Of a stretch of DNA of 64,000 nucleotides, positions 1 through 64,000 are shown piece after piece. The notes beneath the pieces were generated by a model. The model searched no databases. It was not told where the DNA came from and saw only the letters and a list, made by a program, of their open reading frames with translations. The position numbers and the translations under genes were made by a program. Numbering within the stretch: position 1 is the first letter of the stretch; the number at the start of each line of letters is the position of its first letter. This stretch comes from Bacilli bacterium. Lineage in GTDB: Bacteria > Bacillota_I > Bacilli_A > ML615J-28 > CAG-698. The stretch covers positions 1,689-65,688 of the forward strand of contig JBFXJT010000003.1 of assembly GCA_050174575.1 (NCBI GenBank), read 5' to 3'.

Positions 1-755
1 AAGGAAATTTGGGATACACTTTGCAAAGCCATGTAGAAGTTTTGCACTATATAAAAGCGCCAATGCTTAATACAATTAAATTAAACATTTTTGTATTGAT
101 ATGCGTCTTTTCAATAACCTTCCCGTTAGGTATCAAAACGGCAGTAAAGAAATATTCTACTTTTGATAATAGTGTTCAAGTCTTTACCATCGTTGGAATG
201 TCGCTTCCAAGTTTTTTCATTGCATTAATTTCCATTCTAATTTTTTCCGCTTGGCTAGGTGTTTTACCAAGTAGCGGAAGCAATTCGGGGATTATTGTTC
301 GTGAAACGATGACATGGTTCCAAGTTTTATTGGATGATTTGAAATATATGGTATTACCTGTGTTTGTTTTAACAGTATCTTCATTAGCCGGAATAACACG
401 TTATGTTCGTGGTACGATGATTGATATTTTGACTCAAGACTATATCCGTACGGCAAGAGCTAAAGGATTACGCGAAAAAGTTGTTATTTATTCTCACGCT
501 TTCCGCAATGCCATGATTCCTGTTGTTACCATCATGACTGGATGGACCTTAGGAATATTTGGTGGTTCTACGATTACTGAGACCATTTTCGCTTGGAAGG
601 GAATGGGGAAAACCCTATTTGATGCCCTTATGCAAGGACCGGACTATGCTGTCATTTTAGCAATGAACCTTTTCTATACAATGCTCGGCTTAGTTGGAAA
701 TTTATTACTTGATTTACTTTACACGGTTGTTGATCCAAGGGTTAAGTTGGGGTAA
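1..755 (+). CDS. oppB: Oligopeptide ABC transporter permease, OppB-like, 5' truncated by the window edge
   Basis: Translation shows a BPD_transp_1-type permease fold with multiple TM helices and a C-terminal 'LLDLLYTVVDPRVKL' motif typical of OppB/DppB. It lies immediately upstream of the oppC/D/F homologs. The ORF reaches the window start, so the true start is upstream. Confidence 0.75.
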   Translation, partial: GNLGYTLQSHVEVLHYIKAPMLNTIKLNIFVLICVFSITFPLGIKTAVKKYSTFDNSVQVFTIVGMSLPSFFIALISILIFSAWLGVLPSSGSNSGIIVRETMTWFQVLLDDLKYMVLPVFVLTVSSLAGITRYVRGTMIDILTQDYIRTARAKGLREKVVIYSHAFRNAMIPVVTIMTGWTLGIFGGSTITETIFAWKGMGKTLFDALMQGPDYAVILAMNLFYTMLGLVGNLLLDLLYTVVDPRVKLG

Positions 756-758
756 AAT

Positions 759-2756
759 ATGAAAAAAAGAAATTTATTTCAAAATATAAAAGAGATCTTT
801 ATTGTTATTGGACGTGCTATTAGATCGACATTCCGTAGAAGTTTTTTAGGAACACACAAGGAAATGACGATTTTAGAAGAAGAAGCAGTACAAAGCCCAT
901 TAAGAGTTACAGCAAAAAAATTCATAAAAAACAAACTTGCCATCATTGGTTTAGTTGTCTTTTTATCAGTTCTATTGTTTTGCTTTGTTGGGAGTATTTT
1001 TGTAAAAGCAGACATTTATTATGTTAATAAAACACAAGCTAATACAAGTCCCGGATTTTCATTATTAAGCATTCCAGATGAATTGCAAGAAAACGGCATT
1101 TTAGACATTGCCATTGCTGCAACTTATAGTATGGGAATTGATAAGCAAAATAATGTGTATATTTGGGGTATTGATGTTGATGCCATGGCTGAATCGTTTG
1201 AAGGTGGCGGGGCAACTCCAGAGGGTATTAAACGTGGTCAAGAATTGACCAAAGATTTAAAAGCAACTAGAGTTTGGGCAGGAACAGAACATTTCATTTT
1301 AGAACAAATGGATGGTTCACTCGTTTCCTTTGGTCTTGTTACTGAAACAATTTCCTTTGGACATACTACAATCCCAACAAATTTAGCAATTAAGAGTTTG
1401 TCAGGAATGACAACTTATGTTAATGTTGTGGAAGCCATTGCCGCTGATGGCGGGGTTTTAGATGTAATTGCTGAAAACCAAGTTACAATGGTTATTACAA
1501 ATAAAAATCGTGTATTCATGTGGGGAAATACAGCTAAACGTCCATACAATTTGACTATAGCTTTAAAAAATCTTAAAGCTGTTTATGCTGGCTTTTCACG
1601 TGAAAATATTACATTCTTATTGGATGATGGAAAAATAAAAGTCGTGGGCACTGGTTCCATTTCTTCAAACATTCCTTCAATCTTGTTGGGACCAAATGCC
1701 ATGGGTGAACAACTTGTGACAACAGCAGGTAGTGCCGTTGTTCTTCGTCAAGATGGAACAATCATTGCTTGGGGTGATAACTTATCTAAAGAACTTGAAT
1801 TTGATCCAAGAATTCAGGGACATGTTGTAAAAATATCTAAAACGGCAGTTGGGTCCGATAATTATCAACACTTATCAGCTGTTTTAGATGACGGATCAGT
1901 TTATTCTTGGGGGAGCCCAACTTATGGAGCAACAGATGTTCCCAAAGCTTTATCCGAAGGAACAGAAGCTGCTAACATTTATTCAAGTTTCTTCCAAAAC
2001 TATGTTACCGATGCGGATGGAAATCTTCTAGGTACATGGGGTTTAAAAGGTCACTTGTTTGGAACTGATGAATATGGGCGTGATGTATTTGCCCGTGTTG
2101 TTAATGGTGGAAGAATTTCTTTAACAATTGGTCTTGTTGCCGTTGTTATTTCCACAACCATTGGTATCATCATTGGTGGTATTTCTGGTTTCTATGGTGG
2201 TAAAGTCGACATTCTATTAATGCGTTTTGCAGAAATAGTTGGTTCGATTCCTTTCTTCCCGTTGGCAATGACCTTATCAGTTATCTTAAATCAAGCAAAT
2301 TCTGACTTTGATACAACTGATCGTATGGTTATGATCATGGTGATTTTAGGTGTCTTAAGCTGGACTGGTTTAGCTCAATTAATTCGTGCACAAATTCTTT
2401 CAGAACGTGAAAAAGAATTCGTTGTTGCAGCCAAAGCTTTGGGTGTAAAATCACGCGCGATTATTTTCAAACATATTATTCCAAACGTATTAACAATTAT
2501 TATTATTAATGCAACTTTAGGTTATGCAAGTTCGTTATTAACGGAATCAGGATTATCTTTCTTAGGATTTGGTGTACAATTACCAGCTCCATCTTGGGGT
2601 AACATGTTAAGTGGAGCCCAAGAAATGTCTGTTATTAAGGATGCATGGTGGCGTTGGATATTCCCATCCATCTTCTTATGTATTTCCACAATCAGCATTA
2701 ACATCATTGGTGATGCGATTCGTGATGCCGTTGACCCAAGGTCAAGGGAAAGGTAG
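759..2756 (+). CDS. oppC: Oligopeptide ABC transporter permease, OppC-like, with a ~350 aa extracytoplasmic insertion containing RCC1-like WG repeats
   Basis: The C-terminal ~270 aa match OppC/DppC (motifs 'GTDEYGRDVFARV' and 'AAKALGVKSRAIIFKHIIPNV'). After the first TM, the N-terminal region has repeated '(V/I)WG' beta-propeller-like motifs. Confidence 0.75.
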   Translation: MKKRNLFQNIKEIFIVIGRAIRSTFRRSFLGTHKEMTILEEEAVQSPLRVTAKKFIKNKLAIIGLVVFLSVLLFCFVGSIFVKADIYYVNKTQANTSPGFSLLSIPDELQENGILDIAIAATYSMGIDKQNNVYIWGIDVDAMAESFEGGGATPEGIKRGQELTKDLKATRVWAGTEHFILEQMDGSLVSFGLVTETISFGHTTIPTNLAIKSLSGMTTYVNVVEAIAADGGVLDVIAENQVTMVITNKNRVFMWGNTAKRPYNLTIALKNLKAVYAGFSRENITFLLDDGKIKVVGTGSISSNIPSILLGPNAMGEQLVTTAGSAVVLRQDGTIIAWGDNLSKELEFDPRIQGHVVKISKTAVGSDNYQHLSAVLDDGSVYSWGSPTYGATDVPKALSEGTEAANIYSSFFQNYVTDADGNLLGTWGLKGHLFGTDEYGRDVFARVVNGGRISLTIGLVAVVISTTIGIIIGGISGFYGGKVDILLMRFAEIVGSIPFFPLAMTLSVILNQANSDFDTTDRMVMIMVILGVLSWTGLAQLIRAQILSEREKEFVVAAKALGVKSRAIIFKHIIPNVLTIIIINATLGYASSLLTESGLSFLGFGVQLPAPSWGNMLSGAQEMSVIKDAWWRWIFPSIFLCISTISINIIGDAIRDAVDPRSRER

Positions 2757-2767
2757 GAGGATAGCGT

Positions 2768-3763
2768 ATGGCATTATTAGAAGTAAAAAATTTACATACA
2801 TATTTTAGAACCAAAAGAGGAACTGTAAAAGCCGTAAATGGTGTTAGCTATACTCTTGATGAAGGAAAAACTCTTGGCATCGTTGGTGAAAGTGGCTCGG
2901 GGAAAAGTGTTTCCGCAATGTCCATTTTACGTTTATTAGATGGTAATGGTTATATTGATCAAGGTGAAATTTTCCTTGAAGGAACTAATTTAGTAAATGT
3001 CAGTGAAAGAGCCATGCAACACGTTCGTGGAAATAAGATTTCGGTCATTTTCCAAGAACCAATGACTTCTTTAAATCCTGTCTTTACAGTTGAACGTCAA
3101 ATTGGTGAAGTATTCCAAATTCACCAAGGAATGAGCAAAAAAGAATCTTACGTGAAAAGCGTGGATTTGCTTCGGGAAGTTGGTATTCCTAATCCCGAAA
3201 AAGTTGCGAAAACATATCCGCATCAATTAAGCGGTGGTATGCGTCAACGAGTCATGATTGCCATGGCCTTAGCTTGTCGCCCACGTATTTTAATTGCGGA
3301 TGAACCAACGACCGCCCTAGATGTTACGATTCAGGCGCAAATATTAAAATTAATGAATGACTTAAAAAAAGAATCTAATATGGCGATTATTTTCATTACC
3401 CACGATTTAGGTGTAATTAATGAAATGGCAGATGATGTAGTCGTTATGTATTGTGGTGAGATTGTCGAAAACGCACCGGTAGATGTCATTTTCTCGGATA
3501 ATTGTAAGTTCTCACATCCTTACACAGAAGGTCTAATGACTTCAATCCCACGTTTATCAACTGATAAAGAACGCTTGGAAGCTATTCCTGGTGCTGTTCC
3601 TCATCCACTTGATTTACCAAAAGGATGCAAATTTGCCCCAAGATGCAAATATGCTACTGAAAGATGTTTAAATGAAGAACCAGATTTAATTAAAGTTTCC
3701 GACATTCAAGCGGTACGCTGTTTCTATCCGAACATCGAGGAGAGACAACATGGGAAAAAGTAA
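2768..3763 (+). CDS. oppD: Oligopeptide ABC transporter ATP-binding protein OppD
   Basis: Has Walker A 'GESGSGKS', the ABC signature 'LSGGMRQR', Walker B 'ILIADEPTTALD' and an OppD-type C-terminal Cys-rich tail. The start has an AGGAGG RBS. Confidence 0.85.
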   Translation: MALLEVKNLHTYFRTKRGTVKAVNGVSYTLDEGKTLGIVGESGSGKSVSAMSILRLLDGNGYIDQGEIFLEGTNLVNVSERAMQHVRGNKISVIFQEPMTSLNPVFTVERQIGEVFQIHQGMSKKESYVKSVDLLREVGIPNPEKVAKTYPHQLSGGMRQRVMIAMALACRPRILIADEPTTALDVTIQAQILKLMNDLKKESNMAIIFITHDLGVINEMADDVVVMYCGEIVENAPVDVIFSDNCKFSHPYTEGLMTSIPRLSTDKERLEAIPGAVPHPLDLPKGCKFAPRCKYATERCLNEEPDLIKVSDIQAVRCFYPNIEERQHGKK

Positions 3764-5906
3764 AGTATTAACAAACGAACCACTAATTAAAATAGTGGGA
3801 ATGAAAAAATATTTTCCACTTAAAAAAACCCACTTATTCCAAAAAGAAGCATTAACAGTAAAAGCCAATGATGGTGTCGACCTAATAATTCATAAAGGCG
3901 AAACTCTTGGTTTAGTTGGTGAAAGTGGTTGTGGAAAATCAACCCTTGGCCGTGTTCTTTTACAATTATACCCACAAACATCGGGAAAAATTATTTATTA
4001 TGGTTATACTTTGGAAGACTATTCACCGAGATATTTATTTAAAGAAATTAATCGGTTGAAAACATCTCGTTTAAAATACGAAAACTTATTAAAGAAAATT
4101 CCTTTAATCGAGAAGAAAATCGAAAAAAAGAAAAGCGATCCTTCTTTCCAAAACCAAGTAAAAGCTAACGAACAAGAAATTGCGAAATTGCAAGCTGAAT
4201 GCGATCAAATAGCTAGTGACTGTCGAAATGATTTTGGCACATTCTTCTCTTCTAATAATATGAAAGCAATTAAGCAATCATTAAAGCTTGATGAATTTGT
4301 TTATAAGAGTGGAGAAAAAGTTGCTCAATTAGAATTAAGATTAGAAAAACTTGCTTTAGACTTAGAAAAAGCTAAAAAAATCAAAAACTTAAAAGCTGAA
4401 GCTGAAGTTGCAGCAATAAAAAAACAATTGGAAAACGCTGACTTAAACCTCATTGCTGACTTAAATAAAAAGTTATCGATTGCGGAAAGAAAAGCGCAAC
4501 ACCACATTATTTCTGTGGATATCGATATTCGCGAGACACAAAAAAATATCAATATCATTAAAGATGATACACAAAGAAGTATCGCTAGAATTAAACAAGC
4601 GCTTGAAAAGCCGATTGAATTAAACACGGAAATAATCACTAAACTTGTTAGTCGCAAACAAGAACATTTTGAAAAGGAAAAACGCTTAAAACAGCTTCAA
4701 GACTTTAATCTTTTTTCAAAAGAAAAAGGTCAAATTAAAAACATTAGTAAGCAAATCGAAAAACTAATCAATAAAACAGCCAATGTAACTGGAGCATTCG
4801 TTCTATCTGATGACATTGCTGAAGTTTCGAGAACATTGTTTAAAAACATTGATGTATTGCATAGGATTCAATTAAACAAGGATAAACTAAATCTACTTGA
4901 AGTTAGAAAGTTTAAAGTAGAACAAAAAATAGCTGACGATAAAGAAACTTATACTGACTTCCAAAAAGATGTTTTCCAAGAACGCCTTGACAAGTTAAAC
5001 AAAAAAATTGCTTTCTTAGAAGCTCAAAACGAGTCTTTGTTAGAACAAACAAGACAATTGTCACAAGCAATTAAAGATGCCAACGAAAAATTATCTTCTC
5101 ATCCGATGTATCAAGAACTTGAATCAAAAAAAGAAAAAGGCCTTGATTTATCGCGTTTGACTGGTGAAGAAATGCGTCGCTTACGTCAAGATATGCAATT
5201 AATCTTCCAAGATCCATATTCATCTTTGAATCCAAGATTAACAGTTGGACAAATTATTGGTGAGGGATTAAAAGCCCATGATGTTGAACTGAAAACCAAA
5301 GATAATTACCAAGATATTATTTTAAAAGTCATGGATAAATGCGGATTGGCACCATACATGTTACATCGATATCCACATCAATTTTCTGGTGGTCAACGTC
5401 AAAGAATTGGTATTGCCCGAGCTTTAGCCGTTAATCCAAAATTTATTGTTTGTGATGAAGCAGTTAGTGCTTTAGACGTTTCTATTCAATCACAAATTAT
5501 TAATTTGTTGGAAGATTTACGTGACCAAGAAAACTTAACTTATTTGTTCATCTCCCACGACCTAAGTGTTATTAAACACATTAGTGATCGTATCGGAGTC
5601 ATGTACCTAGGGAAAATTGTAGAATTGGGTAATGCGGATGAAGTTTATAAACGCCCATTACATCCATATACAAAAGCGCTTATTTCCGCAATCCCTACTA
5701 CAGATCAAGGAACAAAACAACGCATTTTCTTGGAAGGCGACATACCTTCGAACGTCTTTCCACCAAGTGGATGTAAGTTTAGAACACGTTGCCCATTAGC
5801 ACGTAAGGAGTGCGCACAACGCGTACCGGAATTCCGCGAAGTTGAACCTGGTCGCTTTGTTGCTTGTCATTTTTATGAAGAAACAGAAACTATTAAACCG
5901 TCTTAA
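3750..5906 (+). CDS. oppF: Oligopeptide ABC transporter ATP-binding protein OppF with a ~400 aa coiled-coil insertion in the nucleotide-binding domain
   Basis: Walker A 'GESGCGKST' sits near aa 60, but the Q-loop 'FQDP', signature 'FSGGQRQR' and Walker B 'FIVCDEAVSALD' appear only after aa ~470. The intervening segment is K/E/L-rich with heptad character. It overlaps the oppD stop by 14 nt. Confidence 0.8.
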   Translation: MGKSKVLTNEPLIKIVGMKKYFPLKKTHLFQKEALTVKANDGVDLIIHKGETLGLVGESGCGKSTLGRVLLQLYPQTSGKIIYYGYTLEDYSPRYLFKEINRLKTSRLKYENLLKKIPLIEKKIEKKKSDPSFQNQVKANEQEIAKLQAECDQIASDCRNDFGTFFSSNNMKAIKQSLKLDEFVYKSGEKVAQLELRLEKLALDLEKAKKIKNLKAEAEVAAIKKQLENADLNLIADLNKKLSIAERKAQHHIISVDIDIRETQKNINIIKDDTQRSIARIKQALEKPIELNTEIITKLVSRKQEHFEKEKRLKQLQDFNLFSKEKGQIKNISKQIEKLINKTANVTGAFVLSDDIAEVSRTLFKNIDVLHRIQLNKDKLNLLEVRKFKVEQKIADDKETYTDFQKDVFQERLDKLNKKIAFLEAQNESLLEQTRQLSQAIKDANEKLSSHPMYQELESKKEKGLDLSRLTGEEMRRLRQDMQLIFQDPYSSLNPRLTVGQIIGEGLKAHDVELKTKDNYQDIILKVMDKCGLAPYMLHRYPHQFSGGQRQRIGIARALAVNPKFIVCDEAVSALDVSIQSQIINLLEDLRDQENLTYLFISHDLSVIKHISDRIGVMYLGKIVELGNADEVYKRPLHPYTKALISAIPTTDQGTKQRIFLEGDIPSNVFPPSGCKFRTRCPLARKECAQRVPEFREVEPGRFVACHFYEETETIKPS

Positions 5907-5982
5907 AATAACACCTGAAAAAGAAGCTTTAGCTCGTCAAAAGCTTGAAGAAACACCTTTAGAAAAAGGTGATTTACGAGCT

Positions 5983-6081
5983 TTGTTAATTGCAGCCTTT
6001 ATTATGTTTGTCTTACCCACTATTGGAGTATTGGCTGTATTAGCATTCATTATGTGGTTAATCTTTTTTGCAGGAAGATAA
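5983..6081 (+). CDS. Possible small hydrophobic membrane peptide of ~32 aa (TTG start), or 25 aa from ATG 6004
   Basis: A strong RBS 'AAAAAGGTGAT' sits 9 nt upstream of an in-frame TTG. The translation 'LLIAAFIMFVLPTIGVLAVLAFIMWLIFFAGR' is a single TM helix, located between oppF and spx. Confidence 0.2.
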   Translation: MLIAAFIMFVLPTIGVLAVLAFIMWLIFFAGR

Positions 6082-6102
6082 CAAAAAGAGATAGGAGGGA
6101 AC

Positions 6103-6540
6103 ATGATTAAAGTTTATACTTCACCCAGCTGTTCTTCATGTCGCAAAGTGAAAAAATATTTCCAACAATATAAGATTCCTTATGTTGAAAAGAATATTTT
6201 ATCAACACCTTTGTACCGTGAAGATATCTACAAAATGCTTATGAACAGCGAAAATGGATTTGAAGACATAATTTCAACGCGCTCAAACGTTTTTAAAGAT
6301 TTAAATGTTGATTTGAATAAAATGAAAACGAATGAACTTGTGGAATTTATTGTTCAAAATCCAAGCGTATTAAAAAGACCAATCATAGTTACCGACTATG
6401 AAATTCAAGTTGGTTACAATGATGACGATATTGAGTTATTTTTACCACAAGAACTCCGCGATATCGATTGCCTACACTGTGTTCCTGAAAAAGATTGTGA
6501 ATACATAAAGGCAATTAAAATTGTTGAAAAATCAGCATAA
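6103..6540 (+). CDS. spx: Spx/ArsC-family global redox regulator (Spx-like)
   Basis: The N-terminal 'MIKVYTSPSCSSCRKVKKYF' carries the CxxC motif. Conserved 'IISTRSNVFKDLNV' and 'LKRPII' match Bacillus Spx, and the length is 145 aa. Confidence 0.85.
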   Translation: MIKVYTSPSCSSCRKVKKYFQQYKIPYVEKNILSTPLYREDIYKMLMNSENGFEDIISTRSNVFKDLNVDLNKMKTNELVEFIVQNPSVLKRPIIVTDYEIQVGYNDDDIELFLPQELRDIDCLHCVPEKDCEYIKAIKIVEKSA

Positions 6541-6545
6541 AAAAA

Positions 6546-6576
6546 GGGCTAAGATGAAAAATCTTAGCTCTTTTTT
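6546..6576. terminator. Bidirectional rho-independent terminator between spx (+) and yjbK-like (-)
   Basis: The sequence GGGCTAAGAT-gaaaa-ATCTTAGCTC is followed by TTTTTT on the + strand and flanked by A-rich sequence for the - strand. Confidence 0.6.
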
Positions 6577-7144
6577 AATGCAAACGTTTATAAGCGTTAT
6601 ATGCTCGACGAATTTTTTTATCGGATTTTCGATATTGTATTTCAAGTTCGTTAATGATTTGAATAAATTCTTTTTTTCCTCCACTGTATGTTTTGGCTTC
6701 ATATTCCAATTCATAATCAGTAGTTCCAAGGTAATCACTTTTATCGATAAATAAAACACCAGTTTTATATGGCATATACATTCTTAAAGTCGAAAGACTT
6801 AAGAAGTTTACGAGCTTTTGTGAGCCAATTAAAGAAATTAATTCATTCTTTATATCACTTTCAGGAACAACTCCGGTTGTTCTAATTTCTTTAAATGTAT
6901 CTGCATCAATCGGAATAGTATACTCCTGCATTGAATAACCTTTTTTTCTTTTTAAAGTTAATTCTAGATCATCACGTTCCCGAACACGTAAAGAAGCATC
7001 TAAAGCTTTTAAAGAAAAGCGGGGCGTGTCAAAATAATGATTTGTTTGAAAATCGGAACGATTTCCCTTAAATAATTCAATTAATCGCCCATATTCTTCT
7101 TTTGATAATAACGTTTTAAATTCGACTTCAGTATTGGTGTGCAT
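6575..7144 (-). CDS. CYTH-domain protein (YjbK-like triphosphatase)
   Basis: Its size and its position divergent from relQ/nadK mirror the B. subtilis yjbK-yjbM-ppnK arrangement. The N-terminal 'EVEFKTLLSKEEY' matches a CYTH-like beta-strand/EXEXK region. Confidence 0.55.
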   Translation of the reverse strand: MHTNTEVEFKTLLSKEEYGRLIELFKGNRSDFQTNHYFDTPRFSLKALDASLRVRERDDLELTLKRKKGYSMQEYTIPIDADTFKEIRTTGVVPESDIKNELISLIGSQKLVNFLSLSTLRMYMPYKTGVLFIDKSDYLGTTDYELEYEAKTYSGGKKEFIQIINELEIQYRKSDKKIRRAYNAYKRLH

Positions 7145-7322
7145 AACTTGCGACGTCCTCCCTTTCCTTAATTCATAGTATATTATACATGTTAATGCTT
7201 AAAAAGCAATAGGATTTTTCAAAATAGAAATTTGAATAAAAATAAAATAATAATATATAAAAAAAATATAAATTGTGATAAAATATAGATGACCTTCAAA
7301 TCAATTGTGAAAGGAATTAAAC

Positions 7323-8000
7323 ATGATTAATGAAAACCTTTATTGGCAATCTTTTTTATTGCCATATGAATTGGCTGTCGGCGGATTTATCGTCAAGCTT
7401 GAAGCAATGCGCAAGGAATTTTTGTTAAAAAATGTCAGCAACCCCATTGAAATTGTCTCAGGTCGAGTCAAGTCAGTGAGTAGTATTTTGGAAAAAGCTG
7501 AACGATTGAATATTGATTTCAATCATATTACGGAAGGCATTTATGATATTGCCGGAATTCGTGTTACTTGCAAATATATCGAGGATGTTTATACGGTGGC
7601 TGAACTTTTGAAGTCCCGCAAAGACATCGACATCTTTCTTGTAAAAGATTACATTAAGGACCCAAAGCCAAGTGGTTATCGTTCATTACATTTAATCGCA
7701 AGGTATAATGTTGAAACCGTTGATGGACGCATGCCAATTAATATGGAATTTCAAATTCGAACACATGCAATGCATTTGTGGGCTTCAATTGAGCACACAT
7801 TAAAATATAAATATTATCGCCACATCCCCGAAGAGATTCAAGAACGATTAATCCAAGCATCAATTATTTGTACGGATCTTGATAACGAAATGACAAGAAT
7901 TAAAGAAACAATGGGGGCTGTCGTGGTTGATAAAGTTCGTGAAAATGAACCAACTTTAGACGAGATGGAAGTTTTCTTGAATAGCATAAAAAAATGGTGA
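7323..8000 (+). CDS. relQ: Small alarmone ((p)ppGpp) synthetase, RelQ/YjbM-like (RelA/SpoT synthetase domain only)
   Basis: Strong matches to B. subtilis YjbM include 'VSGRVKSVSSILEKAERL', 'DIAGIRVTC', 'GYRSLHLI' and 'EFQIRTHAMHLWASIEHTLKYKY'. Confidence 0.9.
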   Translation: MINENLYWQSFLLPYELAVGGFIVKLEAMRKEFLLKNVSNPIEIVSGRVKSVSSILEKAERLNIDFNHITEGIYDIAGIRVTCKYIEDVYTVAELLKSRKDIDIFLVKDYIKDPKPSGYRSLHLIARYNVETVDGRMPINMEFQIRTHAMHLWASIEHTLKYKYYRHIPEEIQERLIQASIICTDLDNEMTRIKETMGAVVVDKVRENEPTLDEMEVFLNSIKKW

Positions 8001-8004
8001 TTTC

Positions 8005-8751
8005 ATGAAATATGCACAATTTGGCAATTATGAGCCATTAGTAATAAAACAAACAAGAGATGATGAACATCCCGATGTCGTTTTTTCTTTTGGTGGTGAT
8101 GGAACAATGCTTTCCGCAATCCATCGATATATTGAACAACTAGAACATGTAAAATTTATTGGTGTCAATACAGGGAAATTAGGTTTTTTTACAGATTTTG
8201 ATAAAGATGAGCTTCCGTTGATTTGTGAAATGCTAGAAAACAATCAATTTGAAGTCAATGAATTTCATATATTAGAATATACTTTATACAATGATAAGAC
8301 GACCTATACAGGCTATGCTCTTAATGAATTAGCCATCATCAGTCCAGTCCATACCCAAAACATCGATGTTTATATTAATGATGAACATTTTGAAACATTT
8401 AGAGGAACTGGGCTATTGGTGTCACCGCCAACTGGGAGCACAGCATATAATAAATCTTTAGGGGGAAGTGTGATTGATCCACATATTTGTGCGATTCAAT
8501 TAACGGAAATTGCCCCTATTAGCAACCGCGTTTTTAAAAGTTTGTCTTCGCCATTGATTTTATCAGAAAAATCAAAAATCGCTCTTTTGTTATCCGAGAA
8601 TCAAAACCCAGTTATTAGTGCTGATGGTATCATGTTAGACTTTAATGATTTGCACAAAGTCACTACCAAACTATCCCAACGCACTGTTTCGTTTATTGTA
8701 AAACCAAATACCGATTTTTTCCATCGCGTTAAAAGATCGTTTATTAAATAA
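8005..8751 (+). CDS. nadK: NAD kinase
   Basis: Carries the 'GGDGTMLSA' motif, 'NEL..ISP', 'DG..VSTPTGSTAYNKSLGG' and is the expected length. Confidence 0.85.
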   Translation: MKYAQFGNYEPLVIKQTRDDEHPDVVFSFGGDGTMLSAIHRYIEQLEHVKFIGVNTGKLGFFTDFDKDELPLICEMLENNQFEVNEFHILEYTLYNDKTTYTGYALNELAIISPVHTQNIDVYINDEHFETFRGTGLLVSPPTGSTAYNKSLGGSVIDPHICAIQLTEIAPISNRVFKSLSSPLILSEKSKIALLLSENQNPVISADGIMLDFNDLHKVTTKLSQRTVSFIVKPNTDFFHRVKRSFIK

Positions 8752-8784
8752 TAAAAAGTTAAAGATTATTCTTTAACTTTTTTT
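8752..8784. terminator. Bidirectional terminator between nadK (+) and clpP (-)
   Basis: The hairpin AGTTAAAG-attattc-TTTAACT is flanked by T-runs on both strands. Confidence 0.5.
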
Positions 8785-9356
8785 GTCATAATTTGATCAA
8801 TGATACCATATTTTAAAGCTTCCTCAGGAAACATATAATTGTCTCGTTCGGTATCAAGATTAATTTGTTCAATTGTTTTATTTGTTTTCTCGGCTAATAT
8901 TTGATTCATACGTTCTTTGACACGTAAAATATGTTTAGCGGCGATTTGAATTTCCGTTGCTTGACCGGATGCACCACCCAAAGGTTGATGGATGAGAACC
9001 TCGCTATTAGCAAGTGCAAATCGTTTTCCTTTAGTTCCGCTTGCTAAAAGGAAAGCAGCCATTGATGCAGCTGTTCCAACACAAATCGTTTGAACATCGG
9101 GAGCAACTAAATTCATTGTGTCAAAAATGGCCATTCCGGCAGTAATGGATCCTCCGGGGGAATTGATATATAAATAAATATCTTTTTCCGCATCTTCCGC
9201 AGCTAAAAATAATAACTGAGCGACAACGGAATTCGCTAAATCATCATTGATTTCGCCACTGAGCATAATAATCCGGTCTTTTAATAATCGTGAATAAATA
9301 TCATATGAACGTTCACCTAAAGAAGTTCGTTCAATAACAATCGGTGCATAATACAT
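8766..9356 (-). CDS. clpP: ATP-dependent Clp protease proteolytic subunit
   Basis: Matches ClpP in '[21 protein letters not shown]', '[18 protein letters not shown]' and 'ASMAAFLL'. An AAAGGAG RBS is present. Confidence 0.9.
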
Positions 9357-9433
9357 TTGGTTGTCTCCTTTGTTATTTTATTTTACATCTTTGCTTCAGA
9401 TAAGTCAAACAAAATACTGACAATGAAATTTGG

Positions 9434-9463
9434 CTTGCACAAAATGCTATTTAGTGATATAAT
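9434..9463 (+). promoter_or_regulatory. Sigma-A-type promoter for the pheST leader: -35 TTGCAC, 18 nt spacer, extended -10 TGaTATAAT
   Basis: Read directly from the sequence. It lies just upstream of the T-box leader. Confidence 0.4.
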
Positions 9464-9467
9464 GCAA

Positions 9468-9692
9468 GAAATCAGTGATAAAGAAGTAGTAATTGGAAAA
9501 CAATCTGTAACAGGGAGTTAGGATCGTGACTGTAAGTCTTAACCAGAGCAACCAATGAATTCATCTTTGGAGAGGTTCTAATCAAACCCGCAAAGCGCCT
9601 TGCGTTATCAAACGAATAAGTGCAACTATTGTTGAACTAAGGTGGTACCACGGAAACTTTCGTCCTTAACTAAGTTAAGGATTTTTTAATTT
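9468..9692 (+). promoter_or_regulatory. T-box riboswitch leader, Phe-specific, with terminator
   Basis: The conserved T-box sequence 'AACUAAGGUGGUACCACGG' is at ~9637-9655. The specifier-loop candidate 'GAAUUCA' has a UUC Phe codon followed by A at 9560-9563. The terminator CCTTAACT-aag-TTAAGG plus a U-tract is at ~9661-9690, immediately upstream of pheS. Confidence 0.7.
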
Positions 9693-9703
9693 TTGGAGGA
9701 TTT

Positions 9704-10726
9704 ATGGACAATCAATTAAAACAGCTGCAAGAACAATTATTAAACGAGCTTGAAAATGTAAAAACGACGAATGAACTGAACGAAACAAAAGCTCTTTACT
9801 TGGGCAAAAAAAGCCCAATTCAAGATTTGTTTGCGAAAATGAAAGATTTAAGCATTGAAGAAAAAAAGGCTTTAGGTCAAAGCGTCAATTTGTTTAAAGG
9901 TTTTGTGGAAGAGCAAATAGCTAAAAAAGCAGAACAATTGGAAAACAATAAAATTAACGCTCAATTAGAGAGTGAAGCAATTGATGTTACCCTCCCTGGA
10001 GCAACTTTTGTTCAGGGCAACAAACATCCCTTAACAAAAATGACTGAAGAAATAGAAGATATTTTTATTGGTATGGGATATAAAATTGCTGAAGGACCGG
10101 AAGTTGAACTCGATTTATTTAATTTTGAAATGCTCAATTTACCAAAAGGCCACCCAGCTCGCGAAATGCAAGATTCATTCTACATTGATGCTAATACACT
10201 TTTACGAACACATACTTCTCCTGTTCAAGTAAGAACACTTTTAGCGGCAAACAAACAACCGGTTAAAATCATCTGTCCAGGGAAAGTATATCGCCGTGAT
10301 GATGATGATGCGACCCATTCCCATCAGTTTATGCAAATCGAGGGGTTGGTCGTAGATCACAATATAACGATGTCCGATTTAAAAGGAACATTGACGCTAT
10401 TGATGCAAAAAATGTTTGGCACGAGCTTAGAAGTTCGTTTTCGCCCATCCTTCTTTCCTTTTACTGAACCAAGCGTTGAAGTCGATGTTACTTGTTTTAA
10501 ATGTAAAGGCAAAGGATGTCCGCTATGTAAAAATGCTGGCTGGATTGAAGTATTAGGGGCAGGTATGGTTCACCCTAACGTTTTAAAAATGTCGGGTTAT
10601 GATCCAAATGAATTTCAAGGATTTGCTTTTGGCATTGGAATTGAAAGAATCACAATGCTTCGATATGGAATTGATGACATTAGAAATTTTTATACTAATG
10701 ATCTTCGATTTCTTAAGCAGTTTTAG
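9704..10726 (+). CDS. pheS: Phenylalanine--tRNA ligase alpha subunit
   Basis: Class II aaRS motifs '[12 protein letters not shown]' and '[10 protein letters not shown]', with the expected length and context. Confidence 0.9.
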
Positions 10727-10735
10727 GAGGGTTTT

Positions 10736-13120
10736 ATGCGTGTAAAATTAGCATGGTTAAATGAATTAATTGATATATCCGACTTAAGTATCGAACAGTT
10801 GACTAAAGTAATTTCCCTTTACAGTACAGAAGTCGAGAGCGTTGAACGGGTTGCCAGTGGAACTTCCTTGGTTATCGGACATGTTTTACAATGCGAATCC
10901 CATCCTGACTCAGATCATTTGCATATTTGTTTAGTTGATATAAAAGAAGAGCAATTACAAATTATCTGTGGAGCACCAAATGTAAAGGCTGGACAAAATG
11001 TCATTGTTGCGAAAATCGGATGTAGCCTCCCTGGAGGTTTAGTCATCAAAAAAGCGAAAATTCGTGGAGTTGAATCCTCGGGCATGATTTGTTCACTTGC
11101 GGAACTTGGCATTGAAAAAAAGTACATTCCCGAAGAATACCAAGCAGGAATTTACTATTTTAAAGAATCTGTCGAAATAGGCAGTCCAGCACTAGAAGCA
11201 CTTGATCTTGCTGATGTTGTTTTAGATTTGTCGATTACCCCTAATCGTGGTGATTTAATGAGCATGTTAGGTGTTGCAATTGAGGTTGGAGCCGTCTTAA
11301 AGCGACCGTTAAAACCACTTGCTTATTCGCTTGAAAATTACGAAAAAGCACTTAATTTATCAATTACTCTAGAATCAAACAGCTGCGTTGGATATTATGC
11401 TCAAGTTTTTGAAAATATTCAAATAAAACCTTCTCCTTGGTGGCTAATTGCGCGTTTAATCGCTTTTGGCATAAGACCGATAAATAATGTAGTTGACATT
11501 ACAAATTATATTTTGGCGCTTTTTGGTCAACCGCTTCATGCTTTTGATTATGAAAAATTGGGATCAAAAATTGTTGTTCGTCAAGCTTTTGATAAAGAAC
11601 AATTTATAACTTTAGATGGAATCAAAAGAGACTTGGTTACGACAGATTTGGTTATTACGGATGGTAAAAACCCTGTTGCTCTCGCGGGAGTAATGGGCGG
11701 ACAAAACACAGAAATAACAAATACCACAAATTCCATTGTTATTGAAGCAGCTGTATTTGATCCAATGGCTGTTCGCAAAACATCCCAAAGATTAAATTTA
11801 AGAAGTGAATCATCAGCTCGTTTTGAACGTGGCGTGGATATCAATCGCACAAAAGAAGCGTTAGTGTATACACGTTATCTCTTAGAAACATTGGCGTGTG
11901 CTAAACCACTTAGCGATGTTGCTATTGCTGGTGTTGGCAATATTGAAGATACACCAATAAGCATTTCGGAACAAGATATCAATCAATTGCTTGGCATAAA
12001 AATATCCAAAAAAGAAATTCAAAACATTTTTGAACGACTGTTATTTAAAGTAACAAGTACTTCCAATTTATTAGTAATGGTTCCTAACCGGCGAAGTGAT
12101 ATTCGCATAAAAAACGATTTAATTGAAGAAGTGGGCAGAATCCATGGATACACCGATTTGCCTAACACGTTACCTGAATCATCGATTGCTGGGTCTTTGT
12201 CATTAAAGCAGGCTCAGAGACGATTAATCAAGCTCACTTTAGCAAATTTAGGTTTGAATGAAGTTGTTACTTATTCACTTGTTAATGATCAATATAATCA
12301 AGTTTTTATGCAAAATCATCTTACGGGCAGTCAACAACTAAAATTAATCAATCCGTTGACACAGGAACGAGGAATTTTAAGAAAAGGATTGTTGTTAAGT
12401 TTATTGGATGTGGTGCAATATAATTATTCTAGAAAAATGAAAGATATAGCTTTGTTTGAAGTTGGTAAAGGTTATAGTTTATTAGATTCTTCCAAAGAAG
12501 AAGAAATACTATCGATGGCAATGGCTAATAATTATTTCAGCAATATTTGGAAACACAATTTAAAAGTAGATTATTACATCATTAAAGGTGTGTTAGAAAA
12601 CCTTGCTTCTCAATTAAAAATTAAACTCGATTTTAAACCGATAAATGAACCAAGTTTGGAATTACATCCAAAAAGAAGTGCTGATATCTATTTTGAAAAC
12701 AAAAAAATCGGCTTTATTGGATGTCTCCACCCACAATTTGCTTTATCGCTTGGACTTGATGAAGTTTATGTTTGTGAAATAAAAATCAATAAAATTTTAG
12801 ATTTTGTTCCAGTACAAAATACATATAAACCAATCAGTAAATATCCAAGCATGGAACGTGATTTAGCAATCGTTCTTCCAAGAACAGTGCTTGCAAATGA
12901 TATCATCGAAACAATCAAAAAAGTTGATGATCAAATAATCAGTGATGTTTTTGTTTTTGATGTTTACACAGGGGAGAATGTGGAAAAAGACGAAAAATCA
13001 ATTGCTGTAAGAATTGTTTTCACAGCAAACGAACCGCTAAGTGATGAAGTCATTCTTCCGAAGACAAATCGAATCATGAAAGTCTTAAGTGCAAATTTCC
13101 AAGCAAAATTAAGAAGTTAA
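10736..13120 (+). CDS. pheT: Phenylalanine--tRNA ligase beta subunit
   Basis: A 794 aa protein following pheS with the tRNA-binding N-terminal domain, B3/4, B5 and the FDX-ACB C-terminal region. Confidence 0.9.
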   Translation: MRVKLAWLNELIDISDLSIEQLTKVISLYSTEVESVERVASGTSLVIGHVLQCESHPDSDHLHICLVDIKEEQLQIICGAPNVKAGQNVIVAKIGCSLPGGLVIKKAKIRGVESSGMICSLAELGIEKKYIPEEYQAGIYYFKESVEIGSPALEALDLADVVLDLSITPNRGDLMSMLGVAIEVGAVLKRPLKPLAYSLENYEKALNLSITLESNSCVGYYAQVFENIQIKPSPWWLIARLIAFGIRPINNVVDITNYILALFGQPLHAFDYEKLGSKIVVRQAFDKEQFITLDGIKRDLVTTDLVITDGKNPVALAGVMGGQNTEITNTTNSIVIEAAVFDPMAVRKTSQRLNLRSESSARFERGVDINRTKEALVYTRYLLETLACAKPLSDVAIAGVGNIEDTPISISEQDINQLLGIKISKKEIQNIFERLLFKVTSTSNLLVMVPNRRSDIRIKNDLIEEVGRIHGYTDLPNTLPESSIAGSLSLKQAQRRLIKLTLANLGLNEVVTYSLVNDQYNQVFMQNHLTGSQQLKLINPLTQERGILRKGLLLSLLDVVQYNYSRKMKDIALFEVGKGYSLLDSSKEEEILSMAMANNYFSNIWKHNLKVDYYIIKGVLENLASQLKIKLDFKPINEPSLELHPKRSADIYFENKKIGFIGCLHPQFALSLGLDEVYVCEIKINKILDFVPVQNTYKPISKYPSMERDLAIVLPRTVLANDIIETIKKVDDQIISDVFVFDVYTGENVEKDEKSIAVRIVFTANEPLSDEVILPKTNRIMKVLSANFQAKLRS

Positions 13121-13148
13121 AATAAGTAGTTACTATATTAAATAAAAA

Positions 13149-13199
13149 AAGACACATTATATGATTAAACTTTACACTTGTCATATAATGTGTTTTTTA
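13149..13199. terminator. Bidirectional terminator between pheT (+) and ispH (-)
   Basis: A 13 bp inverted repeat ACACATTATATGA...TCATATAATGTGT is followed by TTTTTTA. Confidence 0.55.
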
Positions 13200-14105
13200 T
13201 TTAATAAAATCATCATCTTTTAAATGTGATTTAAAAATATGATCGTTATTTTTTAAAGAATTGATAATTTCTTCAACAATGGCATTGGGAGTCGAAGCAC
13301 CGGCTGTCACACCAATTTTATGAAAATTTTTGAGATTTTGTCCCGTTAAATCTTCAACCCTTTCTAAAAACAATGTTTTTAATTGTGCTTTTTTTTCACC
13401 AACTTCTTTTAACATTTTAGTGTTATTGCTATTAGGGTCGCCGACTACAATTAATAAATCGAGTTTATTTTTGTAATCAATAATGGCCGTTTGCCTTAGT
13501 CTTGTTGCATTGCATACTTCTTCTACAAGCTCTAATTGAGGAACAAAAACCTTTAACCGATGATAGAAATTGGTAACATCGAGATAGGACATGGTTGTTT
13601 GCGTTGTCAACACAGCCTTTCTATCAATTGTTTTGGGAATATCGTTAAGATCGCTTTGGTCGGTGACTAAGATAATTTGATCCGATAAACCTAAAATGCC
13701 TTCTGTTTCAGGATGATGATCAACACCATAAAAGTAAACGATATATCCTTCGTTTAACTTGCTTTTAATTAGTTGGTGCGTTTTTTTCACATCTTTGCAG
13801 GTGGCATCAACAATAAACAACCCTTTATCAATAGCTGTTTGACGGATAGCATCGCTTACACCGTGGGCGGTAAAAATAATCGTTCCCGATATAACCATAT
13901 CGAGCATTTCTTTTCTTGTTTCACCATCCAAAACAATTATGCCTTTATTCTTAAAGGCATTTACAATATTCTTATTATGGACAACATTTCCAAGCATATA
14001 AATAGGTCGGATGACTGTTGGGTCATTCAATGTTTTATTGATAATGTTAATTGCTTTCGCAACCCCCATACAAAACCCTTGAGGTTTAATTTTTATAATA
14101 TCCAT
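13197..14105 (-). CDS. ispH: 4-hydroxy-3-methylbut-2-enyl diphosphate reductase (IspH/LytB)
   Basis: Matches in 'MDIIKIKPQGFCMGVAKAI', 'HNKNIVN' and 'TAGASTP'. ATG at 14105 has a GGTGA RBS; the track's longer ORF uses an upstream TTG. Confidence 0.85.
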   Translation of the reverse strand: MDIIKIKPQGFCMGVAKAINIINKTLNDPTVIRPIYMLGNVVHNKNIVNAFKNKGIIVLDGETRKEMLDMVISGTIIFTAHGVSDAIRQTAIDKGLFIVDATCKDVKKTHQLIKSKLNEGYIVYFYGVDHHPETEGILGLSDQIILVTDQSDLNDIPKTIDRKAVLTTQTTMSYLDVTNFYHRLKVFVPQLELVEEVCNATRLRQTAIIDYKNKLDLLIVVGDPNSNNTKMLKEVGEKKAQLKTLFLERVEDLTGQNLKNFHKIGVTAGASTPNAIVEEIINSLKNNDHIFKSHLKDDDFIK

Positions 14106-14208
14106 CTTTTTCACCAACTTAATTATAACATATGAAGAAGACGGATACTAACAATACTAATGAAATTTTTTAGTCATTATGATATAATACTTATCAGTGG
14201 AGGAAAAT

Positions 14209-15087
14209 ATGAACTATACTTTGCAGAATGAATATATCCAAATAACTGTTAGAAGTTATGGAGCAGAATTGATTTCGTTAAAGAGCACTAACAAAATAGA
14301 ATATATATGGCAACGGAATCCTGAATTTTGGAATCGCTGTGCCCCCGTTTTATTTCCTGTTGTTGGCCGTCTTTTAGATAAACACATGATGATTGCTAAT
14401 AAAAAATATGAAATGGATATCCATGGTTTTTTAAAAGATCAAGAATTTTCTTTGTTGTCACAAAGCGACACCCAATTGTCGCTTGTTAACCGTTTTAGTG
14501 AAGAAACACTGAAGCAATATCCATTTAAATATGAAGTAGTTATCAATTATTATTTGTTTAACAAACAATTACGAACAGAATATGTTGTGAAAAACATTGA
14601 TCAAAATGATATATTTTTTAATATCGGCGGTCATCCAGCCATCAATATACCCCTTTACCCAAATGAACAATTTAGTGATTATACAATTACATTTGAGCAC
14701 GAAGAAACATTTGATGCACCAACGATTGAAAAAAACGGAACACTTAATTTTGATGTTCCGGCAGTAACTTATACCAATTTAAAACAATTAGTCTTAGATC
14801 GTTCATTATTCTTTTTGGATACAATTGTCATTCCTAAAATAAAATCTCGGGAAGTATTTTTATTAAACAAACACCATCAGGGAATTGCTTTTCGCTTTTA
14901 TAACTTTACGACTTTTGCCATTTGGACAAGGTATCATCAACAAGCACCATTTGTTTGTTTAGAACCATGGATGGGCTATGGTGATCGCTACAATTCCGAT
15001 CATGATTTCTTGAAAAAAGATGATTTACAAAAATTACCACCAAAGACAACTTTTGTAGCTTATTATGATGTTGAATTGATGGAATAA
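14209..15087 (+). CDS. Aldose 1-epimerase family protein (LacX/GalM-like)
   Basis: Galactose-mutarotase-like features 'NEYIQITVRSYGAELISLK' and 'PVLFPVVGRL'. ATG 14209 has a GTGGAGGA RBS; the track ORF starts at an upstream GTG. Confidence 0.65.
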   Translation: MNYTLQNEYIQITVRSYGAELISLKSTNKIEYIWQRNPEFWNRCAPVLFPVVGRLLDKHMMIANKKYEMDIHGFLKDQEFSLLSQSDTQLSLVNRFSEETLKQYPFKYEVVINYYLFNKQLRTEYVVKNIDQNDIFFNIGGHPAINIPLYPNEQFSDYTITFEHEETFDAPTIEKNGTLNFDVPAVTYTNLKQLVLDRSLFFLDTIVIPKIKSREVFLLNKHHQGIAFRFYNFTTFAIWTRYHQQAPFVCLEPWMGYGDRYNSDHDFLKKDDLQKLPPKTTFVAYYDVELME

Positions 15088-15145
15088 AAAGACTATACAA
15101 AAACGAAAAATTGTAGTATAATAACATAAGCTATTAGGAGGAACT

Positions 15146-15703
15146 ATGATTACCACAAGTGATTTTAAAACGGGAATAACCATTGAATACGATGGGAATG
15201 TATATACTGTCATGGAGTTTCAGCATGTGAAGTCCGCAAACAGTATGGCATTTGTAAGAACAAAATTAAAAAACATGCGCACAGGAGCAATCATTGAAAT
15301 TGCTATCAATCCAAAAGACAAAATTAAAAAAGCGATGATTGAAAAGAAAAAAATGCAATATTTATATGATGGCGGAACTTCCCTAGTTTTTATGGACATG
15401 GAAACATATGAACAAATCGAAATTCCAAGCGACAATCTAACATATGAAAAGAACTTCTTAGTTGAAGGAGCATCAGTTTTAGTTGTTGATTTTGAAGGTG
15501 AAATCCTTGGTGTGACTTTACCTGAAAAACTTGTCTTAGAAGTTCGCGATTGCCCTCCAGGCGTCAAAGGAAATACAGCAGCTAACGCTACTAAAGAAGC
15601 GGTTTTAGAAACTGGATTTCACGTTCAAGTACCACTGTTTATTGAAGCAGGGGAAAAAATCATTGTTAACACCGTTGAAGGAAAATATTATTCCCGTGCA
15701 TAA
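15146..15703 (+). CDS. efp: Translation elongation factor P
   Basis: Matches EF-P in 'FVRTKLKNMRTGAIIE' and 'VPLFIEAGEKIIVNT'. The modified-loop tip reads K-S-A-N-S-M, with Asn where Lys/Arg is normally conserved. Confidence 0.9.
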   Translation: MITTSDFKTGITIEYDGNVYTVMEFQHVKSANSMAFVRTKLKNMRTGAIIEIAINPKDKIKKAMIEKKKMQYLYDGGTSLVFMDMETYEQIEIPSDNLTYEKNFLVEGASVLVVDFEGEILGVTLPEKLVLEVRDCPPGVKGNTAANATKEAVLETGFHVQVPLFIEAGEKIIVNTVEGKYYSRA

Positions 15704-15705
15704 AA

Positions 15706-15729
15706 AAGAGGTCACCTCTTTTTTTTCTT
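15706..15729 (+). terminator. Putative terminator after efp
   Basis: AAGAGGTCACCTCT is followed by T8. Confidence 0.4.
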
Positions 15730-15774
15730 GTATTCAATCTGTTTTTAATGTATGATTATAAAAGAGGTGATATT

Positions 15775-16542
15775 ATGTTACTTTGCATCGATATTGGAAA
15801 TACAAACATTGTTTTAGGCGTTTTTTTAGACAATCATTTATCGCATAGTTTTCGGATGCAATCTAATTTAATGAAAACAGCTGATGAATATGGGACAAAA
15901 ATTATTGATATTTTGACTTTTCATGAAATTGATTATCATGAAATAACTGGTGTTATTATATCAAGCGTTGTTCCCGGCTTGGATAGTACATTCGAAAAAC
16001 TAATTGAAACATATTTTCAAACAAAAGCTTTATTTGTTGGGCCAGGAACAAAAAGCGGCATCAAAATTAAAATTGACAATCCTAAACAACTAGGTGCAGA
16101 TATTTTGGTTGGTGCAGTAGCAACCCATCACAAGTATGGTGCTCCAGCTATAATCATTGACATGGGAACAGCCATTACATTCGCTTATTTAAATCAAGAA
16201 AAAGAATTGCTTGGTGGCGTTATCGTTCCCGGAATTAAAACGGCTTTTAGCAGTTTAGTTTCCAAAACTTCAAGATTAGAGGAAGCAAGAATTGATGTAC
16301 CTTTAAAGGTTATCGGAAAAGATACTGTTTCTTCAATTCAAAGTGGAATGGTTTTTGGAACAGCTTCCATGATTGATGGCATGATAAAAAAAATAAAAAA
16401 AGAAATGAATACTGACGAACTACTTGTTGTCTTAACTGGTGGTGAAGCACGGTTAATTAAGCCATATTTAGAAGAAAATGTCATTTACGATGAAAATTTA
16501 TTACTTGACGGATTACGCATCATTTATCAAAAAAACCAATAA
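15775..16542 (+). CDS. coaX: Type III pantothenate kinase
   Basis: 'MLLCIDIGNTNIVLGVF' is the typical CoaX N-terminus. RBS AGAGGTGA precedes ATG 15775; the track ORF starts upstream. Confidence 0.85.
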   Translation: MLLCIDIGNTNIVLGVFLDNHLSHSFRMQSNLMKTADEYGTKIIDILTFHEIDYHEITGVIISSVVPGLDSTFEKLIETYFQTKALFVGPGTKSGIKIKIDNPKQLGADILVGAVATHHKYGAPAIIIDMGTAITFAYLNQEKELLGGVIVPGIKTAFSSLVSKTSRLEEARIDVPLKVIGKDTVSSIQSGMVFGTASMIDGMIKKIKKEMNTDELLVVLTGGEARLIKPYLEENVIYDENLLLDGLRIIYQKNQ

Positions 16543-16577
16543 AAATAACCCTAGATTGAATTCTAGGGTTATTTTAT
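16543..16577. terminator. Bidirectional terminator between coaX (+) and the GNAT gene (-)
   Basis: AACCCTAGA-ttgaa-TTCTAGGGTT is followed by ATTTTATT. Confidence 0.55.
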
Positions 16578-16994
16578 TCTTCGCATGTGATAGTGAGGGA
16601 TTCTGGCATCATAGAATAATTCACCATAAACAACATAACCACATTTTTCATAAAAAGGAATGGCATGTGTTTGAGCATCAAGGATTATTTCTTTCACGAA
16701 GTTTTCATCACAATATTTGTGAAGTTCCATCATTAAAGAATAACCATATCCTAATGAACGATATTCTTTTAAAATACAAACGCGCTGAATTTTTGCTTTA
16801 TTATTGTCTATTTTGATTCTTGCTGCACCAATTGGCTTTTCGTCATCATAAACGACAAACATTACTCGATCTTTTTCTTCAAGATCGAATTCTTCTTCCA
16901 TGGTAACATTTTGTTCACCAACAAAGACAATTTTACGAACAATGAAATGATCGATTATTTGGTTTTTTGTTGTGCAAATTTCATATCTTATCAT
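16569..16994 (-). CDS. GNAT family N-acetyltransferase
   Basis: GNAT fold signatures and the RSLGYGYSLM motif A. Confidence 0.6.
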   Translation of the reverse strand: MIRYEICTTKNQIIDHFIVRKIVFVGEQNVTMEEEFDLEEKDRVMFVVYDDEKPIGAARIKIDNNKAKIQRVCILKEYRSLGYGYSLMMELHKYCDENFVKEIILDAQTHAIPFYEKCGYVVYGELFYDARIPHYHMRRIK

Positions 16995-17842
16995 ACAAAT
17001 ACTCCAGTTGCGATTAAGATTAAAACAACGGTTGCAACAAGCAAACAGTAGAAGCCAAAATATTTTATGTTTTTGTGTTTTACTAATTTAAAGAATAGCG
17101 TTATTGCAACATATGTTCCTACTAAACTGGCAATAAAGCCACCAATGTATCCTCCCCAAAAAACAGGTTCGGTAAGGGCTTCATCAGGATTGATTAAATC
17201 ATAAAGCCCTAATAAGGCAGCAGCAATACTTGCGGGGATATACATCATAAATGAAAAACGCAAGGCCTTGTCTAATTTTAGATGGTTGGCAACGCCTACT
17301 GAAGAAGTAACGCCCGAACGGCTAATTCCAGGCAATAAGCCGATGACCTGGGCACCACCCATTAATAAAGCATCTTTCCAAGTCACATCATCTCTAATCG
17401 CTTGTGTTTGTTTTTGTGCAATAAACAACAACAGCAATCCTGTAATGAAAAGGGAAATTCCTACGACTAATATATTTGTATAATATTGATCCCAATTATT
17501 AAACTTAATAATTAAACCAACGATACCTGCAGGGATTGTTGCCAGGATTATATATAAGACATAAAGGAAGGCAGGTTTTTCCTCTTTATTACTTTTAAAG
17601 AGAAATTGCCAACTTCCAACAATTAGTTGTTTTATTAATTGACGGTAATAAATGATAATAGCCAATAAGGAAGCAAAATTTACGGCAATTTGAAAATTAT
17701 TCATGGCTTCCTTAGAAACAACATTGCCAAATATTTGATCAAAAATAACCATATGGCCACTTGAGGAAATTGGTAATGGTTCTGTTACGCCCTGAACTAG
17801 ACCAAGCAATAAGTACTTGATGAATTCTATAAACTTTTCCAT
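16991..17842 (-). CDS. uppP: Undecaprenyl-diphosphatase (BacA/UppP)
   Basis: Contains 'GVTEPLPISSSGHMVIF' and 'PGISRSGVTSSVG' with ~8 TM segments. Confidence 0.85.
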   Translation of the reverse strand: MEKFIEFIKYLLLGLVQGVTEPLPISSSGHMVIFDQIFGNVVSKEAMNNFQIAVNFASLLAIIIYYRQLIKQLIVGSWQFLFKSNKEEKPAFLYVLYIILATIPAGIVGLIIKFNNWDQYYTNILVVGISLFITGLLLLFIAQKQTQAIRDDVTWKDALLMGGAQVIGLLPGISRSGVTSSVGVANHLKLDKALRFSFMMYIPASIAAALLGLYDLINPDEALTEPVFWGGYIGGFIASLVGTYVAITLFFKLVKHKNIKYFGFYCLLVATVVLILIATGVFV

Positions 17843-17966
17843 ATCTTCACCCCTATTAGTTGGTAATATTATACTCTAAAAATGCAAAGATGAAAACCAT
17901 TTACCGAAATATTTATTAACAAAGTTTTAAAAAGATGGTATAATTATTAAAAAGGAGAATAAAAAA

Positions 17967-18368
17967 ATGTTTTTAGAAATAGGTAAAGAGACCCTAGTGC
18001 TCATTCTTTTGGCGCTCTGTTTATTGCCGATAATTGGATTGATGTTATATGCTATCATCGTTGCCCTAAAAAAGCGCAACAAATTATCGCAAGCCCAACA
18101 AGTAGCGATTGCCCAAGATACAGACACAACCCAAAGCCAATTATTTTTTCAATTATTTGGGCAAAAAGATAACATCGTTGCTGTAACACAAGAAATGAGT
18201 CGCGTTAGTGTCCAAGTTAAAGATTTAAGCAAAGTATCCTTAGAAGAATTAAAAAACCAAGGTGCCACTGGGATTTTAGTTGTTGGGGATACGGTTAAAT
18301 GTGCTTTCGGCGATCGTGCTGTTTACATTTATAATATTTTAAAGGAATTTTCAAAAAACGATGAATAA
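17967..18368 (+). CDS. Membrane-anchored PTS EIIB(Glc)-like domain protein with the phospho-Cys replaced by Glu
   Basis: After an N-terminal TM helix, the C-terminal ~75 aa align well to the E. coli PtsG IIB domain: 'KDNIVAVTQEMSRVSVQVKDLSKV...GILVVGDTVKCAFGD' against '[24 protein letters not shown]...GVVVAGSGVQAIFG'. The catalytic Cys position is Glu. Confidence 0.5.
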   Translation: MFLEIGKETLVLILLALCLLPIIGLMLYAIIVALKKRNKLSQAQQVAIAQDTDTTQSQLFFQLFGQKDNIVAVTQEMSRVSVQVKDLSKVSLEELKNQGATGILVVGDTVKCAFGDRAVYIYNILKEFSKNDE

Positions 18369-20337
18369 AGATAAACTTGCCATTGAAGCATTAAGAATAT
18401 TGTCTGTTGAACAAATAACAAAAGCTAATTCTGGTCATCCTGGAATCGCTTTAGGTGCTGCACCCATTCTTCATACTCTGTATGGCAAGCACTTAAACAT
18501 ATCACCAAAACATCACCAATGGATGAATCGCGATCGCTTTGTGATGGCTGCGGGGCATGGTTCAGCATTGCTTTATGCTTTATTATATTTAGCTGATTTT
18601 GGTTTAGATGTTGATGATTTAATGCAATTTCGCCAATTTGGCAGCAAAACCCCCGGACATCCAGAAGTTCATATTACGCCTGGAGTTGATGCTTCAACCG
18701 GACCTTTGGGACAAGGGATTGCGATGGCGGTGGGAATGGCGATTGCAGAAACGTATTTAGGCGCTCGTTTTAATCGTCCCGATTATCCAATTATTGATCA
18801 TTATACTTATGCATTATGTGGTGATGGCGACTTGCAAGAAGGGGTTACCCAAGAAGCAATGAGTTTGGCGGGACATCTCGGACTAAATAAATTAATTGTT
18901 CTGTTTGATTCTAATGACATTCAACTTGATGGAAAAGTCGGTAATGCGAACACAGAAAATGCGAAAGAAAAATATCAAGCAATGGGTTGGGATTATTTGT
19001 TTGTCAATAATGGCGAAGATACGGAAGGTATTTCATTAGCTTTAATCCAAGCAAAATTAAATAAGAAGCCGACAATAATTGAAATCAAAACAATTATTGG
19101 ACATAATTCATCAGTTGCTAATACTTCTAAAGCTCATGGGAGTCCCCTAAACATTATTGAAACACAAAAAATGCGTTCAGAATTTGGCGGAGAACCGTTT
19201 ACTGTTCCGAATGAAGTGTTTGAATATTATCAAAAAATTTTAGTTGATCCAGGAAAAGAAAGATATGATCAGTGGCAAACAATGTATAACCACTATCAAA
19301 AAGCATATGGAAAAGAAGCCGAACAACTAGAATCATTATATGAAAATGACATAAATGATGATTGGGATCGACCGTTTAACTATGATGAAGAATACAATAA
19401 AGCCACAAGAACGACGAGTGGGGAAATTTTGAATTTCTTGCAGTCAATTGACTTAGGTTTAATTGGTGGCTCAGCCGATCTTTCTTCATCTACAAAAGTT
19501 AGGGGTATCGAAGGAGACTTTTCCAAGGTAAACCGTTTAGGACGAAATATCAATTTTGGAGTCCGTGAACATGCTATGGGCGCGATTGCCAATGGCTTAG
19601 CTCTTCATGGTGGTGTTCGTCCGTTTGTCAGTGGCTTTTTTGTTTTTTCTGATTATATGAAGCCAGCTATTCGTCTTTCCGCATTAATGGGATTACCGGT
19701 CATTTATATCTTTACCCATGATTCCATTGCTGTTGGGGAAGATGGACCGACACATCAGCCAATTGAACAATTGACCCAATTACGAAGTACACCGCATATT
19801 AATGTCATTCGTCCAGCAGATGCCAACGAAACATTAGTTGCTTGGGACGTCATCATGAAAACTAAGGATAATCCGGTTGCTTTAATATTAACAAGGCAAG
19901 ATATTCCTAATGTCACAAATAAAAAATTAGCTAGCCATTTAAAACAGGGAGCATACATCATTTCTCCAGAACGCAAAAAAGCTGAAGGTCTTATTCTCGC
20001 AAGTGGTTCAGAAATCAAACTTGCTATTGATGCTCAAGCTAAACTACGAACTGAAGGAATTGATGTGCGTGTTATTAGTATGCCGTCGTTTTATTTGTTT
20101 GAAAAGGAAAGCAAACAATATCAAGAACAAATCATTCCATCATCGTTAAAAGCAAGAGTTGCTCTTGAAATGGGTGATGGCGTTCATTACTATAAATACT
20201 TAGGTAATGACGGAATTTTAATGAACATTAGTGCCTTTGGCCAAAGTGCACCGGCATCTGTTTTGGTTCCAAATTATGGTTTCACGGTTGATGAAGTTGT
20301 CGCTAATTTTAAAAAAAGTTTTCTTAAAAATCAATAA
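18361..20337 (+). CDS. tkt: Transketolase
   Basis: Carries the TPP-binding 'GHPG..LG.APIL', 'GDGDLQEG' and the 'HDSIAVGEDGPTHQPIEQL' motif. Confidence 0.9.
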   Translation: MNKDKLAIEALRILSVEQITKANSGHPGIALGAAPILHTLYGKHLNISPKHHQWMNRDRFVMAAGHGSALLYALLYLADFGLDVDDLMQFRQFGSKTPGHPEVHITPGVDASTGPLGQGIAMAVGMAIAETYLGARFNRPDYPIIDHYTYALCGDGDLQEGVTQEAMSLAGHLGLNKLIVLFDSNDIQLDGKVGNANTENAKEKYQAMGWDYLFVNNGEDTEGISLALIQAKLNKKPTIIEIKTIIGHNSSVANTSKAHGSPLNIIETQKMRSEFGGEPFTVPNEVFEYYQKILVDPGKERYDQWQTMYNHYQKAYGKEAEQLESLYENDINDDWDRPFNYDEEYNKATRTTSGEILNFLQSIDLGLIGGSADLSSSTKVRGIEGDFSKVNRLGRNINFGVREHAMGAIANGLALHGGVRPFVSGFFVFSDYMKPAIRLSALMGLPVIYIFTHDSIAVGEDGPTHQPIEQLTQLRSTPHINVIRPADANETLVAWDVIMKTKDNPVALILTRQDIPNVTNKKLASHLKQGAYIISPERKKAEGLILASGSEIKLAIDAQAKLRTEGIDVRVISMPSFYLFEKESKQYQEQIIPSSLKARVALEMGDGVHYYKYLGNDGILMNISAFGQSAPASVLVPNYGFTVDEVVANFKKSFLKNQ

Positions 20338-20340
20338 ATT

Positions 20341-20378
20341 ATAGCAAGTGTTTTAGCACTTGCTATTTTTTTATAGCG
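20341..20378 (+). terminator. Terminator after tkt
   Basis: ATAGCAAGTG-tttta-GCACTTGCTAT is followed by T8. Confidence 0.55.
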
Positions 20379-20428
20379 AACAAAAGCGAACTTGTGATAT
20401 AATAAAGCATAATGGAAAGGACGAAAAT

Positions 20429-21763
20429 ATGAATTTTGTTGAAATTGCAAAAAAATACGAAAAAGCATTTATTAAAGATGCTCAAGGATTATTACATATT
20501 GACAGCACATTGATTGAAAATCCCGATAATGCAAAAATGCCCTTTGGGGAAGGCATTTATCAAAGTCTAGAATATATGCTTAAACTTGGGGAGTCTTTTG
20601 GCTTTAAAACAAAAAACATTGATAATATTGCCGGCCACATCGAGTTTGGCGAAGGGAAGGACATCATCGGTGTTTTAGTTCATGTAGATGTTGTTCCTGC
20701 AGTTGGAGAGTGGAAGTATCCACCTTTTTCTGGAACTGTAGAAGACGGGAAAATCTATGCAAGAGGTGCTCTTGATGATAAGGGACCAGCAGTATGTGCT
20801 TTATATGCATTTAAGATTCTAAAAGATATGGGATTTAAACCTAATAAACGATTACGCTTAATTGTCGGAACTGATGAAGAAACAGCATGGCGAGGAATAA
20901 AACGTTACTTTGAACAAGAAGAGATGCCAATTTTGGGCTTTTCTCCCGATGCCAACTTTCCTTTAATTTATGGGGAAAAGGGGATTATGTCATTAGACTT
21001 GCTTGGACCTGGTGATAGCGATTTATATTTCAAAGCTGGTGTTCGTTATAATGTTGTTCCCGATTATGCGGAAGCAAGTTTAAGCAAAGATGTGAAAGAA
21101 GCTTTTGCTGCTTTTATTCAAAATAATCATTTGAAAGGTAACGCTGAAGAAAAAATTACTTTAAATGGACGCAGTGCCCATGCCATGGAACCGGATTTAG
21201 GAATCAACGCTGCGATAAAATTGAGTCAATTCCTCCAGATTTTTTCTTCTAGTAAAGTCCTTAGTTTTGTTGCTAATCAGTTAAGTGATTCGCGCTTTAA
21301 AACTTTAGGCTTGGCTTTTAGTGATCCAGAAATGAAAGATTTGACTGTCAATGTGGCAATTGTGGAAATCGATAAAGAAAAATCAAAAATCGGGTTGAAT
21401 TTACGTTATCCGATTCATTGGAACAAAGAAGAATTCCTCACGAAACTTCAACAAAAAGCAACAGCTTTTGGCTTGAAAGTAGATGTGAAACAAGATCAAG
21501 TTCCTCATTATGTTGATAAAAACGATCCATTAATTAAGACATTACATGAAGCATATATTCGAAATACAAACGACCATCAAAACCCAATTATGACAATTGG
21601 CGGAGGAACTTATGCGCGTGCTATGAAAAAAGGTGTAGCATTTGGTCCAGAGTTTCCAAACCGTGAAAATGTTGTGCATCAACCGAATGAATATTTTGTT
21701 ATCGAAGATGCGATAAGAGCCATGGCTATTTATGCTGATTCTTTGATGGAATTAGGAAAATAA
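20429..21763 (+). CDS. pepV: M20-family dipeptidase (PepV/Sapep-like)
   Basis: Metal-binding 'HVDVVP' and 'GALDDKGP', with a PepV-like overall pattern. ATG 20429 follows a GGAAAGGA RBS; the track ORF starts further upstream. Confidence 0.7.
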   Translation: MNFVEIAKKYEKAFIKDAQGLLHIDSTLIENPDNAKMPFGEGIYQSLEYMLKLGESFGFKTKNIDNIAGHIEFGEGKDIIGVLVHVDVVPAVGEWKYPPFSGTVEDGKIYARGALDDKGPAVCALYAFKILKDMGFKPNKRLRLIVGTDEETAWRGIKRYFEQEEMPILGFSPDANFPLIYGEKGIMSLDLLGPGDSDLYFKAGVRYNVVPDYAEASLSKDVKEAFAAFIQNNHLKGNAEEKITLNGRSAHAMEPDLGINAAIKLSQFLQIFSSSKVLSFVANQLSDSRFKTLGLAFSDPEMKDLTVNVAIVEIDKEKSKIGLNLRYPIHWNKEEFLTKLQQKATAFGLKVDVKQDQVPHYVDKNDPLIKTLHEAYIRNTNDHQNPIMTIGGGTYARAMKKGVAFGPEFPNRENVVHQPNEYFVIEDAIRAMAIYADSLMELGK

Positions 21764-21765
21764 CG

Positions 21766-22401
21766 ATGCGCTTGCGAAAAATAAAACAAGCAGCAACGAA
21801 ACTTGAATCATACCCTGATTTAGTTGTCTGTAGTGGCGAACAAAATCAAGGAAAATGGTCAACAATCTTTTCGAACAATCATCCCATTTATCTTGAGATT
21901 GGTATGGGGAAAGGACAATTTATAAGCAAAAATGCCCGCAAAAACCCGCAAATAAACTACCTTGGATTAGAAAAATATGATAGTGTCGTTTTAAAAGCAG
22001 CTCGAAGGTTAGAAGATGAAGCCATTCCTAATTTGCGCTTCATTTGTGCTGATGCCCAAAACTTAGAACAAATTTTCCAAAAAGAGGAAATCACCAAAAT
22101 CTTTCTTAATTTCAGCGACCCTTGGCCCAAAGAACGTCACGCTAAACGACGATTGACTTTTGATCATTTTTTAGAACGTTACGAACACATTTTAAAGCAT
22201 CCTGGCATTATTGAATTAAAAACAGATAACAGACAATTATTTGAATATAGCATCATGAAATTTAATGAACGCCGATACCGTTTTTTAGAAGTCAATTTAC
22301 ATTTGCATGAACAACCAAACGAAGATATTATTACAACAGAATATGAAGATAAATTTATCAGTGAAAATAAAACAATTTATTATTTAAAGGTGGAATTATG
22401 A
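21766..22401 (+). CDS. trmB: tRNA (guanine46-N7)-methyltransferase
   Basis: Matches TrmB in 'YLEIGMGKGQF' and 'FLNFSDPWPKERH'. Confidence 0.85.
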   Translation: MRLRKIKQAATKLESYPDLVVCSGEQNQGKWSTIFSNNHPIYLEIGMGKGQFISKNARKNPQINYLGLEKYDSVVLKAARRLEDEAIPNLRFICADAQNLEQIFQKEEITKIFLNFSDPWPKERHAKRRLTFDHFLERYEHILKHPGIIELKTDNRQLFEYSIMKFNERRYRFLEVNLHLHEQPNEDIITTEYEDKFISENKTIYYLKVEL

Positions 22402-23474
22402 ACAACAACATTAATTTAGATATTTTTTCTCAACTAGTCAATTTACATGGTGTTTCTGGACATGAACGTTCTGTTCGTCAATTTATGAAACAAGAATTAA
22501 GTAAATACAGCGATGAAATCATCCAAGATAAACTAGGTAGTATTTTTGGCATTAAAAAAGGGAAAGACAAACCCGTTATAATGATTGCTGGTCACATGGA
22601 TGAAGTCGGAGCAATGGTTACATCAATTACCGATCAAGGTTTTATAAGAATGATTCCTATTGGTGGAGTCAATCCTGAAGTTATGGTATCGCAAAACGTT
22701 TTAGTAAGCGTATCAAAAGATAAATTTATTCCAGGAATTGTTGGTGCCGTTCCTCCGCATATTACCAAAGTTGAAGAGCATAAACCCATTTCTTTTGATG
22801 ATTTGTTATTAGATGTTGGGGCTGATTCCAAAGAACATGCCGTTGAACTCGGGATTGAAATTGGCCAACAAATTACGTTTGTAAATCATTATTATTTTAC
22901 AGCTGATGGCAAAAAAATCGTCTCTAAAGCATGGGACAATCGCTTTGGGTGCGGTATGGCCATAGAAGTTTTACGTGAACTGCAAAATATTGATCATCCG
23001 AACACGGTCATTGCTGGAGCAACCGTGCAAGAGGAGGTTGGATTAAGAGGAGCAACAACAGCAAGTCAAATGGTTGTTCCTGATTTATTCATTGCGATTG
23101 ATGTTTCACCAGTTGGTGATTTCTTAAGCAAGGATCATCCACGAGCTTACGGAACATTGGGAAAGGGCTTTTTGGTCCGTTTTTATGACCCACGTTGTTT
23201 AATGAACCCAGCGATAAAAGATTATTTTGAAAAAGTTGCGAAAAAGAATAATATACCGTTCCAACAGTTTTTATCACTTGGAGGAACTGATGCTGCGGCA
23301 GCTCAATATGCTGGCCATGGAACACTTTCTACAACCATTGGGCTTCCAGGGCGATATATCCACTCAACAGCAACAATGGTTCATTTAGATGATATGTTAG
23401 CTGTAAAACAGATGGTTCTAGCAATCATTAAGGATTTTGATAAAGATCAATTGGTGGCATTGCAAAATGCTTAA
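22398..23474 (+). CDS. M42 family aminopeptidase (glutamyl aminopeptidase/YsdC-like)
   Basis: Matches the M42/FrvX family in 'MIAGHMDEVG', 'WDNRFGCG' and 'EEVGLRGA'. Confidence 0.8.
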   Translation: MNNNINLDIFSQLVNLHGVSGHERSVRQFMKQELSKYSDEIIQDKLGSIFGIKKGKDKPVIMIAGHMDEVGAMVTSITDQGFIRMIPIGGVNPEVMVSQNVLVSVSKDKFIPGIVGAVPPHITKVEEHKPISFDDLLLDVGADSKEHAVELGIEIGQQITFVNHYYFTADGKKIVSKAWDNRFGCGMAIEVLRELQNIDHPNTVIAGATVQEEVGLRGATTASQMVVPDLFIAIDVSPVGDFLSKDHPRAYGTLGKGFLVRFYDPRCLMNPAIKDYFEKVAKKNNIPFQQFLSLGGTDAAAAQYAGHGTLSTTIGLPGRYIHSTATMVHLDDMLAVKQMVLAIIKDFDKDQLVALQNA

Positions 23475-23970
23475 ATGCTATGTTGGTTCGCAAAACCGTA
23501 TCAAATTATTAGCAACAAAAACTGTATTAAAACATTATGAAGTAATCGGCTTAAATGTTGATAGCCAAGTTTCCAATCAACCAAAAACAGATTTAGAAAC
23601 AATTCATGGAGCATTGAACCGAGCTTTGGCTCTTCCTAAAGATGGGTTAAGAATTGGTTTAGAAGCAGGGCTTCAGTTACATGAAAACCAATTGTTTTTA
23701 GTAAATTGGGGTGTTTTGCTTGATGAACAAGATCACCAGTATTTTGCTGGTGGTACAAGAATTCCTCTGCCGGAATTTATGAAGGAGCCATTATTAGAAA
23801 AAGGTTTAGAACTTGCGGAAGTCATTGACGAATATACTAATTCATTCGATGTTCGGCAAAAGCAAGGAGCAATCGGTGTTTTCACAAGCGGCCTTGTGAA
23901 ACGAAAAGATATTTTTGTTCATATTGTGAAACTACTTTATGGACAGCATTTGCGAGGTAAAAAATCATGA
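23467..23970 (+). CDS. Inosine/xanthosine triphosphatase-like protein (YjjX/DUF84 family)
   Basis: The C-terminal 'KQGAIGVFTSGLVKRKDIFVHIVKLL' matches E. coli YjjX '[27 protein letters not shown]'. Its ATG overlaps the stop of the preceding gene. Confidence 0.6.
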   Translation: MLKCYVGSQNRIKLLATKTVLKHYEVIGLNVDSQVSNQPKTDLETIHGALNRALALPKDGLRIGLEAGLQLHENQLFLVNWGVLLDEQDHQYFAGGTRIPLPEFMKEPLLEKGLELAEVIDEYTNSFDVRQKQGAIGVFTSGLVKRKDIFVHIVKLLYGQHLRGKKS

Positions 23971-24518
23971 AAGGATTAATTGTATTAGCCGACGGCTTCG
24001 AAGATGTTGAAGCTGTTGCGACGATTGATGTTTTGCGACGCAGCAAAATCGAGATTCATATAGCAACAATCAATAAAAATTTGCTTGTGGAATCATCGAA
24101 TCACTTAATGGTAAAAGCAGAAAAGGAATGGGAAAAAGTCATAGAAAAAGATTATGATTTTTTAGTCATTCCCGGAGGAAGAGCGGTTTTTTCAGTATGG
24201 GATCAATTTGCACCTTTATCCAAATTGATTGATCAGTTTGTTTTATCAAAAAAGCTAGTTGCTGCTATATGTGCAGGACCAGCTTTGGTTGGGAAATTAG
24301 GCCACTATCAAAATCATTCTTACACTTGTTTTCCTGGTAGTGAAAAGGTTATTGTCGGGGGTCATTATTTGCCAAAAGAAACGGTTATTCGTGATGGAAA
24401 CTTTATTACTGCCAAGGCTATGGCTTTCACAATTGACTTTAGTTTAGCTATTATCGAATATTTGCAGGGCAAAGAGCAAAGAGAGCGAATGAACCATAGT
24501 GTTCGCGGTGAACTGTGA
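23967..24518 (+). CDS. DJ-1/PfpI (ThiJ) family protein
   Basis: 'IVLADGFEDVEAVATIDVLRR' and 'AICAGPALV' carry the nucleophile-elbow Cys. Confidence 0.7.
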   Translation: MKGLIVLADGFEDVEAVATIDVLRRSKIEIHIATINKNLLVESSNHLMVKAEKEWEKVIEKDYDFLVIPGGRAVFSVWDQFAPLSKLIDQFVLSKKLVAAICAGPALVGKLGHYQNHSYTCFPGSEKVIVGGHYLPKETVIRDGNFITAKAMAFTIDFSLAIIEYLQGKEQRERMNHSVRGEL

Positions 24519-24545
24519 GAAAATATCTCACAGTTTTTCTTTTTA
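24515..24545 (+). terminator. Terminator after the DJ-1 gene
   Basis: CTGTGAGA-aaatat-CTCACAG is followed by TTTTTCTTTTT. Confidence 0.55.
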
Positions 24546-24645
24546 TCATTTTTTATAAAAATAAAATGTTCTTGTTTATTAAGGGCTGTTATGATAAAAT
24601 TAAACTACAATAATTTGTTATGATGAGAGAAAAGTGGTGATAACA

Positions 24646-27600
24646 ATGAACGAAAAACCAACTGAAACAACTAAAACTCCGAAGCCACGTAAGCCAAGAA
24701 CAACAATTGCCAAGGTTGAGCCAGTTGAAACAATCGATGTTCAAAAACTTAATGCTATTCCGGAAAAAAAGCCATCTTTATCACCAATTGAAGAATTAAA
24801 ACAAAAGAAAATTGTTAATCTTCCTGAAGAAGCGCCAAAACCGACCGAAGAAGAGTTGTTTGAAGAACAAGCAAAACCAAAAAAAGGGAAAAAGAGCAAA
24901 AAAATAGAAGAATCACCAATTATTAGATATTTAGATACGCCTATTCTCGAAGGCTTAAGCAATGAAATTGTTGAACAAAGAAAAGCCGACGGACTAATAA
25001 ATGTTGCGAAAAAGGCCCAAGGAAAATCGATTGTCGGAATCATTTTTTCTAATCTTTTTACTTGGTTCAATATTTTGTACATGATTATTACTATTTTATT
25101 CGTCGTATTGCAAAGTACGGATAATTTATTATTCCTTACCACCATTATTCCTAATTTAATTATTGGTATTATTCAAGAAATAAAAGCAAAACTTACGGTT
25201 GATAAATTATCATTATTAACTGCACCAACAACAACAGTTGTCCGAAATAGTGAAAAATTGGAAATTCCTATTTCTGAAGTAGTGCTTGATGATATCGTTT
25301 TTTACACTCCTGGGAAACAAATTAGTGCTGATAGCATTGTTGTTGATGGGACATTGGAAGTAAACGAATCACTATTAACTGGGGAATCAGAATCAGTTAT
25401 TAAAAATGTCGGTGGTTCTCTTTTATCAGGAAGTTTTGTTGTTAGTGGCGTAGCTGTCGCACGCGTTGACAAAGTTGGTAAAGATAATTACATTGAAAAA
25501 TTATCTGCTGATGCAAGATTATATCGCAAACCAAAATCAGAATTATTAAATACGCTTAATTGGATTATTCGCATTATTTCTTTTATCATTTTACCACTAG
25601 CAATTCTTACATATATTACGACATCAAGCGATGCTATCCGCGACTTTTTGTATTTAGGAACATGGGCTGAAAATATCTTTGGCGCAAATGCCGGATATTT
25701 CTTAAACCGTGATGGTGTTATCAAAGCAGGAAGTTCTATTTTAGCGATGATTCCAGCAGGATTGTTCTTATTAACAAGTATGGCCTTAGCTGTAGGTGTT
25801 ATTCGTTTAGGTAAAAGTAAGACTTTAGTACAAGAACTATATTGTATTGAAATGCTTGCACGCATTAATGTCTTATGTTTAGATAAAACTGGGACCATAA
25901 CAGATGGAACGATGCGTGTATGCGATTGCGTGGAAATCAAAAATTATACCGATTATACTATTCGGGAAATTGTTGGTTCAATGATGAATGCTTTCAATGA
26001 TACAAATCCGACTTCAGAAGCTTTAATCCGCTTCTTTGATAAAAACAAAGTATTAGCACCAACCGAAATTATTCCGTTTTCCTCAAAAAGAAAGTTCAGT
26101 GCTGTTACTTTTGGCCGTCAGGGAACATTCCTTTTAGGCGCACCAGAATTTATTTTGTTTGAAAATTACGATAAAGTTCAAAGCAAAGTTGAACGATTTG
26201 CACAACAAGGATGCCGTGTCTTGGCGCTTGGTCATACAACGCTCAAGATCAAAGAAAACGACTTGCCGAAAACAATTAAACCTTTAGCGCTAATTGTAAT
26301 CCAGGATCACATTCGTGATGATGCTGCTGACACCATTGCTTATTTTAAGCACAACGGTGTTGATGTCAAAGTTATTTCCGGAGATAATCCGATGACGGTT
26401 TCCGAAATTGCTCTTCGTGCCGGAGTTGAAAATGCCGAACGATTTATTAGCTTGTTTGGGTTAACAGACGACCAAGTTCGTGAATCTGTCTTTGAATATA
26501 CTGTTTTTGGACGAGTAAGTCCTGTCCAAAAACGTATCATTATTCAAACACTAAAAAAACATAAAAAAGTTGTAGCAATGACTGGTGATGGTGTTAATGA
26601 CATATTAGCATTAAAAGAAGCTGATTGTAGTATTGCTATGGCTTCGGGAAGCGAGGCAACCCGCTATGTTTCCCATTTGGTATTAATGGACTCTAATTTT
26701 TCATCCATGCCAAAAGTTGTTGATGAAGGACGCCGTGTCATTAATAATATTCAAAAAACATCAACGCTCTTCTTAACAAAAACGATTTTCTCTATTTTAT
26801 TAACAATTTTATACATTGTATTCGCAATGCAAAGCGGTTCTTATCGTACAACTTATCCGTTTACTGCTAAAAATCTTTATATGATTGAATGGTTTGCATT
26901 AGGACTTCCCGCCTTTGTTTTAGCTTTACAACCAAATCATGAAATTGTGAGAGGGAAGTTTTTAACGAACGTCTTAAAATCAACCTTACCAGGGGCTTTG
27001 ACGGTTGTCTTTTTCCACTTACTTTTAATCATTTTGCGACCGCAACCTGGCTTTGAAAATTTAATAAACTACCCAGAAGTTTATACAACTATTGCAACAA
27101 TTGTTACAACGTCCGTTGTTATGATTGTTTTATTCCAAATGTCCCGCCCTTTCAATTGGTTTAGAAAAATACTGTATGTATTAATGCTTGCTGGATGTGT
27201 TGTTTTAGGAACAGGGTTAATCAAAGATTGGCCAGTTATTCCAGATTTAGAGTTAACTTTCCTTAAAAACCCACGAGATTACGATGTTGTCTTAACAACA
27301 ATCGAAACCGATAATGGTGAAGAGTGGCTTATAAACAGCACACAAACTGGAGTAAAAGCTTTTGAATATCCTGTCAATAATGTGAATAATGTTGAAGGTG
27401 AAATTACCTATATGGTACCAATAATCACGATCAATCAAGACTTGGATTGGATATTTAATGGTAAAAAAACCAGTGCCAACGCCAATGATGTTCTAAAATT
27501 TGATTTAAGTGTACAAAATGGTTATTGGTTCTTAAATGACATAAAAACAATCAAAGCTATCAAACAACCACTCCTCAATTTTACTGCTTTAAACAATGAA

Positions 27601-28191
27601 TTTGAAGAACCAGATCTTTCTATTGATGATGGATATTGGAGTTTGAATGATATAACAACAGAAATAAAAGCCGGCAACGAAGATGAAATTCTTTTTCAAG
27701 TAAATGAATTTGGGTTCTTTACTATGAACGGAAAAGAAACTAAAGTAATAGCGCAGCCAAAAGTAGAAATCATCAATGCTAATGAATACTTTTTTCCTGA
27801 AATCAATATTGTAACTGTTGATCAAATTCGTGTTTTCAAAATTGAAAATGTCACGACAACCATACCAGCAAACGATGCTAATATGATTACATTAACTGTC
27901 AACGAAGATGGGTATTGGGAAATTAATGGTGTAAACACTAATTACTTGGCAATTAAAATTTCTGATACGGTTATCAATGACACCGTGCATGTAAAACCAG
28001 ATTTAGAAATCAGTTTTGATGGTCATTGGATTCTCAATGATGTTAAAACAGACATTAAAGTTAATAATCATATCTTAATTTTGGAAATTGTGATGACCTT
28101 GCTTTTAGTAGCATTGGCTTATTCCATCATGGGAGGATTTGCTTCCCTATTGAAAAAAGTTAAAATGATTCCCGAATATAAACAAGAGTGA
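24646..28191 (+). CDS. Cation-transporting P-type ATPase (HAD-IC) with a K/E-rich N-terminal tail and a ~280 aa C-terminal repeat domain plus an extra TM
   Basis: Carries 'CLDKTGTITDG' and 'MTGDGVNDILALKEADCSIAM', the Cation_ATPase_N region and 10 TM helices. The C-terminal ~850-1150 aa hold 4 repeats of a 'DGYWxLND(I/V)xT' motif followed by a final hydrophobic helix. Confidence 0.85.
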   Translation: MNEKPTETTKTPKPRKPRTTIAKVEPVETIDVQKLNAIPEKKPSLSPIEELKQKKIVNLPEEAPKPTEEELFEEQAKPKKGKKSKKIEESPIIRYLDTPILEGLSNEIVEQRKADGLINVAKKAQGKSIVGIIFSNLFTWFNILYMIITILFVVLQSTDNLLFLTTIIPNLIIGIIQEIKAKLTVDKLSLLTAPTTTVVRNSEKLEIPISEVVLDDIVFYTPGKQISADSIVVDGTLEVNESLLTGESESVIKNVGGSLLSGSFVVSGVAVARVDKVGKDNYIEKLSADARLYRKPKSELLNTLNWIIRIISFIILPLAILTYITTSSDAIRDFLYLGTWAENIFGANAGYFLNRDGVIKAGSSILAMIPAGLFLLTSMALAVGVIRLGKSKTLVQELYCIEMLARINVLCLDKTGTITDGTMRVCDCVEIKNYTDYTIREIVGSMMNAFNDTNPTSEALIRFFDKNKVLAPTEIIPFSSKRKFSAVTFGRQGTFLLGAPEFILFENYDKVQSKVERFAQQGCRVLALGHTTLKIKENDLPKTIKPLALIVIQDHIRDDAADTIAYFKHNGVDVKVISGDNPMTVSEIALRAGVENAERFISLFGLTDDQVRESVFEYTVFGRVSPVQKRIIIQTLKKHKKVVAMTGDGVNDILALKEADCSIAMASGSEATRYVSHLVLMDSNFSSMPKVVDEGRRVINNIQKTSTLFLTKTIFSILLTILYIVFAMQSGSYRTTYPFTAKNLYMIEWFALGLPAFVLALQPNHEIVRGKFLTNVLKSTLPGALTVVFFHLLLIILRPQPGFENLINYPEVYTTIATIVTTSVVMIVLFQMSRPFNWFRKILYVLMLAGCVVLGTGLIKDWPVIPDLELTFLKNPRDYDVVLTTIETDNGEEWLINSTQTGVKAFEYPVNNVNNVEGEITYMVPIITINQDLDWIFNGKKTSANANDVLKFDLSVQNGYWFLNDIKTIKAIKQPLLNFTALNNEFEEPDLSIDDGYWSLNDITTEIKAGNEDEILFQVNEFGFFTMNGKETKVIAQPKVEIINANEYFFPEINIVTVDQIRVFKIENVTTTIPANDANMITLTVNEDGYWEINGVNTNYLAIKISDTVINDTVHVKPDLEISFDGHWILNDVKTDIKVNNHILILEIVMTLLLVALAYSIMGGFASLLKKVKMIPEYKQE

Positions 28192-28210
28192 TGAACCCAT
28201 CACTCTTTTT
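28183..28210 (+). terminator. Terminator after the P-type ATPase
   Basis: AGAGTGATG-aaccc-ATCACTCT is followed by TTTTTTG. Confidence 0.5.
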
Positions 28211-28281
28211 TGTTTCATTTTTTTATTGAAAAAACGTCCACTTTCAGGTATAATTGTTATTAGATTGAAAGGATAATCGTT

Positions 28282-28638
28282 ATGGCAATCATTGGCAACA
28301 TTTTGTGGTTAGTTTTTGGTGGCTTATTAATGGGATTATTATGTTATTTAATCGGAGCAATTTTATGCTTAACGATTATTGGCATTCCTTTTGGTTTACA
28401 AATATTTAAAATTGGTACCCTTTTTTTATGGCCATTTGGCAGTGACATTGATATTCATTTTGAAGCATTCCCTCTTGCCAATATTTTATGGCTCATTTTT
28501 TTTGGGATTGAACTGAGTGTTAGCTGTTTAATCATGGGTGCATTATTTTGTATAACGATTATTGGGATTCCCTTTGGACTGCAGTGGTTTAAATTAGCTC
28601 AACTTACACTCCTCCCTTTTGGGGCAATTGTAAAATGA
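28282..28638 (+). CDS. yccF: YccF-like inner membrane protein (DUF307, internal duplication)
   Basis: Two tandem halves each carry an 'IIGIPFGLQ.FK....L.PFG' motif. A TTGAAA-17-TATAAT promoter lies upstream at ~28227-28255. Confidence 0.6.
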   Translation: MAIIGNILWLVFGGLLMGLLCYLIGAILCLTIIGIPFGLQIFKIGTLFLWPFGSDIDIHFEAFPLANILWLIFFGIELSVSCLIMGALFCITIIGIPFGLQWFKLAQLTLLPFGAIVK

Positions 28639-29111
28639 AAATCGAAAAAACAAATGTTATGCGACTTTTGGATACACAAAAAATTACATACAACGTTTAT
28701 ACTTATCCTCATCAAGAACAGGCTGTTGACGGAGAAATGGTTGCCAGCTTAATTGGCAAAAGGCCAACTCAAGTTTTTAAGACACTTGTTGCAAGAGCTA
28801 AGAACCAAATTTATGTTTTCATGATTCCTGTTTGTGATAGTTTGGACTTAAAAAAAGCAGCCATCGCTGCCAATGAAAAAAGTTTGGAAATGGTTGGAGT
28901 AAGTGAACTACTACCATTAACTGGCTATATAAGAGGTGGATGCAGTCCCATAGGAATGCGTTATAAATATTCTACTTTTATAGAACAAAAAGCAGAAGCA
29001 CTGGATACAATTATTTTTAGTGCTGGAAAAATTGGTTATCAAGTTGAATTATCCCTAGAAGATTTAGGAAAAATATTACCGATAAAAATAACAAATTTAA
29101 CGGTAAACTAA
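28635..29111 (+). CDS. ybaK: Cys-tRNA(Pro)/Cys-tRNA(Cys) deacylase YbaK/EbsC family
   Basis: YbaK-like 'KTLV...IPV...LDLKK' and 'GGCSPIG', with ~158 aa length. Confidence 0.7.
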   Translation: MKIEKTNVMRLLDTQKITYNVYTYPHQEQAVDGEMVASLIGKRPTQVFKTLVARAKNQIYVFMIPVCDSLDLKKAAIAANEKSLEMVGVSELLPLTGYIRGGCSPIGMRYKYSTFIEQKAEALDTIIFSAGKIGYQVELSLEDLGKILPIKITNLTVN

Positions 29112-29130
29112 AATAGAAAGCTAGATTTAT

Positions 29131-29943
29131 ATGAATTTATTTGAAAAAATTATTGACTTTTTAAGTTATCAACTTCCTTATGTTCCACAACCATATGGAA
29201 CATTTCATTTGGTTTTTTTAGGATTAACAGTCCTCATTTGTTTGTTTATTGGATTAAAGTTCTCCCACAGTACGGATAAACAAGATAAAAATATTTTACT
29301 ATTTTTCAGTATCCTATTATTAAGTTTTGAAGTATATAAGCAATTAGTCTTTACGATTGAAAAAGATGTTTGGTCTTATCAGTGGTATGCTTTTCCCTTC
29401 CAATTTTGTTCTGTACCGATGTATGTAGCGTTTATTACTGCTTTTTTAAAACCGGGTAAAATTAAAAATGCTTTCTATAATTTCTTAGGTACTTTTTGTT
29501 TGTTTGCAGGATTAGCAGCAATGTTTTATCCAGACGATGTTTTTATTTCAACTTTAGGAATTAGTATCCAAACAATGGTTCACCACGGATCGATGGTTAT
29601 TATTGGCTTTTATTGTTTGATATCAGGCAGAACAACAATAAACAAAAAAAGTATCATTGGCAGTGGAATTGTTTTTTCTGTTTTATTTTTAATGGCGTTA
29701 GGAATGAACCTTTTATTTAAAAACGTTAATGGTACTTTTAATATGTTTTTTATTAGCCCCTACTATCAATGCCATTTGCCAGTATTATCACAAATTCAAA
29801 GCCAATTTGGTTATGTTGTTTTCTTGCTATCTTATTTATTAGGATTTATCTTTATTGCTTATTTAATCTTACTCATTGCTTTAGGAATTAAGAATTGGCA
29901 TTATAAAGCTAAAAGTTTACGAAAATTAGTCAAAGCCAACTAA
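29131..29943 (+). CDS. Integral membrane protein of unknown function
   Basis: ~7 predicted TM helices. No family is recognised from the sequence. Confidence 0.4.
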   Translation: MNLFEKIIDFLSYQLPYVPQPYGTFHLVFLGLTVLICLFIGLKFSHSTDKQDKNILLFFSILLLSFEVYKQLVFTIEKDVWSYQWYAFPFQFCSVPMYVAFITAFLKPGKIKNAFYNFLGTFCLFAGLAAMFYPDDVFISTLGISIQTMVHHGSMVIIGFYCLISGRTTINKKSIIGSGIVFSVLFLMALGMNLLFKNVNGTFNMFFISPYYQCHLPVLSQIQSQFGYVVFLLSYLLGFIFIAYLILLIALGIKNWHYKAKSLRKLVKAN

Positions 29944-30030
29944 AGGCATTTGTTAGAATAAAAAAAACGGACAATCAATATAGGATACCATCATTTAACA
30001 GATATATCTTAAATTTATTGTCCTTTTTTG

Positions 30031-31500
30031 TCATTTATCGTAAGTTATTCCGATTTCAAAAGCCCGATTCCATGGGAAATAAGCTTTATAATTTTGTTTA
30101 AAGAATGGGTCGGACAAAACATGTAGCTCTTTTTGCAACAATTGTTTTAATTCATTGTTTGGTTTAAAATCAAACAAGTTTAAAAAATTAAGTCGCAAAT
30201 ATTCATGAACTTTTCCTCTCACGATATCTTGATAAAAACAATCATCAATAATTCGTTCTTGTAAGAACACATTTGTAAGTGCTATGTTTGGCGAAGTTTG
30301 ACTGCAATAAATTAGGGCTGTTGCAAGTAGGCTCCCAGTAGCGTTAGAAGCAGTATTCCAAGCACTATAACCTTTTAATTTTAAGAAATCAAGCTGTTTT
30401 AATAACCAAAAACAGCCGCCATTAGGTGTATGAATATCTAGCAAAAAGACAGGAGTTTTATTTTGCAGTACTTTATTTAGTTGCTCAATGAAGGAATTCG
30501 TGTTTTGGTCGGATAAGGCCTCTAATGGATGTTCGCGATCAGCGATTTCCATTTTTTGGAAGTTATCGCCTTGAAAAATTGCTAAAACAAACGATGCCTC
30601 TTGAATATCGTTCGTTCTTTGCATATGTAAAATGCTGGTCATTTTATTTAGGTTTTCTAAATAAGGACGATCTTCAAATGGAAGACAAATGTTTAATAGT
30701 TCTTCTTTTGGGTGCAACAGAAAATATTTTAATTCACGGTTTCCGATATTACTAATGATTTTTGCAAGTAAAAAAGTGGTTCCTTCATCGGTGCCGTTAT
30801 ATAACCAAGCTTTTTCTTCTAAATGGTGCTCTTTAATCTGCGCCATTAAAAGATCATGCTCCAATGTTTGCAAACCATCAGCCATTGAATCTTCTTGAAG
30901 AAGAAGCAAAAAATCAATTTCATTTTGTTGCAACATATTAATTGCTAGTTTGTTTACTTCGTGTTTTTTAATTCTTGCGATTTCATATGTTTTTAAAACA
31001 TCAACAGGGATTTTTAAACTAATTTCTTGAAACTTTTCACAGTCCTTTTGCTCATGGTATCGTAAATATTTTCCCTTATAACGGCTATACTCATTGATTA
31101 AACGCCAGTATTGTTTCGTTTTTTCATCAAATGTAGAAATGGAAGTGCGAAGAACGGTATCAAACATATAAATTTTTAGTTTTGGATTATGTTTTTTTAG
31201 TTTTTTTATTAATTGAATTTTATATTGTAATTCTTCTTTTGAAAAATTAGCACTTCTGCTTTGAATTAGTCCTCCACTAATGATACTATCTAGTGGACAA
31301 ATTAAATAATCGAGATTTCTTGCTTCTTCGTTTAAGAAGTTTTCGATGTTTTTAAAATCAAGTTTTGTATGGAGAGTCCCTAATTGGGTTTTATCCATCG
31401 TTATCAAATTGACGTTTGCTAATTTTGCTAATGTAATTGCCCAATCGTAATTACAAGGCCGACTATCTAGAGGAATTAAGCCAATATTCGTTTTCATCAT
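30031..31500 (-). CDS. Uncharacterised cytoplasmic protein, paralog A of a ~500 aa family (DUF4127-like; assignment from memory, unverified)
   Basis: Shares the N-terminal 'IGLIPLDSRPCNY' and C-terminal 'SAWNTASNATGSLLA' motifs with the paralogs at 45043 and 48483. The ATGATG start follows an AAAGGAG RBS; the track ORF is extended upstream. Confidence 0.5.
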   Translation of the reverse strand: MMKTNIGLIPLDSRPCNYDWAITLAKLANVNLITMDKTQLGTLHTKLDFKNIENFLNEEARNLDYLICPLDSIISGGLIQSRSANFSKEELQYKIQLIKKLKKHNPKLKIYMFDTVLRTSISTFDEKTKQYWRLINEYSRYKGKYLRYHEQKDCEKFQEISLKIPVDVLKTYEIARIKKHEVNKLAINMLQQNEIDFLLLLQEDSMADGLQTLEHDLLMAQIKEHHLEEKAWLYNGTDEGTTFLLAKIISNIGNRELKYFLLHPKEELLNICLPFEDRPYLENLNKMTSILHMQRTNDIQEASFVLAIFQGDNFQKMEIADREHPLEALSDQNTNSFIEQLNKVLQNKTPVFLLDIHTPNGGCFWLLKQLDFLKLKGYSAWNTASNATGSLLATALIYCSQTSPNIALTNVFLQERIIDDCFYQDIVRGKVHEYLRLNFLNLFDFKPNNELKQLLQKELHVLSDPFFKQNYKAYFPWNRAFEIGITYDK

Positions 31501-31569
31501 AAGCTCCTTTTTGTTCATATTGTAACACAGGCAATTTAAAAAGAGAATAAGAATATTTTTAAAAATCAA

Positions 31570-31598
31570 TTGACTAGACATTTAGTTGGTGCTATAAT
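31570..31598 (+). promoter_or_regulatory. Consensus sigma-A promoter (TTGACT-17-TATAAT) with an operator-like TTGACTAGACA element over the -35
   Basis: The -35 and -10 boxes are read directly. The identical 11-mer TTGACTAGACA recurs at the promoter at 50031. Confidence 0.5.
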
Positions 31599-31609
31599 CA
31601 AAGGCGTGA

Positions 31610-31623
31610 TGTAAACGTTATCA
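31610..31623 (+). promoter_or_regulatory. Catabolite-responsive element (cre, CcpA site) just downstream of the -10
   Basis: TGTAAACGTTATCA matches the TGWAANCGNTNWCA consensus at every constrained position. It lies within a larger 8-5-8 inverted repeat AAACGTTA-tcagt-TAACGTTT (31613-31633). Confidence 0.5.
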
Positions 31624-31681
31624 GTTAACGTTTTCCGTCTACTATAGCAGTTTATCAAACTGCAAAGAAAAGGAGAAAAAG

Positions 31682-33229
31682 ATGTTTAAAAAATTAATGA
31701 TTGCCTTTTTAATGATTGCCTCGGTTTTCATGTTTGTTGGATGTACTAAAGATGACGACGTTGTTGAAAGCTTAGACAACATTAAAATTTATGGCCCGTT
31801 TGACACATTTGACCCAGAAACTGATTATGTTCATCAACTAATCAAAGATATTACTGGTGTTGATGTTGATTATGACTTTTTACCACAAGATGGCGCTTCT
31901 GCAAATACTAAACTTTATTTAGATATTGCTGGACAAGCAGAATACCATTTGATGAAACTTGCTCCTACTCAATTTGATCAACTAAGAGCTGTTGGAGCTT
32001 TACTCGATATTACTGAATTACTAAACGAATATGGAACAAATATTACAAGTTCTGTTAGTGAAGAAGTATGGAAAACAGCAACTTACGATGGAAAAATTTA
32101 CGGTGTTCCTCAAAAGAACCCATCAAACAACATCAATAGTGCTTTATTCTTAAGAAAAGACATTTTTGTTGAAAACGAGATAGCTCTTCCAACTACTTTA
32201 ACGGAATTTAAAGATGCTATGGTTGCTTTAAAAACAAAATTAGGAACTGGATTTGTTCCTTTCAGTGCTAGTTCACATAACATTGAACCAATTAGAGGCG
32301 CCTTTGGGATCGTTACTGACTGGGTTCCACAAACTGATGGCACTTTAAAATATTGGACAGAAACAGCTGCTTTCTAAGACTATGCAGATTATATGAAAGA
32401 ATTAGTTGACTTGGGAGTTATGCAAGATGGTTATTTAACAATCCCTAATTATGGTGCAAATAGCCGTGCCGGATTGCAAAACGGAACAGTTGGTGTTACA
32501 CTAGATGCATGGTGGAGTGGCAATGGTATTATCAATGGTATCGCTGCTTCAGAAGGACAAACAGAAGAATATGTAATCGAACACGCTGCTGATTACTTAC
32601 ATTTTATTGACTCTTTATTAGGTGATGCTAATTATGGTACACCAGGAAAAGGTCAAGCTAAAATGGATTATTCCGTTACTTATTTCTATGCTATTCCAAA
32701 ATATATGGAAAACACAGCCATGGCCGTTATTAAATGGATGAATGAAAAAATGGATCCAGTTAACTTCAAACGTTTAACAATTGGTGAAGAAAATGTTCAT
32801 CATACACTTGTTGATGGCAAATATTTCCCAATATTAACACCTGATACTAATGGAAAAATTCCTTTTGATTCTTTCAATAAAGGTGATTATTTCTTAACTG
32901 GTATTCGCGAAGAAGATTATTCATTATACTGGCAATGTCGAGCTCGTAAGAATCCTCGTCAACAATTTGTTTGGGAAGGAATGAATACAGAAGCACAAAA
33001 AACAAGTGTCGGAATTTATGATCGCGTTGGTCTAGCTCCAGGATTCTTAATTTATGGCGCTAATAAAACGAAATTATCACAACTTACGACTGATTACTTA
33101 GTAAGTGTCATCACAGGCCAAGGGACACAAATGACACAAACTGAATTCAATGCGAAATTAGTTGCAGAAGCACAATTAACAGAAAGCATCGCTGAAGTTA
33201 ATGCTTGGTATGCAACTCTTGGTGATTAA
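31682..33229 (+). pseudogene. LplA/YesO-type extracellular sugar-binding lipoprotein (ABC SBP family 1) interrupted by an in-frame TAA at 32375-32377
   Basis: Lipobox 'FMFVGC'. ORFs 31682-32377 and 32393-33229 are in the same frame, and the read-through translation '...YWTETAAF*DYADYMKELVDLG...' is continuous SBP sequence. Confidence 0.6.
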
Positions 33230-33250
33230 TCCGCATTCGGAGGTAAATTA

Positions 33251-33886
33251 ATGGTTAATAGAGCACTTTTTGTTATGGGGCGTTTATTTTTATTAAATGT
33301 CATATATATTCTTACGATTGCTTTTAGTGTAGGAATATTGGTTGCCCCGGCAACAAGTGCTCTTTTTTATTGTACTAAAGACTTGTTAAAAAAAGATACA
33401 CACGAGTTTGGCTTTTTCAAACAATATATTAACATCATCAAAACAAAATTCCGTTATAGTTTTTTGTTTGGACTGATTGCTTTGATTATTCTTTATCTAT
33501 GTATCGTTAATTTAGATAATGTATTATTGCTGAATTATGAACAATGGTTATTAAAAACAATTGTTGTATTTCAATATATTATTATTCTTGAAACTTCTTT
33601 AATGTTTATTATGGTTCTTTTTTTGAATGGACTGTTTGTTTTTAATAAGTTTTCTGATTTATTAAAAATGTCTTTTTTCATTTTACATCGACATATCCTA
33701 ACAACTATTTTGTTGGGTATATCCGTTATTGTTCTCATCTATGTTTTTATTTATTACATCAACGCTTTATTCTTATTATTGTTTTTTAGTATGATTAGTT
33801 TATGGGTCAATTTATTATATTGGCCTATCGTGATAAAATATATAAAAAAGGAGGAAAAACCCGAACATGAGCAAGAAACCGAATAA
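33251..33886 (+). CDS. YesL-like membrane protein (DUF624)
   Basis: The N-terminal pattern 'RLFLLNVIYILTIAFSVGILVAPATSALFY' and its size/TM layout are typical of DUF624 proteins that accompany LplABC transporters. Confidence 0.55.
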   Translation: MVNRALFVMGRLFLLNVIYILTIAFSVGILVAPATSALFYCTKDLLKKDTHEFGFFKQYINIIKTKFRYSFLFGLIALIILYLCIVNLDNVLLLNYEQWLLKTIVVFQYIIILETSLMFIMVLFLNGLFVFNKFSDLLKMSFFILHRHILTTILLGISVIVLIYVFIYYINALFLLLFFSMISLWVNLLYWPIVIKYIKKEEKPEHEQETE

Positions 33887-34805
33887 GTTATTAAAACATT
33901 TTAAACAATATGGGGCCTTGTATTTCTTCTTAATACCCGGGTTAGTTCTTGTTGCCATTTTTAACTATGTTCCTATGGCAGGAATTGTTATTGCTTTTAA
34001 GCATTATGATATTTTTGCAGGAAATACACCAATTGAATCAATCATAAAAAGTGATTGGGCGGGATTTACCCATTTCGAAGCTTTATTTAGTAATAACGAC
34101 TTCATTAATGCTTTCGAAAACACTTTAATCATAAGCACTTATAAAATTGTTTTTTTATTCCCAATACCAATTGTTTTAGCAATCATGATTACCGATATTA
34201 AAGCTCTTTGGTATAAAAAGGTTATTCAAATTGTTTTATACTTGCCACATTTTTTGTCATGGATTGTTGTTACAGCTTTGTTTATTCAAATATTAGGGCC
34301 TTACGGGGTCATCAATAATTGGTTAAAAGATTTGAACATAATTGAGCATTCACTGGCCTTTTTTGGAAATAATGATATTTTCCGTGGACTGATTGTTATT
34401 TCTGCTGGATGGAAAGAAGTAGGCTGGAATGCGATTATATATATTGCTGCCATTACGGGGATTAACCCACAATTATATGAAGCAGCAAAAATGGATGGAG
34501 CCAATAAAATTCAACAAATTTTCTATATTACAATTCCATCAATTGCTAATACAATTGTTATGTTGTTTATTTTGCGAATTGGCGCTATTTTAGATGCTGG
34601 TTTTGACCAAATTTTTAATATGTATTCCTATGTGGTATATGATAAGGGTGATATTTTGTCAACACTTGTTTACCGATCAGGTATTGGACAACAAAACTAT
34701 AGTTTTGCGACAGCAGTCGGATTATTCAATTCCGTTGTTGCGTTAATCATGGTTCTTGGAGGCAATTATTTATCACGTAAAATCTTTAAGAAAGGATTGT
34801 GGTAA
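33867..34805 (+). CDS. Sugar ABC transporter permease, LplB-like (CUT1)
   Basis: 'KHFKQYGALYFFLIPGLVLVAIFNYVPMAGIVIAFKHY' is the characteristic LplB N-terminus, and the 'EAAKMDGANKIQQIFYITIP' EAA loop is present. Confidence 0.8.
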   Translation: MSKKPNKLLKHFKQYGALYFFLIPGLVLVAIFNYVPMAGIVIAFKHYDIFAGNTPIESIIKSDWAGFTHFEALFSNNDFINAFENTLIISTYKIVFLFPIPIVLAIMITDIKALWYKKVIQIVLYLPHFLSWIVVTALFIQILGPYGVINNWLKDLNIIEHSLAFFGNNDIFRGLIVISAGWKEVGWNAIIYIAAITGINPQLYEAAKMDGANKIQQIFYITIPSIANTIVMLFILRIGAILDAGFDQIFNMYSYVVYDKGDILSTLVYRSGIGQQNYSFATAVGLFNSVVALIMVLGGNYLSRKIFKKGLW

Positions 34806-34807
34806 TT

Positions 34808-35674
34808 ATGCTTGAGTCAAGAAGCGATAAAATATTCAGCATTATTGTATATATCATTTTATCCATTTTTGGATTATCAATTATTTTGCCGTTTTTCAAT
34901 TTATTAGCGACATCCCTTTCCGATCAAGTAGCTGTTTCTAACGGTTCAGTTTCATTTTGGCCAAAAAACTTCACATTTAGTGCTTACCAATTTGTTGTGC
35001 AAAACGATCAATTTTGGAATGGATTAAAAACAACGGTCTTTGTAACATTTGTTGGAACGGCATTAGCGATGGTTGTAACAACACTTGTTGCCTATCCGCT
35101 AAGCCTTCCCAAATTTCGAGCTCGTAAAATTTTTCTAGTTATCTTTATTATTGTTATGCTTTTTAATGGAGGACTAATTCCCACATATTTACTTATTAAT
35201 CAAATCGGATTACGTAATAATCGGTGGGCGCTAATCTTGCCATCCCTCATTTCTACATACAATATGTTACTTGTGAAAAACTATTTTGAAACATTGCCAG
35301 AATCATTGTATGAGTCCGCTAAAATTGATGGGGCAACCGAATTTCAAATCTTTTTGAAAATCACGTTACCTTTATCACTACCAACACTGGCAACTGTTGC
35401 TTTGTTTTATGCCGTTGGCTTTTGGAACGCTTATGTTAGTGGTATGTTGTATATATCAACACCGAGCAAAATGCCACTGCAAACATATTTACAAACGCTT
35501 CTCAATATGGCGTATATACCGGCACACGAACTATCGCCAGAAGCAGCTGAAAGTTTGTCGACGGAATCGATTAGAGCAGCAACAATTTTTTCAGCAACAG
35601 TCCCTATTTTGATTCTTTATCCTTTCTTACAAAAATATTTTGTGAAAGGGTTAGTATTGGGGTCGGACAAATAA
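34808..35674 (+). CDS. Sugar ABC transporter permease, LplC-like (CUT1)
   Basis: EAA-loop 'ESAKIDGATEFQIFLKITLP' with 6 TM helices. Confidence 0.8.
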   Translation: MLESRSDKIFSIIVYIILSIFGLSIILPFFNLLATSLSDQVAVSNGSVSFWPKNFTFSAYQFVVQNDQFWNGLKTTVFVTFVGTALAMVVTTLVAYPLSLPKFRARKIFLVIFIIVMLFNGGLIPTYLLINQIGLRNNRWALILPSLISTYNMLLVKNYFETLPESLYESAKIDGATEFQIFLKITLPLSLPTLATVALFYAVGFWNAYVSGMLYISTPSKMPLQTYLQTLLNMAYIPAHELSPEAAESLSTESIRAATIFSATVPILILYPFLQKYFVKGLVLGSDK

Positions 35675-36096
35675 TGAAAGACCGTTTTAAAATTTTTATC
35701 TTAAGATCCTGGGTAATTGGGATGGTTGTCGTTGTGGTTTATTTCATGATGAGTTTGCAACATATTTTTATTGGACTTATTTTAGGAATTATCAATACCT
35801 TTTTGGTTGATTTATTAAGTTTAACTATCAACAAAGGTAATCAGGCTGCTTTTCCTACAGGATGGAAATTGTTTTTTAAAACCATTTTCAATATTGCTAT
35901 TGCCATCATCATTAGTTTAATTATTCGCTTAATCGATTTGCAACTATTAAAAAACAACCTTATTACTATGCCAATTGAAACATTTCGCTTTATTGCTTAT
36001 TACCAAATTATTTATTATGGATCGTTATTCGTATATAACAAAATAAAAAGATTAATTGAGAGGAACAAAAATGAAACGATTATTAAAAAGCCTTAA
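35674..36096 (+). CDS. Small membrane protein of unknown function
   Basis: 3-4 TM helices. It overlaps neighbouring genes in an operon-like arrangement. Confidence 0.35.
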   Translation: MKDRFKIFILRSWVIGMVVVVVYFMMSLQHIFIGLILGIINTFLVDLLSLTINKGNQAAFPTGWKLFFKTIFNIAIAIIISLIIRLIDLQLLKNNLITMPIETFRFIAYYQIIYYGSLFVYNKIKRLIERNKNETIIKKP

Positions 36097-36766
36097 AACT
36101 AAACCGATGACACTTGTCGTCAGTTTGCCAGAAAACACTTACGAAATGGCAAAAGCTGCTTGGGAAGCAGGCGCAGATGCCATTAAAGTGCACATCAATT
36201 TATTTCACAACGCTAGTTTAATCAAATTTGGAACGATTGAAGAGCAACGACCTGTTTTAGAAAAAATATTGCACGACTCTCCGGTTCCTGTTGGTGTCGT
36301 AGCTGGCGAAAATACAAAAGTTAGTGAAGGGGTCATCGAAGAATTAGTTCGAATGGGATTCGATTTTATATCTTTGTATGGTCATCATATGCCTGTATCG
36401 TTATGCAATCGCCAAGACGTATCAAACTTATTTGCAATTGATTATAGTTATTCAGTTGAAGAAGTAAAAACAATTACTAATTCATTCATTGCAGAAATAT
36501 TGGAGTTATCAATTCTTCCTCATGAAGAATATGGTTCTCGTCTTAATGCCCGAGATTTAAGTCGTTATTTAGCTTTTTCACAAGTATCTAATATTCCAAC
36601 ACTTTTACCAACTCAAAGATTGATTTATCCGAGCGATGTTCAAGCAATTGCTAATTGTGGCGTCAAAGCAATCATGATTGGAGCAATTGTTTTTGGTCAC
36701 GATCTTCATCAAATGGTTGAACAAATAAAGTTATTTAAACAAGCTATAAATGAATTAAAGCAGTAA
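36071..36766 (+). CDS. Hypothetical cytoplasmic protein, possibly a TIM-barrel (alpha/beta) enzyme
   Basis: Alternating beta-alpha pattern with 'AWEAGADAIKVH' and a 'VKAIMIGAIVFG' phosphate-binding-like C-terminal motif. The family is not recognised with confidence. Confidence 0.35.
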   Translation: MKRLLKSLKTKPMTLVVSLPENTYEMAKAAWEAGADAIKVHINLFHNASLIKFGTIEEQRPVLEKILHDSPVPVGVVAGENTKVSEGVIEELVRMGFDFISLYGHHMPVSLCNRQDVSNLFAIDYSYSVEEVKTITNSFIAEILELSILPHEEYGSRLNARDLSRYLAFSQVSNIPTLLPTQRLIYPSDVQAIANCGVKAIMIGAIVFGHDLHQMVEQIKLFKQAINELKQ

Positions 36767-36776
36767 GGAGTAATTT

Positions 36777-37736
36777 ATGTCACTAGCGATTCAGGCCGTT
36801 CCGATATATGATAGTAAAGCGTTTGATATACGTCGCTATATCCATCCTCCAATATATGATGGAAAAATCGATCAAGAAAAACTTCCAATTGCCCCTCCAG
36901 CATGTTTTTTAGGAGCATGGTATCGTAAAGTTTTTTCATCATTTGACAAATGGGTTGGTATTGAAGGGGTGATTGAATTAGGAGAATTTACTCCCGATGA
37001 AGCACGTTTCAATTTAGATGGTAAAGGCCGCTATATGGATGTTCCAAGTATTTATATGGGTGGAAAAAGCGCTTTTGAAAGTGATGCCGGCTTAGGTTTA
37101 GGACCAACATATTTAACTTCTGATTTTTCTTTTGAATTAACAATGGCCAGTCCTAAAATAGCTTATCGTCCTTTTTGGCGTTATATTTATCAAGATGCAA
37201 CTGATATCAACGGTAATGTCAATCGACGTGAAATCAATTCTTGGAATGTTACTGAACCTAGAAGCGTTATTTATAGTTACTTTCCTGGTGATGTTTTAAG
37301 AATGAGTGTTTATAGTCCTATTCCTGATTACTTACAATTACACATCGAAGTATTAAAAACGACGACGATTCCTAAATATGTGCAAATTAGAGAACAATAT
37401 CATTTAGAAAATAATCGTCCCGATGATTTTTTCAGCCCAATCTTTTTATCAAAAGGTCATGGGAAAAATGATGCAGAATTTAAAAGAGTGAATGCTATTG
37501 ATCAATTTGGGAATGAAGGATTTCATGCAAAACCAACCAAAGCTGAAGTTTCAAAAGCTACTTGGCACGAAACATATTTATATCGGATGATTAATAACGA
37601 AGTTAGACGTATTCCATTTTCGAAAGCTAGGCAAACAAGTATGATTTGCCCAAACAATGATGCCGTTTCTGTTATCGACATTGATCCAGAAATTGGCAGC
37701 GAAGCAATAATCATTCATCCGGGGAAAATAAAATAG
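36777..37736 (+). CDS. Unknown-family cytoplasmic protein, 319 aa, paralog A
   Basis: ~45-50% identical to the 44071-45030 product. Shared blocks are 'FLGAWYRKVFSSFD.W.G.EGVI.LGEFTPD..RFNLDGKGRYMD.PSIYMGGKSA', 'AYRPFWRYIY..ATD..GNV.R.EINSWNV' and 'RQTSMICPN.DA'. It has no signal peptide and an AAGGAG RBS. Confidence 0.5.
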   Translation: MSLAIQAVPIYDSKAFDIRRYIHPPIYDGKIDQEKLPIAPPACFLGAWYRKVFSSFDKWVGIEGVIELGEFTPDEARFNLDGKGRYMDVPSIYMGGKSAFESDAGLGLGPTYLTSDFSFELTMASPKIAYRPFWRYIYQDATDINGNVNRREINSWNVTEPRSVIYSYFPGDVLRMSVYSPIPDYLQLHIEVLKTTTIPKYVQIREQYHLENNRPDDFFSPIFLSKGHGKNDAEFKRVNAIDQFGNEGFHAKPTKAEVSKATWHETYLYRMINNEVRRIPFSKARQTSMICPNNDAVSVIDIDPEIGSEAIIIHPGKIK

Positions 37737-37745
37737 GGGGTAAAG

Positions 37746-39449
37746 ATGAATTTTAATGAAACTACTTATATTTGTAAAAACGTATATTCCATTGATGGAA
37801 TATTAAAGTTTGATGGGAAAATCCCCGTTGATATCAATGGGCGTACAGTCACTTATAAAATGTATAGTAATTTCCATGAATTGCTTGATAAAAACATTTT
37901 TGAAGTGAACAATCATGGTCTTTTGTTTTACGTTCATTACGATGAAAATATTAAAGAGGATGGCTATTATTTAAACATTACTACTGAAAATAAAATCATC
38001 ATTAAAGCATCGAATATACGAGGAATCCGTTATGCCTTTAAAATGCTTAACGATTTAGCAAGAAAATCCAATGATGGGTTTTTATTACCCATTGTTTTAA
38101 TCGAAGACGAACCTTCATTCCCTATAAGAGGAATCGTCGAAGGTTATTATGGAGAACCTTGGACGTTAGATGAGCATTTAGATATGGCTGATTTTATGGA
38201 TCAATTTCGTTTAAATGCTTTTATGTACGCGCCAAAAACTGATCAATATCATCGTGAGAAATGGTTTGAATTATATCCGGATGATCTTTTTCAACAATTG
38301 TTAACAATAAAAAACAAGTTAGCAAGCAAGGATATCGATTTTTATTATTGTATCTCACCAGGTCATGCAAAAAATCCAGAAGATGGATTTCAATATGCGA
38401 AGGATGCTGATTTTGACCGTTTATTTATAAAACTTAAACAAGTTATTGATGTTGGTGTCAATCATTTCGGATTATTTTTTGATGATATTGATTATCAATT
38501 AAGTGGAGATAACTTACAACTTTTTAAACGCCCAGGAATTGCCCATGCCCATATTTGCAATAAAGTAATGGACTTTTTAAGAGAGAATGTAATTGACCCA
38601 GTTCTTGTTATGTGTCCAACAGAATATCATCAAATTGGCGCAACAGAATACCGTAATGATTTAAAACAAAATTTAGATGAAGATATTGTTGTTTTCTGGA
38701 CGGGAGACCGCGTTTGTGCAGAAGCTATTACAGAAAATGATGCTAAACAAACAGCAGAAGCTTATGAAAAACCAATTTTTATTTGGGATAATTTCCCTGT
38801 CAGCGATTTTACATACGGCGTGAGAGAATTTATTGCGCCAATTAAAAACAGAGCTGCCAATTTAAGTGATTATGCTTTGGGTTATTTAATTAATCCAAGC
38901 TTGCATTATCATATTTCAAAAATCGGAATGATTACTATGGCTCACTATGCATGGAATTGTCAACACTATGATTATGTGAAATCATATTCCATCGCATTAA
39001 ACAGCGTCAGCCATGAATTTGCAACTTTAGGGGAAGCATACTTCGAATATAATTATCCGAACGTTCTTTCTCATGGGAATTTAGCCTTAGAAAAGCAAAT
39101 GGTAGAAAATCATGATTATTCTGCAATTTTAGCTTATATGGAAAAAGTATCAAAGAGCGCAACGCAACTACTTACCATCAATGAGCCGATTATTGATGAA
39201 CTAAAACCATGGTTATTAAGAGTTATTGATGAAGAAAAAATCATCAAACAAATCATTGATGGAGAACTAAACAAAAAAACATTACTTACTTTCTTGCAAA
39301 ATATCAAATTTTCAGGTGGAAAAATCCTTGATTATTTGATTGCTGACAAAAAATTATTGACCGATGAAGAGTTTACTAATTTGCTTTCTAAACGACGAGG
39401 CGGAGAATGGTATCGTGTGTTTGAATACAAACGCTGGCCAAAGCACTAG
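37746..39449 (+). CDS. GH84-family beta-N-acetylglucosaminidase (O-GlcNAcase/NagJ-like), cytoplasmic
   Basis: 'FPIRGIVEGYYGEPWTLDEHLDMADFMDQFRLNAFMYAPKTDQYHREKW' matches the GH84 catalytic-domain N-terminus, and the catalytic Asp-Asp sits in 'FGLFFDDIDY'. It has no signal peptide. Confidence 0.8.
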   Translation: MNFNETTYICKNVYSIDGILKFDGKIPVDINGRTVTYKMYSNFHELLDKNIFEVNNHGLLFYVHYDENIKEDGYYLNITTENKIIIKASNIRGIRYAFKMLNDLARKSNDGFLLPIVLIEDEPSFPIRGIVEGYYGEPWTLDEHLDMADFMDQFRLNAFMYAPKTDQYHREKWFELYPDDLFQQLLTIKNKLASKDIDFYYCISPGHAKNPEDGFQYAKDADFDRLFIKLKQVIDVGVNHFGLFFDDIDYQLSGDNLQLFKRPGIAHAHICNKVMDFLRENVIDPVLVMCPTEYHQIGATEYRNDLKQNLDEDIVVFWTGDRVCAEAITENDAKQTAEAYEKPIFIWDNFPVSDFTYGVREFIAPIKNRAANLSDYALGYLINPSLHYHISKIGMITMAHYAWNCQHYDYVKSYSIALNSVSHEFATLGEAYFEYNYPNVLSHGNLALEKQMVENHDYSAILAYMEKVSKSATQLLTINEPIIDELKPWLLRVIDEEKIIKQIIDGELNKKTLLTFLQNIKFSGGKILDYLIADKKLLTDEEFTNLLSKRRGGEWYRVFEYKRWPKH

Positions 39450-39461
39450 GAAGGATTAGTG

Positions 39462-40127
39462 ATGATTGAACAATTAAAAAACAAATTGATAGTTTCATGT
39501 CAAGCAAAAGATAATGAACCTTTAAAAGACCCCCAAATTATGGCGAAAATGGCTGCTGCAGCATTACTTGGTGGTGCTGGTGGCATTAGGGCGGCAGGAG
39601 TTAACGATATTAAAGCAATTAAAGCCATGAATGAAACCATTGTTATTGGACTAATTAAAAAAGACTATTCGGATTCTGAAGTATACATTACACCTACTAA
39701 ACAAGAAGTTTTCCAATTGTTGGAAAGTGGTTGTGAGATTATTGCTTTAGATGGTACGAATCGCAATCGGCCCAACAAAGAAACATTATTCAGTTTAATT
39801 TCATTAATTCATGCCAATAACCGTTTAGCTATGGCTGATATTTCCACATTTGAAGAAGCTTTATTAGCCCAACAAGCTGGAGCAGATATGGTTTCCACAA
39901 CGCTTTCTGGTTATACAAGTTATACAAAGAAACGCCAGGGACCCGATATAAAGCTTGTCGGACAATGTGTTTCAAAACTGCAAATTCCTGTGCTTGCGGA
40001 AGGAAGGATTAGAAATCCTCAAGATTTAAAGAAAGTTTTACGAAAAAAACCGTTTGCTGTTGTTATTGGAACAGCAATAACACGTCCAACCGAAATTACT
40101 AAAACTTTCGTAGGGTGTTTTAAATGA
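39462..40127 (+). CDS. nanE: N-acetylmannosamine-6-phosphate 2-epimerase
   Basis: Collinear with E. coli NanE in 'LIVSCQA', 'IIALDGTNRNRP', 'TTLSGYT', 'AEGRIRNPQ' and 'VVIGTAITRP'. Confidence 0.85.
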   Translation: MIEQLKNKLIVSCQAKDNEPLKDPQIMAKMAAAALLGGAGGIRAAGVNDIKAIKAMNETIVIGLIKKDYSDSEVYITPTKQEVFQLLESGCEIIALDGTNRNRPNKETLFSLISLIHANNRLAMADISTFEEALLAQQAGADMVSTTLSGYTSYTKKRQGPDIKLVGQCVSKLQIPVLAEGRIRNPQDLKKVLRKKPFAVVIGTAITRPTEITKTFVGCFK

Positions 40128-41767
40128 ACAGAAAAACGATCAACGAATCTTATAAAGATATTCTAAGCAATTGGAATAATGAATTTTCCCATAATTATCC
40201 GATTACGGAACGATTATTCAAAGAAAAAATTCTTGATTCGCTAGAAATTGTTGCCGATGGTTCATACTCCTTATATGACAAAGAGGAATATATTGGCAGT
40301 GTTATTTTAAAATTTAATCATATTAATGATAAAAAATTGCAAGACTACGCTTATATTTCGTTTATTTTTGTGGCTTCAAAATTTCGAAATCGAGGATACG
40401 GTTCTGTTTTGATAAGTGATGCGCTTAGAATATGTATTGAATATGAAAAAAGCATGTTATATGTAGGTGGTGATAACGATTGCTTGTTTTCCGGTGTTTT
40501 TTTAGATAATAATGAATTTGTTCACCAATTTTTTAAAGAACATCGTTTTAATATTGCTTACAAAAATTATAATTTGATTTGTAAAGAACCACCAAAAACA
40601 ACAAACGACGAATACAAATATACGACGTTAAAGACTGAAAAAGAAAAAAAGGACTTATTAAAGCAAGTTCATAAATTATTTCCTTCAAGATGGCATTATG
40701 ATTTGCAAAGCTGTGAACCAAAAGCTTTTTTTGTTGCGAAAGAAAATGATAATATTGTTGGGGTTGTTCGTTTAAATACGCCTAAATCAAATCACATCGC
40801 CAACAGTGTTAATACTTATCCGTTATACAAAATGCTTGGAGGAATTGGCCCCGTTGCCATCTTCCCCGAAAAAAAGGGTTCGGAATTAGCCAACAACATC
40901 GTCAAACAAGCAGTCAACTATTTGTTCAACTTGGGATGCTCCGAAGTTATTGTCGATTGGACCAATTTTATTGATTACTTTAAAGCTTCGGGATTTTCGG
41001 ATATCTCTAATTCCTATGTTCTCTATGAATTGCGTGTTCAAGAAAAAATCAAAGGGCCAAAAACACATATTTATCAGGTTATCGAAAATGATTTACGACA
41101 TGACATTTTAGAAGGTAAATATAAACATGGAGATATTATTCCTAGTGAAGTGGAATTAGCTTCTACATATAAAGTAACGAGGATGACAGTTAGACAAGCT
41201 ATCAACAACTTGTTAATCGATGGATTTATATATCGTCATAAGGGACGCGGCACGTTTGTAACATATAATAAAAGAAATATTGATTTTGAAGACAAACCTT
41301 ATTTTTCATTTAACAATGATAAGGCAAATAATAATGAATTACGAACGACTGTTTTAATTTTTGAAATCAGGGCAGCAGATGAATTACTCGCTCTGCGATT
41401 ACAACTAAAAACAGGTGATCCGCTTTATTATGTTGAACGGGTTGTTTCCTATGATAATTTACCATTATTGTTTGAAAGATTATATTTACCAGCAAACATG
41501 TATGCCAATTTAAATGAAAAAATATTTGAAAAATCATTTTATCAATATGCGAAAGAGCAGTTGCACTGGAATTTAGTTTCATGCAACATCAATATAGAAG
41601 CAAGAGGTCTAAGTGGACGGGCTGCAGAAGTCTTACAATTATCCCAAGGCGATCCAGCGCTTTATTGCAGTAGTGTAGCTCACTTGGTCAATGGTAGAGC
41701 AATCTTGTATACTAGAACTTTTTTCAATGCGGAACAAGTAAATTTTTCCCATCAATTTTCTTTTTAA
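40124..41767 (+). CDS. Fusion protein: two N-terminal GNAT acetyltransferase-like domains plus a C-terminal GntR/HutC-family regulator (HTH + UTRA)
   Basis: GNAT motif A 'FIFVASKFRNRGYGSVLISDAL' is at ~aa 80-100, and a second GNAT-like region spans ~aa 190-300. The GntR HTH 'SEVELASTYKVTRMTVRQAINNLLIDGFIYRHKGRGTFV' is at ~aa 330-370, and a UTRA-type C-terminal domain follows. Confidence 0.7.
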   Translation: MNRKTINESYKDILSNWNNEFSHNYPITERLFKEKILDSLEIVADGSYSLYDKEEYIGSVILKFNHINDKKLQDYAYISFIFVASKFRNRGYGSVLISDALRICIEYEKSMLYVGGDNDCLFSGVFLDNNEFVHQFFKEHRFNIAYKNYNLICKEPPKTTNDEYKYTTLKTEKEKKDLLKQVHKLFPSRWHYDLQSCEPKAFFVAKENDNIVGVVRLNTPKSNHIANSVNTYPLYKMLGGIGPVAIFPEKKGSELANNIVKQAVNYLFNLGCSEVIVDWTNFIDYFKASGFSDISNSYVLYELRVQEKIKGPKTHIYQVIENDLRHDILEGKYKHGDIIPSEVELASTYKVTRMTVRQAINNLLIDGFIYRHKGRGTFVTYNKRNIDFEDKPYFSFNNDKANNNELRTTVLIFEIRAADELLALRLQLKTGDPLYYVERVVSYDNLPLLFERLYLPANMYANLNEKIFEKSFYQYAKEQLHWNLVSCNINIEARGLSGRAAEVLQLSQGDPALYCSSVAHLVNGRAILYTRTFFNAEQVNFSHQFSF

Positions 41768-41770
41768 TAT

Positions 41771-41795
41771 CAGTGCCATTTTTTGGCACTTTTTA
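41771..41795 (+). terminator. Terminator after the GNAT-GntR gene
   Basis: AGTGCCA-tttttt-GGCACT is followed by TTTTAATTT. Confidence 0.5.
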
Positions 41796-41797
41796 AT

Positions 41798-41809
41798 TTG
41801 TATATACAA
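41798..41809. promoter_or_regulatory. Perfect 12-bp palindrome TTGTATATACAA (GntR-family GT-N-TA-N-AC operator type) in the promoter region of the GHL10 gene
   Basis: Read directly. It lies ~17-28 nt upstream of a TATAAT at 41826-41831. Confidence 0.4.
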
Positions 41810-41854
41810 GTTGGTTATTAAATGTTATAATTAAGAAAAAAAGGAAATGACACA

Positions 41855-44074
41855 ATGAGGAAAATTCTTATGGCTTTTTTATTAACATCACTCGCAGCAA
41901 ACATTTTTGTTAATGCTGAACAAACAACGATTGTCGACGATTATTTAAATGGAAAAGACATCGTTCGTTACGAAAACTACTTAGTTTATTATAGTTTTAA
42001 TTCATCCTTGAAATCTCCTGCAAATCAATGGGGGTATGAAATTGCAGTGAGCCCGGACCATTTTGTAATTGATTGCGATACCAATGCAACCATGGAAGAA
42101 GGAGGTTACATTATTTCTGGTCATGGAACGAAAAAAACAATCCTTTTGGATGTCAATGTTGGCGATCAAGTAAATATCGATTGGGGAACTAAAAAAATTA
42201 TCATTACTAGAGATCCCCTAAAAAGTCCGCAGTTTTTAGCACACCGCTTTAAACAAACGGCAATTGATTATTACAATCAAGCTACAAAATACGGTTATGC
42301 TTTTGATTCTATCCTTGTTAATCAACTGATTGATCTGATTGACAAGGACTGTGATTTAATCGATGAGATTGCTATCAAAAGCGAGCCAACAAGTGATGAT
42401 TTAAATCAAGTAAAATTGTTAGCCGAAAACATCGAGACGCGGGCTTTAACAATCAAATTTCTTACTTCTTATTCTTCAAAAACGGAGATTCGAGCTTTGT
42501 GGCATCGGCCAAATGCAGCAGGGTTAAAAGAGGATAATTTAGACAATTTAAAAGCTTTCGTACAAGAAGTTAAAGATTTAGGGTTTAATACAATTTTTGT
42601 AGAAACATTGTGGAATGGATATGTTAGCTATCGATCAGATATCATCAGCACACACCCACAAGTAGCTGGTTTTACATATGGTGAAGTTTACCAAAACGAT
42701 TATATCGCAGCATTAATTGGCGAAAGCAAAAAACTAGGGATTGATGTTCATGCTTGGTGTCATACCTTCAATGCTGGAAATGTTACTTATAAAGCGGCAT
42801 CAATCAAAGATGAATGGTTACTAGAAAATTACCAAGGCTTAACATTGCACCCTAACACTTACGGTGGGAGTTATTATTTGGATCCATCAAATCCTGAAGT
42901 ATTAACTTACTTAACCAGTGTCTTTTTAGAAATGGTTGAGAAGTATGACTTTGCAGGTATCCAATTAGATTACATTCGTTATTATGATAACAACTATTCA
43001 CAAACGCCCATTAGAGATAGTGGTTACGGATTGCTTCCGGAAAATCGCTTTAAAGAAGCTTATGAATTAACCGGTGATGTCCGTGAACTCATCAAACAGG
43101 AAACAAATTTAGAAAAATGGAACAAATGGCGACAAGACAATGTCACTAACGCCGTCAAAACATTTTCACAAGCTTTACGAAATAAAAATCCCGAAATTGT
43201 CATCTCTGCTGATGTTGTTGCCAATATTACTTATGCAAAAGCAACATACATGCAAGATTGGAAAACATGGGTTGATAAAGGGTATATTGATTTACTTTGC
43301 CCAATGATTTATACAGGAAGTGCCGAAGCAATTAAAGAAGATTCTTTAGCTATTATGAACCAAATAAAAAATTTAGCCTTTTTATCTTCAGGTATTGCAC
43401 CGATTTATTATGGATATTCTGTAGAAATTAACCACGATGAATTTGAAGCAACGAAAAGTGCTGATGGCTTAGCCTTTTTTGCAAGTCAAAATATTGTTGG
43501 GTTACAAGAAGTTTCACAATCAATAAAAACAGGGGTATTTCGATTAGAAGCTACATCCCCACTTCAGAAAACGTCAATTGTTATTGAAAATGGATTGCAA
43601 CATTTAAAAGAATACGTAACTATGGCAATGGTAAATGAACCGCAACAACAAATGTTCCTTGACCATATAAACACGATGAGTGCCATGGATTGCAATAATC
43701 CATCTGATTATCAAAGCCTAATGGAAAAAATGGATTTTGTAAGAACAATATCTCCATATGTTATTTCCAATGACATTAGAGAAATTTTCAACTTGGAATT
43801 GGAACAATTAATTCATGTATTAGACGTCAAGATTAGCCGGGAAATGATTACTTTAGGTTTTTATGACCCCAGTGATGGAAGTCGACCAGACCCTGATTTA
43901 TTTGATTATCCTGTTGATGAACCCGAACCTGAACCAGAACCAGAACCTGAGCCAGAGCCTGAACCAGAACCCACTGACGAAAAAGGATGCTTGAATTTTT
44001 TTACAGCACCTTCAATAATATTCTTCGGATTGATACTTATGTTATTTAGAAAAAAAGAAAGAGGTAATATATGA
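41855..44074 (+). CDS. Secreted glycoside-hydrolase-like protein (GHL10/YngK-YddW-like TIM barrel) with a (Pro-Glu)n linker and a C-terminal membrane anchor
   Basis: Carries a signal peptide. The central region 'GFNTIFVETLWNGYVSYRS...' with 'DVHAWCHTFN' and 'GIQLDYIRY' resembles the DUF187/GHL10 family, though this assignment is unverified. The C-terminus is 'PEPEPEPEPEPEPEPTDEKGCLNFFTAPSIIFFGLILMLFRKKERGNI'. Confidence 0.6.
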   Translation: MRKILMAFLLTSLAANIFVNAEQTTIVDDYLNGKDIVRYENYLVYYSFNSSLKSPANQWGYEIAVSPDHFVIDCDTNATMEEGGYIISGHGTKKTILLDVNVGDQVNIDWGTKKIIITRDPLKSPQFLAHRFKQTAIDYYNQATKYGYAFDSILVNQLIDLIDKDCDLIDEIAIKSEPTSDDLNQVKLLAENIETRALTIKFLTSYSSKTEIRALWHRPNAAGLKEDNLDNLKAFVQEVKDLGFNTIFVETLWNGYVSYRSDIISTHPQVAGFTYGEVYQNDYIAALIGESKKLGIDVHAWCHTFNAGNVTYKAASIKDEWLLENYQGLTLHPNTYGGSYYLDPSNPEVLTYLTSVFLEMVEKYDFAGIQLDYIRYYDNNYSQTPIRDSGYGLLPENRFKEAYELTGDVRELIKQETNLEKWNKWRQDNVTNAVKTFSQALRNKNPEIVISADVVANITYAKATYMQDWKTWVDKGYIDLLCPMIYTGSAEAIKEDSLAIMNQIKNLAFLSSGIAPIYYGYSVEINHDEFEATKSADGLAFFASQNIVGLQEVSQSIKTGVFRLEATSPLQKTSIVIENGLQHLKEYVTMAMVNEPQQQMFLDHINTMSAMDCNNPSDYQSLMEKMDFVRTISPYVISNDIREIFNLELEQLIHVLDVKISREMITLGFYDPSDGSRPDPDLFDYPVDEPEPEPEPEPEPEPEPEPTDEKGCLNFFTAPSIIFFGLILMLFRKKERGNI
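43918..43974 (+). repeat. In-frame hexanucleotide microsatellite (GAR-CCN)x9 encoding the (Glu-Pro)9 linker
   Basis: 'gaacccgaacctgaaccagaaccagaacctgagccagagcctgaaccagaaccc' is read directly. Confidence 0.8.
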
Positions 44075-45030
44075 GTTTAGCAATTAATGTTATTCCAACA
44101 TTGGATAGTCAATTTATAGACAGCCGAAAATTTCAAAACGCAAAAATATTTTATGGAAATATTGAAAACGAGGTAAAACCAATTTTGGCTCCAAAATGTT
44201 TTCTTGGAGCGTGGTATCGCAAAGTTTTTTCATCCTTTGATTATTGGTTAGGGATGGAAGGGGTTATAAAATTAGGTGAATTTACCCCTGATAAGCTTCG
44301 CTTCAACCTTGATGGTAAAGGTCGTTATATGGATAACCCATCAATTTATATGGGAGGGAAAAGCGCCAAAGAAACTGATGCTGGCTTAAACCTCAATTTA
44401 AGTTATCTATCAGATGATACTAAAGACGACTTAGTTCTTTCTTCTCCAAAGCTAGCTTATCGACCATTTTGGCGTTATATTTACAATACTGCGACTGATG
44501 TATCAGGGAATGTTGAACGCCATGAAATTAATTCTTGGAACGTTCATAATCCTAGACATTTAGGAAATTATTATTTTCCCGGCGATGTTATCAAAATGAG
44601 CGTTTATAGTCCGATGAAAGACTACTTACAACTACGTATTGATGTTATTGAACCGACAACAAACCCAAAATATGTGAAAATAAGAAATGGATACAATTTA
44701 GAAAATAATCTTCCCACTTCATTTTTAAGTCCTTTATTTTTTTCTAAAGGACATGGTTATGAAAAAGCCGAATTTAAACGTGTAAATTCCATTGATCAAT
44801 ATGGTAACGAAGGCTTTGTAGCACAAAATACCAATGCCGAAGTATCGGAAGCTGTTTGGCAAGAGGTCTATTTGTACAAAGAAATCGACAAAACAATTTA
44901 CAAAATTCCTTTCTTACAAAGTCGCCAGACATCAATGATTTGCCCAAACACAGATGCTATTACTGTGAAAAATCATCCAGTTGATCCCACTGGAGAATCA
45001 GTTATCATTCATCCAGGAAAAAGGAATTAA
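44071..45030 (+). CDS. Unknown-family cytoplasmic protein, 319 aa, paralog B
   Basis: Paralog of the 36777-37736 product with the same conserved blocks. Its start overlaps the upstream stop as ATGA. Confidence 0.5.
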   Translation: MSLAINVIPTLDSQFIDSRKFQNAKIFYGNIENEVKPILAPKCFLGAWYRKVFSSFDYWLGMEGVIKLGEFTPDKLRFNLDGKGRYMDNPSIYMGGKSAKETDAGLNLNLSYLSDDTKDDLVLSSPKLAYRPFWRYIYNTATDVSGNVERHEINSWNVHNPRHLGNYYFPGDVIKMSVYSPMKDYLQLRIDVIEPTTNPKYVKIRNGYNLENNLPTSFLSPLFFSKGHGYEKAEFKRVNSIDQYGNEGFVAQNTNAEVSEAVWQEVYLYKEIDKTIYKIPFLQSRQTSMICPNTDAITVKNHPVDPTGESVIIHPGKRN

Positions 45031-45042
45031 AAGGCCGAACTT

Positions 45043-46545
45043 ATGAAAAAAATAGTTTATATTCCCCTTGATGAACGACCTTGCAACTATGATTTTCCTA
45101 ACGAGATTTTTCAAAATTCCCAAACAAATATTGTCATTCCCCCAATCAATATTATGGGAGACAAAAAAATGCCGGCTAACCATAATGCTTTAGAAGCTTT
45201 TCTCTTAAAAGAGACAAAGGATGCCGACGGTTTAGTCATTTCTTTAGACACACTAATTTATGGTGGGATTGTTCCTTCTCGTTTACATTATTTAGATGTT
45301 AGCGTATTAAAAGAGCGATTATTATTTATTGAGCAGATTAAAAAACAAACGCCAAAATTACCTATTTTTGCTTTCCAATTAATCATGCGTTGTCCCCAAA
45401 ATAATTCAAGCGATGAAGAACCAGAATATTACAAGCATTCTGGAAGAAGCATTTATTTAAATGGTTATTATCAAAACAAAAAACAATTAGGCATTATTAC
45501 CGAAGAAGAAGAAAAACATTGGAAAACATTGTCAATTGAAGATACCTATTTAAATGATTTTTTACAAAGACGATTTACAAATAAACAAATTAATATTTTT
45601 GCTCTCAATTTGCTTGAGAAAGAGATGATTGACTTTTTGGTTGTTCCTCAAGATGATGCGAGCGAATATGGGTATACAGCGATAGATCAAGTAGATATTA
45701 GAGAAATCATCCGTCAAAAGCAACTGATGTTAAAAGCATATATGTATCCAGGAGCCGATGAAGTCGGATGTATCTTATTGAGTCGTATGATTAACCATTT
45801 AGAAAATAAAAAGCCTGCTTTTTTTGTTAAGTATCCATCACCAACAACACCAATGGTGATTCCTTGTTTAGAGGATCGCTATGTCGATGTAACCATTAAA
45901 TATCATATTGCTTGTACGGGTGGAATTACTGTTCCTTCTTTAGCAGATGCAGACATTGTTTTACTAGCTTTCCTTGGAGCAACTAAAATGATTTCTCATC
46001 CAAACAATGAACCAAGTTTGGATGTTGATGTCATGTGTAACTTTACGGAAATGATGGAGTTTGCGGATTATGCAATCAAAAAGGGATATCCCGTTGCTAT
46101 TGGTGATTTAGTTTACCTTAATGGTGGTTCGCTAGATATCTTACATTTTTTAGAAGCAAAGCAACTAACAATGAAAGTTGCATCGTATGCTGGATGGAAT
46201 ACATCAAGTAATTCTTTAGGAACAGCCATTGCTCAAGCGATTCAGTTTTGGTACCAAGGAAATACTTTGTCACATCAAGCTTTCTTGATTAAACGCTATG
46301 TGGAAGACGTGGGCTATTGTGGAATTGTTCGAGCTGATGTTACAAAAGAACTTGCAAAACATCAAATGGATTATTTTAATGTTAATGAAAAAGATGGTAT
46401 TGCTGCCAAACTCGTCAATCATGGATTGCAAAAATTCATCCATGAACATTTAACAAGTATCAGTCACCAATTTACCGTTACAAAAGTAAACTTACCTTGG
46501 AAGCGGATGTTTGAAGTCGCTTTTGAAGTTCATTTGAAGGATTGA
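45043..46545 (+). CDS. Uncharacterised cytoplasmic protein, paralog B of the ~500 aa DUF4127-like family
   Basis: Carries the N-terminal 'KIVYIPLDERPCNYDFP', 'DTLIYGGIVPSRLH', 'QLIMRCPQ', 'FLVVPQDD', 'YMYPGADE' and 'AGWNTSSNSLGTAIAQA' motifs, all shared with paralog C. Confidence 0.5.
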   Translation: MKKIVYIPLDERPCNYDFPNEIFQNSQTNIVIPPINIMGDKKMPANHNALEAFLLKETKDADGLVISLDTLIYGGIVPSRLHYLDVSVLKERLLFIEQIKKQTPKLPIFAFQLIMRCPQNNSSDEEPEYYKHSGRSIYLNGYYQNKKQLGIITEEEEKHWKTLSIEDTYLNDFLQRRFTNKQINIFALNLLEKEMIDFLVVPQDDASEYGYTAIDQVDIREIIRQKQLMLKAYMYPGADEVGCILLSRMINHLENKKPAFFVKYPSPTTPMVIPCLEDRYVDVTIKYHIACTGGITVPSLADADIVLLAFLGATKMISHPNNEPSLDVDVMCNFTEMMEFADYAIKKGYPVAIGDLVYLNGGSLDILHFLEAKQLTMKVASYAGWNTSSNSLGTAIAQAIQFWYQGNTLSHQAFLIKRYVEDVGYCGIVRADVTKELAKHQMDYFNVNEKDGIAAKLVNHGLQKFIHEHLTSISHQFTVTKVNLPWKRMFEVAFEVHLKD

Positions 46546-46546
46546 T

Positions 46547-48490
46547 ATGAGACTCATAAAAAGTTTATTTAGTTTGATGCTTTTTTGTTGTGTGTTATTT
46601 TTTTGCTTTCATGTAAACACGAATGCTCATTTAATGAGTGTTGTAAAAGTAGAAACAATTAAAAGTGGAACAGTTACAGATGGTGTTTATTATGAAAGTT
46701 TCAAAGGTACTACAACGAATGATGCCCAAACTATTAGTAATCAACGTATTAGCTGGGTAAAAAAAGAAGCAAGCGCTAATGCAAAAATCGTTGCTTGGAG
46801 CAAACTAGGAAAAACAGGTATTGTTGGAGCTAATTTATTAGCATTAGCTCTTGATTTTGAAACGAACAATCCCGGATGGCATGTTTTAGCAGGAATCAAC
46901 GGAGATTATTATGATCCTACAACAAAAACACCAATCAATGCCCTTGTTCAACAAGGAGATGTTGTAAAAGCAACAAACTTTTCACTTTCACGTTATTTTT
47001 CTGTGGGGTTTTTAGATAATAGCCAAAGTTATATGTCTTCGAAAATAAACATATCCGAAAGTAAATATGCCCTAAGTATTTATGATGATACAAACACCCA
47101 AATTATATCGGAAGTACTGATTCAGGGGATAAATACTTTTCCAAGCGCAGGACAAACAAGCATATACTTTAATAGTCCATACCCATATCAGATTGCAAAT
47201 GCTCGTTATTTTCGTATTAACGATTTAGAACATGTAATTAATTACGGATCATATTTGTTTAAAGGAACTGTTTTTGAAGAAGTAGAAGATACTCAAACAG
47301 ACTTAAATGAATTAGTAATTGTGTCGTTGGATGAAGAAGTACAAACTTTATTGGCAAATAATCCCTCTATTCGGATTCAAAAACATTTAAAAGAAGCAAA
47401 CAATGGTTTAGAAAATGTTATTGGTGTTGGCAGTCAGCCATTAAAAGATGGTACTATCCTTGAATTTGGTGAAATCAATGACCAAAATATTGATTTCGCA
47501 AAGCAAAGAGCACCAAGATCAACGATTGGTTTTACTGAAAATGGTGATTTTGTGATGTCAACCATTGATGGCCGGCAAGCACTGATGGCTGGTGCTGATC
47601 TACGTGAAGAAGCGATGGTTATGGAATCACTTGGATGTAAGCAAGCTTTTAATTTAGACGGTGGTGGTTCTACACAACTAATTGTTAGAGAAAATAATCA
47701 ATTAGTAATGTTAAATTCGCCTTCCGAAATATATCGAAGTAATGCTAATGGGTTATTGCTTGTGGAACCAGATGTTTATGTGGATGCTTCCATTACCGAT
47801 TTAAACATTTCTTCTCTTCATTTACAGTATTCTTTAACATCAAGCGAAGAAGTTATCATCAACAATCACACTTTGTATTTGAATAATGTGGCGATTGATT
47901 CAACCAGTGAAAATTTAACTGTCGATTCACTCATTTCATCAGGAATAAATTACTTATCAATCGTTGTGAAATACGAAAAACAAGGAATAATGTATGAACA
48001 TTGTTTATGGAGTGAACGCATCAACCTTGCAAATTATGGTTTTGTAGAAGAAGTTATTAAAGTAAAACCCCATAATTTTCAAATCGAATTTGTGAAAGAT
48101 GACACAATCAACGGTTTTAGCGCTATTGTTAATTTTGATGATCCCGATAAGACACTCACAAAACTTTATGTAGCATATGCTGATAATCAAGAGATTGCCA
48201 TTAAAGATTACCGTGGATATGTTGTCGATTTTTACAATGTTGCTAATCCAAGTTCGTTTACATTTTCCATTATTTATTATTATCGGATAAATACCATAAA
48301 TGCTGTTTTCGAAACTTTTGAAACAACATTCCCCTATACTTATGAGGTAATTGATGATCCGATTATTGAACCAGAACCAGATCCGGAAGAAAAGCCAAAA
48401 GGATGTTTGCAACAAACAACCATCATGCCATTTTCGGCCTTGTTATTAGGAATATTTCTCTTGTGGAAAAAGGGACGCAAAAATGGTTAA
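46547..48490 (+). CDS. Secreted phosphodiester glycosidase family protein (NAGPA/uncovering-enzyme-like domain, DUF2233) with C-terminal beta-rich domains, an acidic Pro linker and a membrane anchor
   Basis: Carries a signal peptide and the hallmark 'FNLDGGGSTQL' motif of the phosphodiester glycosidase domain. The C-terminus is 'IIEPEPDPEEKPKGCLQQTTIMPFSALLLGIFLLWKKGRKNG'. Confidence 0.65.
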   Translation: MRLIKSLFSLMLFCCVLFFCFHVNTNAHLMSVVKVETIKSGTVTDGVYYESFKGTTTNDAQTISNQRISWVKKEASANAKIVAWSKLGKTGIVGANLLALALDFETNNPGWHVLAGINGDYYDPTTKTPINALVQQGDVVKATNFSLSRYFSVGFLDNSQSYMSSKINISESKYALSIYDDTNTQIISEVLIQGINTFPSAGQTSIYFNSPYPYQIANARYFRINDLEHVINYGSYLFKGTVFEEVEDTQTDLNELVIVSLDEEVQTLLANNPSIRIQKHLKEANNGLENVIGVGSQPLKDGTILEFGEINDQNIDFAKQRAPRSTIGFTENGDFVMSTIDGRQALMAGADLREEAMVMESLGCKQAFNLDGGGSTQLIVRENNQLVMLNSPSEIYRSNANGLLLVEPDVYVDASITDLNISSLHLQYSLTSSEEVIINNHTLYLNNVAIDSTSENLTVDSLISSGINYLSIVVKYEKQGIMYEHCLWSERINLANYGFVEEVIKVKPHNFQIEFVKDDTINGFSAIVNFDDPDKTLTKLYVAYADNQEIAIKDYRGYVVDFYNVANPSSFTFSIIYYYRINTINAVFETFETTFPYTYEVIDDPIIEPEPDPEEKPKGCLQQTTIMPFSALLLGIFLLWKKGRKNG

Positions 48491-50012
48491 AATTGTATAT
48501 ATTCCCCTTGATGAACGCCCTTGTAATTATCAGTTTCCTACAAAAATATTTAACCAAAAAGATGTTGAAATAATTACTCCACCCCAATCAATAATGGGAT
48601 ACAAAAAGCAACCGACTGATATAGATCAATTAAGCGATTGGTTAATGACGAACACAAAACAAGCTTATGGATTAGTTGTTGCCCTTGATACGCTGCTTTA
48701 TGGAGGAATTGTTCCTTCTAGATTGCATCAGCTTCCCCTTAAAATCCTTTTAAAAAGATTACAAATTTTAAAAAAACTGAAAAAACAAAATCCTGAACTT
48801 CAAATTTTTGGGTTTCAGTTAATCATGCGTTGTCCTCAATATAATTCAGCCGATGAAGAACCTGAATATTTTAAAAACTATGGAAAAAGCATCCACATGT
48901 TGGGATACTATTCTCACATGAAAGAGCTAGGAATTCTTCCCAAAAAAGATCAGGAAAAACTAAACAATATTTTTGTCCCACAACCATTTTTAGATGATTT
49001 TGTCAATCGAAGAAAAGTGAATCAGCAAATGAATATCGCAGCCTTAAAACTAGTTTCAGAAGGCATTATATCATTTTTCACTTTCCCTCAAGATGACTCA
49101 TCAAAATTTGGTTGGACAGCAAAAGATCAAATTGTTATTAGAAAGTCTATAAAAAAACGTCATTTAATGCATCTTGTTTATATGTATCCTGGAGCGGATG
49201 AAGCGGGGAGTGTCCTTGTTAGTCGCATGGTCTGTCAATTTAAACAAGTAGTTCCAAAAGTATTAATAAGATATCCCGGTCCAAGTTGCGCAAAAATCAT
49301 TCCCTCAATCGAAGACCGTTATTTAGATACTATGGTTAAATATCACGTTTTAGCATGTGGAGGAATTATCGTCGATTCTTTGAAAGAATGTGATGCTGTT
49401 GCTTTTATTAATGCACCGGCAGATTATATGCGTTCATCATTTTCTAGAGAGGCTCCTAAACATGGATTAGAAGTTTTAAGAAACATGGTTGAGGCAATGG
49501 AGTTTTTGGATTATGCCCGTCACCAAAACAAAGTCATAATCATCGGTGATATTACTTATGGAAACGGTAGCGATCTTGAAATCTTCCATTTACTATCACA
49601 AAAACAAATGACATTTGATTTGGCAGGTTTTGGAGGATGGAATACAGCCTCAAATGCGATTGGTCAGGCTATTGCCATGGGATTTTCATTCTTAATAAAC
49701 GGTTGCACAGAAAGCCATTTGAACTTTTTAGTAAGTCGTTATATTGAGGATATTTGTTATTGTGGTTATGTTCGTCAAATCGTTATGAAAAATTTTTTAC
49801 CAAAGCATCCACAACTTGATTATTTTAATGTAATGGAAAAAAATGGACTTGTTGCTCAAGAAGTTGCAAGACAATTAAACTTATTCATCAAAAAGAACAT
49901 GCCTCAATTGTGGGACCATGGAAAAATCATCAAAGTTGAATTACCGTGGAAAAGGATGTACGAAATCGATTTAGAAGCTATTTATCAAGAGGATAATAAA
50001 AAAAGCATGTAA
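48483..50012 (+). CDS. Uncharacterised cytoplasmic protein, paralog C of the ~500 aa DUF4127-like family
   Basis: 'VKIVYIPLDERPCNYQFP' and 'GGWNTASNAIGQAIAMG' are present. It is collinear with paralog B (~45-50% identity), and its start overlaps the upstream stop. Confidence 0.5.
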   Translation: MVKIVYIPLDERPCNYQFPTKIFNQKDVEIITPPQSIMGYKKQPTDIDQLSDWLMTNTKQAYGLVVALDTLLYGGIVPSRLHQLPLKILLKRLQILKKLKKQNPELQIFGFQLIMRCPQYNSADEEPEYFKNYGKSIHMLGYYSHMKELGILPKKDQEKLNNIFVPQPFLDDFVNRRKVNQQMNIAALKLVSEGIISFFTFPQDDSSKFGWTAKDQIVIRKSIKKRHLMHLVYMYPGADEAGSVLVSRMVCQFKQVVPKVLIRYPGPSCAKIIPSIEDRYLDTMVKYHVLACGGIIVDSLKECDAVAFINAPADYMRSSFSREAPKHGLEVLRNMVEAMEFLDYARHQNKVIIIGDITYGNGSDLEIFHLLSQKQMTFDLAGFGGWNTASNAIGQAIAMGFSFLINGCTESHLNFLVSRYIEDICYCGYVRQIVMKNFLPKHPQLDYFNVMEKNGLVAQEVARQLNLFIKKNMPQLWDHGKIIKVELPWKRMYEIDLEAIYQEDNKKSM

Positions 50013-50030
50013 ACCTTTACAAACTCTTCT

Positions 50031-50059
50031 TGACTAGACAAGTAATTAAAGATATAATA
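50031..50059 (+). promoter_or_regulatory. Consensus sigma-A promoter (TTGACT-17-TATAAT) carrying the same TTGACTAGACA element as the 31570 promoter
   Basis: Read directly. It is followed by an AAGGAGG RBS and the ATG at 50089. Confidence 0.5.
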
Positions 50060-50088
50060 GAGTTATCATTAGACAAAGGAGGAAACTA

Positions 50089-53000
50089 ATGTCAAACATT
50101 AAAAAATTTCTATTTTTTCTATGTTTAATCATTGTGGCTTTTGCTGTCACTGCTTGTGGAACCGATGATATCGAGAACCCAAGTTTAGTGATCAATTCCC
50201 CAACGATTACGCATGTTGTAAACGAGGATGTTGATTTATTAGAAAACATCACGGCAACAGATAATGAAACAGTGGCTGATGACATTGTCATTGAAATATC
50301 CGATTTAGGTGGATATGACAAGACTAAAGTCGGCACGTATACAGTAACAATCAAGGCTACTGATAAAGCAGGAAACTCTATCACAGCAGACATTACTGTT
50401 ACAGTTACTGAAGAGCCTGTTTTAGATACTGAAGCACCAACGCTTACAATTGGCAAACCGAGCATTACTCATGAAATTAATGCGACTGTCGATTTATTAG
50501 CTGATGTCAGTGCAACTGACAACATCGATGCTGCTAGCGAAATTATAATTAGCATTTCTAATTATAATGGCTATGACAAGAGCGTCGAAGGGACTTATGA
50601 AATTACAGTAAAAGCTACAGATACTAGTGATAATTTCACTACCGGAACAATTACTGTAATTGTAAAAGAAGATATTTTACCACCAATGGTTACTGGTGCT
50701 GTTACAACAGTTACACAATTGGCTGGCGAAACAGTTGACCTTACTAAAGGGTTAGCCGGTGTTGATAATAAAGATGGCATAAATGTCATTTTTACAGTTA
50801 CCAATTTTAAAGATTACAATAAAGATGTACCAGGAACATACACGGTTGAAATTACTGCTTCCGATTCTTCCGACAACGAAGGGCTTCCGTTTAACCGAAC
50901 AGTTGTTGTAGAAGAAAGTTATGCTCGTGCAGAAATGACATCCTTTGCAGGCGATACTATTCGTTATGAAGCGTTATATAATCCTCAAATAATGAACAGC
51001 AATACCGCAACAGGTTACAATGCAGCATATGATGGTCATTATGTCAATGTTCTTTCTAAAGAATATCTTGAATGGATTATTGAATATGCTCCTGAACGTT
51101 TAGGCGCAGGTGTTGGTTGGAGTGTTATAGCTGTAACTGATGCTGATGAAAAGATTGTCTATGTTCGTCATTGGAATAGTGGAGAAGCTTACCATGATGA
51201 AGCAGGTAATCTAGTTTCTGCAAAATCTGTTAACTGGTCAACAGGAACAATCCGTACTTGGACTGAAGATGTTGGTGGTCAAGTTGTCGGCATGTCAAAT
51301 GCGAAATACAGTTCTGCAGAAATGGGCATGATGATGGCTAATATTAATGAATGGGTTCCAACTGGCGGACACGTCTTTATCTTTATCAATTGGTCAACAA
51401 TCGGTGAAGACGAAGGCGGAAATGTTGTTGGAATTGCCAACTCAGCAACAATGCCACGATCCATGGGTGCAAACTACATTATGTCAAGCGATGAAAATGG
51501 CGATGATGTCATGGATTATGCTATTGGTCGTACATTAAAAATCTTAGATAAACAATTAACTGATGAAACAATTCGTCAAAGTTTTGATGCAGCTAATCCA
51601 TTCCCAATTATTTCGATTCCAAGTGTTAGATATATAACATCAACGGGAATTTGGAAAAACCGCTATACAGAAACTGTTTATCTTGATGAATATAATCAAG
51701 AAAATCCTTTCAATCCTTTAAATGGCGTTACTGCCAATGATGGAAAAGGTAATGACATCACATCAACAGTTTCTTATAAACTATTCCGTTATCAAACAAC
51801 AGAAACTGCTTATGGATTAATGACTTCTCTTCCAATTGATGATCCTCGTTGGGCACAATATTTCGAAGATGCAGAATTATGGAAGAAAGAAGAAAATGAA
51901 GTAACATTAGAACAAGCAATGGTTGATGCTAATAATGATTACTATTTTGTTGTTCAATATCAAGTTACTGCTAACGAATTTACGGATACAGCTTATAAAT
52001 TAATTCAGATTAAAGCTTCAGTTCCAGATTATATTGATTTATATGGAACTACTGATTCGGTATTTTCTGAGGCAATGGGGATTCAACAACGTTTAGACAT
52101 GAATCCAAATCTTGAAGACTTTGGTTCGATGACTGCAACAGAAAAAGGTATTATTTATACAGCTTCCGCATTTAAAGATTTAACTACTTTCCCTGCTTTG
52201 GAAAAAGGTGTTATTGTTGTAGTTGATCCTTTCTATCGCATTCAATTAATCAGAATTGTTAATGGTATTGCTTTTGAAATGGATGCCACTGGCACAGCCA
52301 AAACGACCGATTTAACTTGGACTGCAAGTCAAATGTTTAGTGGGTTAGATACATTGGTTCCTGCTGGCGGGTATGTCATCGTTTATCCAGAAGGATTAGA
52401 TGGTTCCGTTTTAACAAAGGCCTTAAAAGCATACTATGATTATAATTATCAATCAGGTTTATTAACAGAAGCCCTTCCAACAAACGGAAAAGTTTCAATC
52501 GAAATGATCATTAAAGAAGTAAAAGAAGTATCCACATTCGTCGTTAATGATGTTGCTCCACAAATCTCCATCAATAACACTGATACTAATATTTTTGTTG
52601 TGGAAAACAACAAAGCATCGTTAGTATTCTCATCATCTGGTGGTGGCGCTGGATTCCGTTTGGATACTGGAAAAGCTTATTATTATACAAAAGCTGAATA
52701 CGCTGTTTTATCACAAAATACTGATGTTGTTACTTCATTTACAACACTAAGCCCGAACAAAGGTGTTCCTTGGTTCCGCGATGGCGTTATTATCGTTGTT
52801 GATTCAACTGGCAAGTTTGTACAAGCCCGTGTTATGACAACGAGCGCAGCTGCTGAAGTCCGTGTTGACGGAACAGTTGTTTATGGTAATGCTGCCGTTG
52901 TTGCCCTTAGTGAAACTGCGAAAACTGCTGCTGGAGAAGCTAACCTAACTTGGGATTTAGTTCTTCCAAACGCTGCTAACACTGTTGCTCATGGGCCACT

Positions 53001-55473
53001 TGCTGATATTCAATCAGTTATCCCTGATGGAGGAGCTTTCTATATTCTTCCAGGAACAGCCAATACTGCTGTTCGTAATTATGCTATTTCCTTAGTTTGG
53101 AACACTGCTTATCCAGGAAGTGGTATCATTGTTGATGCTACTTTAGCTGAACAACCTGTAGGTAATCCAAGTCCAGCAACAAATGGCTTTGATTTCACAA
53201 ACTATAATGCAGCATACTTTGCAGGATTAACATTTAAAGTTCAGTTCGTTTCAACCATAACTGCTAAGCCAGCAAAAATTGCTCGTCCTGTAGCGACAAT
53301 TACAGATAACGTTTTAGCTTGGGAACAAGTAGAAAACGCTGGAAGTTATGATGTTTATGTTGATGGTATCTTAAAAGCCTCAAATGTTGGCGAGTTATTA
53401 ACAGAAACGACAACATTTAACTATGATTTACGTTTATTAAAATTAGATGATCAAGTTCATACAATTCAAGTACGTGCTATTACAGCGAATGCTCAAACTG
53501 CATCAACTTCAGTATTATCCGATGCTGTTACAGTTCAATTTATCGCTTTAACAACACCAGCAAACTTAGTTGTCACTGATACTGTACTTTCGTGGGGTGT
53601 TGTCGATAAAGCATCAACTTATGAAATTTATGTTAATGATGTTTTAGTTGGCACATCGGAAACCAACAGTTTTGATCTAAAAGACTTCTTTGGATCATCT
53701 ACAAAAGATGTTCAAGTTAAAGCATTACCGGGTGATGTTGACAAAATGTATGTTGCTTCGCCATTATCAGACAAATTCCCATTTGGTGAACCAACAACAA
53801 CTTATTTAACATTAACACTTGAAACACAACATGTTACTTATACAACAGTTGACGAGTGGATGGTAAAACGTAATATTACGATTCCTAATGGTGGTTTCTC
53901 AGGTTCAAATGAAATCTTCTTAATTGAAGATGCTTATGCCTTTACAACATTTGCAACACCAACATCCTTAATTACTGTTAATGGAACGTTCTTGTTGTTT
54001 GGTGCTGATGGCAAATTAAAAGCTATTCGTACAATTATTGCTAATCATCAATGGTTAGCAACTAACGATCAATTAGTTAATAATGGTTGGACAACTGTTT
54101 CAACATATACAAATGGTCAAGTAAAAGTATCCGAAGTTACTCCATTATTAGCTGAAGGCGATTTCATCTTAGTGACAACTGCGGGAACAACAAAACAACC
54201 AGGTGCAACATTAAATGCCCGTGATTTCCTAGCTTATCACTTCATGGGTTCATGGGATACAACGATTGCAAGTAACGAAATTTGGCGCAAGACAATCGAT
54301 TTATTCTCCAATCCATCAACTGTTACTTACAAATTATCATCTTACCCTGTAACTTATTACTTAGCTTTAACTTTAGAAAGTCAACATGTTACTTATACAA
54401 CTGTTGATGAGTGGATGGTAAAACGTAATGTTACAATTCCTAATGGTGGTTTCTCAGGTTCAAATGAAATTTTCTATATTGAAGATGCTTTTGCCTTTAC
54501 AACATTTGCAACACCAACATCCTTAATTACTGCTAATGGAACGTTCTTGTTGTTTGGTGCTGATGGAAAATTAAAAGCTGTTAGAACAATCATCAATAAC
54601 CATCAATGGCTTGCAACAAATGATCCATTAGTTAACAATGGTTGGACAACTGTTTCAACATATACAACTGGTCAAGTAAAAGTATCCGAGGTTACCCCAT
54701 TATTAGCTGAAGGCGATTTCATCTTAGTGACAACTGCGGGAACAACAAAACAAGAGGGCGCAACATTAAATGCCCGTGATTTCTTAGCTTATCATTTCAT
54801 GGGTTCATGGGATACAACGATTGCTAGTAATGAAATTTGGCGCAAAACGATTGATCAATTCATCAATCCAACAGCCGTAACTTATTCTGTTGTTGGACGC
54901 CCATACATTAACAAATTAGCTTTAACCCTTGAAAACCAACAAATTGCTTTTACAACTGTCGATGAATGGATGGCAAAACGCAATATTGTTGTTGCTAGTG
55001 GTGGTTTTTCTGGATCAACCAATATTTTCTATATTGAAGATGCATATGCTTTTTCAACTTTTGCAACACCAACAGCTCTAATAACTGTTAATGGAACATT
55101 CTTACTATTTGGCGCTGATAACAAGTTAAAAGCAGTGCGCACTGTTCTTAATAACCATCAATGGTTAGCTACCAATGACCCGTTAGTTAATAACGGTTGG
55201 ACAATTGTCTCAACCTATACTTCAGGTCAAGTAAAGGTTCAAGAAATTACTTCCTTCTTAGCTGAAGGTGACTACATTATTCTATCGAACAATGTAACAT
55301 CTAAACAAGTAGGAGCAACCTTGACACCAAGAGATTTCTTAGCTTATCATTTCATGGGTCCATGGGATACTGCTGTTGCAAGTAACGAAATTTGGCGCAA
55401 GACAACTTTTGAAACATTTATTAATCCTTCAACTGTTACTTTCGCAATTAAGAAAGTTGTTGTAACTTTCTAA
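50089..55473 (+). CDS. Giant surface lipoprotein (1794 aa) with three N-terminal Ig-like domains (DUF5011-type), a central multi-domain region, two FN3-like domains and three C-terminal tandem ~183 aa repeats
   Basis: Lipobox 'AVTACG'. Three ~95 aa Ig-like modules each carry 'VDLL...ATDN' and 'GTY.VT.KATD..GN'. A recurring '(I/V)P.GG' beta-sandwich-like module appears ~6 times, and the C-terminus is a triplicated domain. Confidence 0.7.
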   Translation: MSNIKKFLFFLCLIIVAFAVTACGTDDIENPSLVINSPTITHVVNEDVDLLENITATDNETVADDIVIEISDLGGYDKTKVGTYTVTIKATDKAGNSITADITVTVTEEPVLDTEAPTLTIGKPSITHEINATVDLLADVSATDNIDAASEIIISISNYNGYDKSVEGTYEITVKATDTSDNFTTGTITVIVKEDILPPMVTGAVTTVTQLAGETVDLTKGLAGVDNKDGINVIFTVTNFKDYNKDVPGTYTVEITASDSSDNEGLPFNRTVVVEESYARAEMTSFAGDTIRYEALYNPQIMNSNTATGYNAAYDGHYVNVLSKEYLEWIIEYAPERLGAGVGWSVIAVTDADEKIVYVRHWNSGEAYHDEAGNLVSAKSVNWSTGTIRTWTEDVGGQVVGMSNAKYSSAEMGMMMANINEWVPTGGHVFIFINWSTIGEDEGGNVVGIANSATMPRSMGANYIMSSDENGDDVMDYAIGRTLKILDKQLTDETIRQSFDAANPFPIISIPSVRYITSTGIWKNRYTETVYLDEYNQENPFNPLNGVTANDGKGNDITSTVSYKLFRYQTTETAYGLMTSLPIDDPRWAQYFEDAELWKKEENEVTLEQAMVDANNDYYFVVQYQVTANEFTDTAYKLIQIKASVPDYIDLYGTTDSVFSEAMGIQQRLDMNPNLEDFGSMTATEKGIIYTASAFKDLTTFPALEKGVIVVVDPFYRIQLIRIVNGIAFEMDATGTAKTTDLTWTASQMFSGLDTLVPAGGYVIVYPEGLDGSVLTKALKAYYDYNYQSGLLTEALPTNGKVSIEMIIKEVKEVSTFVVNDVAPQISINNTDTNIFVVENNKASLVFSSSGGGAGFRLDTGKAYYYTKAEYAVLSQNTDVVTSFTTLSPNKGVPWFRDGVIIVVDSTGKFVQARVMTTSAAAEVRVDGTVVYGNAAVVALSETAKTAAGEANLTWDLVLPNAANTVAHGPLADIQSVIPDGGAFYILPGTANTAVRNYAISLVWNTAYPGSGIIVDATLAEQPVGNPSPATNGFDFTNYNAAYFAGLTFKVQFVSTITAKPAKIARPVATITDNVLAWEQVENAGSYDVYVDGILKASNVGELLTETTTFNYDLRLLKLDDQVHTIQVRAITANAQTASTSVLSDAVTVQFIALTTPANLVVTDTVLSWGVVDKASTYEIYVNDVLVGTSETNSFDLKDFFGSSTKDVQVKALPGDVDKMYVASPLSDKFPFGEPTTTYLTLTLETQHVTYTTVDEWMVKRNITIPNGGFSGSNEIFLIEDAYAFTTFATPTSLITVNGTFLLFGADGKLKAIRTIIANHQWLATNDQLVNNGWTTVSTYTNGQVKVSEVTPLLAEGDFILVTTAGTTKQPGATLNARDFLAYHFMGSWDTTIASNEIWRKTIDLFSNPSTVTYKLSSYPVTYYLALTLESQHVTYTTVDEWMVKRNVTIPNGGFSGSNEIFYIEDAFAFTTFATPTSLITANGTFLLFGADGKLKAVRTIINNHQWLATNDPLVNNGWTTVSTYTTGQVKVSEVTPLLAEGDFILVTTAGTTKQEGATLNARDFLAYHFMGSWDTTIASNEIWRKTIDQFINPTAVTYSVVGRPYINKLALTLENQQIAFTTVDEWMAKRNIVVASGGFSGSTNIFYIEDAYAFSTFATPTALITVNGTFLLFGADNKLKAVRTVLNNHQWLATNDPLVNNGWTIVSTYTSGQVKVQEITSFLAEGDYIILSNNVTSKQVGATLTPRDFLAYHFMGPWDTAVASNEIWRKTTFETFINPSTVTFAIKKVVVTF
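53800..55470 (+). repeat. Three tandem intragenic repeats of ~550-560 bp (R1 53800-54349, R2 54350-54907, R3 54908-55470)
   Basis: R1 and R2 are ~90-95% identical at the nucleotide level, with identical runs exceeding 50 nt. R3 is ~75% identical. Each encodes a copy of the 'VDEWMVKRN..IPNGGFSGS...LAEGDFILV...ARDFLAYHFMG.WDT' domain. Confidence 0.85.
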
Positions 55474-55491
55474 TATCAATCAATGATTAAG

Positions 55492-55519
55492 TGAATAAGT
55501 CGAGGAGCAATCCTCGACT
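55492..55519 (+). other. Strong 12-bp stem-loop (ATAAGTCGAGGA-gcaa-TCCTCGACTTAT) without a U-tract, between the giant lipoprotein gene and the downstream transporter genes
   Basis: Read directly. No T-run follows, so it is not a canonical intrinsic terminator. Confidence 0.35.
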
Positions 55520-55542
55520 TATCGTTAATCACGGAGGACAAA

Positions 55543-56205
55543 ATGAAATTTGAAAAATTATTTAATAGCAAGTTCTATATGTTTTTTGAATGGCTATATC
55601 GGATGATTATCATTAATTTGTTATTTATTTTATGCTCCGTACTTGGTCTTATTGTCTTTTCGATTGTCCCTTCGTTTATTGCAATGATTACTATTATAAA
55701 ATCGTTGTCTACGGAAACCTCATTTCCGATTGTTCGACCTTTTTTTCGGATTTTCTTAAAACACTTTAAACAAAATATAGTTTTATCATTAGTTTTTTTA
55801 GTGCTTACTTTGATGTTTTTGTTTAATACTTATTTTTTCTTTCTCGCTTGGCAAGAATATCAAGCCTTAATCAATGAAATAATTTTTAATTTTACGCTAG
55901 TATTAGATGGAATTTTAATTGTATCATTCATTAATGCTTTATTTATTAGGGTTTATTTCCCTAATTTAAACACTTTAAAAACACTAAAATATGCCATAAT
56001 TTTGTTAAGAGCAATGCCAATGCAATTCTTGTTGGTGTTCTTATTGTTAATTGTCATGGCTGTTTTACTTTATTATTTCCCTTACTTTTTAATTATTATG
56101 GGATTTTCAATCGTCATTTATATTGTCAATTTATTAATAAGAACAAAATATTCCAAGCTTGTTGCAACGGGAGTAATCTCGCTTCAAGCACAAGATTATT
56201 TATAA
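55543..56205 (+). CDS. YesL-like membrane protein (DUF624), second copy
   Basis: The N-terminal 'FFEWLYRMIIINLLFILCSVLGLIVFSIVPSFIAMITII' pattern and TM layout resemble the 33251 product. Confidence 0.55.
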   Translation: MKFEKLFNSKFYMFFEWLYRMIIINLLFILCSVLGLIVFSIVPSFIAMITIIKSLSTETSFPIVRPFFRIFLKHFKQNIVLSLVFLVLTLMFLFNTYFFFLAWQEYQALINEIIFNFTLVLDGILIVSFINALFIRVYFPNLNTLKTLKYAIILLRAMPMQFLLVFLLLIVMAVLLYYFPYFLIIMGFSIVIYIVNLLIRTKYSKLVATGVISLQAQDYL

Positions 56206-56230
56206 AAAGGACTTGTGAAAGGAAGGACTT

Positions 56231-59125
56231 ATGAAGAAAAAAATCGTCATTATTACGCTTTTAATATTGTTAGCGTTAAGCGGATATTTGTTAATTGATT
56301 TTTTAGATGTTGAAGCAAGTGAACCGCGTCCTTATGTCGGGTCCATTTATGAAAGCGTGCTGGTTAATAGTTCTTCTTATGAAGAATATTTGCAAAACAT
56401 TGATGAAGATGTATCCGATGTTGCTTTTTCGCAAGCAGCCACTCAAGGATATACTTATTCACTAGATAACGCCAATGTCCTGCCATATGTTCTTACAATT
56501 GATGATCAAGAAGGGTTATATATCCCCGAAATTGGTGACGTATCTTGGACGGTCAATGTTCCCAAAGCAGGACAATACACCATTTCATTGACATATTATC
56601 CAATTGAAGGACGAAGTTCAGAAATAAACCGTGGGTTAAAAATAAACGGTGAATATCCTTTTTCAGAAGCATCATCATTTGTCTTACCAAGAATTTGGGA
56701 GGATGCTTTTGATGTTTCTACAAGAAGAATTGACGGAAAACATGATCAAAAACCCGCACAGATTGAAAAGCCAAGATGGAACGTATTTCCTATACGTGAC
56801 ACCGCTGGTTTTTACAACGGGAAAAGTTATTTCTTCTATTTAGAACAAGGTGCTTCCACAATTACTTTAACTGGAAATAAAGAACCAATGATTTTATCCT
56901 CGTTTCAATTTCAACCGGTTGTTAACGAAAAAACATATCTTGAATTGCTTTCTTACTACGAGGAACAAAACTATGAAAAAGTAAGTAGTGAAGAAATGAG
57001 CAATGTCGGTTATATAAAGGAACAAGGTGAAACAACTTTTGAAAAATCAACACCAATTTTATCACCTGTTGCTAATTGGAGTAGTTATAAGGTTGATCCA
57101 TATGTCCAGTTCATTACAAGATACAACACTGTTGGTGGAACAACTTGGCGTGTTGCTGGCGATTTTGTTAGTTGGGAAGTTGAAGTCCCTAAATCGGGGT
57201 TGTATCAGCTAACATTAAAAGTGCTTCAGAATTATCGTCAGGGAATGTACTCAACAAGAATTTTATCGATTAACGGTGAAGTGCCTTTTAGTGAATGCCG
57301 AAACATTCAATTTAAGTATGATAGCGATTGGCAGAATGTAACTTTAGGCAATGACGATGGTGCTTATTGGTTTTATTTTGAACAAGGCAAAAATACAATT
57401 ACATTGGAAGCAACAATTGGCGTTTATGCGCAAATAGTGAGAGTTGCGGAAGAAACCATTGCTACATTAAACTCCTTATACCGTAAGGTAGTCATGATTG
57501 CGGGAGCTAATCCCAATGAATATCAAGACTATTTGCTAGAAGAACGGATCGATGGTTTATTCGAAATGATCTCTTCTAGTGCAGATAATTTACAAGCATG
57601 CATCGACAGCATCGTTACTATTGCTGGCGAAAGAAGTGCGCTTGTTTCCAGCTTTGAACGAACACTCTATCAAATGCGACAATTTGCGAAAAGCGAACGT
57701 AATATCCAAATTGGTTTGAAAGAACTTGATGATAATATTGCTGCTTTGGGGACATGGGTCATGACCATTTCCGAACAATCTTTAGCAATCGATTGTTTTT
57801 ATATTCATGGTGAACATGTGAAATTGCCCAAAGCAAGCACAAACTTTTTCCAAAAACTTTGGCATGAAATTGTCATGCTTTTCGGAAGTTATGGTGCAAA
57901 CACATCTTTAGAAAGCAGTGTTGAAACCGATGGGGAAACAATTACTGTTTGGATATCTTCTGGCCGTGATCAATCACAACTCTTAAGACAATTAATTGAT
58001 GAATCATTTACTTTACAAAAAAATATTAATGTTAGTTTAAAATTAGTTTCGCAAGCAGCACTTTTACCGGCAACATTATCGGGGAATGGTCCCGATGTTG
58101 CCATTGGTGTTGGTCAAAACATCCCTGTTAACTGGGGGATCAGAAATGCCCTATTGGATTTAACTCAATTTACGGATTTTGAAGAAGTACAAACTTGGTT
58201 TCATGATAGCGCCATAACACCGTTTATTTTTCAAAACCATGTTTATGCATTACCAGATACTCAAGATTTTTTAGTATCGTTTGTGAGAACGGATATTATG
58301 GCTGAATTGAACATGACTGTCCCTGATTCTTGGGATGAAGTCATCGATACGCTTCCACAACTACAAAGGCAATATCTTGATTATTATTTACCTAATTCCA
58401 AGGGCGCATTAAGTTCGTTATTGTATGCAATGGTTGCTCAAAAAGGTGGTCGTTTATACGATGACGAAGGAACAAAAACATTGCTGACAGAAACAAATGC
58501 TACAGAAGCTTTTATTGATTTCACAACGTTTTTTAGTGACTATGGTTTTGAAGTGAGTGCCAACTTCTCTAATCGTTTTCGTAGTGGTGAAATGCCAATA
58601 GGCGTTGCGAATTTTTCGCTATACAATACACTATCGGTATTCGCTCCAGAAATTCGTGGTCATTGGGAATTTAGACCTTTACCTGGTTACAAAACGAATG
58701 AAGAAATTGCTAACCAAACAACATCAACTGTTACAGGAACAGTTATTTTAGGAAACACAAAGCATCCTAATGCTAGTTGGGAATTCTTGAAATGGTGGTT
58801 GGGTGAAGAAGCACAAGCGGGATATGCTCGAGGCATGGAAGCCATTCTAGGGGCTGCAGCTCGTTATCCAACAGCTAATTTAACGGCTTTTGAAAAATTG
58901 CCATGGTCAACAAAGGATTATCAATTGTTGACTTCCCAAAGAGAAAAGGCTGTTGGTGTTCCAACATTCCCTGGTGATTACATTGTCGGCCGTTATATCG
59001 ATAATGCTTTTCGGGCTTCAATCAATGATAATATCAATCCTCGTGACAGTTTATTTGAATATTGTAAAAAAATAAATATCGAACTTGAAAGAAAACGTCA
59101 AGAATTCGGTTTGAATGGAGAGTAA
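56231..59125 (+). CDS. Large (964 aa) membrane-anchored extracellular solute-binding protein: N-terminal duplicated beta-sandwich (carbohydrate-binding-like) domains fused to a family-1 sugar SBP
   Basis: The N-terminal TM/signal anchor is followed by two homologous ~150 aa modules ('W.V.VPK.G.Y.L.......R.L.INGE.PFSE...') and then a C-terminal ~420 aa SBP_bac_1-like domain. It is immediately followed by LplB/LplC-type permeases. Confidence 0.65.
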   Translation: MKKKIVIITLLILLALSGYLLIDFLDVEASEPRPYVGSIYESVLVNSSSYEEYLQNIDEDVSDVAFSQAATQGYTYSLDNANVLPYVLTIDDQEGLYIPEIGDVSWTVNVPKAGQYTISLTYYPIEGRSSEINRGLKINGEYPFSEASSFVLPRIWEDAFDVSTRRIDGKHDQKPAQIEKPRWNVFPIRDTAGFYNGKSYFFYLEQGASTITLTGNKEPMILSSFQFQPVVNEKTYLELLSYYEEQNYEKVSSEEMSNVGYIKEQGETTFEKSTPILSPVANWSSYKVDPYVQFITRYNTVGGTTWRVAGDFVSWEVEVPKSGLYQLTLKVLQNYRQGMYSTRILSINGEVPFSECRNIQFKYDSDWQNVTLGNDDGAYWFYFEQGKNTITLEATIGVYAQIVRVAEETIATLNSLYRKVVMIAGANPNEYQDYLLEERIDGLFEMISSSADNLQACIDSIVTIAGERSALVSSFERTLYQMRQFAKSERNIQIGLKELDDNIAALGTWVMTISEQSLAIDCFYIHGEHVKLPKASTNFFQKLWHEIVMLFGSYGANTSLESSVETDGETITVWISSGRDQSQLLRQLIDESFTLQKNINVSLKLVSQAALLPATLSGNGPDVAIGVGQNIPVNWGIRNALLDLTQFTDFEEVQTWFHDSAITPFIFQNHVYALPDTQDFLVSFVRTDIMAELNMTVPDSWDEVIDTLPQLQRQYLDYYLPNSKGALSSLLYAMVAQKGGRLYDDEGTKTLLTETNATEAFIDFTTFFSDYGFEVSANFSNRFRSGEMPIGVANFSLYNTLSVFAPEIRGHWEFRPLPGYKTNEEIANQTTSTVTGTVILGNTKHPNASWEFLKWWLGEEAQAGYARGMEAILGAAARYPTANLTAFEKLPWSTKDYQLLTSQREKAVGVPTFPGDYIVGRYIDNAFRASINDNINPRDSLFEYCKKINIELERKRQEFGLNGE

Positions 59126-59128
59126 AAG

Positions 59129-60085
59129 ATGAATAAAACACTTATTACTCATACACAAAAGCAAGCAGAAAGACGAGCTCGGCGACAAGAATTTTGGAAA
59201 CAAGTTAAGAAAAACAAAGTTTCTTACACGATGATTGCCCCCTTTATAATTATATTCTTTACATTCACCGTTCTTCCGGTATTGATGAGCTTTTTCTTAA
59301 GTTTTACATCTTTTGATATGCTTCAGGCACCAAAATTTCTTGGTCTTGATAATTATATTAATCTGTTTTTAAACGATGAAGTTTTTTTAATTGCAATTAA
59401 AAACACCTTTATATTAGCAGTGATTACCGGTCCTGTTTCTTATGTTTTAGCGTTTTTATTTGCCTGGCTAATCCATGAATTACCGAAAAAGATCCGTTGG
59501 TTTATGACCTTGGTTTTTTATGCTCCGTCAATCAGCGGTAGTGCTTATTTACTTTGGCAGCTAATCTTTTCTTCCGATATGTATGGCGTTTTAAATGCTT
59601 TCTTAATTAATTTAGGCATTATCAATGCACCAATTCTTTGGCTAGAATCACCTCAATATGCACTTATTATCTTAATCATTGTTCAACTTTGGTTAAGTTT
59701 AGGCGTAACTTTCCTTGCTTTCATTGCCGGATTACAAACTGTTGATCGCACTTTGTATGAAGCGGCAGCCATTGATGGTTTACGTAACCGTTGGCAAGAA
59801 TTATGGTTTATTACACTTCCTCAAATGAAATCACAATTGATGTTTGGTGCTGTAATGCAAATTACAAATGCCTTGGGGATTGCCTCTGTTTCGATTAATT
59901 TACTCGGATTTCCATCTGTGGAATATTCCGGACACACAATTGTCACCCATTTAATGGATTTTGGATCAACCAATTCCACCCGTTTAGAAATGGGATATGC
60001 TTCAGCAATTGCGACCGTCCTTTTCTTTATCATGTTGGGTTCCAACCTAATTGTTCAAAAAATAATTAGGAGGGTCGGATCATGA
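59129..60085 (+). CDS. Sugar ABC transporter permease, LplB-like (CUT1)
   Basis: LplB-type N-terminus and the EAA loop 'EAAAIDGLRNRWQELWFITLP'. Confidence 0.8.
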   Translation: MNKTLITHTQKQAERRARRQEFWKQVKKNKVSYTMIAPFIIIFFTFTVLPVLMSFFLSFTSFDMLQAPKFLGLDNYINLFLNDEVFLIAIKNTFILAVITGPVSYVLAFLFAWLIHELPKKIRWFMTLVFYAPSISGSAYLLWQLIFSSDMYGVLNAFLINLGIINAPILWLESPQYALIILIIVQLWLSLGVTFLAFIAGLQTVDRTLYEAAAIDGLRNRWQELWFITLPQMKSQLMFGAVMQITNALGIASVSINLLGFPSVEYSGHTIVTHLMDFGSTNSTRLEMGYASAIATVLFFIMLGSNLIVQKIIRRVGS

Positions 60086-61038
60086 GTAAAAAGAAAGCAA
60101 TGATGATGACCGAACAAGAGCGAAGTCAAGTCATCCAAGATCTTAAAGTTCAAGAATTAGAATGGTACAAACAAAAACGAAAATTTAAAAAATACCGCCG
60201 AGTTCGACTGAGTCGATCAATTTGGGGAGACATTTTTGTTGTTTTTGTGTTAGTACTATTTGGAACGTTCAGTGCCTATCCACTAATTTATACAATTTCG
60301 AATTCCTTAAAAGGGCTTGATGAAATTTTTGTTTTTCCACCACGTTTATTTCCGAGAAATATAACGTTTCGTAATTTTATCGATTTATTCAATTTAATTG
60401 GTAATACGCAAATTCCTATTTCTCGTTATTTTATCAATACATTAACGATTACTTTATTTGGGACAGCAGGACATGTTTTACTGTCTTCTCTTTGCGCTTA
60501 TCCTTTATCAAAGCACCGTTTTCCTGGGCGCCATTTAATCAACCAATTAGTTGTTTATTCATTAATGTTTTCAGCAGCCGTTACGGCTATTCCATCTTAT
60601 ATGATTATCAGTTGGCTTGGATTAATTGACTCGCAATTAGCCATCATCATCCCAGCGTTTGGGTTTACTTTAGGCTTGTTTTTAATGCGTCAATTTATGA
60701 ATGTCATTCCCAATGAATTACTAGAAGCAGCAAAAATTGATGGTGCTAACGAATATCAAATCTTTTTTAAAGTCGTTATGCCACTTGTGAAACCTGCTTG
60801 GTTAACTTTAATTATTTTGTTATTCCAACAATTATGGGGAACTGATGGTGGATCGTATATCTTTACAGAAAATTTAAAACCGTTAAGCTATGCTTTAGGG
60901 CAGATTGTTGCTGGCGGTGTTGCCCGAACAGGAACAGCAGCAGCTGTTACCGTCATCATGCTGATTGTGCCAATTTCCGTATTCATTTTCAATCAAACAA
61001 AGATGCTGGAAACAATGGCCCATTCAGGACTTAAGTAG
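60082..61038 (+). CDS. Sugar ABC transporter permease, LplC-like (CUT1)
   Basis: EAA loop 'EAAKIDGANEYQIFFKVVMP' with 6 TM helices. Confidence 0.8.
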   Translation: MSKKKAMMMTEQERSQVIQDLKVQELEWYKQKRKFKKYRRVRLSRSIWGDIFVVFVLVLFGTFSAYPLIYTISNSLKGLDEIFVFPPRLFPRNITFRNFIDLFNLIGNTQIPISRYFINTLTITLFGTAGHVLLSSLCAYPLSKHRFPGRHLINQLVVYSLMFSAAVTAIPSYMIISWLGLIDSQLAIIIPAFGFTLGLFLMRQFMNVIPNELLEAAKIDGANEYQIFFKVVMPLVKPAWLTLIILLFQQLWGTDGGSYIFTENLKPLSYALGQIVAGGVARTGTAAAVTVIMLIVPISVFIFNQTKMLETMAHSGLK

Positions 61039-61047
61039 GAGGGACTT

Positions 61048-62538
61048 ATGAAAAAAATTATTAGTCTACTTCTAAGTATTGTTTTGCTTGTTTCGCTTAA
61101 TTTTGCTTCCGTTAAAGGAGCTTATAATTACAGCCCTTTGGGAGAAGTGATTGCTTCAGCAGAAGCTCTGATTGCTACAAAAGTCATTGATTCTTCCAAT
61201 TTAAGAACGGAAAATGATGAAAAAGCGTCCCTTGTTTTGGGAACGCTCAGTGATGTCTTTTCATTCAATGACTATATTTATATCGTTGATAACACAAATA
61301 GTATGATTCATATCTTAAATAGTGATTATCAGTATGTGAAAAGTTTTGGACAAGGGTTAGCACCTGCCAGACTTAATAAACCGCAAGGGATTTTTATTAC
61401 TGATAACTATATTTATGTTGCCGATACCGATAATTTTCGGATAGCTATTTTTAATCATGAAGGGGAATATGAAAAAGAAATTAACGCCCCCGATGATTCC
61501 ACATTTAAACAAAGCCCCGACGATCAAACAGGATACGACTTTAAGCCAATCAAAGTTGCTGTTGACCGAACAGGACGAATTTATGCAATCGCGGATCAAA
61601 TTTTTGAAGGCATTATTGACTTTAACCCCGATGGTAGTTTTTCACGTTATGTTGGCGCTAATTCCATCACCCTATCTGTTTGGGATGCTTTTTGGTTGCA
61701 GTTTACATCCGAAGAACAAAGACAAAACCAGGGATATCGCTTAGCAACAACTTTCTCCAATTTAAATATTGATGACAAAGGTTATTTATATACATTATCG
61801 GGTCCAGAAGAAGGAACGAAAGTAATTAAAAAGCTCAACTATAAAGGGCTTGATGTTTTAACCCGTAACGGTTATGTTCCTTTAGTGGGGGATGCTAATT
61901 ATTTAATAAGTCAAGACGATGTTCCAGAAGGACCAAGTCAATTAATTGATATTGATATTAACGAGCAAGGTTATTATACCGTTTTGGATAGTGTTAGAGG
62001 ACGTATGTTCACTTATGACTTTGAAGGAAATCTCTTATATATCGGTGGACAAATAGGGAATATTAGTGGTTCCACAAACAACCAAAGTACTTTATTCATT
62101 AGTCCAAAAGCGCTATGCTACCATCAAAATAAAATTTTGGTTATCGATTCTTTAAATAAAAATTTAGTTGTTTTTGAATATACGGAATTTGGAAAACTAG
62201 TCAATGAAGCAACCAATCTTTATTTATTAGGAAAATACGATGAAGCAAAAGAAGTTTGGGAGCAAGTTCTTGTTCTCAATACCAATTATTATTTAGCCTA
62301 TGCTGGCATTGGTAAAGCCCAATTACGAGCAGGAGATTATGAACAAGCCATGGATAATCTAAAACTTGGTTATGATTCATATAATTATTCACAAGCTTAT
62401 CAACAATATCGTTATGATCAGTTAACAAAAGTATTTCCTTTTGTTATGGGAATAATCATCATTTTGATGGTTTTTGCTTTTGGAAAATCAATTAAAAAAG
62501 CTGTTGACAACGAAGTTAAGGAGGAAAAAGATGAATAA
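61048..62538 (+). CDS. Secreted NHL-repeat beta-propeller protein with a C-terminal TPR-like region and a TM anchor
   Basis: Carries a signal peptide. NHL-like 'YIYVADTDNFRIAIFNHEG', 'RIYAIAD' and 'KILVIDSLNKNLVVF' blades, TPR-like 'YDEAKEVWEQVLVLNTNYYLAYAGIGKAQLRAGDYEQA' and a C-terminal hydrophobic helix. Confidence 0.5.
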   Translation: MKKIISLLLSIVLLVSLNFASVKGAYNYSPLGEVIASAEALIATKVIDSSNLRTENDEKASLVLGTLSDVFSFNDYIYIVDNTNSMIHILNSDYQYVKSFGQGLAPARLNKPQGIFITDNYIYVADTDNFRIAIFNHEGEYEKEINAPDDSTFKQSPDDQTGYDFKPIKVAVDRTGRIYAIADQIFEGIIDFNPDGSFSRYVGANSITLSVWDAFWLQFTSEEQRQNQGYRLATTFSNLNIDDKGYLYTLSGPEEGTKVIKKLNYKGLDVLTRNGYVPLVGDANYLISQDDVPEGPSQLIDIDINEQGYYTVLDSVRGRMFTYDFEGNLLYIGGQIGNISGSTNNQSTLFISPKALCYHQNKILVIDSLNKNLVVFEYTEFGKLVNEATNLYLLGKYDEAKEVWEQVLVLNTNYYLAYAGIGKAQLRAGDYEQAMDNLKLGYDSYNYSQAYQQYRYDQLTKVFPFVMGIIIILMVFAFGKSIKKAVDNEVKEEKDE

Positions 62539-63220
62539 TGATTTAAAAAAAGTCAAGCACTTTTCCAACTTTAACTTTAAACAAGCTTTTAAAAAGTTTA
62601 TCGATGAAGCTTTTGCGAAACCCTTTTATTTAATTACTCATCCCATAAAAGGGTTTGACGAATTTAAAAGGGAAAAAACATCGCGAACGGATATTGCCAT
62701 CTTTTATCTTGTTATGATGATCATTACCCAAATTATTGCTTACAATGAGAACGGTTTTTTAATTAATCGGCAAAACCCCGATGACTTCAACTTGTTTCTA
62801 ACAATTGCTTTGGTCATTTTTCCGGTATTAATCGGCACAATAGGCAATTGGTCATCAACCGTTTTAATGGATGGTAAAGGAACAATGAAGGAAATATTCC
62901 ATGTTATATGTTATGCCTTCTTTCCTTATGTGTGGCTTGGTTTGTTTTCAACGCTTATCAGCAATATTATAACGATTGATGAAATTATTTTCTTTAGTTT
63001 TTTTAATGGGTTAGGAGCATTTTTATTAGTTTACATGTTGTTTTTTGGACTGATGGGGATTCATGAATATGGTTTATTGAAAACAATCTTCATGATTATT
63101 GCAACAGTTGTTGCCATTGCTGTCATCTTATTTATCATGTTGCTTTTCTTGTCCTTAATCCAACAAGTTTATTCCTACATTGCTTCGGTATATCGTGAGT
63201 TTGTGATGAGGTTTCTATGA
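62531..63220 (+). CDS. Yip1-domain-like polytopic membrane protein
   Basis: An AGGAGG RBS precedes ATG 62531. It has 5 TM helices and an N-terminal cytoplasmic segment. The family assignment is tentative. Confidence 0.4.
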   Translation: MNNDLKKVKHFSNFNFKQAFKKFIDEAFAKPFYLITHPIKGFDEFKREKTSRTDIAIFYLVMMIITQIIAYNENGFLINRQNPDDFNLFLTIALVIFPVLIGTIGNWSSTVLMDGKGTMKEIFHVICYAFFPYVWLGLFSTLISNIITIDEIIFFSFFNGLGAFLLVYMLFFGLMGIHEYGLLKTIFMIIATVVAIAVILFIMLLFLSLIQQVYSYIASVYREFVMRFL

Positions 63221-64000
63221 TGGAAAAAGAACCAATGACGACTTATCGGCCACTACCGTGGTATAAAAATATTTGGATTAATTGGAAATCAGGAATAACG
63301 AATTACATTCGTAATTATCGTTTTCCTTGGAAAAAATTAATAATTGTCCTTGTTTTGGCGTTTATCGTTTTAACTGTTTATTTAGCTGTTGTTTTCAGCC
63401 AAGTTATCGTACCAGAACGATTGCCGTACGATAAAACAGCGTTCATTGATGCTCCAAATTATATTGATGAATTTGGCCAAGAAACTGTTATTGAAAATGA
63501 TGATTATCGATTTGTCTTAAACAATAATTCAACAACCTTTACCATTACTGATAAATCGACCAATGAAGTTTGGTCAAGCAATCCCAATACGTCCTCAAAA
63601 CGCTTTTTAGAACCTTTGATTGTTTACTATGCTGGTTCTTTAGGTGCCGCATCATCCATGGGAGCATTGGAAAAAGCAGTCGATTTTAAAGATTATTACT
63701 TTCGAAAACAAGCCAATTCCCTAGAAATCCTCTATGAGATTGGTGGAAAAAAGGATGTTGACCGAACGGATTTTCCGGAAATCATGACCAATGCTAGAAT
63801 GGAAGAAAAAATTTTATCGAAATTGGAAGAAGGAAGTATAGCTTATCGTCGCGTTACGGAACAAATGTATACCATCGGTGAATTAAAAGGCGAACAAGTC
63901 TGGAAACTAAAAGATGGAATCACAGTAGTCCCACTACGTAATTTATATAAGATTTTTTATGAAGATTGTGGCTATACCAAAGAAGACTTACAATATGATT
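63220..64000 (+). CDS. Hypothetical N-terminally membrane-anchored extracytoplasmic protein, 3' truncated by the window end
   Basis: An ATGATG start overlaps the upstream stop, and the ORF stays open to the window end. A single TM helix (aa ~40-60) is followed by a hydrophilic domain. The family is not recognised. Confidence 0.35.
   Translation, partial: MEKEPMTTYRPLPWYKNIWINWKSGITNYIRNYRFPWKKLIIVLVLAFIVLTVYLAVVFSQVIVPERLPYDKTAFIDAPNYIDEFGQETVIENDDYRFVLNNNSTTFTITDKSTNEVWSSNPNTSSKRFLEPLIVYYAGSLGAASSMGALEKAVDFKDYYFRKQANSLEILYEIGGKKDVDRTDFPEIMTNARMEEKILSKLEEGSIAYRRVTEQMYTIGELKGEQVWKLKDGITVVPLRNLYKIFYEDCGYTKEDLQYD

Follow-up and report, generated by a model that had tools for sequence, protein, structure and literature searches.

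The efp gene of the window

The stretch of DNA analysed here (the window) is 64,000 nucleotides long and contains one efp gene, encoding elongation factor P (EF-P), at positions 15146 to 15703 of the forward strand. The coding sequence (185 codons and a stop) was identified from the open reading frame list, Pfam and TIGR00038 as that of a three-domain EF-P with an S-A-N-S-M loop, and the product is identical to NCBI protein MGD9604733.1 ('MAG: Bacilli bacterium'). The ATG is preceded by an AGGAGG ribosome-binding site (15136-15141, forward strand), read directly from the sequence, and by the promoter-like hexamers TATACA and TATAAT, spaced by 17 nt (15094-15122, forward strand), which a consensus scan returned at a level not above shuffle expectation. 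A terminator-like hairpin with a T-run lies immediately 3' of the stop codon (15702-15734, forward strand; the terminator scan found 2 such structures against 0.5 expected in shuffles), so that efp appears to be transcribed on its own. An Rfam scan of the window gave 0 matches. Synteny defines the upstream frame (9704-15087) as pheS (9704-10726, forward), pheT (10736-13120, forward), ispH (13197-14117, reverse) and an aldose-1-epimerase-like gene (14197-15087, forward). The downstream frame (15748-17842), named from Pfam matches of the identical contig L014 and from relatives, consists of coaX for a type III pantothenate kinase (15748-16542, forward), a GNAT acetyltransferase gene (16569-16994, reverse) and uppP/BacA (16991-17842, reverse).

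Three Pfam domains are matched in order, PF08207 (EFP_N, residues 3-60, E-value 2e-21), PF01132 (EFP, residues 68-120, 3e-18) and PF09285 (Elong-fact-P_C, residues 130-184, 2e-24), and the TIGR00038 'efp' equivalog model gives 230.5 bits, above its cut-off of 185.8. An AlphaFold2 model of the protein (mean pLDDT 90.7) places a seven-residue loop (residues 29-35), centred on N32, between strands 18-28 and 36-43. The best PDB matches of this model in Foldseek are EF-Ps, with TM-scores of 0.83-0.91 to 1ueb, 6rk3 and 6s8z, the highest (0.91) being to 6s8z. The architecture (a KOW-like domain I and two OB domains), the equivalog score and the fold with its seven-residue loop are those of an EF-P; the basic tip residue (Lys or Arg), which is typical of the family without defining it, is replaced by Asn32.

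The DNA at 15224-15250 (forward strand) reads cat gtg aag tcc gca aac agt atg gca and encodes H27 V28 K29 S30 A31 N32 S33 M34 A35, the last seven codons (15230-15250) forming the beta3-beta4 loop as assigned from the sequence and from DSSP of the model. Residues 30-34 are S-A-N-S-M, where the nearest canonical relatives have P-G-K-G-Q. Codon aac (15239-15241, forward strand) specifies the tip residue Asn32, equivalent by sequence and phmmer alignment to K34 of E. coli, K32 of B. subtilis and R32 of P. aeruginosa. The preliminary description of this DNA had placed Asn32 at the tip residue for residue, and this placement stands. In phmmer, residues 1-184 align without a gap to the solved EF-Ps of S. 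aureus (6rk3/6rji) and C. thermocellum (1yby), with 'hvksansmaf' over 'HVKPGKGSAF' or 'HVKPGKGAAF'. With the S. aureus chains (6RK3/6RJI), from the same kind of three-domain protein of 185 aa, the E-value is 4e-55, and the identity is 47-49% in a structure-based alignment. A misalignment or hidden indel is ruled out by the gapless alignment, in which no shift can bring Lys or Arg to the tip. An error in codon 32, the other reservation raised at that time, is ruled out as well, since the same loop recurs in 13 species genomes and 8 metagenome contigs, all within efp genes and in independent assemblies from NCBI, JGI, ENA and Logan. By our own estimate the degenerate DNA pattern for HVKSANSMAF would yield about 0.3 chance matches in 596 Gb, and it matched 0 of 100 shuffles of the window. 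Given the gapless alignment to solved structures and the recurrence in independent assemblies, the chance that the Asn tip is an artefact of sequencing, assembly or alignment scoring is negligible, and the observation of an Asn-tipped SANSM EF-P is confirmed.

Occurrence, genomic setting and origin of the loop

Conservation across a lineage, which had been put forward as a check, was borne out. HVKSANSMAF is identical throughout the 13 species genomes (GTDB) and 8 metagenome contigs, and it recurs unchanged in 13 protein clusters that were retrieved by whole-protein similarity and not via the loop. The carriers are Acholeplasma-like bacteria, including the cultured Paracholeplasma vituli, and also P. 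manati. Between groups the SANSM proteins are only 49-57% identical, yet the ten residues do not vary; the P. vituli EF-P (locus L007) and the window EF-P share 56% identity. Among the best 240 whole-protein homologues, 220 have the full PGKG, 13 have SANSM and 3 have SAR(S/G)G; loops seen once are SGKG (P0068), VNPGKG (P0062), PGKG behind LV instead of HV (P0220) and one SARSG, already counted in the three. No intermediates near SANSM were found among these 240, and a 40-residue loop-centred query for near-variants returned a single, irrelevant match. The tips of the 150 representatives of 50% clusters nearest to the query are K (107), R (26), N (5, of which 4 are P-G-N), Q (5), M (3) and A (1). 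SANSM proteins form no separate cluster among these representatives, having been absorbed into K-type clusters.

Codons K29 to M34 occur in 13 DNA spellings with 0 amino-acid replacements among the SANSM genes, an invariance that is partly due to ascertainment in the loci derived from the DNA pattern (L001-L013, L030-L037). Met34, at +2 from the tip, is invariant in SANSM proteins, and the same position is free (Q/A/S/G) in canonical loops. Residues 30-34 alone are the columns that separate N-type (SANSM) from K-type (PGKG) proteins in both lineages described below. Omega between the window efp and those of L009, L004 and L012 is 0.02-0.03 at dS >1.2, and the window gene is under strong purifying selection.

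The efp genes fall into two groups by backbone and locus, group A (Paracholeplasma-type) and group B (window-type). In group B the frame pheS-pheT-ispH-epimerase-efp-coaX holds the SANSM efp in the window clade and in the other SANSM genes, with clpP upstream wherever the locus extends that far. Relatives carry a PGKGQ efp in the same frame, in full at L015-L019, L040 and L041 and without the epimerase gene at L039; at L038, also PGKGQ, ispH-epimerase-efp alone is visible. The closest relatives of the window EF-P are 70% identical to it, of the canonical Lys type, and encoded in the same slot. Judged by position, the window efp is orthologous to the canonical efp genes of relatives, with only P-G-K-G-Q exchanged for S-A-N-S-M, and it is the housekeeping EF-P gene of its lineage, neither decayed nor foreign.

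In group A the locus is mutS-mutL-miaA-aroK-aroQ-efp-rluB-cmk-rpsA, and its content varies. A SANSM copy stands directly upstream of a PGKG copy in L003, L020-25 and L033/34; SANSM is alone in P. vituli (L007), in P. manati-type L042 and in L002/10/11/13, PGKG is alone in P. brassicae, and KSARSG is alone in L028. The preliminary description had missed these SANSM tandem paralogues beside a canonical EF-P in related genomes. In the tandem genomes omega is 0.04-0.10 for the N copies and 0.04-0.05 for the K copies. No canonical efp was found near the SANSM copy within 10 kb on either side in L042, or in the 8-kb loci of the other SANSM-only genomes. At the efp locus of the window clade, P. vituli and P. 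manati, SANSM thus stands without a second copy, and it may be the sole EF-P of the genome from which the window derives. Assemblies in this state are P. vituli 92-19 (JAOEGN01), P. manati (protein WP_263608201.1), the MAG with MGD9604733.1, JBFXGS01 and MVZM01.

A SANSM copy beside a canonical one fits a specialised role as well as a replacement. The SANSM protein might be a paralogue in the manner of EfpL/YeiP that handles other stalls or regulates translation, always beside a Lys-tip EF-P, in which case the canonical copy of the window's organism would lie beyond the 64 kb. This reading draws on the tandem pairs of several species, in which both copies are under purifying selection and dS between them is saturated, and on the precedent of EF-P paralogues with a different loop and substrate range (PMC11611912). 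We nevertheless regard it as unlikely. The SANSM gene of the window clade occupies the exact slot of the only visible canonical efp of its relatives, and P. vituli- and P. manati-type genomes have lost the canonical tandem member at the locus; a weaker point is that no K-type protein of P. vituli or P. manati is among the matches listed. If SANSM did act only beside a canonical copy, it would still represent a new class of EF-P paralogues in Mollicutes-related bacteria.

The history of the loop was followed with the loop masked. A neighbour-joining tree with 500 bootstraps supports group A at 93% and monophyly of all SANSM proteins at 0%; the EF-P trees are built from 179 columns, and a higher rate of evolution in SANSM copies is possible, which makes the number of origins per group uncertain. 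Two indels separate all group-A proteins (N and K) from all group-B proteins (N and K), and a four-cluster count with the loop excluded found 11-12 columns that group by lineage and 0 that group by loop type. In a tree of PheS, PheT and IspH, the SANSM organism L035 stands with the K-type L039 and L041 at 100%, apart from the window clade, and the split between N and K receives 0%. A single monophyletic clade of Asn-tipped EF-Ps is rejected on the strength of the loop-masked trees, the indels, the four-cluster count and the flank-gene trees. The codon of Ser33 (agt in the window, 15242-15244, forward strand) is AGY in all group-B and TCN in all group-A SANSM genes, and no single substitution connects these two codon families without leaving Ser. 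Each SANSM protein thus falls among PGKG proteins from the same lineage by trees, indels, synteny and Ser33 codons, which argues for a repeated origin or for transfer of the loop alone. A recent short-patch DNA transfer of the loop finds no support, because the Ser33 codon family differs by group and synonymous similarity next to the loop is not raised between SANSM clusters; nor does recent gene conversion between tandem copies, dS being >2 between the N and K copies of one genome. An ancient exchange of the loop is a possible source. The loop appears to have been acquired at least two and probably at least three times, through convergence or old loop-only exchange, and the distribution of SANSM is patchy and probably polyphyletic.

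Comparison with known EF-Ps

The action of EF-P/IF5A factors is attributed to a long, basic side chain that the loop carries at its tip and that a lineage-specific modification usually lengthens. The B. subtilis EF-P has the loop K-P-G-K-G-x-A, in which K32 is 5-aminopentanolylated. The window EF-P has in common with the canonical Lys-type EF-Ps of Bacillota the loop length of seven residues and the flanks H-V-K and A-F-V-R, and differs from them in lacking Pro at -2, Gly on either side of the tip (-1 and +1) and a basic tip. EarP-type EF-Ps have the loop K-S-G-R-N, which is recognised by the enzyme and in which the Arg is rhamnosylated. They also carry Ser at -2, but the tip of the window EF-P is Asn and not Arg, and no EarP domain is encoded by the open reading frames of the window.

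The earlier view of a Lys or Arg tip as universal was overstated. About 96% of catalogued EF-Ps have Lys or Arg at the tip and 4% have A, M, N or Q, the frequencies among 1166 surveyed EF-Ps being 2.23% for N, 0.77% for M, 0.6% for Q and 0.51% for A (PMC6544042); Asn is also named among the known EF-P tip residues by Sieber et al. (PMC11611912). In the 1166-sequence survey 100% of the Asn tips have Pro at -2. The catalogued loops read (S/T)-P-G-N-(W/L)-R, occur in Chlorobi, Verrucomicrobia and others, are often accompanied by a deoxyhypusine-synthase-like gene, and are functionally uncharacterised (PMC6544042). The window EF-P resembles them in having Asn at the protruding position, whereas it differs in Ser30 at -2, in the S-A-N-S-M loop and in its Bacillota/Mollicutes backbone, and no DS-domain gene was found in the 64-kb window. 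The Asn tip itself was already known; what differs here is the S-A-N-S-M context without Pro at -2, and a proline-free SANSM loop was not found in the literature searched.

Proline-free loops of other composition are on record from Acholeplasma oculi (K-S-A-R-S-G), Erysipelothrix (K-T-A-Q-R-Q-M) and Mycoplasma mycoides (K-T-G-R-Q-Q-G) (PMC6544042), and K-T-A-[RQM] loops are common among the cluster representatives. The window loop shares with these Mollicutes and Erysipelotrichia loops the start K-[ST]-A/G and the absence of a known modification enzyme (PMC6544042); their tip is Arg or Gln instead (Met in some cluster representatives), and the downstream residues are others. KSARSG uses AGT for both Ser codons and SANSM uses TCN at Ser30, which argues against direct descent. 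In the unmodified P-G-K-G-P subfamily of Actinobacteria (C. glutamicum, 6S8Z) the loop architecture replaces modification (10.1101/2023.09.18.558224). The structure closest to the model also comes from this subfamily (TM 0.91), but the subfamily's Lys tip and its two rigidifying prolines are both missing from S-A-N-S-M. EfpL (YeiP) of Gammaproteobacteria is a duplicate of EF-P whose loop has been re-designed and is not modified, and it occurs alongside the canonical EF-P (PDB 8S8U; PMC11611912), a concept to which the tandem SANSM and PGKG pairs are similar. The window EF-P differs from it in its seven-residue loop and Asn tip and scores 124 bits with NF003392 (cut-off 216) and 110 with TIGR02178 (cut-off 264); it lies outside the EfpL/YeiP branch.

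Modification and probable function

The preliminary description had reported that known modification enzymes are absent from the window, and the scan agrees with it. Forty open reading frames were scanned with Pfam and 10 more, including efp, were named from Pfam and synteny annotation, and no tRNA-synt_2 (EpmA), radical-SAM (EpmB), EpmC, EarP, DS (deoxyhypusine synthase), SDR (YmfI) or glycosyltransferase domain turned up among them. As the window EF-P has no basic tip, it offers no substrate for the known Lys modifications. N-glycosylation of Asn32, which had been suggested as a novel modification, finds no support: N32-S33-M34 is not an N-X-S/T sequon, and no glycosyltransferase is encoded near efp in about 40 loci. 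Asn32, or else Ser30 or Ser33, might bear some other new post-translational modification, added by an enzyme common to these lineages and recognising the five conserved residues. The invariance even of Met34 speaks for this, as do the recurrence of the identical loop in different backbones, which suggests a very specific partner, and the fact that loop composition tracks the modification enzyme in known systems (PMC6544042). The partner could equally be the ribosome or a tRNA, however; neither syntenic context links a candidate gene to efp, whose neighbours are alike in SANSM and PGKG genomes, and the lack of a sequon for cytoplasmic N-glycosyltransferases and of modification enzymes within the 64 kb adds to the case against. 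A new modification is accordingly judged quite improbable, and the SANSM loop is most likely unmodified, at least by pathways of the Lys/Arg type.

As a whole, the data are probably best explained by a housekeeping EF-P that has a likely unmodified SANSM loop in place of PGKGQ and acquired it more than once. Because constraint outside the loop is that of a normal EF-P, the protein would be expected still to bind the ribosome between its P and E sites and to stabilise the tRNA in the P site. The short, neutral, fixed loop (the Asn carboxamide and Met34) would take the place, at the peptidyl-transferase centre, of a cationic side chain that is long and modified. Precedents for EF-P function that does not depend on the tip are the known unmodified types of EF-P and EfpL (PMC11611912) and B. 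subtilis efp K32A, which rescues the growth defect of a delta-efp delta-yfmR strain (PMC11381351). E. coli EF-P K34N is inactive on a polyproline reporter (PMC6544042) and B. subtilis K32A phenocopies delta-efp on a P10 reporter (PMC11381351), from which it follows that polyproline stalls are not relieved by placing a short neutral tip in an otherwise canonical loop; the full SANSM context may compensate for the neutral tip.

The mode of action of the few EF-Ps that have neither Lys nor Arg is an acknowledged question (PMC6544042; PMC11611912). The present genes offer a natural contrast, in which one backbone and locus carries either PGKGx or SANSM, with both copies in some genomes and the Asn form alone in others; since P. 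vituli and P. manati are cultured, the Asn form is open to direct experiment. The recurrence of a five-residue solution in separate backbones points to a specific structural answer. More tentatively, and with less than even expectation, SANSM may represent a second way to build a self-sufficient EF-P loop, neutral with its Asn and Met and dependent on neither a basic residue nor a modification, which was reached independently at least two to three times from P-G-K-G-x and displaced the canonical factor; or else, if modified, it would reveal a new Asn- or Ser-directed system. A self-sufficient loop would mean that the cationic 'finger' is not required for factors of the EF-P/IF5A type.

A functionally degraded loop, drifting because the polyproline role had become dispensable in small, AT-rich and proline-poor genomes, is highly improbable. 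The 52 proteins of the window (20,434 residues) do contain only 13 PP and 0 PPP, where about 28 PP are expected from a Pro content of 3.7%, and EF-P is dispensable in several bacteria (PMC11381351). The flanks of SANSM and PGKG genes hold far too few PP motifs for a comparison of polyproline loss, and none of ValS, IleS, Lon, ClpC and FtsH is encoded in the window. Drift would have given differing loops, whereas one exact sequence is kept at 49-57% protein identity with many synonymous and no replacement changes, and the low omega of the window gene likewise argues against decay. The group-B SANSM EF-Ps moreover carry a P-P-G motif of their own. In the window EF-P, the alignment of group-B proteins places it at Pro137-Pro138-Gly139 (C-P-P-G; 15554-15562, forward strand), and Pro137 is shared by 11 of the 12 SANSM proteins of group B, against 2 of its 19 canonical ones.

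The EF-P gene and its loop

The efp gene of the window (ORF list, 15146-15703, + strand) encodes a product of 185 residues, carries its own ribosome-binding site (AGGAGG) ahead of it and is followed by a terminator-like hairpin (15702-15724). The protein (NCBI MGD9604733.1, 'MAG: Bacilli bacterium') contains the three EF-P Pfam domains, scores above the cut-off of the TIGR00038 'efp' equivalog (230.5 bits vs 185.8) and stays below the cut-offs of the EfpL/YeiP models. Positions 15224-15250 spell cat gtg aag tcc gca aac agt atg gca (H27-V28-K29-S30-A31-N32-S33-M34-A35), and the phmmer alignment to solved EF-Ps is gapless, with 'hvksansmaf' over S. aureus 'HVKPGKGSAF'. The placement of Asn at the loop tip in the preliminary description is borne out by both; a mis-scored indel or an error in codon 32 was checked, and the observation stands, as the alignment has no gap and the loop recurs in other genomes. 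A sequencing error or one-off is ruled out by the identical loop in many species genomes, metagenome contigs and protein clusters. In the AlphaFold2 model (pLDDT 90.7) strands 18-28 and 36-43 enclose a seven-residue loop (29-35), the usual length for EF-P, with N32 at its center, and the top PDB fold matches are EF-Ps. Omega against the nearest relatives is 0.02-0.03, with synonymous sites saturated in these comparisons, indicating strong purifying selection. The window encodes a genuine EF-P whose Asn-tip loop (SANSM) is new, lacks proline and is strictly conserved.

The preliminary description took a Lys or Arg tip as universal. This is too strong, since other tips are already catalogued: Volkwein et al. 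reported K (81%), R (14.8%), N (2.23%), M (0.77%), Q (0.6%) and A (0.51%) among 1166 EF-Ps (PMC6544042), and Sieber et al. list Asn among the tip residues, uncharacterised (PMC11611912). The loop itself remains unusual and lies outside the catalogued Asn class. The surveyed Asn tips always have Pro at -2, often with a deoxyhypusine-synthase-like gene present (PMC6544042), whereas the window loop has S at -2, A at -1, S at +1 and M at +2. The 150 closest cluster representatives at 50% identity include five Asn tips, four P-G-N-[WL]-R and one K-G-N-W-R. SANSM forms no 50%-identity cluster of its own because its proteins are absorbed into Lys-type clusters, and their public annotation is plain 'elongation factor P'. 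No description of the SANSM loop or of tandem efp in Acholeplasmatales was found in the literature searched, the coverage of which was incomplete.

Distribution and genomic setting

The 120 top homologues of the window protein include six clusters with exact KSANSM, nearly all the rest being canonical Lys-tip PGKG; the 120 top homologues of the Paracholeplasma vituli protein include seven further clusters with it. The loop is also present in P. manati (WP_263608201.1), a second cultured species. A degenerate DNA pattern for HVKSANSMAF matched eight metagenome contigs and 13 of 185,579 species genomes, namely Acholeplasmataceae, 'Bacilli' or 'Tenericutes' MAGs and the cultured P. vituli 92-19; two are titled 'uncultured Bacteroidales'. 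These two GTDB MAGs (L004, CAZYFI010000012.1; L005, CAYQUB010000076.1) carry loci syntenic with the window and EF-Ps 95% and 75% identical to its own, respectively; the titles are probably wrong, or the bins contaminated.

The preliminary description had raised lineage conservation of the Asn loop, and alignment with related genomes confirms it: SANSM is identical in the two main groups, the proteins of which share only 49-57% identity. The six codons K29-M34 show 13 synonymous DNA spellings and zero replacements, an invariance that is partly ascertainment for loci found via the loop pattern. The homology-based matches, free of that bias, fall into discrete classes (PGKG, SANSM and SAR[SG]G) with no near-intermediates. 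All five SANSM residues are fixed, including Met34 at +2, a position that is free in Lys-type loops. Two singleton metagenomic EF-Ps, each from a single short contig, are one residue off the canonical loop (P0068, HVKSGKGQAF; P0062, HVNPGKGQAF) and could be intermediates or errors.

Group-B (window-type) proteins have 185 aa, and their genes lie in the frame clpP, pheS, pheT, ispH(-), aldose-epimerase-like, efp, coaX, GNAT(-), uppP(-), tkt. A single efp occupies this slot in the window and in every group-B SANSM locus, and no second efp was found within the 64-kb window. Canonical PGKGQ relatives, 59-70% identical, hold efp in the same slot, so that the window gene is the positional orthologue of canonical efp. 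In one canonical-type relative (L039) an ABCF ATPase gene (5361-6920; ABC_tran, ABC_tran_Xtn, ABC_tran) takes the place of the aldose epimerase directly upstream of efp; ABCFs such as YfmR interact genetically with EF-P in B. subtilis. Pfam matches to CotZ (spore coat) and SSPI (small acid-soluble spore protein) at L015:7788-8198, L039:13971-14177 and L040:8793-9230 are unexpected for relatives labelled Acholeplasmataceae or Tenericutes.

Group-A (Acholeplasma/Paracholeplasma) proteins have 187-190 aa, in the frame mutS, mutL, miaA, aroK, aroQ, efp, rluB, cmk, rpsA, der. This single locus occurs in four states: PGKG only (P. brassicae), KSARSG only (L028), SANSM only (P. vituli, P. manati type and others), and a tandem in which SANSM precedes PGKGG (L003, L020-25, L033/34). 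Tandem pairs lie in Acholeplasmataceae MAGs at L003:2-1051 (-), L020:5001-6195, L024:4367-5564 and L034:653-1882. The 61-nt spacer holds a hairpin/T-run and the AGGAG ribosome-binding site of the downstream copy. Both copies are under purifying selection, and the duplication is old and not homogenised, since dS between the copies of one genome exceeds 2. In Acholeplasma-like bacteria the SANSM EF-P either stands beside the canonical factor or has taken its place. The third loop class at this locus has an Arg tip (K-S-A-R-S-G and K-S-A-R-G-G; L028:4001-4558, P0219, P0232), with no EarP gene seen nearby; both Ser codons of L028 are AGT, unlike SANSM. Acholeplasma oculi has been reported with K-S-A-R-S-G and without a known modifier (PMC6544042).

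Origin of the loop

In the rest of the protein, similarity follows the group and not the loop type: SANSM proteins are closer to the Lys-type members of their own group than to one another, and in both groups residues 30-34 alone separate N from K. A loop-masked NJ tree (179 columns, 500 bootstraps) recovers group A at 93% and SANSM monophyly at 0%. All 23 group-A proteins have one extra residue after position 117 and an extended C terminus, both of which are missing from all 31 group-B proteins, N and K types alike, and in a four-cluster count 11-12 non-loop columns favor grouping by lineage and 0 by loop type. For the group-B flanks (PheS+PheT+IspH, 1398 columns), SANSM loci L035/L001/L008 join K-type L039/L041 at 100%, the window clade joins K-type L015/L040, and an N|K split receives 0%. 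A single monophyletic SANSM clade is rejected by these bootstraps, indels, column counts and flank-protein trees. Group-B genes all encode Ser33 by AGY, a single step away from the Gly codons GGY, and group-A genes all use TCN; synonymous similarity beside the loop is not raised. On this sequence evidence the simplest reading is that the identical loop was acquired independently at least two times, probably three or more, either convergently or through an old exchange of the loop alone, a reading limited by the use of NJ, the shortness of the alignment and a possible acceleration of rates. If an ancient tandem pair had instead been lost differentially, gene conversion on a large scale would be required, and the tandem genomes show no sign of it.

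Function, modification and other features of the window

The body is that of a normal EF-P under strong constraint, and the SANSM factor would still bind the E-site side of the P-site tRNA. The contact made by its loop may be specific and of short range, since neither the Asn carboxamide nor Met34 is long enough to match the reach of a modified Lys. The factor most likely acts without a Lys/Arg-type modification. [quoted passage not shown] E. coli EF-P K34N is inactive, as are K34A, M and Q (PMC6544042). Polyproline rescue is lost on a single K-to-N or K-to-A change in E. coli (PMC6544042) and B. subtilis (PMC11381351), so either the whole SANSM context would compensate or the factor would serve another stall class.

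In the group-A and group-B contexts examined, efp is never accompanied by a gene for a modification enzyme. The reported absence of known modification-enzyme genes from the window agrees with the annotation of 50 window ORFs (40 scanned against Pfam and 10 more, efp among them, named from domain matches and synteny), to which 50089-55473, 60082-61038 and 62474-63220 do not belong. The N-glycosylation of Asn suggested in the preliminary description is disfavored: N-S-M is not a sequon, and the annotated ORFs contain no glycosyltransferase.

Pro-Pro is scarce in the 52 window proteins (13 PP and 0 PPP, vs about 28 PP expected), which is uninformative because the small set of genes flanking efp in K-type relatives is similar. 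Group-B SANSM EF-P itself contains a Pro-Pro-Gly motif (C136-P137-P138-G139; window 15551-15562), with Pro137 in 11/12 group-B SANSM EF-Ps vs 2/19 canonical relatives and lacking in group-A SANSM proteins; such a motif speaks against an inability of the organism to translate Pro-Pro-Gly.

Rfam gave no match in the window (1-64000) at the gathering threshold, and hence no tRNA, rRNA or riboswitch was detected. An RCC1-like beta-propeller repeat region is inserted in an OppC-type ABC permease (759-2756; BPD_transp_1, OppC_N), and the next-but-one gene (3750-5906) encodes an unusually long Opp ATPase (718 aa). A sugar-utilisation cluster (30031-50012) contains three DUF4127 paralogues (30031-31581 (-), 45043-46545 and 48483-50012), a GH84-like beta-N-acetylglucosaminidase, NanE, a GHL10 protein, a NAGPA-type phosphodiester glycosidase and a GNAT-GntR/UTRA fusion regulator. 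The ORF at 50089-55473 encodes 1794 aa.

Follow-up and report, generated by a model that had tools for sequence, protein, structure and literature searches.

Which glycan is taken apart by a tightly packed gene cluster that joins two oligosaccharide importers to secreted and cytoplasmic glycan-active enzymes, and through which intermediates? This question is raised by a locus in a genome of wall-less-type Bacilli, which was analysed in a window of 64 kb (the whole stretch of DNA studied). The locus is real and conserved and consists of three co-regulated operons. Moreover, its gene content supports the claim of the earlier note that it serves the capture, import and breakdown of an N-acetyl-hexosamine glycan, the identity of which we infer.

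Organization of the locus

All long ORFs between 31682 and the end of the window lie on the + strand, and the junctions overlap or span at most 25 nt, save for three larger gaps of 88 nt (41767/41855), 77 nt (50012/50089) and 70 nt (55473/55543). The near-uniform strand and tight junctions described earlier were thus confirmed, and the gene content was borne out almost item by item in Pfam searches. The cluster comprises at least three transcription units and overruns the window end, beyond which lie the remainder of the DUF5696 gene and two more permeases. The term island, in its compositional sense, was dropped, as GC is 0.31-0.37 throughout the cluster region, no tRNA was found at the cluster, and housekeeping genes lie upstream. 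Two sets of a solute-binding protein (SBP), a DUF624 protein and two BPD_transp_1 permeases were recovered with Pfam, and the importers and surface proteins are as follows:

31682..33229, + strand, SBP1, the solute-binding lipoprotein of ABC importer 1 (Pfam SBP_bac_1; lipobox FVGC)
33251..33886, + strand, membrane protein of the DUF624 family that accompanies importer 1 (Pfam PF04854)
33867-34805 and 34799-35674, + strand, two CUT1-type ABC permeases of importer 1 (Pfam BPD_transp_1)
35674..36096, + strand, multi-pass membrane protein of 140 aa, without family
50089..55473, + strand, surface lipoprotein of 1794 aa (lipobox VTAC; Pfam)
55543..56205, + strand, membrane protein of the DUF624 family that accompanies importer 2 (Pfam)
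56231..59125, + strand, membrane-anchored solute-binding protein of importer 2, 964 aa
59129..61038, + strand, two ABC permeases of importer 2 (Pfam)
61048..62538, + strand, secreted NHL beta-propeller and TPR protein, with a TM helix at its C-terminus
62531..63220, + strand, membrane protein with a Yip1 domain (229 aa in the gene call for the source contig)
63217..64000, + strand, N-terminal part of a DUF5696 protein, 869 aa in full, whose gene continues past the window (L082)

Both LplABC-type importers with their DUF624 partners, as previously claimed, were found, with the difference that SBP1, a single gene, contains a TAA stop codon in frame at 32375-32377. The SBPs of approximately 550 aa from other DUF4127 operons (L022, L048, L056, L062, L068, L076 and L080) align unbroken across this codon, which reflects either a pseudogene or an assembly error. 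The stop codon counts against the best explanation offered below.

The 1794-aa protein is indeed a huge lipoprotein with Ig-like domains, but these are confined to the N-terminal ~300 aa; the remaining ~1500 aa gave no significant family in Pfam, and a GH85_C-like module lies near threshold (26.7 bits versus a cut-off of 27). Only about 21 full-length homologues were found, all from related lineages. The 964-aa SBP carries a 550-aa N-terminal extension with sub-threshold CBM35 and Ig-like matches, and the NHL-Yip1-DUF5696-permease module adjoins DUF4127 in Haploplasma and Acholeplasma too.

Enzymes encoded in the cluster

The following enzymes and candidate enzymes are encoded in and next to the cluster:

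30031..31581, - strand, divergent DUF4127 paralogue (Pfam PF13552, 340 bits, residues 33-512)
36071..36766, + strand, 231-aa protein (weakly matched over its full length by ribulose-phosphate 3-epimerase 3inp, E 0.04)
36777..37736, + strand, 319-aa family paralogue A, cytoplasmic (ConA-like jelly roll; fold predicted for paralogue B)
37746..39449, + strand, GH84 beta-N-acetylglucosaminidase, cytoplasmic (Pfam NAGidase, 282 bits)
39459..40127, + strand, NanE, ManNAc-6-P 2-epimerase (Pfam PF04131, 200 bits)
41855..44074, + strand, secreted GHL10 TIM-barrel enzyme (Pfam GHL10, 112 bits; signal peptide)
44071..45030, + strand, 319-aa family paralogue B
45043..46545, + strand, DUF4127 paralogue A, cytoplasmic (Pfam 484 bits; model pLDDT 94.5)
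46547..48490, + strand, secreted phosphodiester glycosidase (NAGPA/PF09992, 98.6 bits, domain at residues 265-405)
48483..50012, + strand, DUF4127 paralogue B (Pfam 476 bits; 47% identical to A)

A signal peptide or lipobox is readable on the GHL10 and NAGPA proteins, the 1794-aa protein and SBP1, and is absent from GH84, NanE, DUF4127 and the 319-aa proteins. The GHL10 protein ends in an (EP)n linker followed by a KGCL-TM-basic anchor, matches the Cwp19 structure 5oq2 (E 9e-11) and keeps the Asp196-Tyr197 pair of Cwp19. The phosphodiester glycosidase carries the same type of anchor and retains the invariant DGGGS motif at residues 371-375. In animals, NAGPA is an exo-enzyme; its bacterial relatives are, to our knowledge, uncharacterised. 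GH84 aligns with NagJ 6pv5 (E 4e-58), including the catalytic Asp-Asp (FFDDI versus LWDDI). Taken together, these data agree with the earlier assignment of two secreted, anchored enzymes, a cytoplasmic GH84 and NanE, three DUF4127-like paralogues and two 319-aa paralogues.

The 319-aa paralogues are 62% identical, match no Pfam family and are restricted to Acholeplasmatales-like bacteria. Their predicted fold is a ConA-like jelly roll, like that of GH16, PL7, glutamic peptidases and YncM, and is close to neprosin and aspergilloglutamic peptidase. The divergent DUF4127 paralogue is 25% identical to paralogue A; the family match does not extend to its first 28 aa, and its true start is probably at about 31497 (MMKTNIGLIPLDSRPCN). 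DUF4127 proteins contain many invariant Arg residues, and a search with paralogue A found no solved relative. The earlier note had offered the paralogue families as candidates for the missing kinase, phosphatase or deacetylase, which was not supported: the jelly-roll fold predicted for the 319-aa proteins is not that of any of the three, and DUF4127 was rejected as a stand-in for the kinase, since elsewhere it adjoins or is fused to a ROK kinase. The TIM-barrel candidate of that note, the 231-aa protein, owes this label solely to the weak epimerase match; it is possibly a phosphate-binding (beta/alpha)8 barrel, has no Pfam or NCBIfam match and is present in 0 of 78 related loci.

Promoters and predicted operators

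Promoter-like and operator-like sites were located together with a regulator gene, as follows:

31570-31598, + strand, promoter-like site of unit 1, TTGACT-17-TG-TATAAT
31570-31581, + strand, operator-like TTGACTAGACAT on the -35 box of the unit 1 site
31610-31623, + strand, perfect cre consensus TGTAAACGTTATCA in the unit 1 promoter region
40124..41767, + strand, fusion regulator of two GNAT domains, a GntR winged helix and UTRA, HutC subfamily (Pfam)
41803-41831, + strand, promoter-like site of unit 2
41798-41809, + strand, operator palindrome TTGTATATACAA, overlapping the -35 of the unit 2 site
50030-50058, + strand, promoter-like site of unit 3, TTGACT-17-TATAAT
50030-50041, + strand, operator TTGACTAGACAA on the -35 box of the unit 3 site

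The HutC-type GntR/UTRA regulator is encoded within unit 1, and a terminator-like hairpin (41772-41790) lies 3' of its gene. The three best promoter-like sites (31570, 41803 and 50030) all bear on their -35 a 12-nt dre-like palindrome, TTG(A/T)(C/A)TA(G/T)ACAA. The frequency of this pattern within the window is no higher than chance, and its weight derives instead from position and cross-species conservation. The 12-mer TTGTATATACAA recurs unchanged upstream of GHL10 in L005, L010 and L019, and TTGACTAGACAA upstream of the gene for the orthologous lipoprotein in L005, L007, L008 (twice), L009 and L010; in L019 this position is occupied by TTGACTATACAA, still within the degenerate consensus. 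The proteins of these relatives (L005, L007-L010 and L019) are only 37-62% identical to those of the window. Because the palindrome is common to all three promoters and conserved in distant relatives, the region is predicted to make up one regulon with three or more operons, which forms part of the explanation that we consider probable.

DUF4127 and NanE as the conserved core

A total of 78 DUF4127 loci from different species were compared, with NanE counted within 10 kb of DUF4127. NanE was found in 43 of the 78, always co-directional and in 22 cases with a gap of at most 100 bp. Other companions were RpiR (36 loci), the PF12831 flavoprotein (32), ROK (29) and GHL10/GHL6 clusters (18 and 17). 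A complete Anaerocolumna chromosome and two MAGs encode DUF4127-NanE as one uninterrupted ORF; in the best 150 of the 2753 family clusters, DUF4127 is fused to ROK (six times), NanE, GHL10, SGNH and an alpha/beta hydrolase. Thus, DUF4127 has been shown to be strongly coupled with NanE and ROK kinase across Bacillota, gene fusions included. NAGPA (PF09992) was present in only 9 of the 78 loci. The conserved core is DUF4127 plus NanE, and the phosphodiester glycosidase is a lineage-specific accessory.

The order GHL10-319aa-[GH84]-DUF4127-NAGPA-[DUF4127]-lipoprotein-DUF624-long SBP recurs in L004, L005, L007, L008, L009, L010 and L019. Related loci also contain O-acetyl esterases and GNAT pairs, which indicates an O-acetylated, partly N-deacetylated amino-sugar substrate; some contain PHP or metallophosphatase genes, and NagA/NagB stand at the ends of several clusters. 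The source lineages are largely from digesters, sediments and soil. The DUF4127 system is present in the wall-less Acholeplasma and Haploplasma, so in these genera at any rate it is directed at foreign glycans and not at self-recycling. In the window itself, as noted earlier for NagA/NagB, ROK kinase and sialate lyase, no ROK, NagA, NagB, PF12831 flavoprotein, RpiR or DHDPS/NanA homologue was found. A DHDPS/NanA-type lyase was likewise not found in 81 related loci, in a search with a NanA query sequence entered by hand.

Proposed pathway and alternatives

The regulon probably dismantles an extracellular N-acetyl-hexosamine glycan and feeds GlcNAc-6-P metabolism through ManNAc-6-P and NanE. Outside the cell, the anchored GHL10 enzyme would cut a HexNAc-containing backbone and the NAGPA-type enzyme would cleave a HexNAc-alpha-1-phosphate glycosidic bond, and the fragments would be bound by the NHL/Yip1/DUF5696 module together with the 1794-aa lipoprotein and the 964-aa SBP, which would pass them on for import through the CUT1 ABC systems. 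Inside, GH84 would remove beta-GlcNAc, the 319-aa proteins may act as further glycosidases or lyases, and DUF4127 would act on the imported fragment to free ManNAc, as such or as a derivative; the ManNAc-6-P converted by NanE would come from a kinase whose gene lies elsewhere. Free amino groups could be re-acetylated by the GNAT pair, and a build-up of amino-sugar phosphate may cause the GntR/UTRA half of the regulator to leave its operators. The route to ManNAc-6-P is incomplete here because the kinase, NagA and NagB are absent from the 64-kb window.

The likeliest substrate, put forward tentatively, would be ManNAc-containing, phosphodiester-anchored cell-wall glycopolymers of other bacteria, scavenged from necromass. 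Candidates are wall teichoic acids, with their linkage unit ManNAc-beta-1,4-GlcNAc-1-P, and secondary cell-wall polymers of the ManNAc/GlcNAc type, an assignment suggested by the known chemistry of cell-wall polymers. The HexNAc-1-phosphate polymer proposed in the earlier note thus finds support in part.

In the narrower model of the earlier note, the backbone itself is HexNAc-1-phosphate (a poly-ManNAc-1-P or poly-GlcNAc-1-P capsule or a teichoic acid), so that the NAGPA-type enzyme would cut each glycosidic C1-O-P bond and HexNAc-6-phosphate formed outside would be imported and pass straight to NanE without a kinase. The known NAGPA mechanism, in which phosphate stays on O6 of the aglycone sugar (PMC13474241), fits this scheme. 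The secreted, anchored enzyme with its intact DGGGS, the presence of NanE with no kinase in the window and the PHP/metallophosphatase genes of some relatives fit as well. However, the model is unlikely, as it hangs on one gene of limited distribution, and most loci have ROK or a DUF4127-ROK fusion, which argues that the conserved pathway starts from an unphosphorylated sugar. It also leaves GH84, GHL10 and the jelly-roll proteins without a role. Furthermore, HexNAc-1-phosphate homopolymers are rare in nature, and no sugar-phosphate carrier is known to us among the CUT1 oligosaccharide importers that use LplA-type SBPs.

Scavenging of peptidoglycan (muropeptides) is also improbable. Here, GHL10 would be a Cwp19-like lytic transglycosylase or muramidase, GH84 would take the NagZ role, the jelly-roll proteins would trim peptide stems, and DUF4127 (with the PF12831 flavoprotein in relatives) would remove the MurNAc lactyl ether and give the manno epimer, hence NanE. 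Cwp19, the closest GHL10 among solved structures, is a demonstrated lytic transglycosylase (PMC6016235). The peptidase-like 319-aa fold, the RpiR/SIS regulators, ROK kinases and O-acetyl esterases of related loci and the invariant Arg residues, which suit an anionic substrate, point the same way, but MurQ, AnmK, amidase and L,D-carboxypeptidase domains were found neither by Pfam in the island proteins nor among the annotated neighbour clusters of relatives. A phosphodiester glycosidase would have no role in plain peptidoglycan, and the NanE coupling, the strongest signal, would require a new reaction; we know of no chemistry that gives ManNAc from MurNAc.

The classic nan cluster consists of NanE, ROK, RpiR, an ABC importer, an SGNH esterase and an oxidoreductase, and this make-up recurs around DUF4127 without a detected NanA homologue. 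DUF4127, with or without the flavoprotein, could then replace NanA in a lyase-independent catabolism of sialic or nonulosonic acids, with GHL10-type enzymes releasing the sialic-acid-like sugar that is turned into ManNAc. This is very unlikely, since neither the island proteins nor the annotated neighbour clusters yielded a sialidase domain, of GH33 or any other family, the glycosidases that accompany DUF4127 are GHL10 and the beta-hexosaminidases GH84 and GH20C, and the main source habitats are scarce in sialoglycans. Use of host or fungal glycans (GlcNAc-P-Man 'covered' N-glycans, O-GlcNAc, mucin) or of PNAG, chitin or chitosan, to which the NAGPA family name, GH84, the GH85_C-like module, the likeness of GHL10 to the PgaB PNAG hydrolase domain and GNAT pairs able to re-acetylate GlcN would point, has the least prospect of all, because Pfam found no mannosidase, galactosidase, fucosidase, GH18/19 chitinase, GH85 catalytic domain or sialidase in the island proteins and these substrates all lack ManNAc, which would make NanE pointless.

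Comparison with known systems

In agreement with the earlier note, no description of this gene combination was found in the searched literature, nor was a paper on DUF4127 or DUF5696; DUF4127 is a putative enzyme family that is tightly coupled, and sometimes fused, to NanE. Among known systems, Cwp19 degrades peptidoglycan and in structure comes nearest to the PNAG-hydrolase domain of PgaB (PMC6016235, PMC5765458). Together with the Asp196-Tyr197 pair kept in the enzyme of the window, this favours a HexNAc polymer as the GHL10 substrate. Cwp19 is the sole biochemically characterised GHL10 protein with a solved structure, and it was its activity, lytic transglycosylation of peptidoglycan (PMC6016235), that opened the cell-wall alternatives, which had not been considered in the earlier note.

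Gene content and layout

All long ORFs between 31682 and the window end lie on the + strand, and the ORF junctions are overlapping or tight apart from three gaps of 70-88 nt. Pfam scans of the encoded proteins bore out nearly all of the gene content that an earlier note had read from the sequence. These scans identified three DUF4127 paralogues, a GH84 NAGidase, NanE, a secreted GHL10 enzyme, a secreted PF09992 protein, two sets of a binding protein (SBP), a DUF624 protein and two permeases, an NHL/TPR protein, a Yip1 protein and a 547-aa GNAT-GNAT-GntR-UTRA protein. NCBIfam gave no names for ten of the island proteins. The main features are as follows.

30031-31581, - strand, divergent DUF4127 gene (Pfam)
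31682-33229, + strand, SBP1, binding protein of importer 1; leads unit 1
36777-37736, + strand, first 319-aa paralogue
39459-40127, + strand, NanE
40124-41767, + strand, GNAT-GNAT-GntR-UTRA regulator
41855-44074, + strand, secreted GHL10 enzyme; leads unit 2
44071-45030, + strand, second 319-aa paralogue
45043-46545 and 48483-50012, + strand, two further DUF4127 paralogues
46547-48490, + strand, secreted PF09992 (NAGPA-type) protein
50089 onwards, + strand, 1794-aa lipoprotein; leads unit 3

Signal peptides or lipoboxes were found on the GHL10, PF09992, 1794-aa and first SBP proteins, and GH84, NanE, DUF4127 and the 319-aa proteins carried neither. The window ends within a frame that opens an 869-aa DUF5696 protein; on the source contig, two more permeases, a third pair, follow it. 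The TIM-barrel candidate of the earlier note gave only a weak full-length match, to ribulose-phosphate 3-epimerase, and its gene occurred in 0 of the related loci. In the 1794-aa lipoprotein, recognisable Ig-like modules were confined to the region near the N-terminus, a GH85_C-like beta-sandwich remained below threshold (26.7 bits, cut-off 27), and no catalytic domain was detected; its family comprises about 21 full-length members, all in related lineages.

The mechanical ORF start of the divergent DUF4127 gene adds a hydrophobic-looking 28-aa extension outside the DUF4127 match. The true start is probably near 31497, which would place an operator-like palindrome (31570-31581) in a shared divergent control region.

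The base composition of the region was the same as that of the upstream housekeeping genes, with no tRNA or mobile-element signature, so that 'island' is used here only figuratively. Neither the Rfam nor the tRNA scan of the window returned a hit, and thus there was no riboswitch or integration-site signal. The source, a 90-kb contig of a 'Bacilli bacterium' MAG, has its closest relatives among Acholeplasmatales, Izemoplasmatales and Haloplasma-type genomes. Elsewhere in the window (759-2756 and 3750-5906), a 665-aa OppC-type permease has an RCC1-repeat beta-propeller domain inserted after the N-terminal TM segment and ahead of the permease core, and the adjoining Opp ATPase (718 aa) has a large insertion in its ABC domain.

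Enzymes and importers

The GH84 protein matched PF07555 with 282 bits (cut-off 25), and its catalytic Asp-Asp is in place, FFDDI aligning with LWDDI of NagJ. NanE matched PF04131 with 199.9 bits over profile positions 1-188 of 192. The claimed phosphodiester glycosidase was supported by a PF09992 score of 98.6 bits (cut-off 25) and by DGGGS at residues 371-375, a loop reported to be invariant across the NAGPA family from bacteria to man (2026 structural paper, PMC13474241); by profile and motif, the product of 46547-48490 is a putative NAGPA-type phosphodiester glycosidase. Likewise, the GHL10 assignment was upheld with 112 bits to PF02638 (cut-off 27.9). This enzyme aligned with the Cwp19 structure (E 9e-11), where QLDYIRY lies against HFDDYFY of Cwp19, with Asp196/Tyr197 kept and Asp195 replaced by Leu. 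Among GHL10 proteins, peptidoglycan lytic transglycosylase activity is known only for Cwp19 (PMC6016235).

The GHL10 and NAGPA proteins share a C-terminal signal (43960-44074 and 48380-48490) in which a Glu-Pro-rich linker is followed by K-G-C-[LF], a stretch of about 20 hydrophobic residues and a basic tail. In five related MAGs (L004, L005, L010, L019 and L067), the orthologues end in [KR/S]GC[FLS], a TM segment and a basic end, and other orthologues have a plain TM anchor. With its invariant Cys, the tripartite signal resembles sorting signals of the sortase or exosortase type, although it matched none of the NCBIfam models.

Two full CUT1 LplABC-type importers were present, each with an SBP, two BPD_transp_1 permeases and a DUF624 protein. 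In importer 1, the single SBP gene 31682-33229 is cut by an in-frame TAA at 32375-32377, and seven homologous SBPs of ~550 aa align straight through this stop, which is either a true pseudogene mutation or a MAG assembly error.

Coupling of DUF4127 to NanE across genomes

A pattern scan with one genome per species gave at least 581 DUF4127-encoding stretches, from which 78 loci were kept, and an exhaustive DUF4127 profile search gave 2753 clusters at 50% identity. Neighbours within 10 kb of DUF4127 were clustered, and the cluster representatives were annotated.

Families encoded near DUF4127 (number of the 78 loci)
NanE: 43
RpiR: 36
PF12831 flavoprotein: 32
ROK: 29
GHL10/GHL6 (two clusters): 18 and 17
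GH84: 14
GH20C: 14
319-aa family: 11
NAGPA: 9

The earlier note had taken the phosphodiester glycosidase, GH84 and NanE together as pointing to a HexNAc-1-phosphate polymer. When DUF4127 neighbourhoods were compared, a DUF4127-NanE core recurred, and NAGPA, at 9 of 78 loci, turned out to be accessory. NanE lay no more than 100 bp from DUF4127 in 22 loci, and the strand was always shared. The recurrent operon, found in Paenibacillus, Lachnospiraceae, Oscillospiraceae and Acholeplasmataceae, reads SBP - permease - permease - [GH84 / GH20C / GNAT pair] - DUF4127 - [PF12831 flavoprotein] - NanE - ROK kinase - RpiR, with GHL10/GHL6 enzymes, SGNH/CE2 esterases and sometimes NagA/NagB nearby.

Moreover, DUF4127 (residues 11-501) and NanE (534-756) were joined in one uninterrupted ORF in a complete Anaerocolumna chromosome and in two MAGs.

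L064, 9971-12244, DUF4127-NanE fusion, Anaerocolumna sp. AGMB13025 chromosome

Among the best 150 of the 2753 family representatives, ten long proteins were fusions: six DUF4127-ROK, and one each with NanE, GHL10, SGNH and alpha/beta-hydrolase. The fusions with ROK and NanE suggest that DUF4127 acts immediately upstream of phosphorylation and epimerisation. Natural fusions of DUF4127 to NanE, ROK, GHL10, SGNH or alpha/beta hydrolase occur in L064, L070, L073, P0311, P0318, P0323, P0330, P0335, P0425, P0319, P0304, P0327 and P0328 (L, related loci; P, family proteins).

The gene order of the window recurred in seven related loci (L004, L005, L007, L008, L009, L010 and L019), namely GHL10 - 319aa - [GH84] - DUF4127 - NAGPA - [DUF4127] - giant lipoprotein - DUF624 - long SBP. 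Furthermore, in Haploplasma axanthum and Acholeplasma, DUF4127 has an NHL-Yip1-DUF5696-permease module next to it. In Acholeplasma laidlawii the order is permeases - SBP - SGNH - Ig protein - DUF4127 - two alpha/beta hydrolases - flavoprotein - 319aa - NanE - NagB - unknown - PIG-L deacetylase.

L083 (CP103951.1), 288703-309677, A. laidlawii locus

This species is a cultured, genetically studied Mollicute, and it carries the DUF4127 - flavoprotein - 319aa - NanE - NagB - PIG-L cluster. The nearest relative of the DUF4127/NAGPA block of the window (77% and 69% identity), L004 (CAZYFI010000021.1), is labelled as an 'uncultured Bacteroidales' MAG; this contig was probably mis-binned from an Acholeplasmatales-like genome.

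The DUF4127 and 319-aa families

The central enzymes belong to families without known activity, namely DUF4127, the 319-aa family, DUF5696 and the 1794-aa lipoprotein. The DUF4127 proteins of the window matched PF13552 over the full length (340-484 bits). The family has about 40 invariant positions. Among them are eight arginines and the motifs PLD-x-RPCN (following the first strand), QDD, EDR and WNT-xx-N, and the motifs are present in the window proteins; this conservation suggests binding of a polar and probably anionic substrate by an enzyme. The DUF4127 model was confident (pLDDT 94.5). PDB sequence and profile searches gave no solved relative, and Foldseek of the model against the PDB gave only meaningless matches (TM about 0.2).

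The two 319-aa proteins are 62% identical to each other and match no family; ~175 members were found, all in Acholeplasmatales-like bacteria. PDB sequence and profile searches were empty. The confident model (pLDDT 94.7) is a ConA-like beta-jelly roll, a predicted fold that fits a glycosidase, lyase or glutamic peptidase.

The earlier note had offered these paralogues as the missing kinase, phosphatase or deacetylase, a proposal that found no support. DUF4127 as a stand-in for the kinase was rejected on account of the ROK fusions, and the 319-aa proteins in any of the three roles on account of the predicted jelly-roll fold. The searched literature held nothing on DUF4127, DUF5696 or N-acetylmannosaminidase and nothing relevant on PF12831, DUF4985 or GHL6; no description of this gene combination was found there, in line with the earlier reading.

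Promoters, operators and regulator

The three best sigma-70-like sites of the region lie just upstream of 31682, 41855 and 50089, and a clean terminator-like hairpin (41772-41790) lies directly 3' of the regulator gene. A palindrome, TTG(A/T)(C/A)TA(G/T)ACAA, overlaps all three -35 boxes.

31570, operator-like palindrome of unit 1, TTGACTAGACAT
41798, operator-like palindrome of unit 2, TTGTATATACAA
50030, operator-like palindrome of unit 3, TTGACTAGACAA

Counted in the window alone, the pattern was no commoner than chance, and it was retained as an operator only because it sits on the three promoters and is conserved among relatives. Identical 12-mers were found upstream of the orthologous GHL10 genes of L005, L010 and L019 and upstream of the orthologous giant-lipoprotein genes of L005, L007, L008 (twice), L009 and L010, and the giant-lipoprotein gene of L019 is preceded by a one-base variant, TTGACTATACAA. 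The operators are conserved in seven related loci, and the NAGPA proteins of the loci named are just 37-62% identical to that of the window. Across all 83 loci, exact matches occurred only in 12 Acholeplasmatales, Izemoplasmatales or Haloplasma-type loci.

The regulator combines GntR HTH and UTRA domains, and palindromic operators stand at the target promoters, as in GntR/HutC (NagR/DasR-like) regulons. The extended site, ACTTGACTAGACAAGT, matches 12 of the 16 positions of ACTGGTCTAGACCACT, which we take to be the dre consensus. From these sequence features we infer that the GntR-UTRA protein represses all three units and that an amino-sugar phosphate relieves the repression. The sole perfect cre consensus in the window (TGWAANCGNTNWCA; 0.26 matches expected by chance per window) lies at 31610-31623, 12 nt downstream of the -10 box of unit 1, which suggests that catabolite repression acts here too. 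Four domains are fused in the regulator; in other lineages (e.g. L033), the GNAT pair forms an enzyme of its own, of 319 aa, encoded immediately ahead of DUF4127.

Discussion

In this study, the region was found to be, very probably, an amino-sugar glycan regulon with a DUF4127-to-NanE core. Its parts with their localisation signals, the conserved motifs and synteny, an operator common to the three units and the linkage of DUF4127 to NanE and ROK are established. In the proposed pathway, the anchored GHL10 and NAGPA enzymes would cut an extracellular, phosphodiester-linked glycan containing HexNAc, and the lipoprotein, the long SBP and the NHL/Yip1/DUF5696 module would capture the fragments. 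These may then be imported by the CUT1 systems and trimmed by GH84 and the jelly-roll proteins. DUF4127 would perform the ManNAc-yielding step, and a kinase encoded elsewhere, together with NanE, would convert ManNAc into GlcNAc-6-P.

As the specific substrate, we tentatively propose ManNAc-containing, phosphodiester-anchored cell-wall glycopolymers, such as the teichoic-acid linkage unit and secondary polymers. ManNAc is rare outside bacterial envelopes and occurs in many secondary cell-wall polymers. To our knowledge, all linkage units of wall teichoic acids (ManNAc-beta-1,4-GlcNAc-1-P-6-MurNAc) contain it. Such polymers are O-acetylated, partly N-deacetylated and phosphodiester-anchored. 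With a substrate of this kind, there would be work for the esterases, the GNAT pairs, the PHP/metallophosphatase genes of related loci, the HexNAc-polymer-type GHL10, the beta-hexosaminidases and, in the lineage of the window, the phosphodiester glycosidase. Moreover, the wall-less Acholeplasma and Haploplasma carry the DUF4127 system, which argues for scavenging of foreign material. A further, tentative proposal is that DUF4127 is a new enzyme class for the ManNAc-releasing step of a widespread sialate-lyase-independent pathway; it may be the first beta-N-acetylmannosaminidase, acting on ManNAc-beta-1,4-GlcNAc of teichoic-acid linkage units or secondary cell-wall polymers.

Among the alternatives, the narrower model of the earlier note, a poly-HexNAc-1-phosphate backbone, would neatly explain the missing kinase, as ROK/NanK was not detected within the window; however, the gene on which it depends is accessory, and the ROK fusions contradict it. 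Scavenging of peptidoglycan is suggested by the activity of Cwp19, the GHL10 protein of solved structure, and by the likeness of the 319-aa fold to peptidases, but MurQ etherase, AnmK/MurK and muropeptide amidases were absent from the Pfam results for island proteins and annotated neighbour clusters, and the involvement of NanE would need unknown chemistry. A lyase-free sialic-acid route would account for accessory genes resembling those of a nan cluster, but no sialidase domain turned up in the island proteins or annotated neighbour clusters, and the habitats do not fit. The absence of a lyase itself is indicated by a NanA query (DHDPS family) that had no match in the window or in 81 loci, and by Pfam scans of island proteins and annotated neighbour clusters, in which no DHDPS domain appeared. 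Host or fungal glycans, chitin or PNAG, substrates without ManNAc, are the least probable, as island Pfam scans gave no GH18/GH19 chitinase, no GH85/GH18 ENGase beyond the sub-threshold GH85_C and no mannosidase; the match to a known chitin or N-glycan operon that would have overturned the earlier reading was thus not found.

The preferred reading, a DUF4127-to-NanE regulon, gives a large orphan family a concrete functional context, one step ahead of ROK kinase and NanE. The link between DUF4127 and NanE is strong and widespread, and it can be tested directly in cultured carriers of the operon, which include Acholeplasma laidlawii, Paenibacillus alvei, Lachnoclostridium phytofermentans and Anaerocolumna. 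We know of no catabolic route for ManNAc-containing bacterial cell-wall polymers, and an N-acetylmannosaminidase, if found, would fill a gap in microbial necromass recycling. If the cell-wall proposal is true, Bacillota, including the wall-less Acholeplasmatales, would feed on the anchoring glycans of the walls of other bacteria with DUF4127, the GHL10, the NAGPA-type enzyme and the jelly-roll family. The locus also provides a first natural context for bacterial NAGPA-type phosphodiester glycosidases. Furthermore, the inducer could be sought with the regulon (operator, regulator and three promoters) serving as a reporter. Systems of this kind are familiar, and the proposed substrate is still conjectural.

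The locus does not qualify as a nan cluster (no lyase, no sialidase), nor as a MurNAc recycling, chitin or N-glycan operon. Nan clusters comprise NanE, NanK/ROK, RpiR or another regulator, a SAT ABC importer, an esterase, an oxidoreductase, NanA and a GH33 sialidase. The firmicute examples of Streptococcus pneumoniae and Ruminococcus gnavus resemble the present system in leading an imported amino sugar through ManNAc-6-P to NanE, and the related DUF4127 loci share with them the ROK kinase, RpiR, the CUT1 importer, SGNH esterases and oxidoreductases. In place of NanA and sialidase, however, DUF4127, GHL10 and beta-hexosaminidases are found, and in the window the kinase is missing and the regulator is of the GntR/HutC type. 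The window GHL10 shares with Clostridioides difficile Cwp19 (PDB 5OQ2) the Pfam family, a secreted, surface-retained TIM-barrel and the Asp196-Tyr197 equivalents, whereas the similarity is distant (E 9e-11 over ~250 aa), Leu stands for Asp195, the anchor is a C-terminal TM signal rather than CWB2 repeats, and the gene belongs to a catabolic operon instead of acting as an autolysin. Vertebrate NAGPA and bacterial DUF2233 (PDB 6PKU, 3OHG) have the same domain family and DGGGS sugar-phosphate loop as the window protein, but identity is below 20%, and the window protein has extra N- and C-terminal domains of unknown function. The NagR/DasR (GntR-HutC) GlcNAc regulon likewise has a GntR-UTRA regulator and a palindromic operator near the dre consensus, whereas the window regulator is fused to two GNAT domains and its operator arms are TTG/CAA instead of TGG/CCA. 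Gram-positive LplABC/YesL CUT1 loci also combine a lipoprotein SBP, two permeases and DUF624, without an ATPase in the locus, with secreted and cytoplasmic glycosidases; unlike them, the window draws most of its enzymes from families without known activity. By analogy, the locus appears to operate as a polysaccharide utilisation locus of the Gram-positive type to which the ManNAc branch of a nan cluster has been added, with a NagR/DasR-type repressor in control.

Follow-up and report, generated by a model that had tools for sequence, protein, structure and literature searches.

A candidate HutC-type operator shared by three operon promoters of an amino-sugar and glycan gene island in an uncultured member of the Bacilli

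Operators of the GntR/HutC type reportedly consist of an inverted repeat with a GT-N-TA-N-AC core, a description attributed to Rigali et al. in 2002. The HutC subfamily includes the amino-sugar repressors NagR (YvoA) of Bacillus subtilis and DasR of Streptomyces coelicolor. In the NagR-DNA complex, Arg38 reads the G at -5, Arg48 reads the G at -4 and the wing reaches the minor groove at -7 through Gly69; the idealised NagR site is GTGGTCTAGACCAC, and the natural sites are non-palindromic, yet are bound with picomolar affinity (PMC4333415). A single G is predicted where only the Arg48 equivalent is retained (PMC4918961). In Bacillus thuringiensis the NagR dre sites contain CTAGACAACT and CTATACAACT halves, with chiA (ATACATCTAGACAACT) and nagP (ACACATCTATACAACT) as examples (PMC6141813). 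A further member of this group of operators is the TreR box at the Bacillus trehalose promoter PtreA, which has the sequence TTGTATATACAA and is paired with a cre for CcpA (PMC11356801).

Here we compare with these systems a gene island contained in a 64,000-nt stretch of DNA (the window, meaning the whole stretch that was analysed). Gene content was determined by Pfam scans and is organized into three co-directional operons, each preceded by a predicted promoter that overlaps a short, imperfectly palindromic site. We propose that the three sites, O1 to O3, are operators of the island's own GntR/HutC-type repressor, a reading based on sequence comparison to which we assign a probability of about 0.8.

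Operons, promoters and candidate operators in the window

The features on which the analysis is based are the following, all on the plus strand.

31570-31583, plus strand: predicted operator O1, TTGACTAGACATTT, the left half of which doubles as the -35 hexamer of P1
31570-31598, plus strand: predicted promoter P1, TTGACT (31570-31575), 17 nt, TATAAT (31593-31598), with a TG upstream of the -10 and 11 of 12 consensus positions
31610-31623, plus strand: predicted cre site TGTAAACGTTATCA, located in the 5' leader of P1 with its centre near +13
31682-41767, plus strand: P1 operon, encoding a solute-binding protein (SBP), DUF624, two ABC permeases, three proteins without a family, a GH84-like beta-N-acetylglucosaminidase, NanE and a GNAT2-HutC regulator
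40124-41767, plus strand: regulator gene, last in the P1 operon; 547 aa with two GNAT domains, a GntR winged helix-turn-helix (PF00392) and a UTRA domain (PF07702), HutC subfamily
41772-41790, plus strand: intrinsic terminator that closes the P1 operon immediately 5' of O2; a hairpin is also present at orthologous loci
41798-41811, plus strand: predicted operator O2, TTGTATATACAAGT, the right half of which is the -35-like TATACA of P2
41803-41831, plus strand: predicted promoter P2, TATACA (41803-41808), 17 nt, TATAAT, with a TGn extended -10 and 10 of 12 consensus positions
41855-50012, plus strand: P2 operon, encoding GHL10, a 319-aa protein of unknown function, DUF4127, a NAGPA-like phosphodiester glycosidase and a second DUF4127
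50008-50021, plus strand: cre-like palindrome TGTAAACCTTTACA, 8 nt 5' of the P3 -35, with CC rather than CG at its centre and one mismatch
50030-50043, plus strand: predicted operator O3, TTGACTAGACAAGT, the left half of which doubles as the -35 hexamer of P3
50030-50058, plus strand: predicted promoter P3, TTGACT (50030-50035), 17 nt, TATAAT (50053-50058), as read in the sequence
50089 to beyond 64000, plus strand: P3 operon, encoding a 1794-aa lipoprotein (with a GH85-like segment), DUF624, a 964-aa SBP, two permeases, NHL/TPR, Yip1 and DUF5696

Promoters P1, P2 and P3 all combine near-consensus -35 and -10 hexamers with 17-nt spacers and are predicted to be of the sigma-A type. The -35 of P2 (TATACA) is weaker than those of P1 and P3, and the register of the P2 palindrome is shifted by 5 nt relative to these two promoters. 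The candidate operator overlaps the -35 region at all three. An initial annotation of this DNA had described an 11-mer common to two TTGACT-17 nt-TATAAT promoters and a palindrome of the GT-N-TA-N-AC type at the promoter of the GHL10 gene. The 11-mer, TTGACTAGACA, is present in exactly two copies in the window (31570-31580 and 50030-50040, both on the plus strand) and opens such a promoter at each site; both promoters are as described, apart from the placement of the second at 50031-50059, which is off by one and corrected here to 50030-50058. The palindrome is equally confirmed: TTGTATATACAA occurs once in the window, as a perfect 12-bp palindrome at 41798-41809 within O2, and its core, GT-A-TA-T-AC, agrees with the GntR/HutC consensus. 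At O1 and O3 the right half is canonical (TA-G-AC) and the left half, GA-C-TA, has one deviation from GT-N-TA. Since the left half is TTGAC and not the symmetric TTGTC, the same bases make a consensus -35.

The 11-mer and the palindrome had been treated as alternatives, a distinction that does not survive comparison with orthologous promoters. Hybrid sites occur there (TTGACTATACATTT at P1 in lineage L010 and TTGACTATACAAGT at P3 in lineages L004 and L009), which makes the two motifs one: both are variants of a single predicted 14-bp operator, TTG(A/T)(C/A)TA(G/T)ACA(A/T)(G/T)T, which is imperfectly palindromic. The earlier suggestion of a regulon across the whole island is supported by sequence comparison, in that sites of this kind front all three operons, and the predicted regulon extends beyond the end of the window.

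The part of the P3 operon that lies past the window is accessible through two further loci, L027, which overlaps window positions 60149-64000 exactly, and L028, from the same sample as the window, in which the gene order is aBig_2, GNAT2, HutC (P0084) and GxDLY. The operon appears to comprise some 19 genes, if not more, packed with hardly any intergenic space, in the order giant lipoprotein, three sets of ABC components, NHL/TPR, Yip1, DUF5696, aBig_2, GNAT2, HutC, GxDLY/GDSL esterase and DUF4127. An FAD oxidoreductase is additionally present in relatives, and the gene order is kept in many Izemoplasmatales-like MAGs (L020, L024 and L025 among the loci).

Other observations concern individual genes and leaders of the island. 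The first SBP gene (31682-33229) has an in-frame TAA at 32375-32377, a codon that reads CAA (Gln) in the orthologue from L008. Uninterrupted orthologues of this gene encode 505-514 aa; the TAA is either a nonsense mutation (pseudogene) or a MAG assembly error. The divergent DUF4127 gene (30031-31500, minus strand) starts at 31500 and not at 31581 as in the open reading frame list. A conserved extended -10 element, TGTTACAAT, at 31519-31527 on the minus strand is its probable promoter, with a very short leader. Because this likely promoter lies about 45 nt from O1, we do not claim control of the divergent gene by O1. The P3 leader (50059-50091, GTTATCATTAGACAAAGGAGGAAACTAATG) is unusually conserved in five lineages, well past the ribosome-binding site. 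Within it, CATTAGAC (about 50068-50075) was considered as a second half-site and dropped, as L011 and L008 do not share its key C. An Rfam scan of the window returned no family, and no riboswitch or leader RNA found in this way explains the conserved leaders.

The fused regulator and its unfused paralogue

A regulator with a GntR helix-turn-helix and a UTRA domain is encoded together with the candidate target genes, and no further DNA-binding regulator was found among the window open reading frames scanned. The solved structure closest to this protein is B. subtilis NagR/YvoA (E = 7e-24). Assignment to the NCBIfam equivalogs LSA1692, PhnF, TreR and HutC was also considered and rejected, all of these scoring below cut-off.

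A search with the HutC part of the protein identified many stand-alone GntR+UTRA proteins with 45-59% identity in Bacilli, Izemoplasmatales and Tenericutes MAGs. Wherever double-GNAT homologues stand alone, a HutC gene always comes directly after them (L012, L013, L015, L017 and L028 among the loci), and this neighbourhood of GNAT2 and HutC elsewhere indicates that the window protein is a fusion of two genes. Full-length fused regulators are found in a few lineages only, with identities to that of the window of 83, 74, 73, 61 and 58%. The split GNAT2 and HutC pairs are located deep in a long operon, the start of which matches the P3 operon of the window. Such a pair is also carried by the window's own contig, and its unfused HutC protein, P0084 (MGD9604778.1), is encoded approximately 9 kb past the window end. 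The accession of P0084 is 19 numbers after that of the fusion (MGD9604759.1) on this 90,345-nt contig, which agrees with the gene count of 19 genes downstream. Both fused and split copies are present in the ADurb.BinA124 MAG as well. P0084 and the HutC part of the fusion are 59% identical, the GNAT parts only 34%, and the two regulators have an identical recognition helix (TRMTVRQAINNL) and an identical wing (YRHKGRGTFVT).

The residues expected to read DNA correspond with the form of the operator. Residues of the helix-turn-helix and the wing are invariant among the fused orthologues, parallel to the invariant operator. Every aligned relative retains the equivalents of NagR Arg48 and Gly69, and the Arg38 position is occupied by Val (window, L011, L003 and L008), by Ser (L004) or by Thr (L012 and L013 and, in pairwise alignment, L023 and P0084). 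Replacement of the Arg38 equivalent together with retention of Arg48 fits a half-site with one G, TTG rather than TGG. In the effector pocket, the NagR contacts Ser88, Phe89, Arg133, Glu145 and Ser165 are kept in every aligned sequence, and Tyr167 is missing only from that of L008; at the positions of Arg135, Glu222 and Tyr228 the aligned regulators have other residues. Judged from these residues, a sugar or phosphosugar effector is plausible.

The most likely operator binder is the GNAT2-HutC fusion, and P0084 probably binds the operators also; because the DNA-reading segments of P0084 are identical, either paralogue or both may be the binder. The initial annotation had named the GNAT-GntR fusion as a plausible binder of these sites. 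The HutC type of the sites and the presence of an island-encoded regulator are consistent with that proposal, which has to be widened in that P0084 is equally a candidate and the L023 locus, as sampled, has an unfused HutC only.

It is conceivable that only the unfused P0084 binds the operators, and that the fusion has a different role or is no longer the island repressor. This would be in keeping with the position of P0084 on the same contig 19 genes downstream, with the recognition helix and wing common to both proteins, and with L023, where the same operators occur with an unfused HutC and without GNAT2. We nevertheless regard it as unlikely, since the helix-turn-helix and wing of the fusion have remained invariant across orthologues that are 58-83% identical, which points to maintained DNA binding, and O1 fronts the operon of the fusion itself in every lineage.

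Conservation and specificity of the operator

Orthologous promoters were compared in ungapped alignments anchored on TTG, using seven lineages with fused regulators that are 58-83% identical. The mean pairwise identity of the operator 14-mer was 0.98 at P1, 1.00 at P2 and 0.96 at P3, against 0.53, 0.39 and 0.58, respectively, for the remaining 47 promoter columns, so that the operator stands above the local background at all three orthologous promoters; at P1 and P3 the -35 hexamer accounts for some of this conservation. The TGnTATAAT element showed a pairwise identity of 0.80-0.97 and is in register at P2 in all lineages. The operator forms were distributed as follows.

P1: TTGACTAGACATTT in six lineages; TTGACTATACATTT in L010 (G8 to T)
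P2: TTGTATATACAAGT in six of the six lineages containing the region
P3: TTGACTAGACAAGT in the window, L011 and L008; TTGACTATACAAGT in L004/L005 and L009

The flanks ACATTT at P1 and ACAAGT at P2 and P3 are strictly conserved. In L003 and L007 the transporter genes have been lost, and O1 and P1 are retained before the next gene. As a side observation, L007 and L010 carry this Bacilli-type island and are titled 'uncultured Bacteroidales bacterium', which is probably a result of mis-binning or mislabelling.

An eighth lineage, L023, is a metagenome locus of 31% GC in which NanE is followed by an unfused HutC gene with no adjoining GNAT2; this HutC protein is 53% identical to that of the window. 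Two operator-bearing promoters with 17-nt spacers are present: TTGACTAGACATTT-(9 nt)-TATAAT before a big-SBP operon, and TTGACTAGACAAGT-(9 nt)-TATAAT before an orthologue (53% identical) of the window gene at 36056-36766. Because these sites precede different genes, the operator tracks the HutC clade and not the downstream gene or the GNAT fusion, and it accompanies this clade in eight lineages and three gene architectures. No site of at least 15 bits was found at the loci of the unfused relatives (L012-L020, L024 and L025). This result carries no information, as these loci were sampled with 10-kb flanks and their operons start farther upstream than that, within the giant gene or past it.

This distribution bears on the question of whether a HutC regulator encoded at another place in the genome, for instance a genuine orthologue of NagR or TreR, binds O1 to O3 while the island regulators use different sites. 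The identity of the 12-mer with the TreR box and the resemblance of the operator halves to NagR dre sites would allow such an arrangement. It is made improbable by the association of the operator with the island's HutC clade over eight lineages and three architectures, by the fact that no alternative conserved palindrome is evident at P1-P3 and by the absence of NagR-type GG half-sites.

Still less probable is that no regulator is involved and that the conserved block reflects promoter architecture (the -35 with adjacent spacer) or the residue of a duplicated promoter. TTGACT is indeed a -35 hexamer, and the geometry of P1 and P3 is identical. However, at P1 the 8 nt following the -35 hexamer are invariant save for one G-to-T change, and the next 6 nt, up to the TG of the -10, vary freely, a pattern that argues against a conserved spacer as such. 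We know of no sigma-A element described at -29 to -22. In addition, P2 has the palindrome without a TTGACT -35 and in a register shifted by 5 nt, and the sequences flanking P1 and P3 are without similarity to each other.

Counts within the window alone do not make a persuasive case, and the argument rests on the comparative data. The exact 11-mer TTGACTAGACA was observed twice against 0.04 expected, a post hoc figure in that the 11-mer was picked for repeating; with one mismatch allowed, the two observed copies compare with 0.85 expected, which is not significant alone, and the 6 copies of the 8-base core TTGNNTANACA are no more than chance would give (4.8 expected). We constructed a position weight matrix with a training set of orthologous loci only, leaving out the window. 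Applied to the 64-kb window, this matrix identified exactly three sites of at least 18 bits (18.3-23.2), where 0.05 are expected, and none of 300 shuffles had three or more. The next-best score in the window after O1-O3 was 9.5 bits, and across some 0.5 Mb of DNA, part of it redundant, the top score off the named promoter sites was 12.1 bits. The idea that AT-rich words recur here by chance, which the relaxed core at its chance level and the rough estimate that 64 kb of DNA at 34% GC commonly contains repeated 11-mers might suggest, is effectively refuted by the cross-lineage conservation and the matrix specificity, which together with the -35 register identify the sites as more than chance.

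Proposed regulation and comparison with known systems

Candidate sites for catabolite control accompany two of the operators. The predicted cre at 31610-31623 is the only perfect match to TGWAANCGNTNWCA in the window and, of the six lineages with an SBP operon, five have kept it, namely L011, L008 (12/14), L010, L004 and L009. The cre-like palindrome 5' of P3 is kept in five lineages with symmetric changes, appearing as TGTAAACCTTT(A/T)CA or TGAAAACCTTTTCA in L008, L011, L004 and L009, with TGAAAACCTTTTCA being the L011 form. The palindrome shares bases with the stop codon of the DUF4127 gene that precedes it, and may serve CcpA as a weak or atypical site or else serve a different LacI-type regulator. 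The P1 cre is located within a longer inverted repeat (31610-31633, AAACGTTA-N5-TAACGTTT) that has no Rfam match, and similar leader repeats are seen in L011 (GTAAACG...CGTTTAC) and L008 (CGTTAT..TATAACG). The repeat in the P1 leader might represent either a hairpin in the RNA or a further site overlapping the first.

We infer binding, repression, effector and transcription start positions as follows. A repressor dimer would place one winged-helix head on each TTG...CAA half-site, with the Arg48-equivalent arginine reading the lone G there and the wing lying in the flanking minor groove. Taking the transcription start as approximately 7 nt after the -10, the operator would span roughly -35 to -22 at P1 and P3 (centre about -29.5) and -40 to -27 at P2 (centre about -34.5). 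Operators so placed lie within the core promoter, and repression by occlusion of sigma-A RNA polymerase is the expected consequence. An amino-sugar-derived effector, probably a phosphosugar such as ManNAc-6-P or GlcNAc-6-P, would act on the UTRA domain and release the repressor. The fusion gene would belong to the P1 operon and the P0084 gene presumably to the P3 operon, and since each regulator gene would be inside an operator-fronted operon, the circuit is predicted to be autoregulated. The cre in the P1 leader and the cre-like site 5' of P3 may add catabolite control.

A more speculative extension, which we think improbable, is that the double-GNAT module provides an enzymatic or acetyl-CoA/amino-sugar-sensing input that gates DNA binding. 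Two sensor-repressors would then share one operator set in a 'trigger-enzyme'-like two-input circuit, and the ACATTT and ACAAGT flanks could tune which paralogue is dominant at each promoter.

The proposed mechanism is conventional, with occlusion of the -35 by a repressor and cre-type catabolite control; an ordinary kind of switch would link many genes of unknown function in one regulon. In these uncultured, Izemoplasmatales-like Bacilli the operator defines a predicted regulon with no fewer than 25 members, and ties three DUF4127 proteins, DUF5696, DUF624, GHL10 and several proteins without a family to GH84/GH85-like hexosaminidases, NanE and two or three ABC importers. Families with no known function thereby gain a testable context in amino-sugar and glycan catabolism. 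The island also offers a natural case of the HutC specificity rule, in which the Arg38 equivalent and one half-site G are both lost, and it presents a GNAT2 and HutC pair in split and fused form within one genome. The literature that was searched contained nothing on DUF4127 or on GNAT-HutC fusions, and comparison was made with the HutC-family systems introduced above.

The TreR box is identical to the 12-bp palindrome of O2 at 41798-41809, and PtreA combines a HutC-family operator and a cre at one promoter, an arrangement mirrored by the pairing on the island. The regulators and targets differ. The window regulator scores only 103-106 bits against the TIGR02404 cut-off of 212, and TreR regulates treP/treA, whereas O2 fronts genes for GHL10, DUF4127 and a NAGPA-like protein, and the island targets are glycan and amino-sugar genes.

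NagR and DasR are, like the proposed island repressor, HutC-subfamily repressors of amino-sugar genes. The NagR gene is the last of its own regulated operon (nagA-nagB-nagR), as is the fusion gene in the P1 operon, and the natural NagR operators, like those found here, are palindromic only imperfectly, around a core of CTAGAC or CTATAC. The right half of the B. thuringiensis dre sites (CTAGACAA(G/C)T or CTATACAA(G/C)T) is almost the same as that of the island operator, and G and T alternate at the same position; these dre sites are strongly asymmetric, however, and the island operator has TTG/CAA in both halves. NagR half-sites contain the GG (-5, -4) read by Arg38 and Arg48, in contrast to the TTG/CAA with its one G on the island. 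With only 26% identity over the HutC part, the window regulator does not qualify as an orthologue of B. subtilis NagR. It lacks Arg135, one of a pair of arginines that bind phosphate in NagR, as well as the sugar contacts Glu222 and Tyr228, and, unlike NagR, it has two GNAT domains fused N-terminally. The dre/NagR likeness of the 11-mer proposed in the initial annotation is thus borne out as a resemblance to Bacillus dre sites and fails for a strict dre, for which the GG doublet and Arg38 are missing, although the site would act in the manner of a NagR/DasR dre. On their sequence, the island sites are best filed as belonging to the HutC-operator kind, as neither a TreR box system nor a strict dre.
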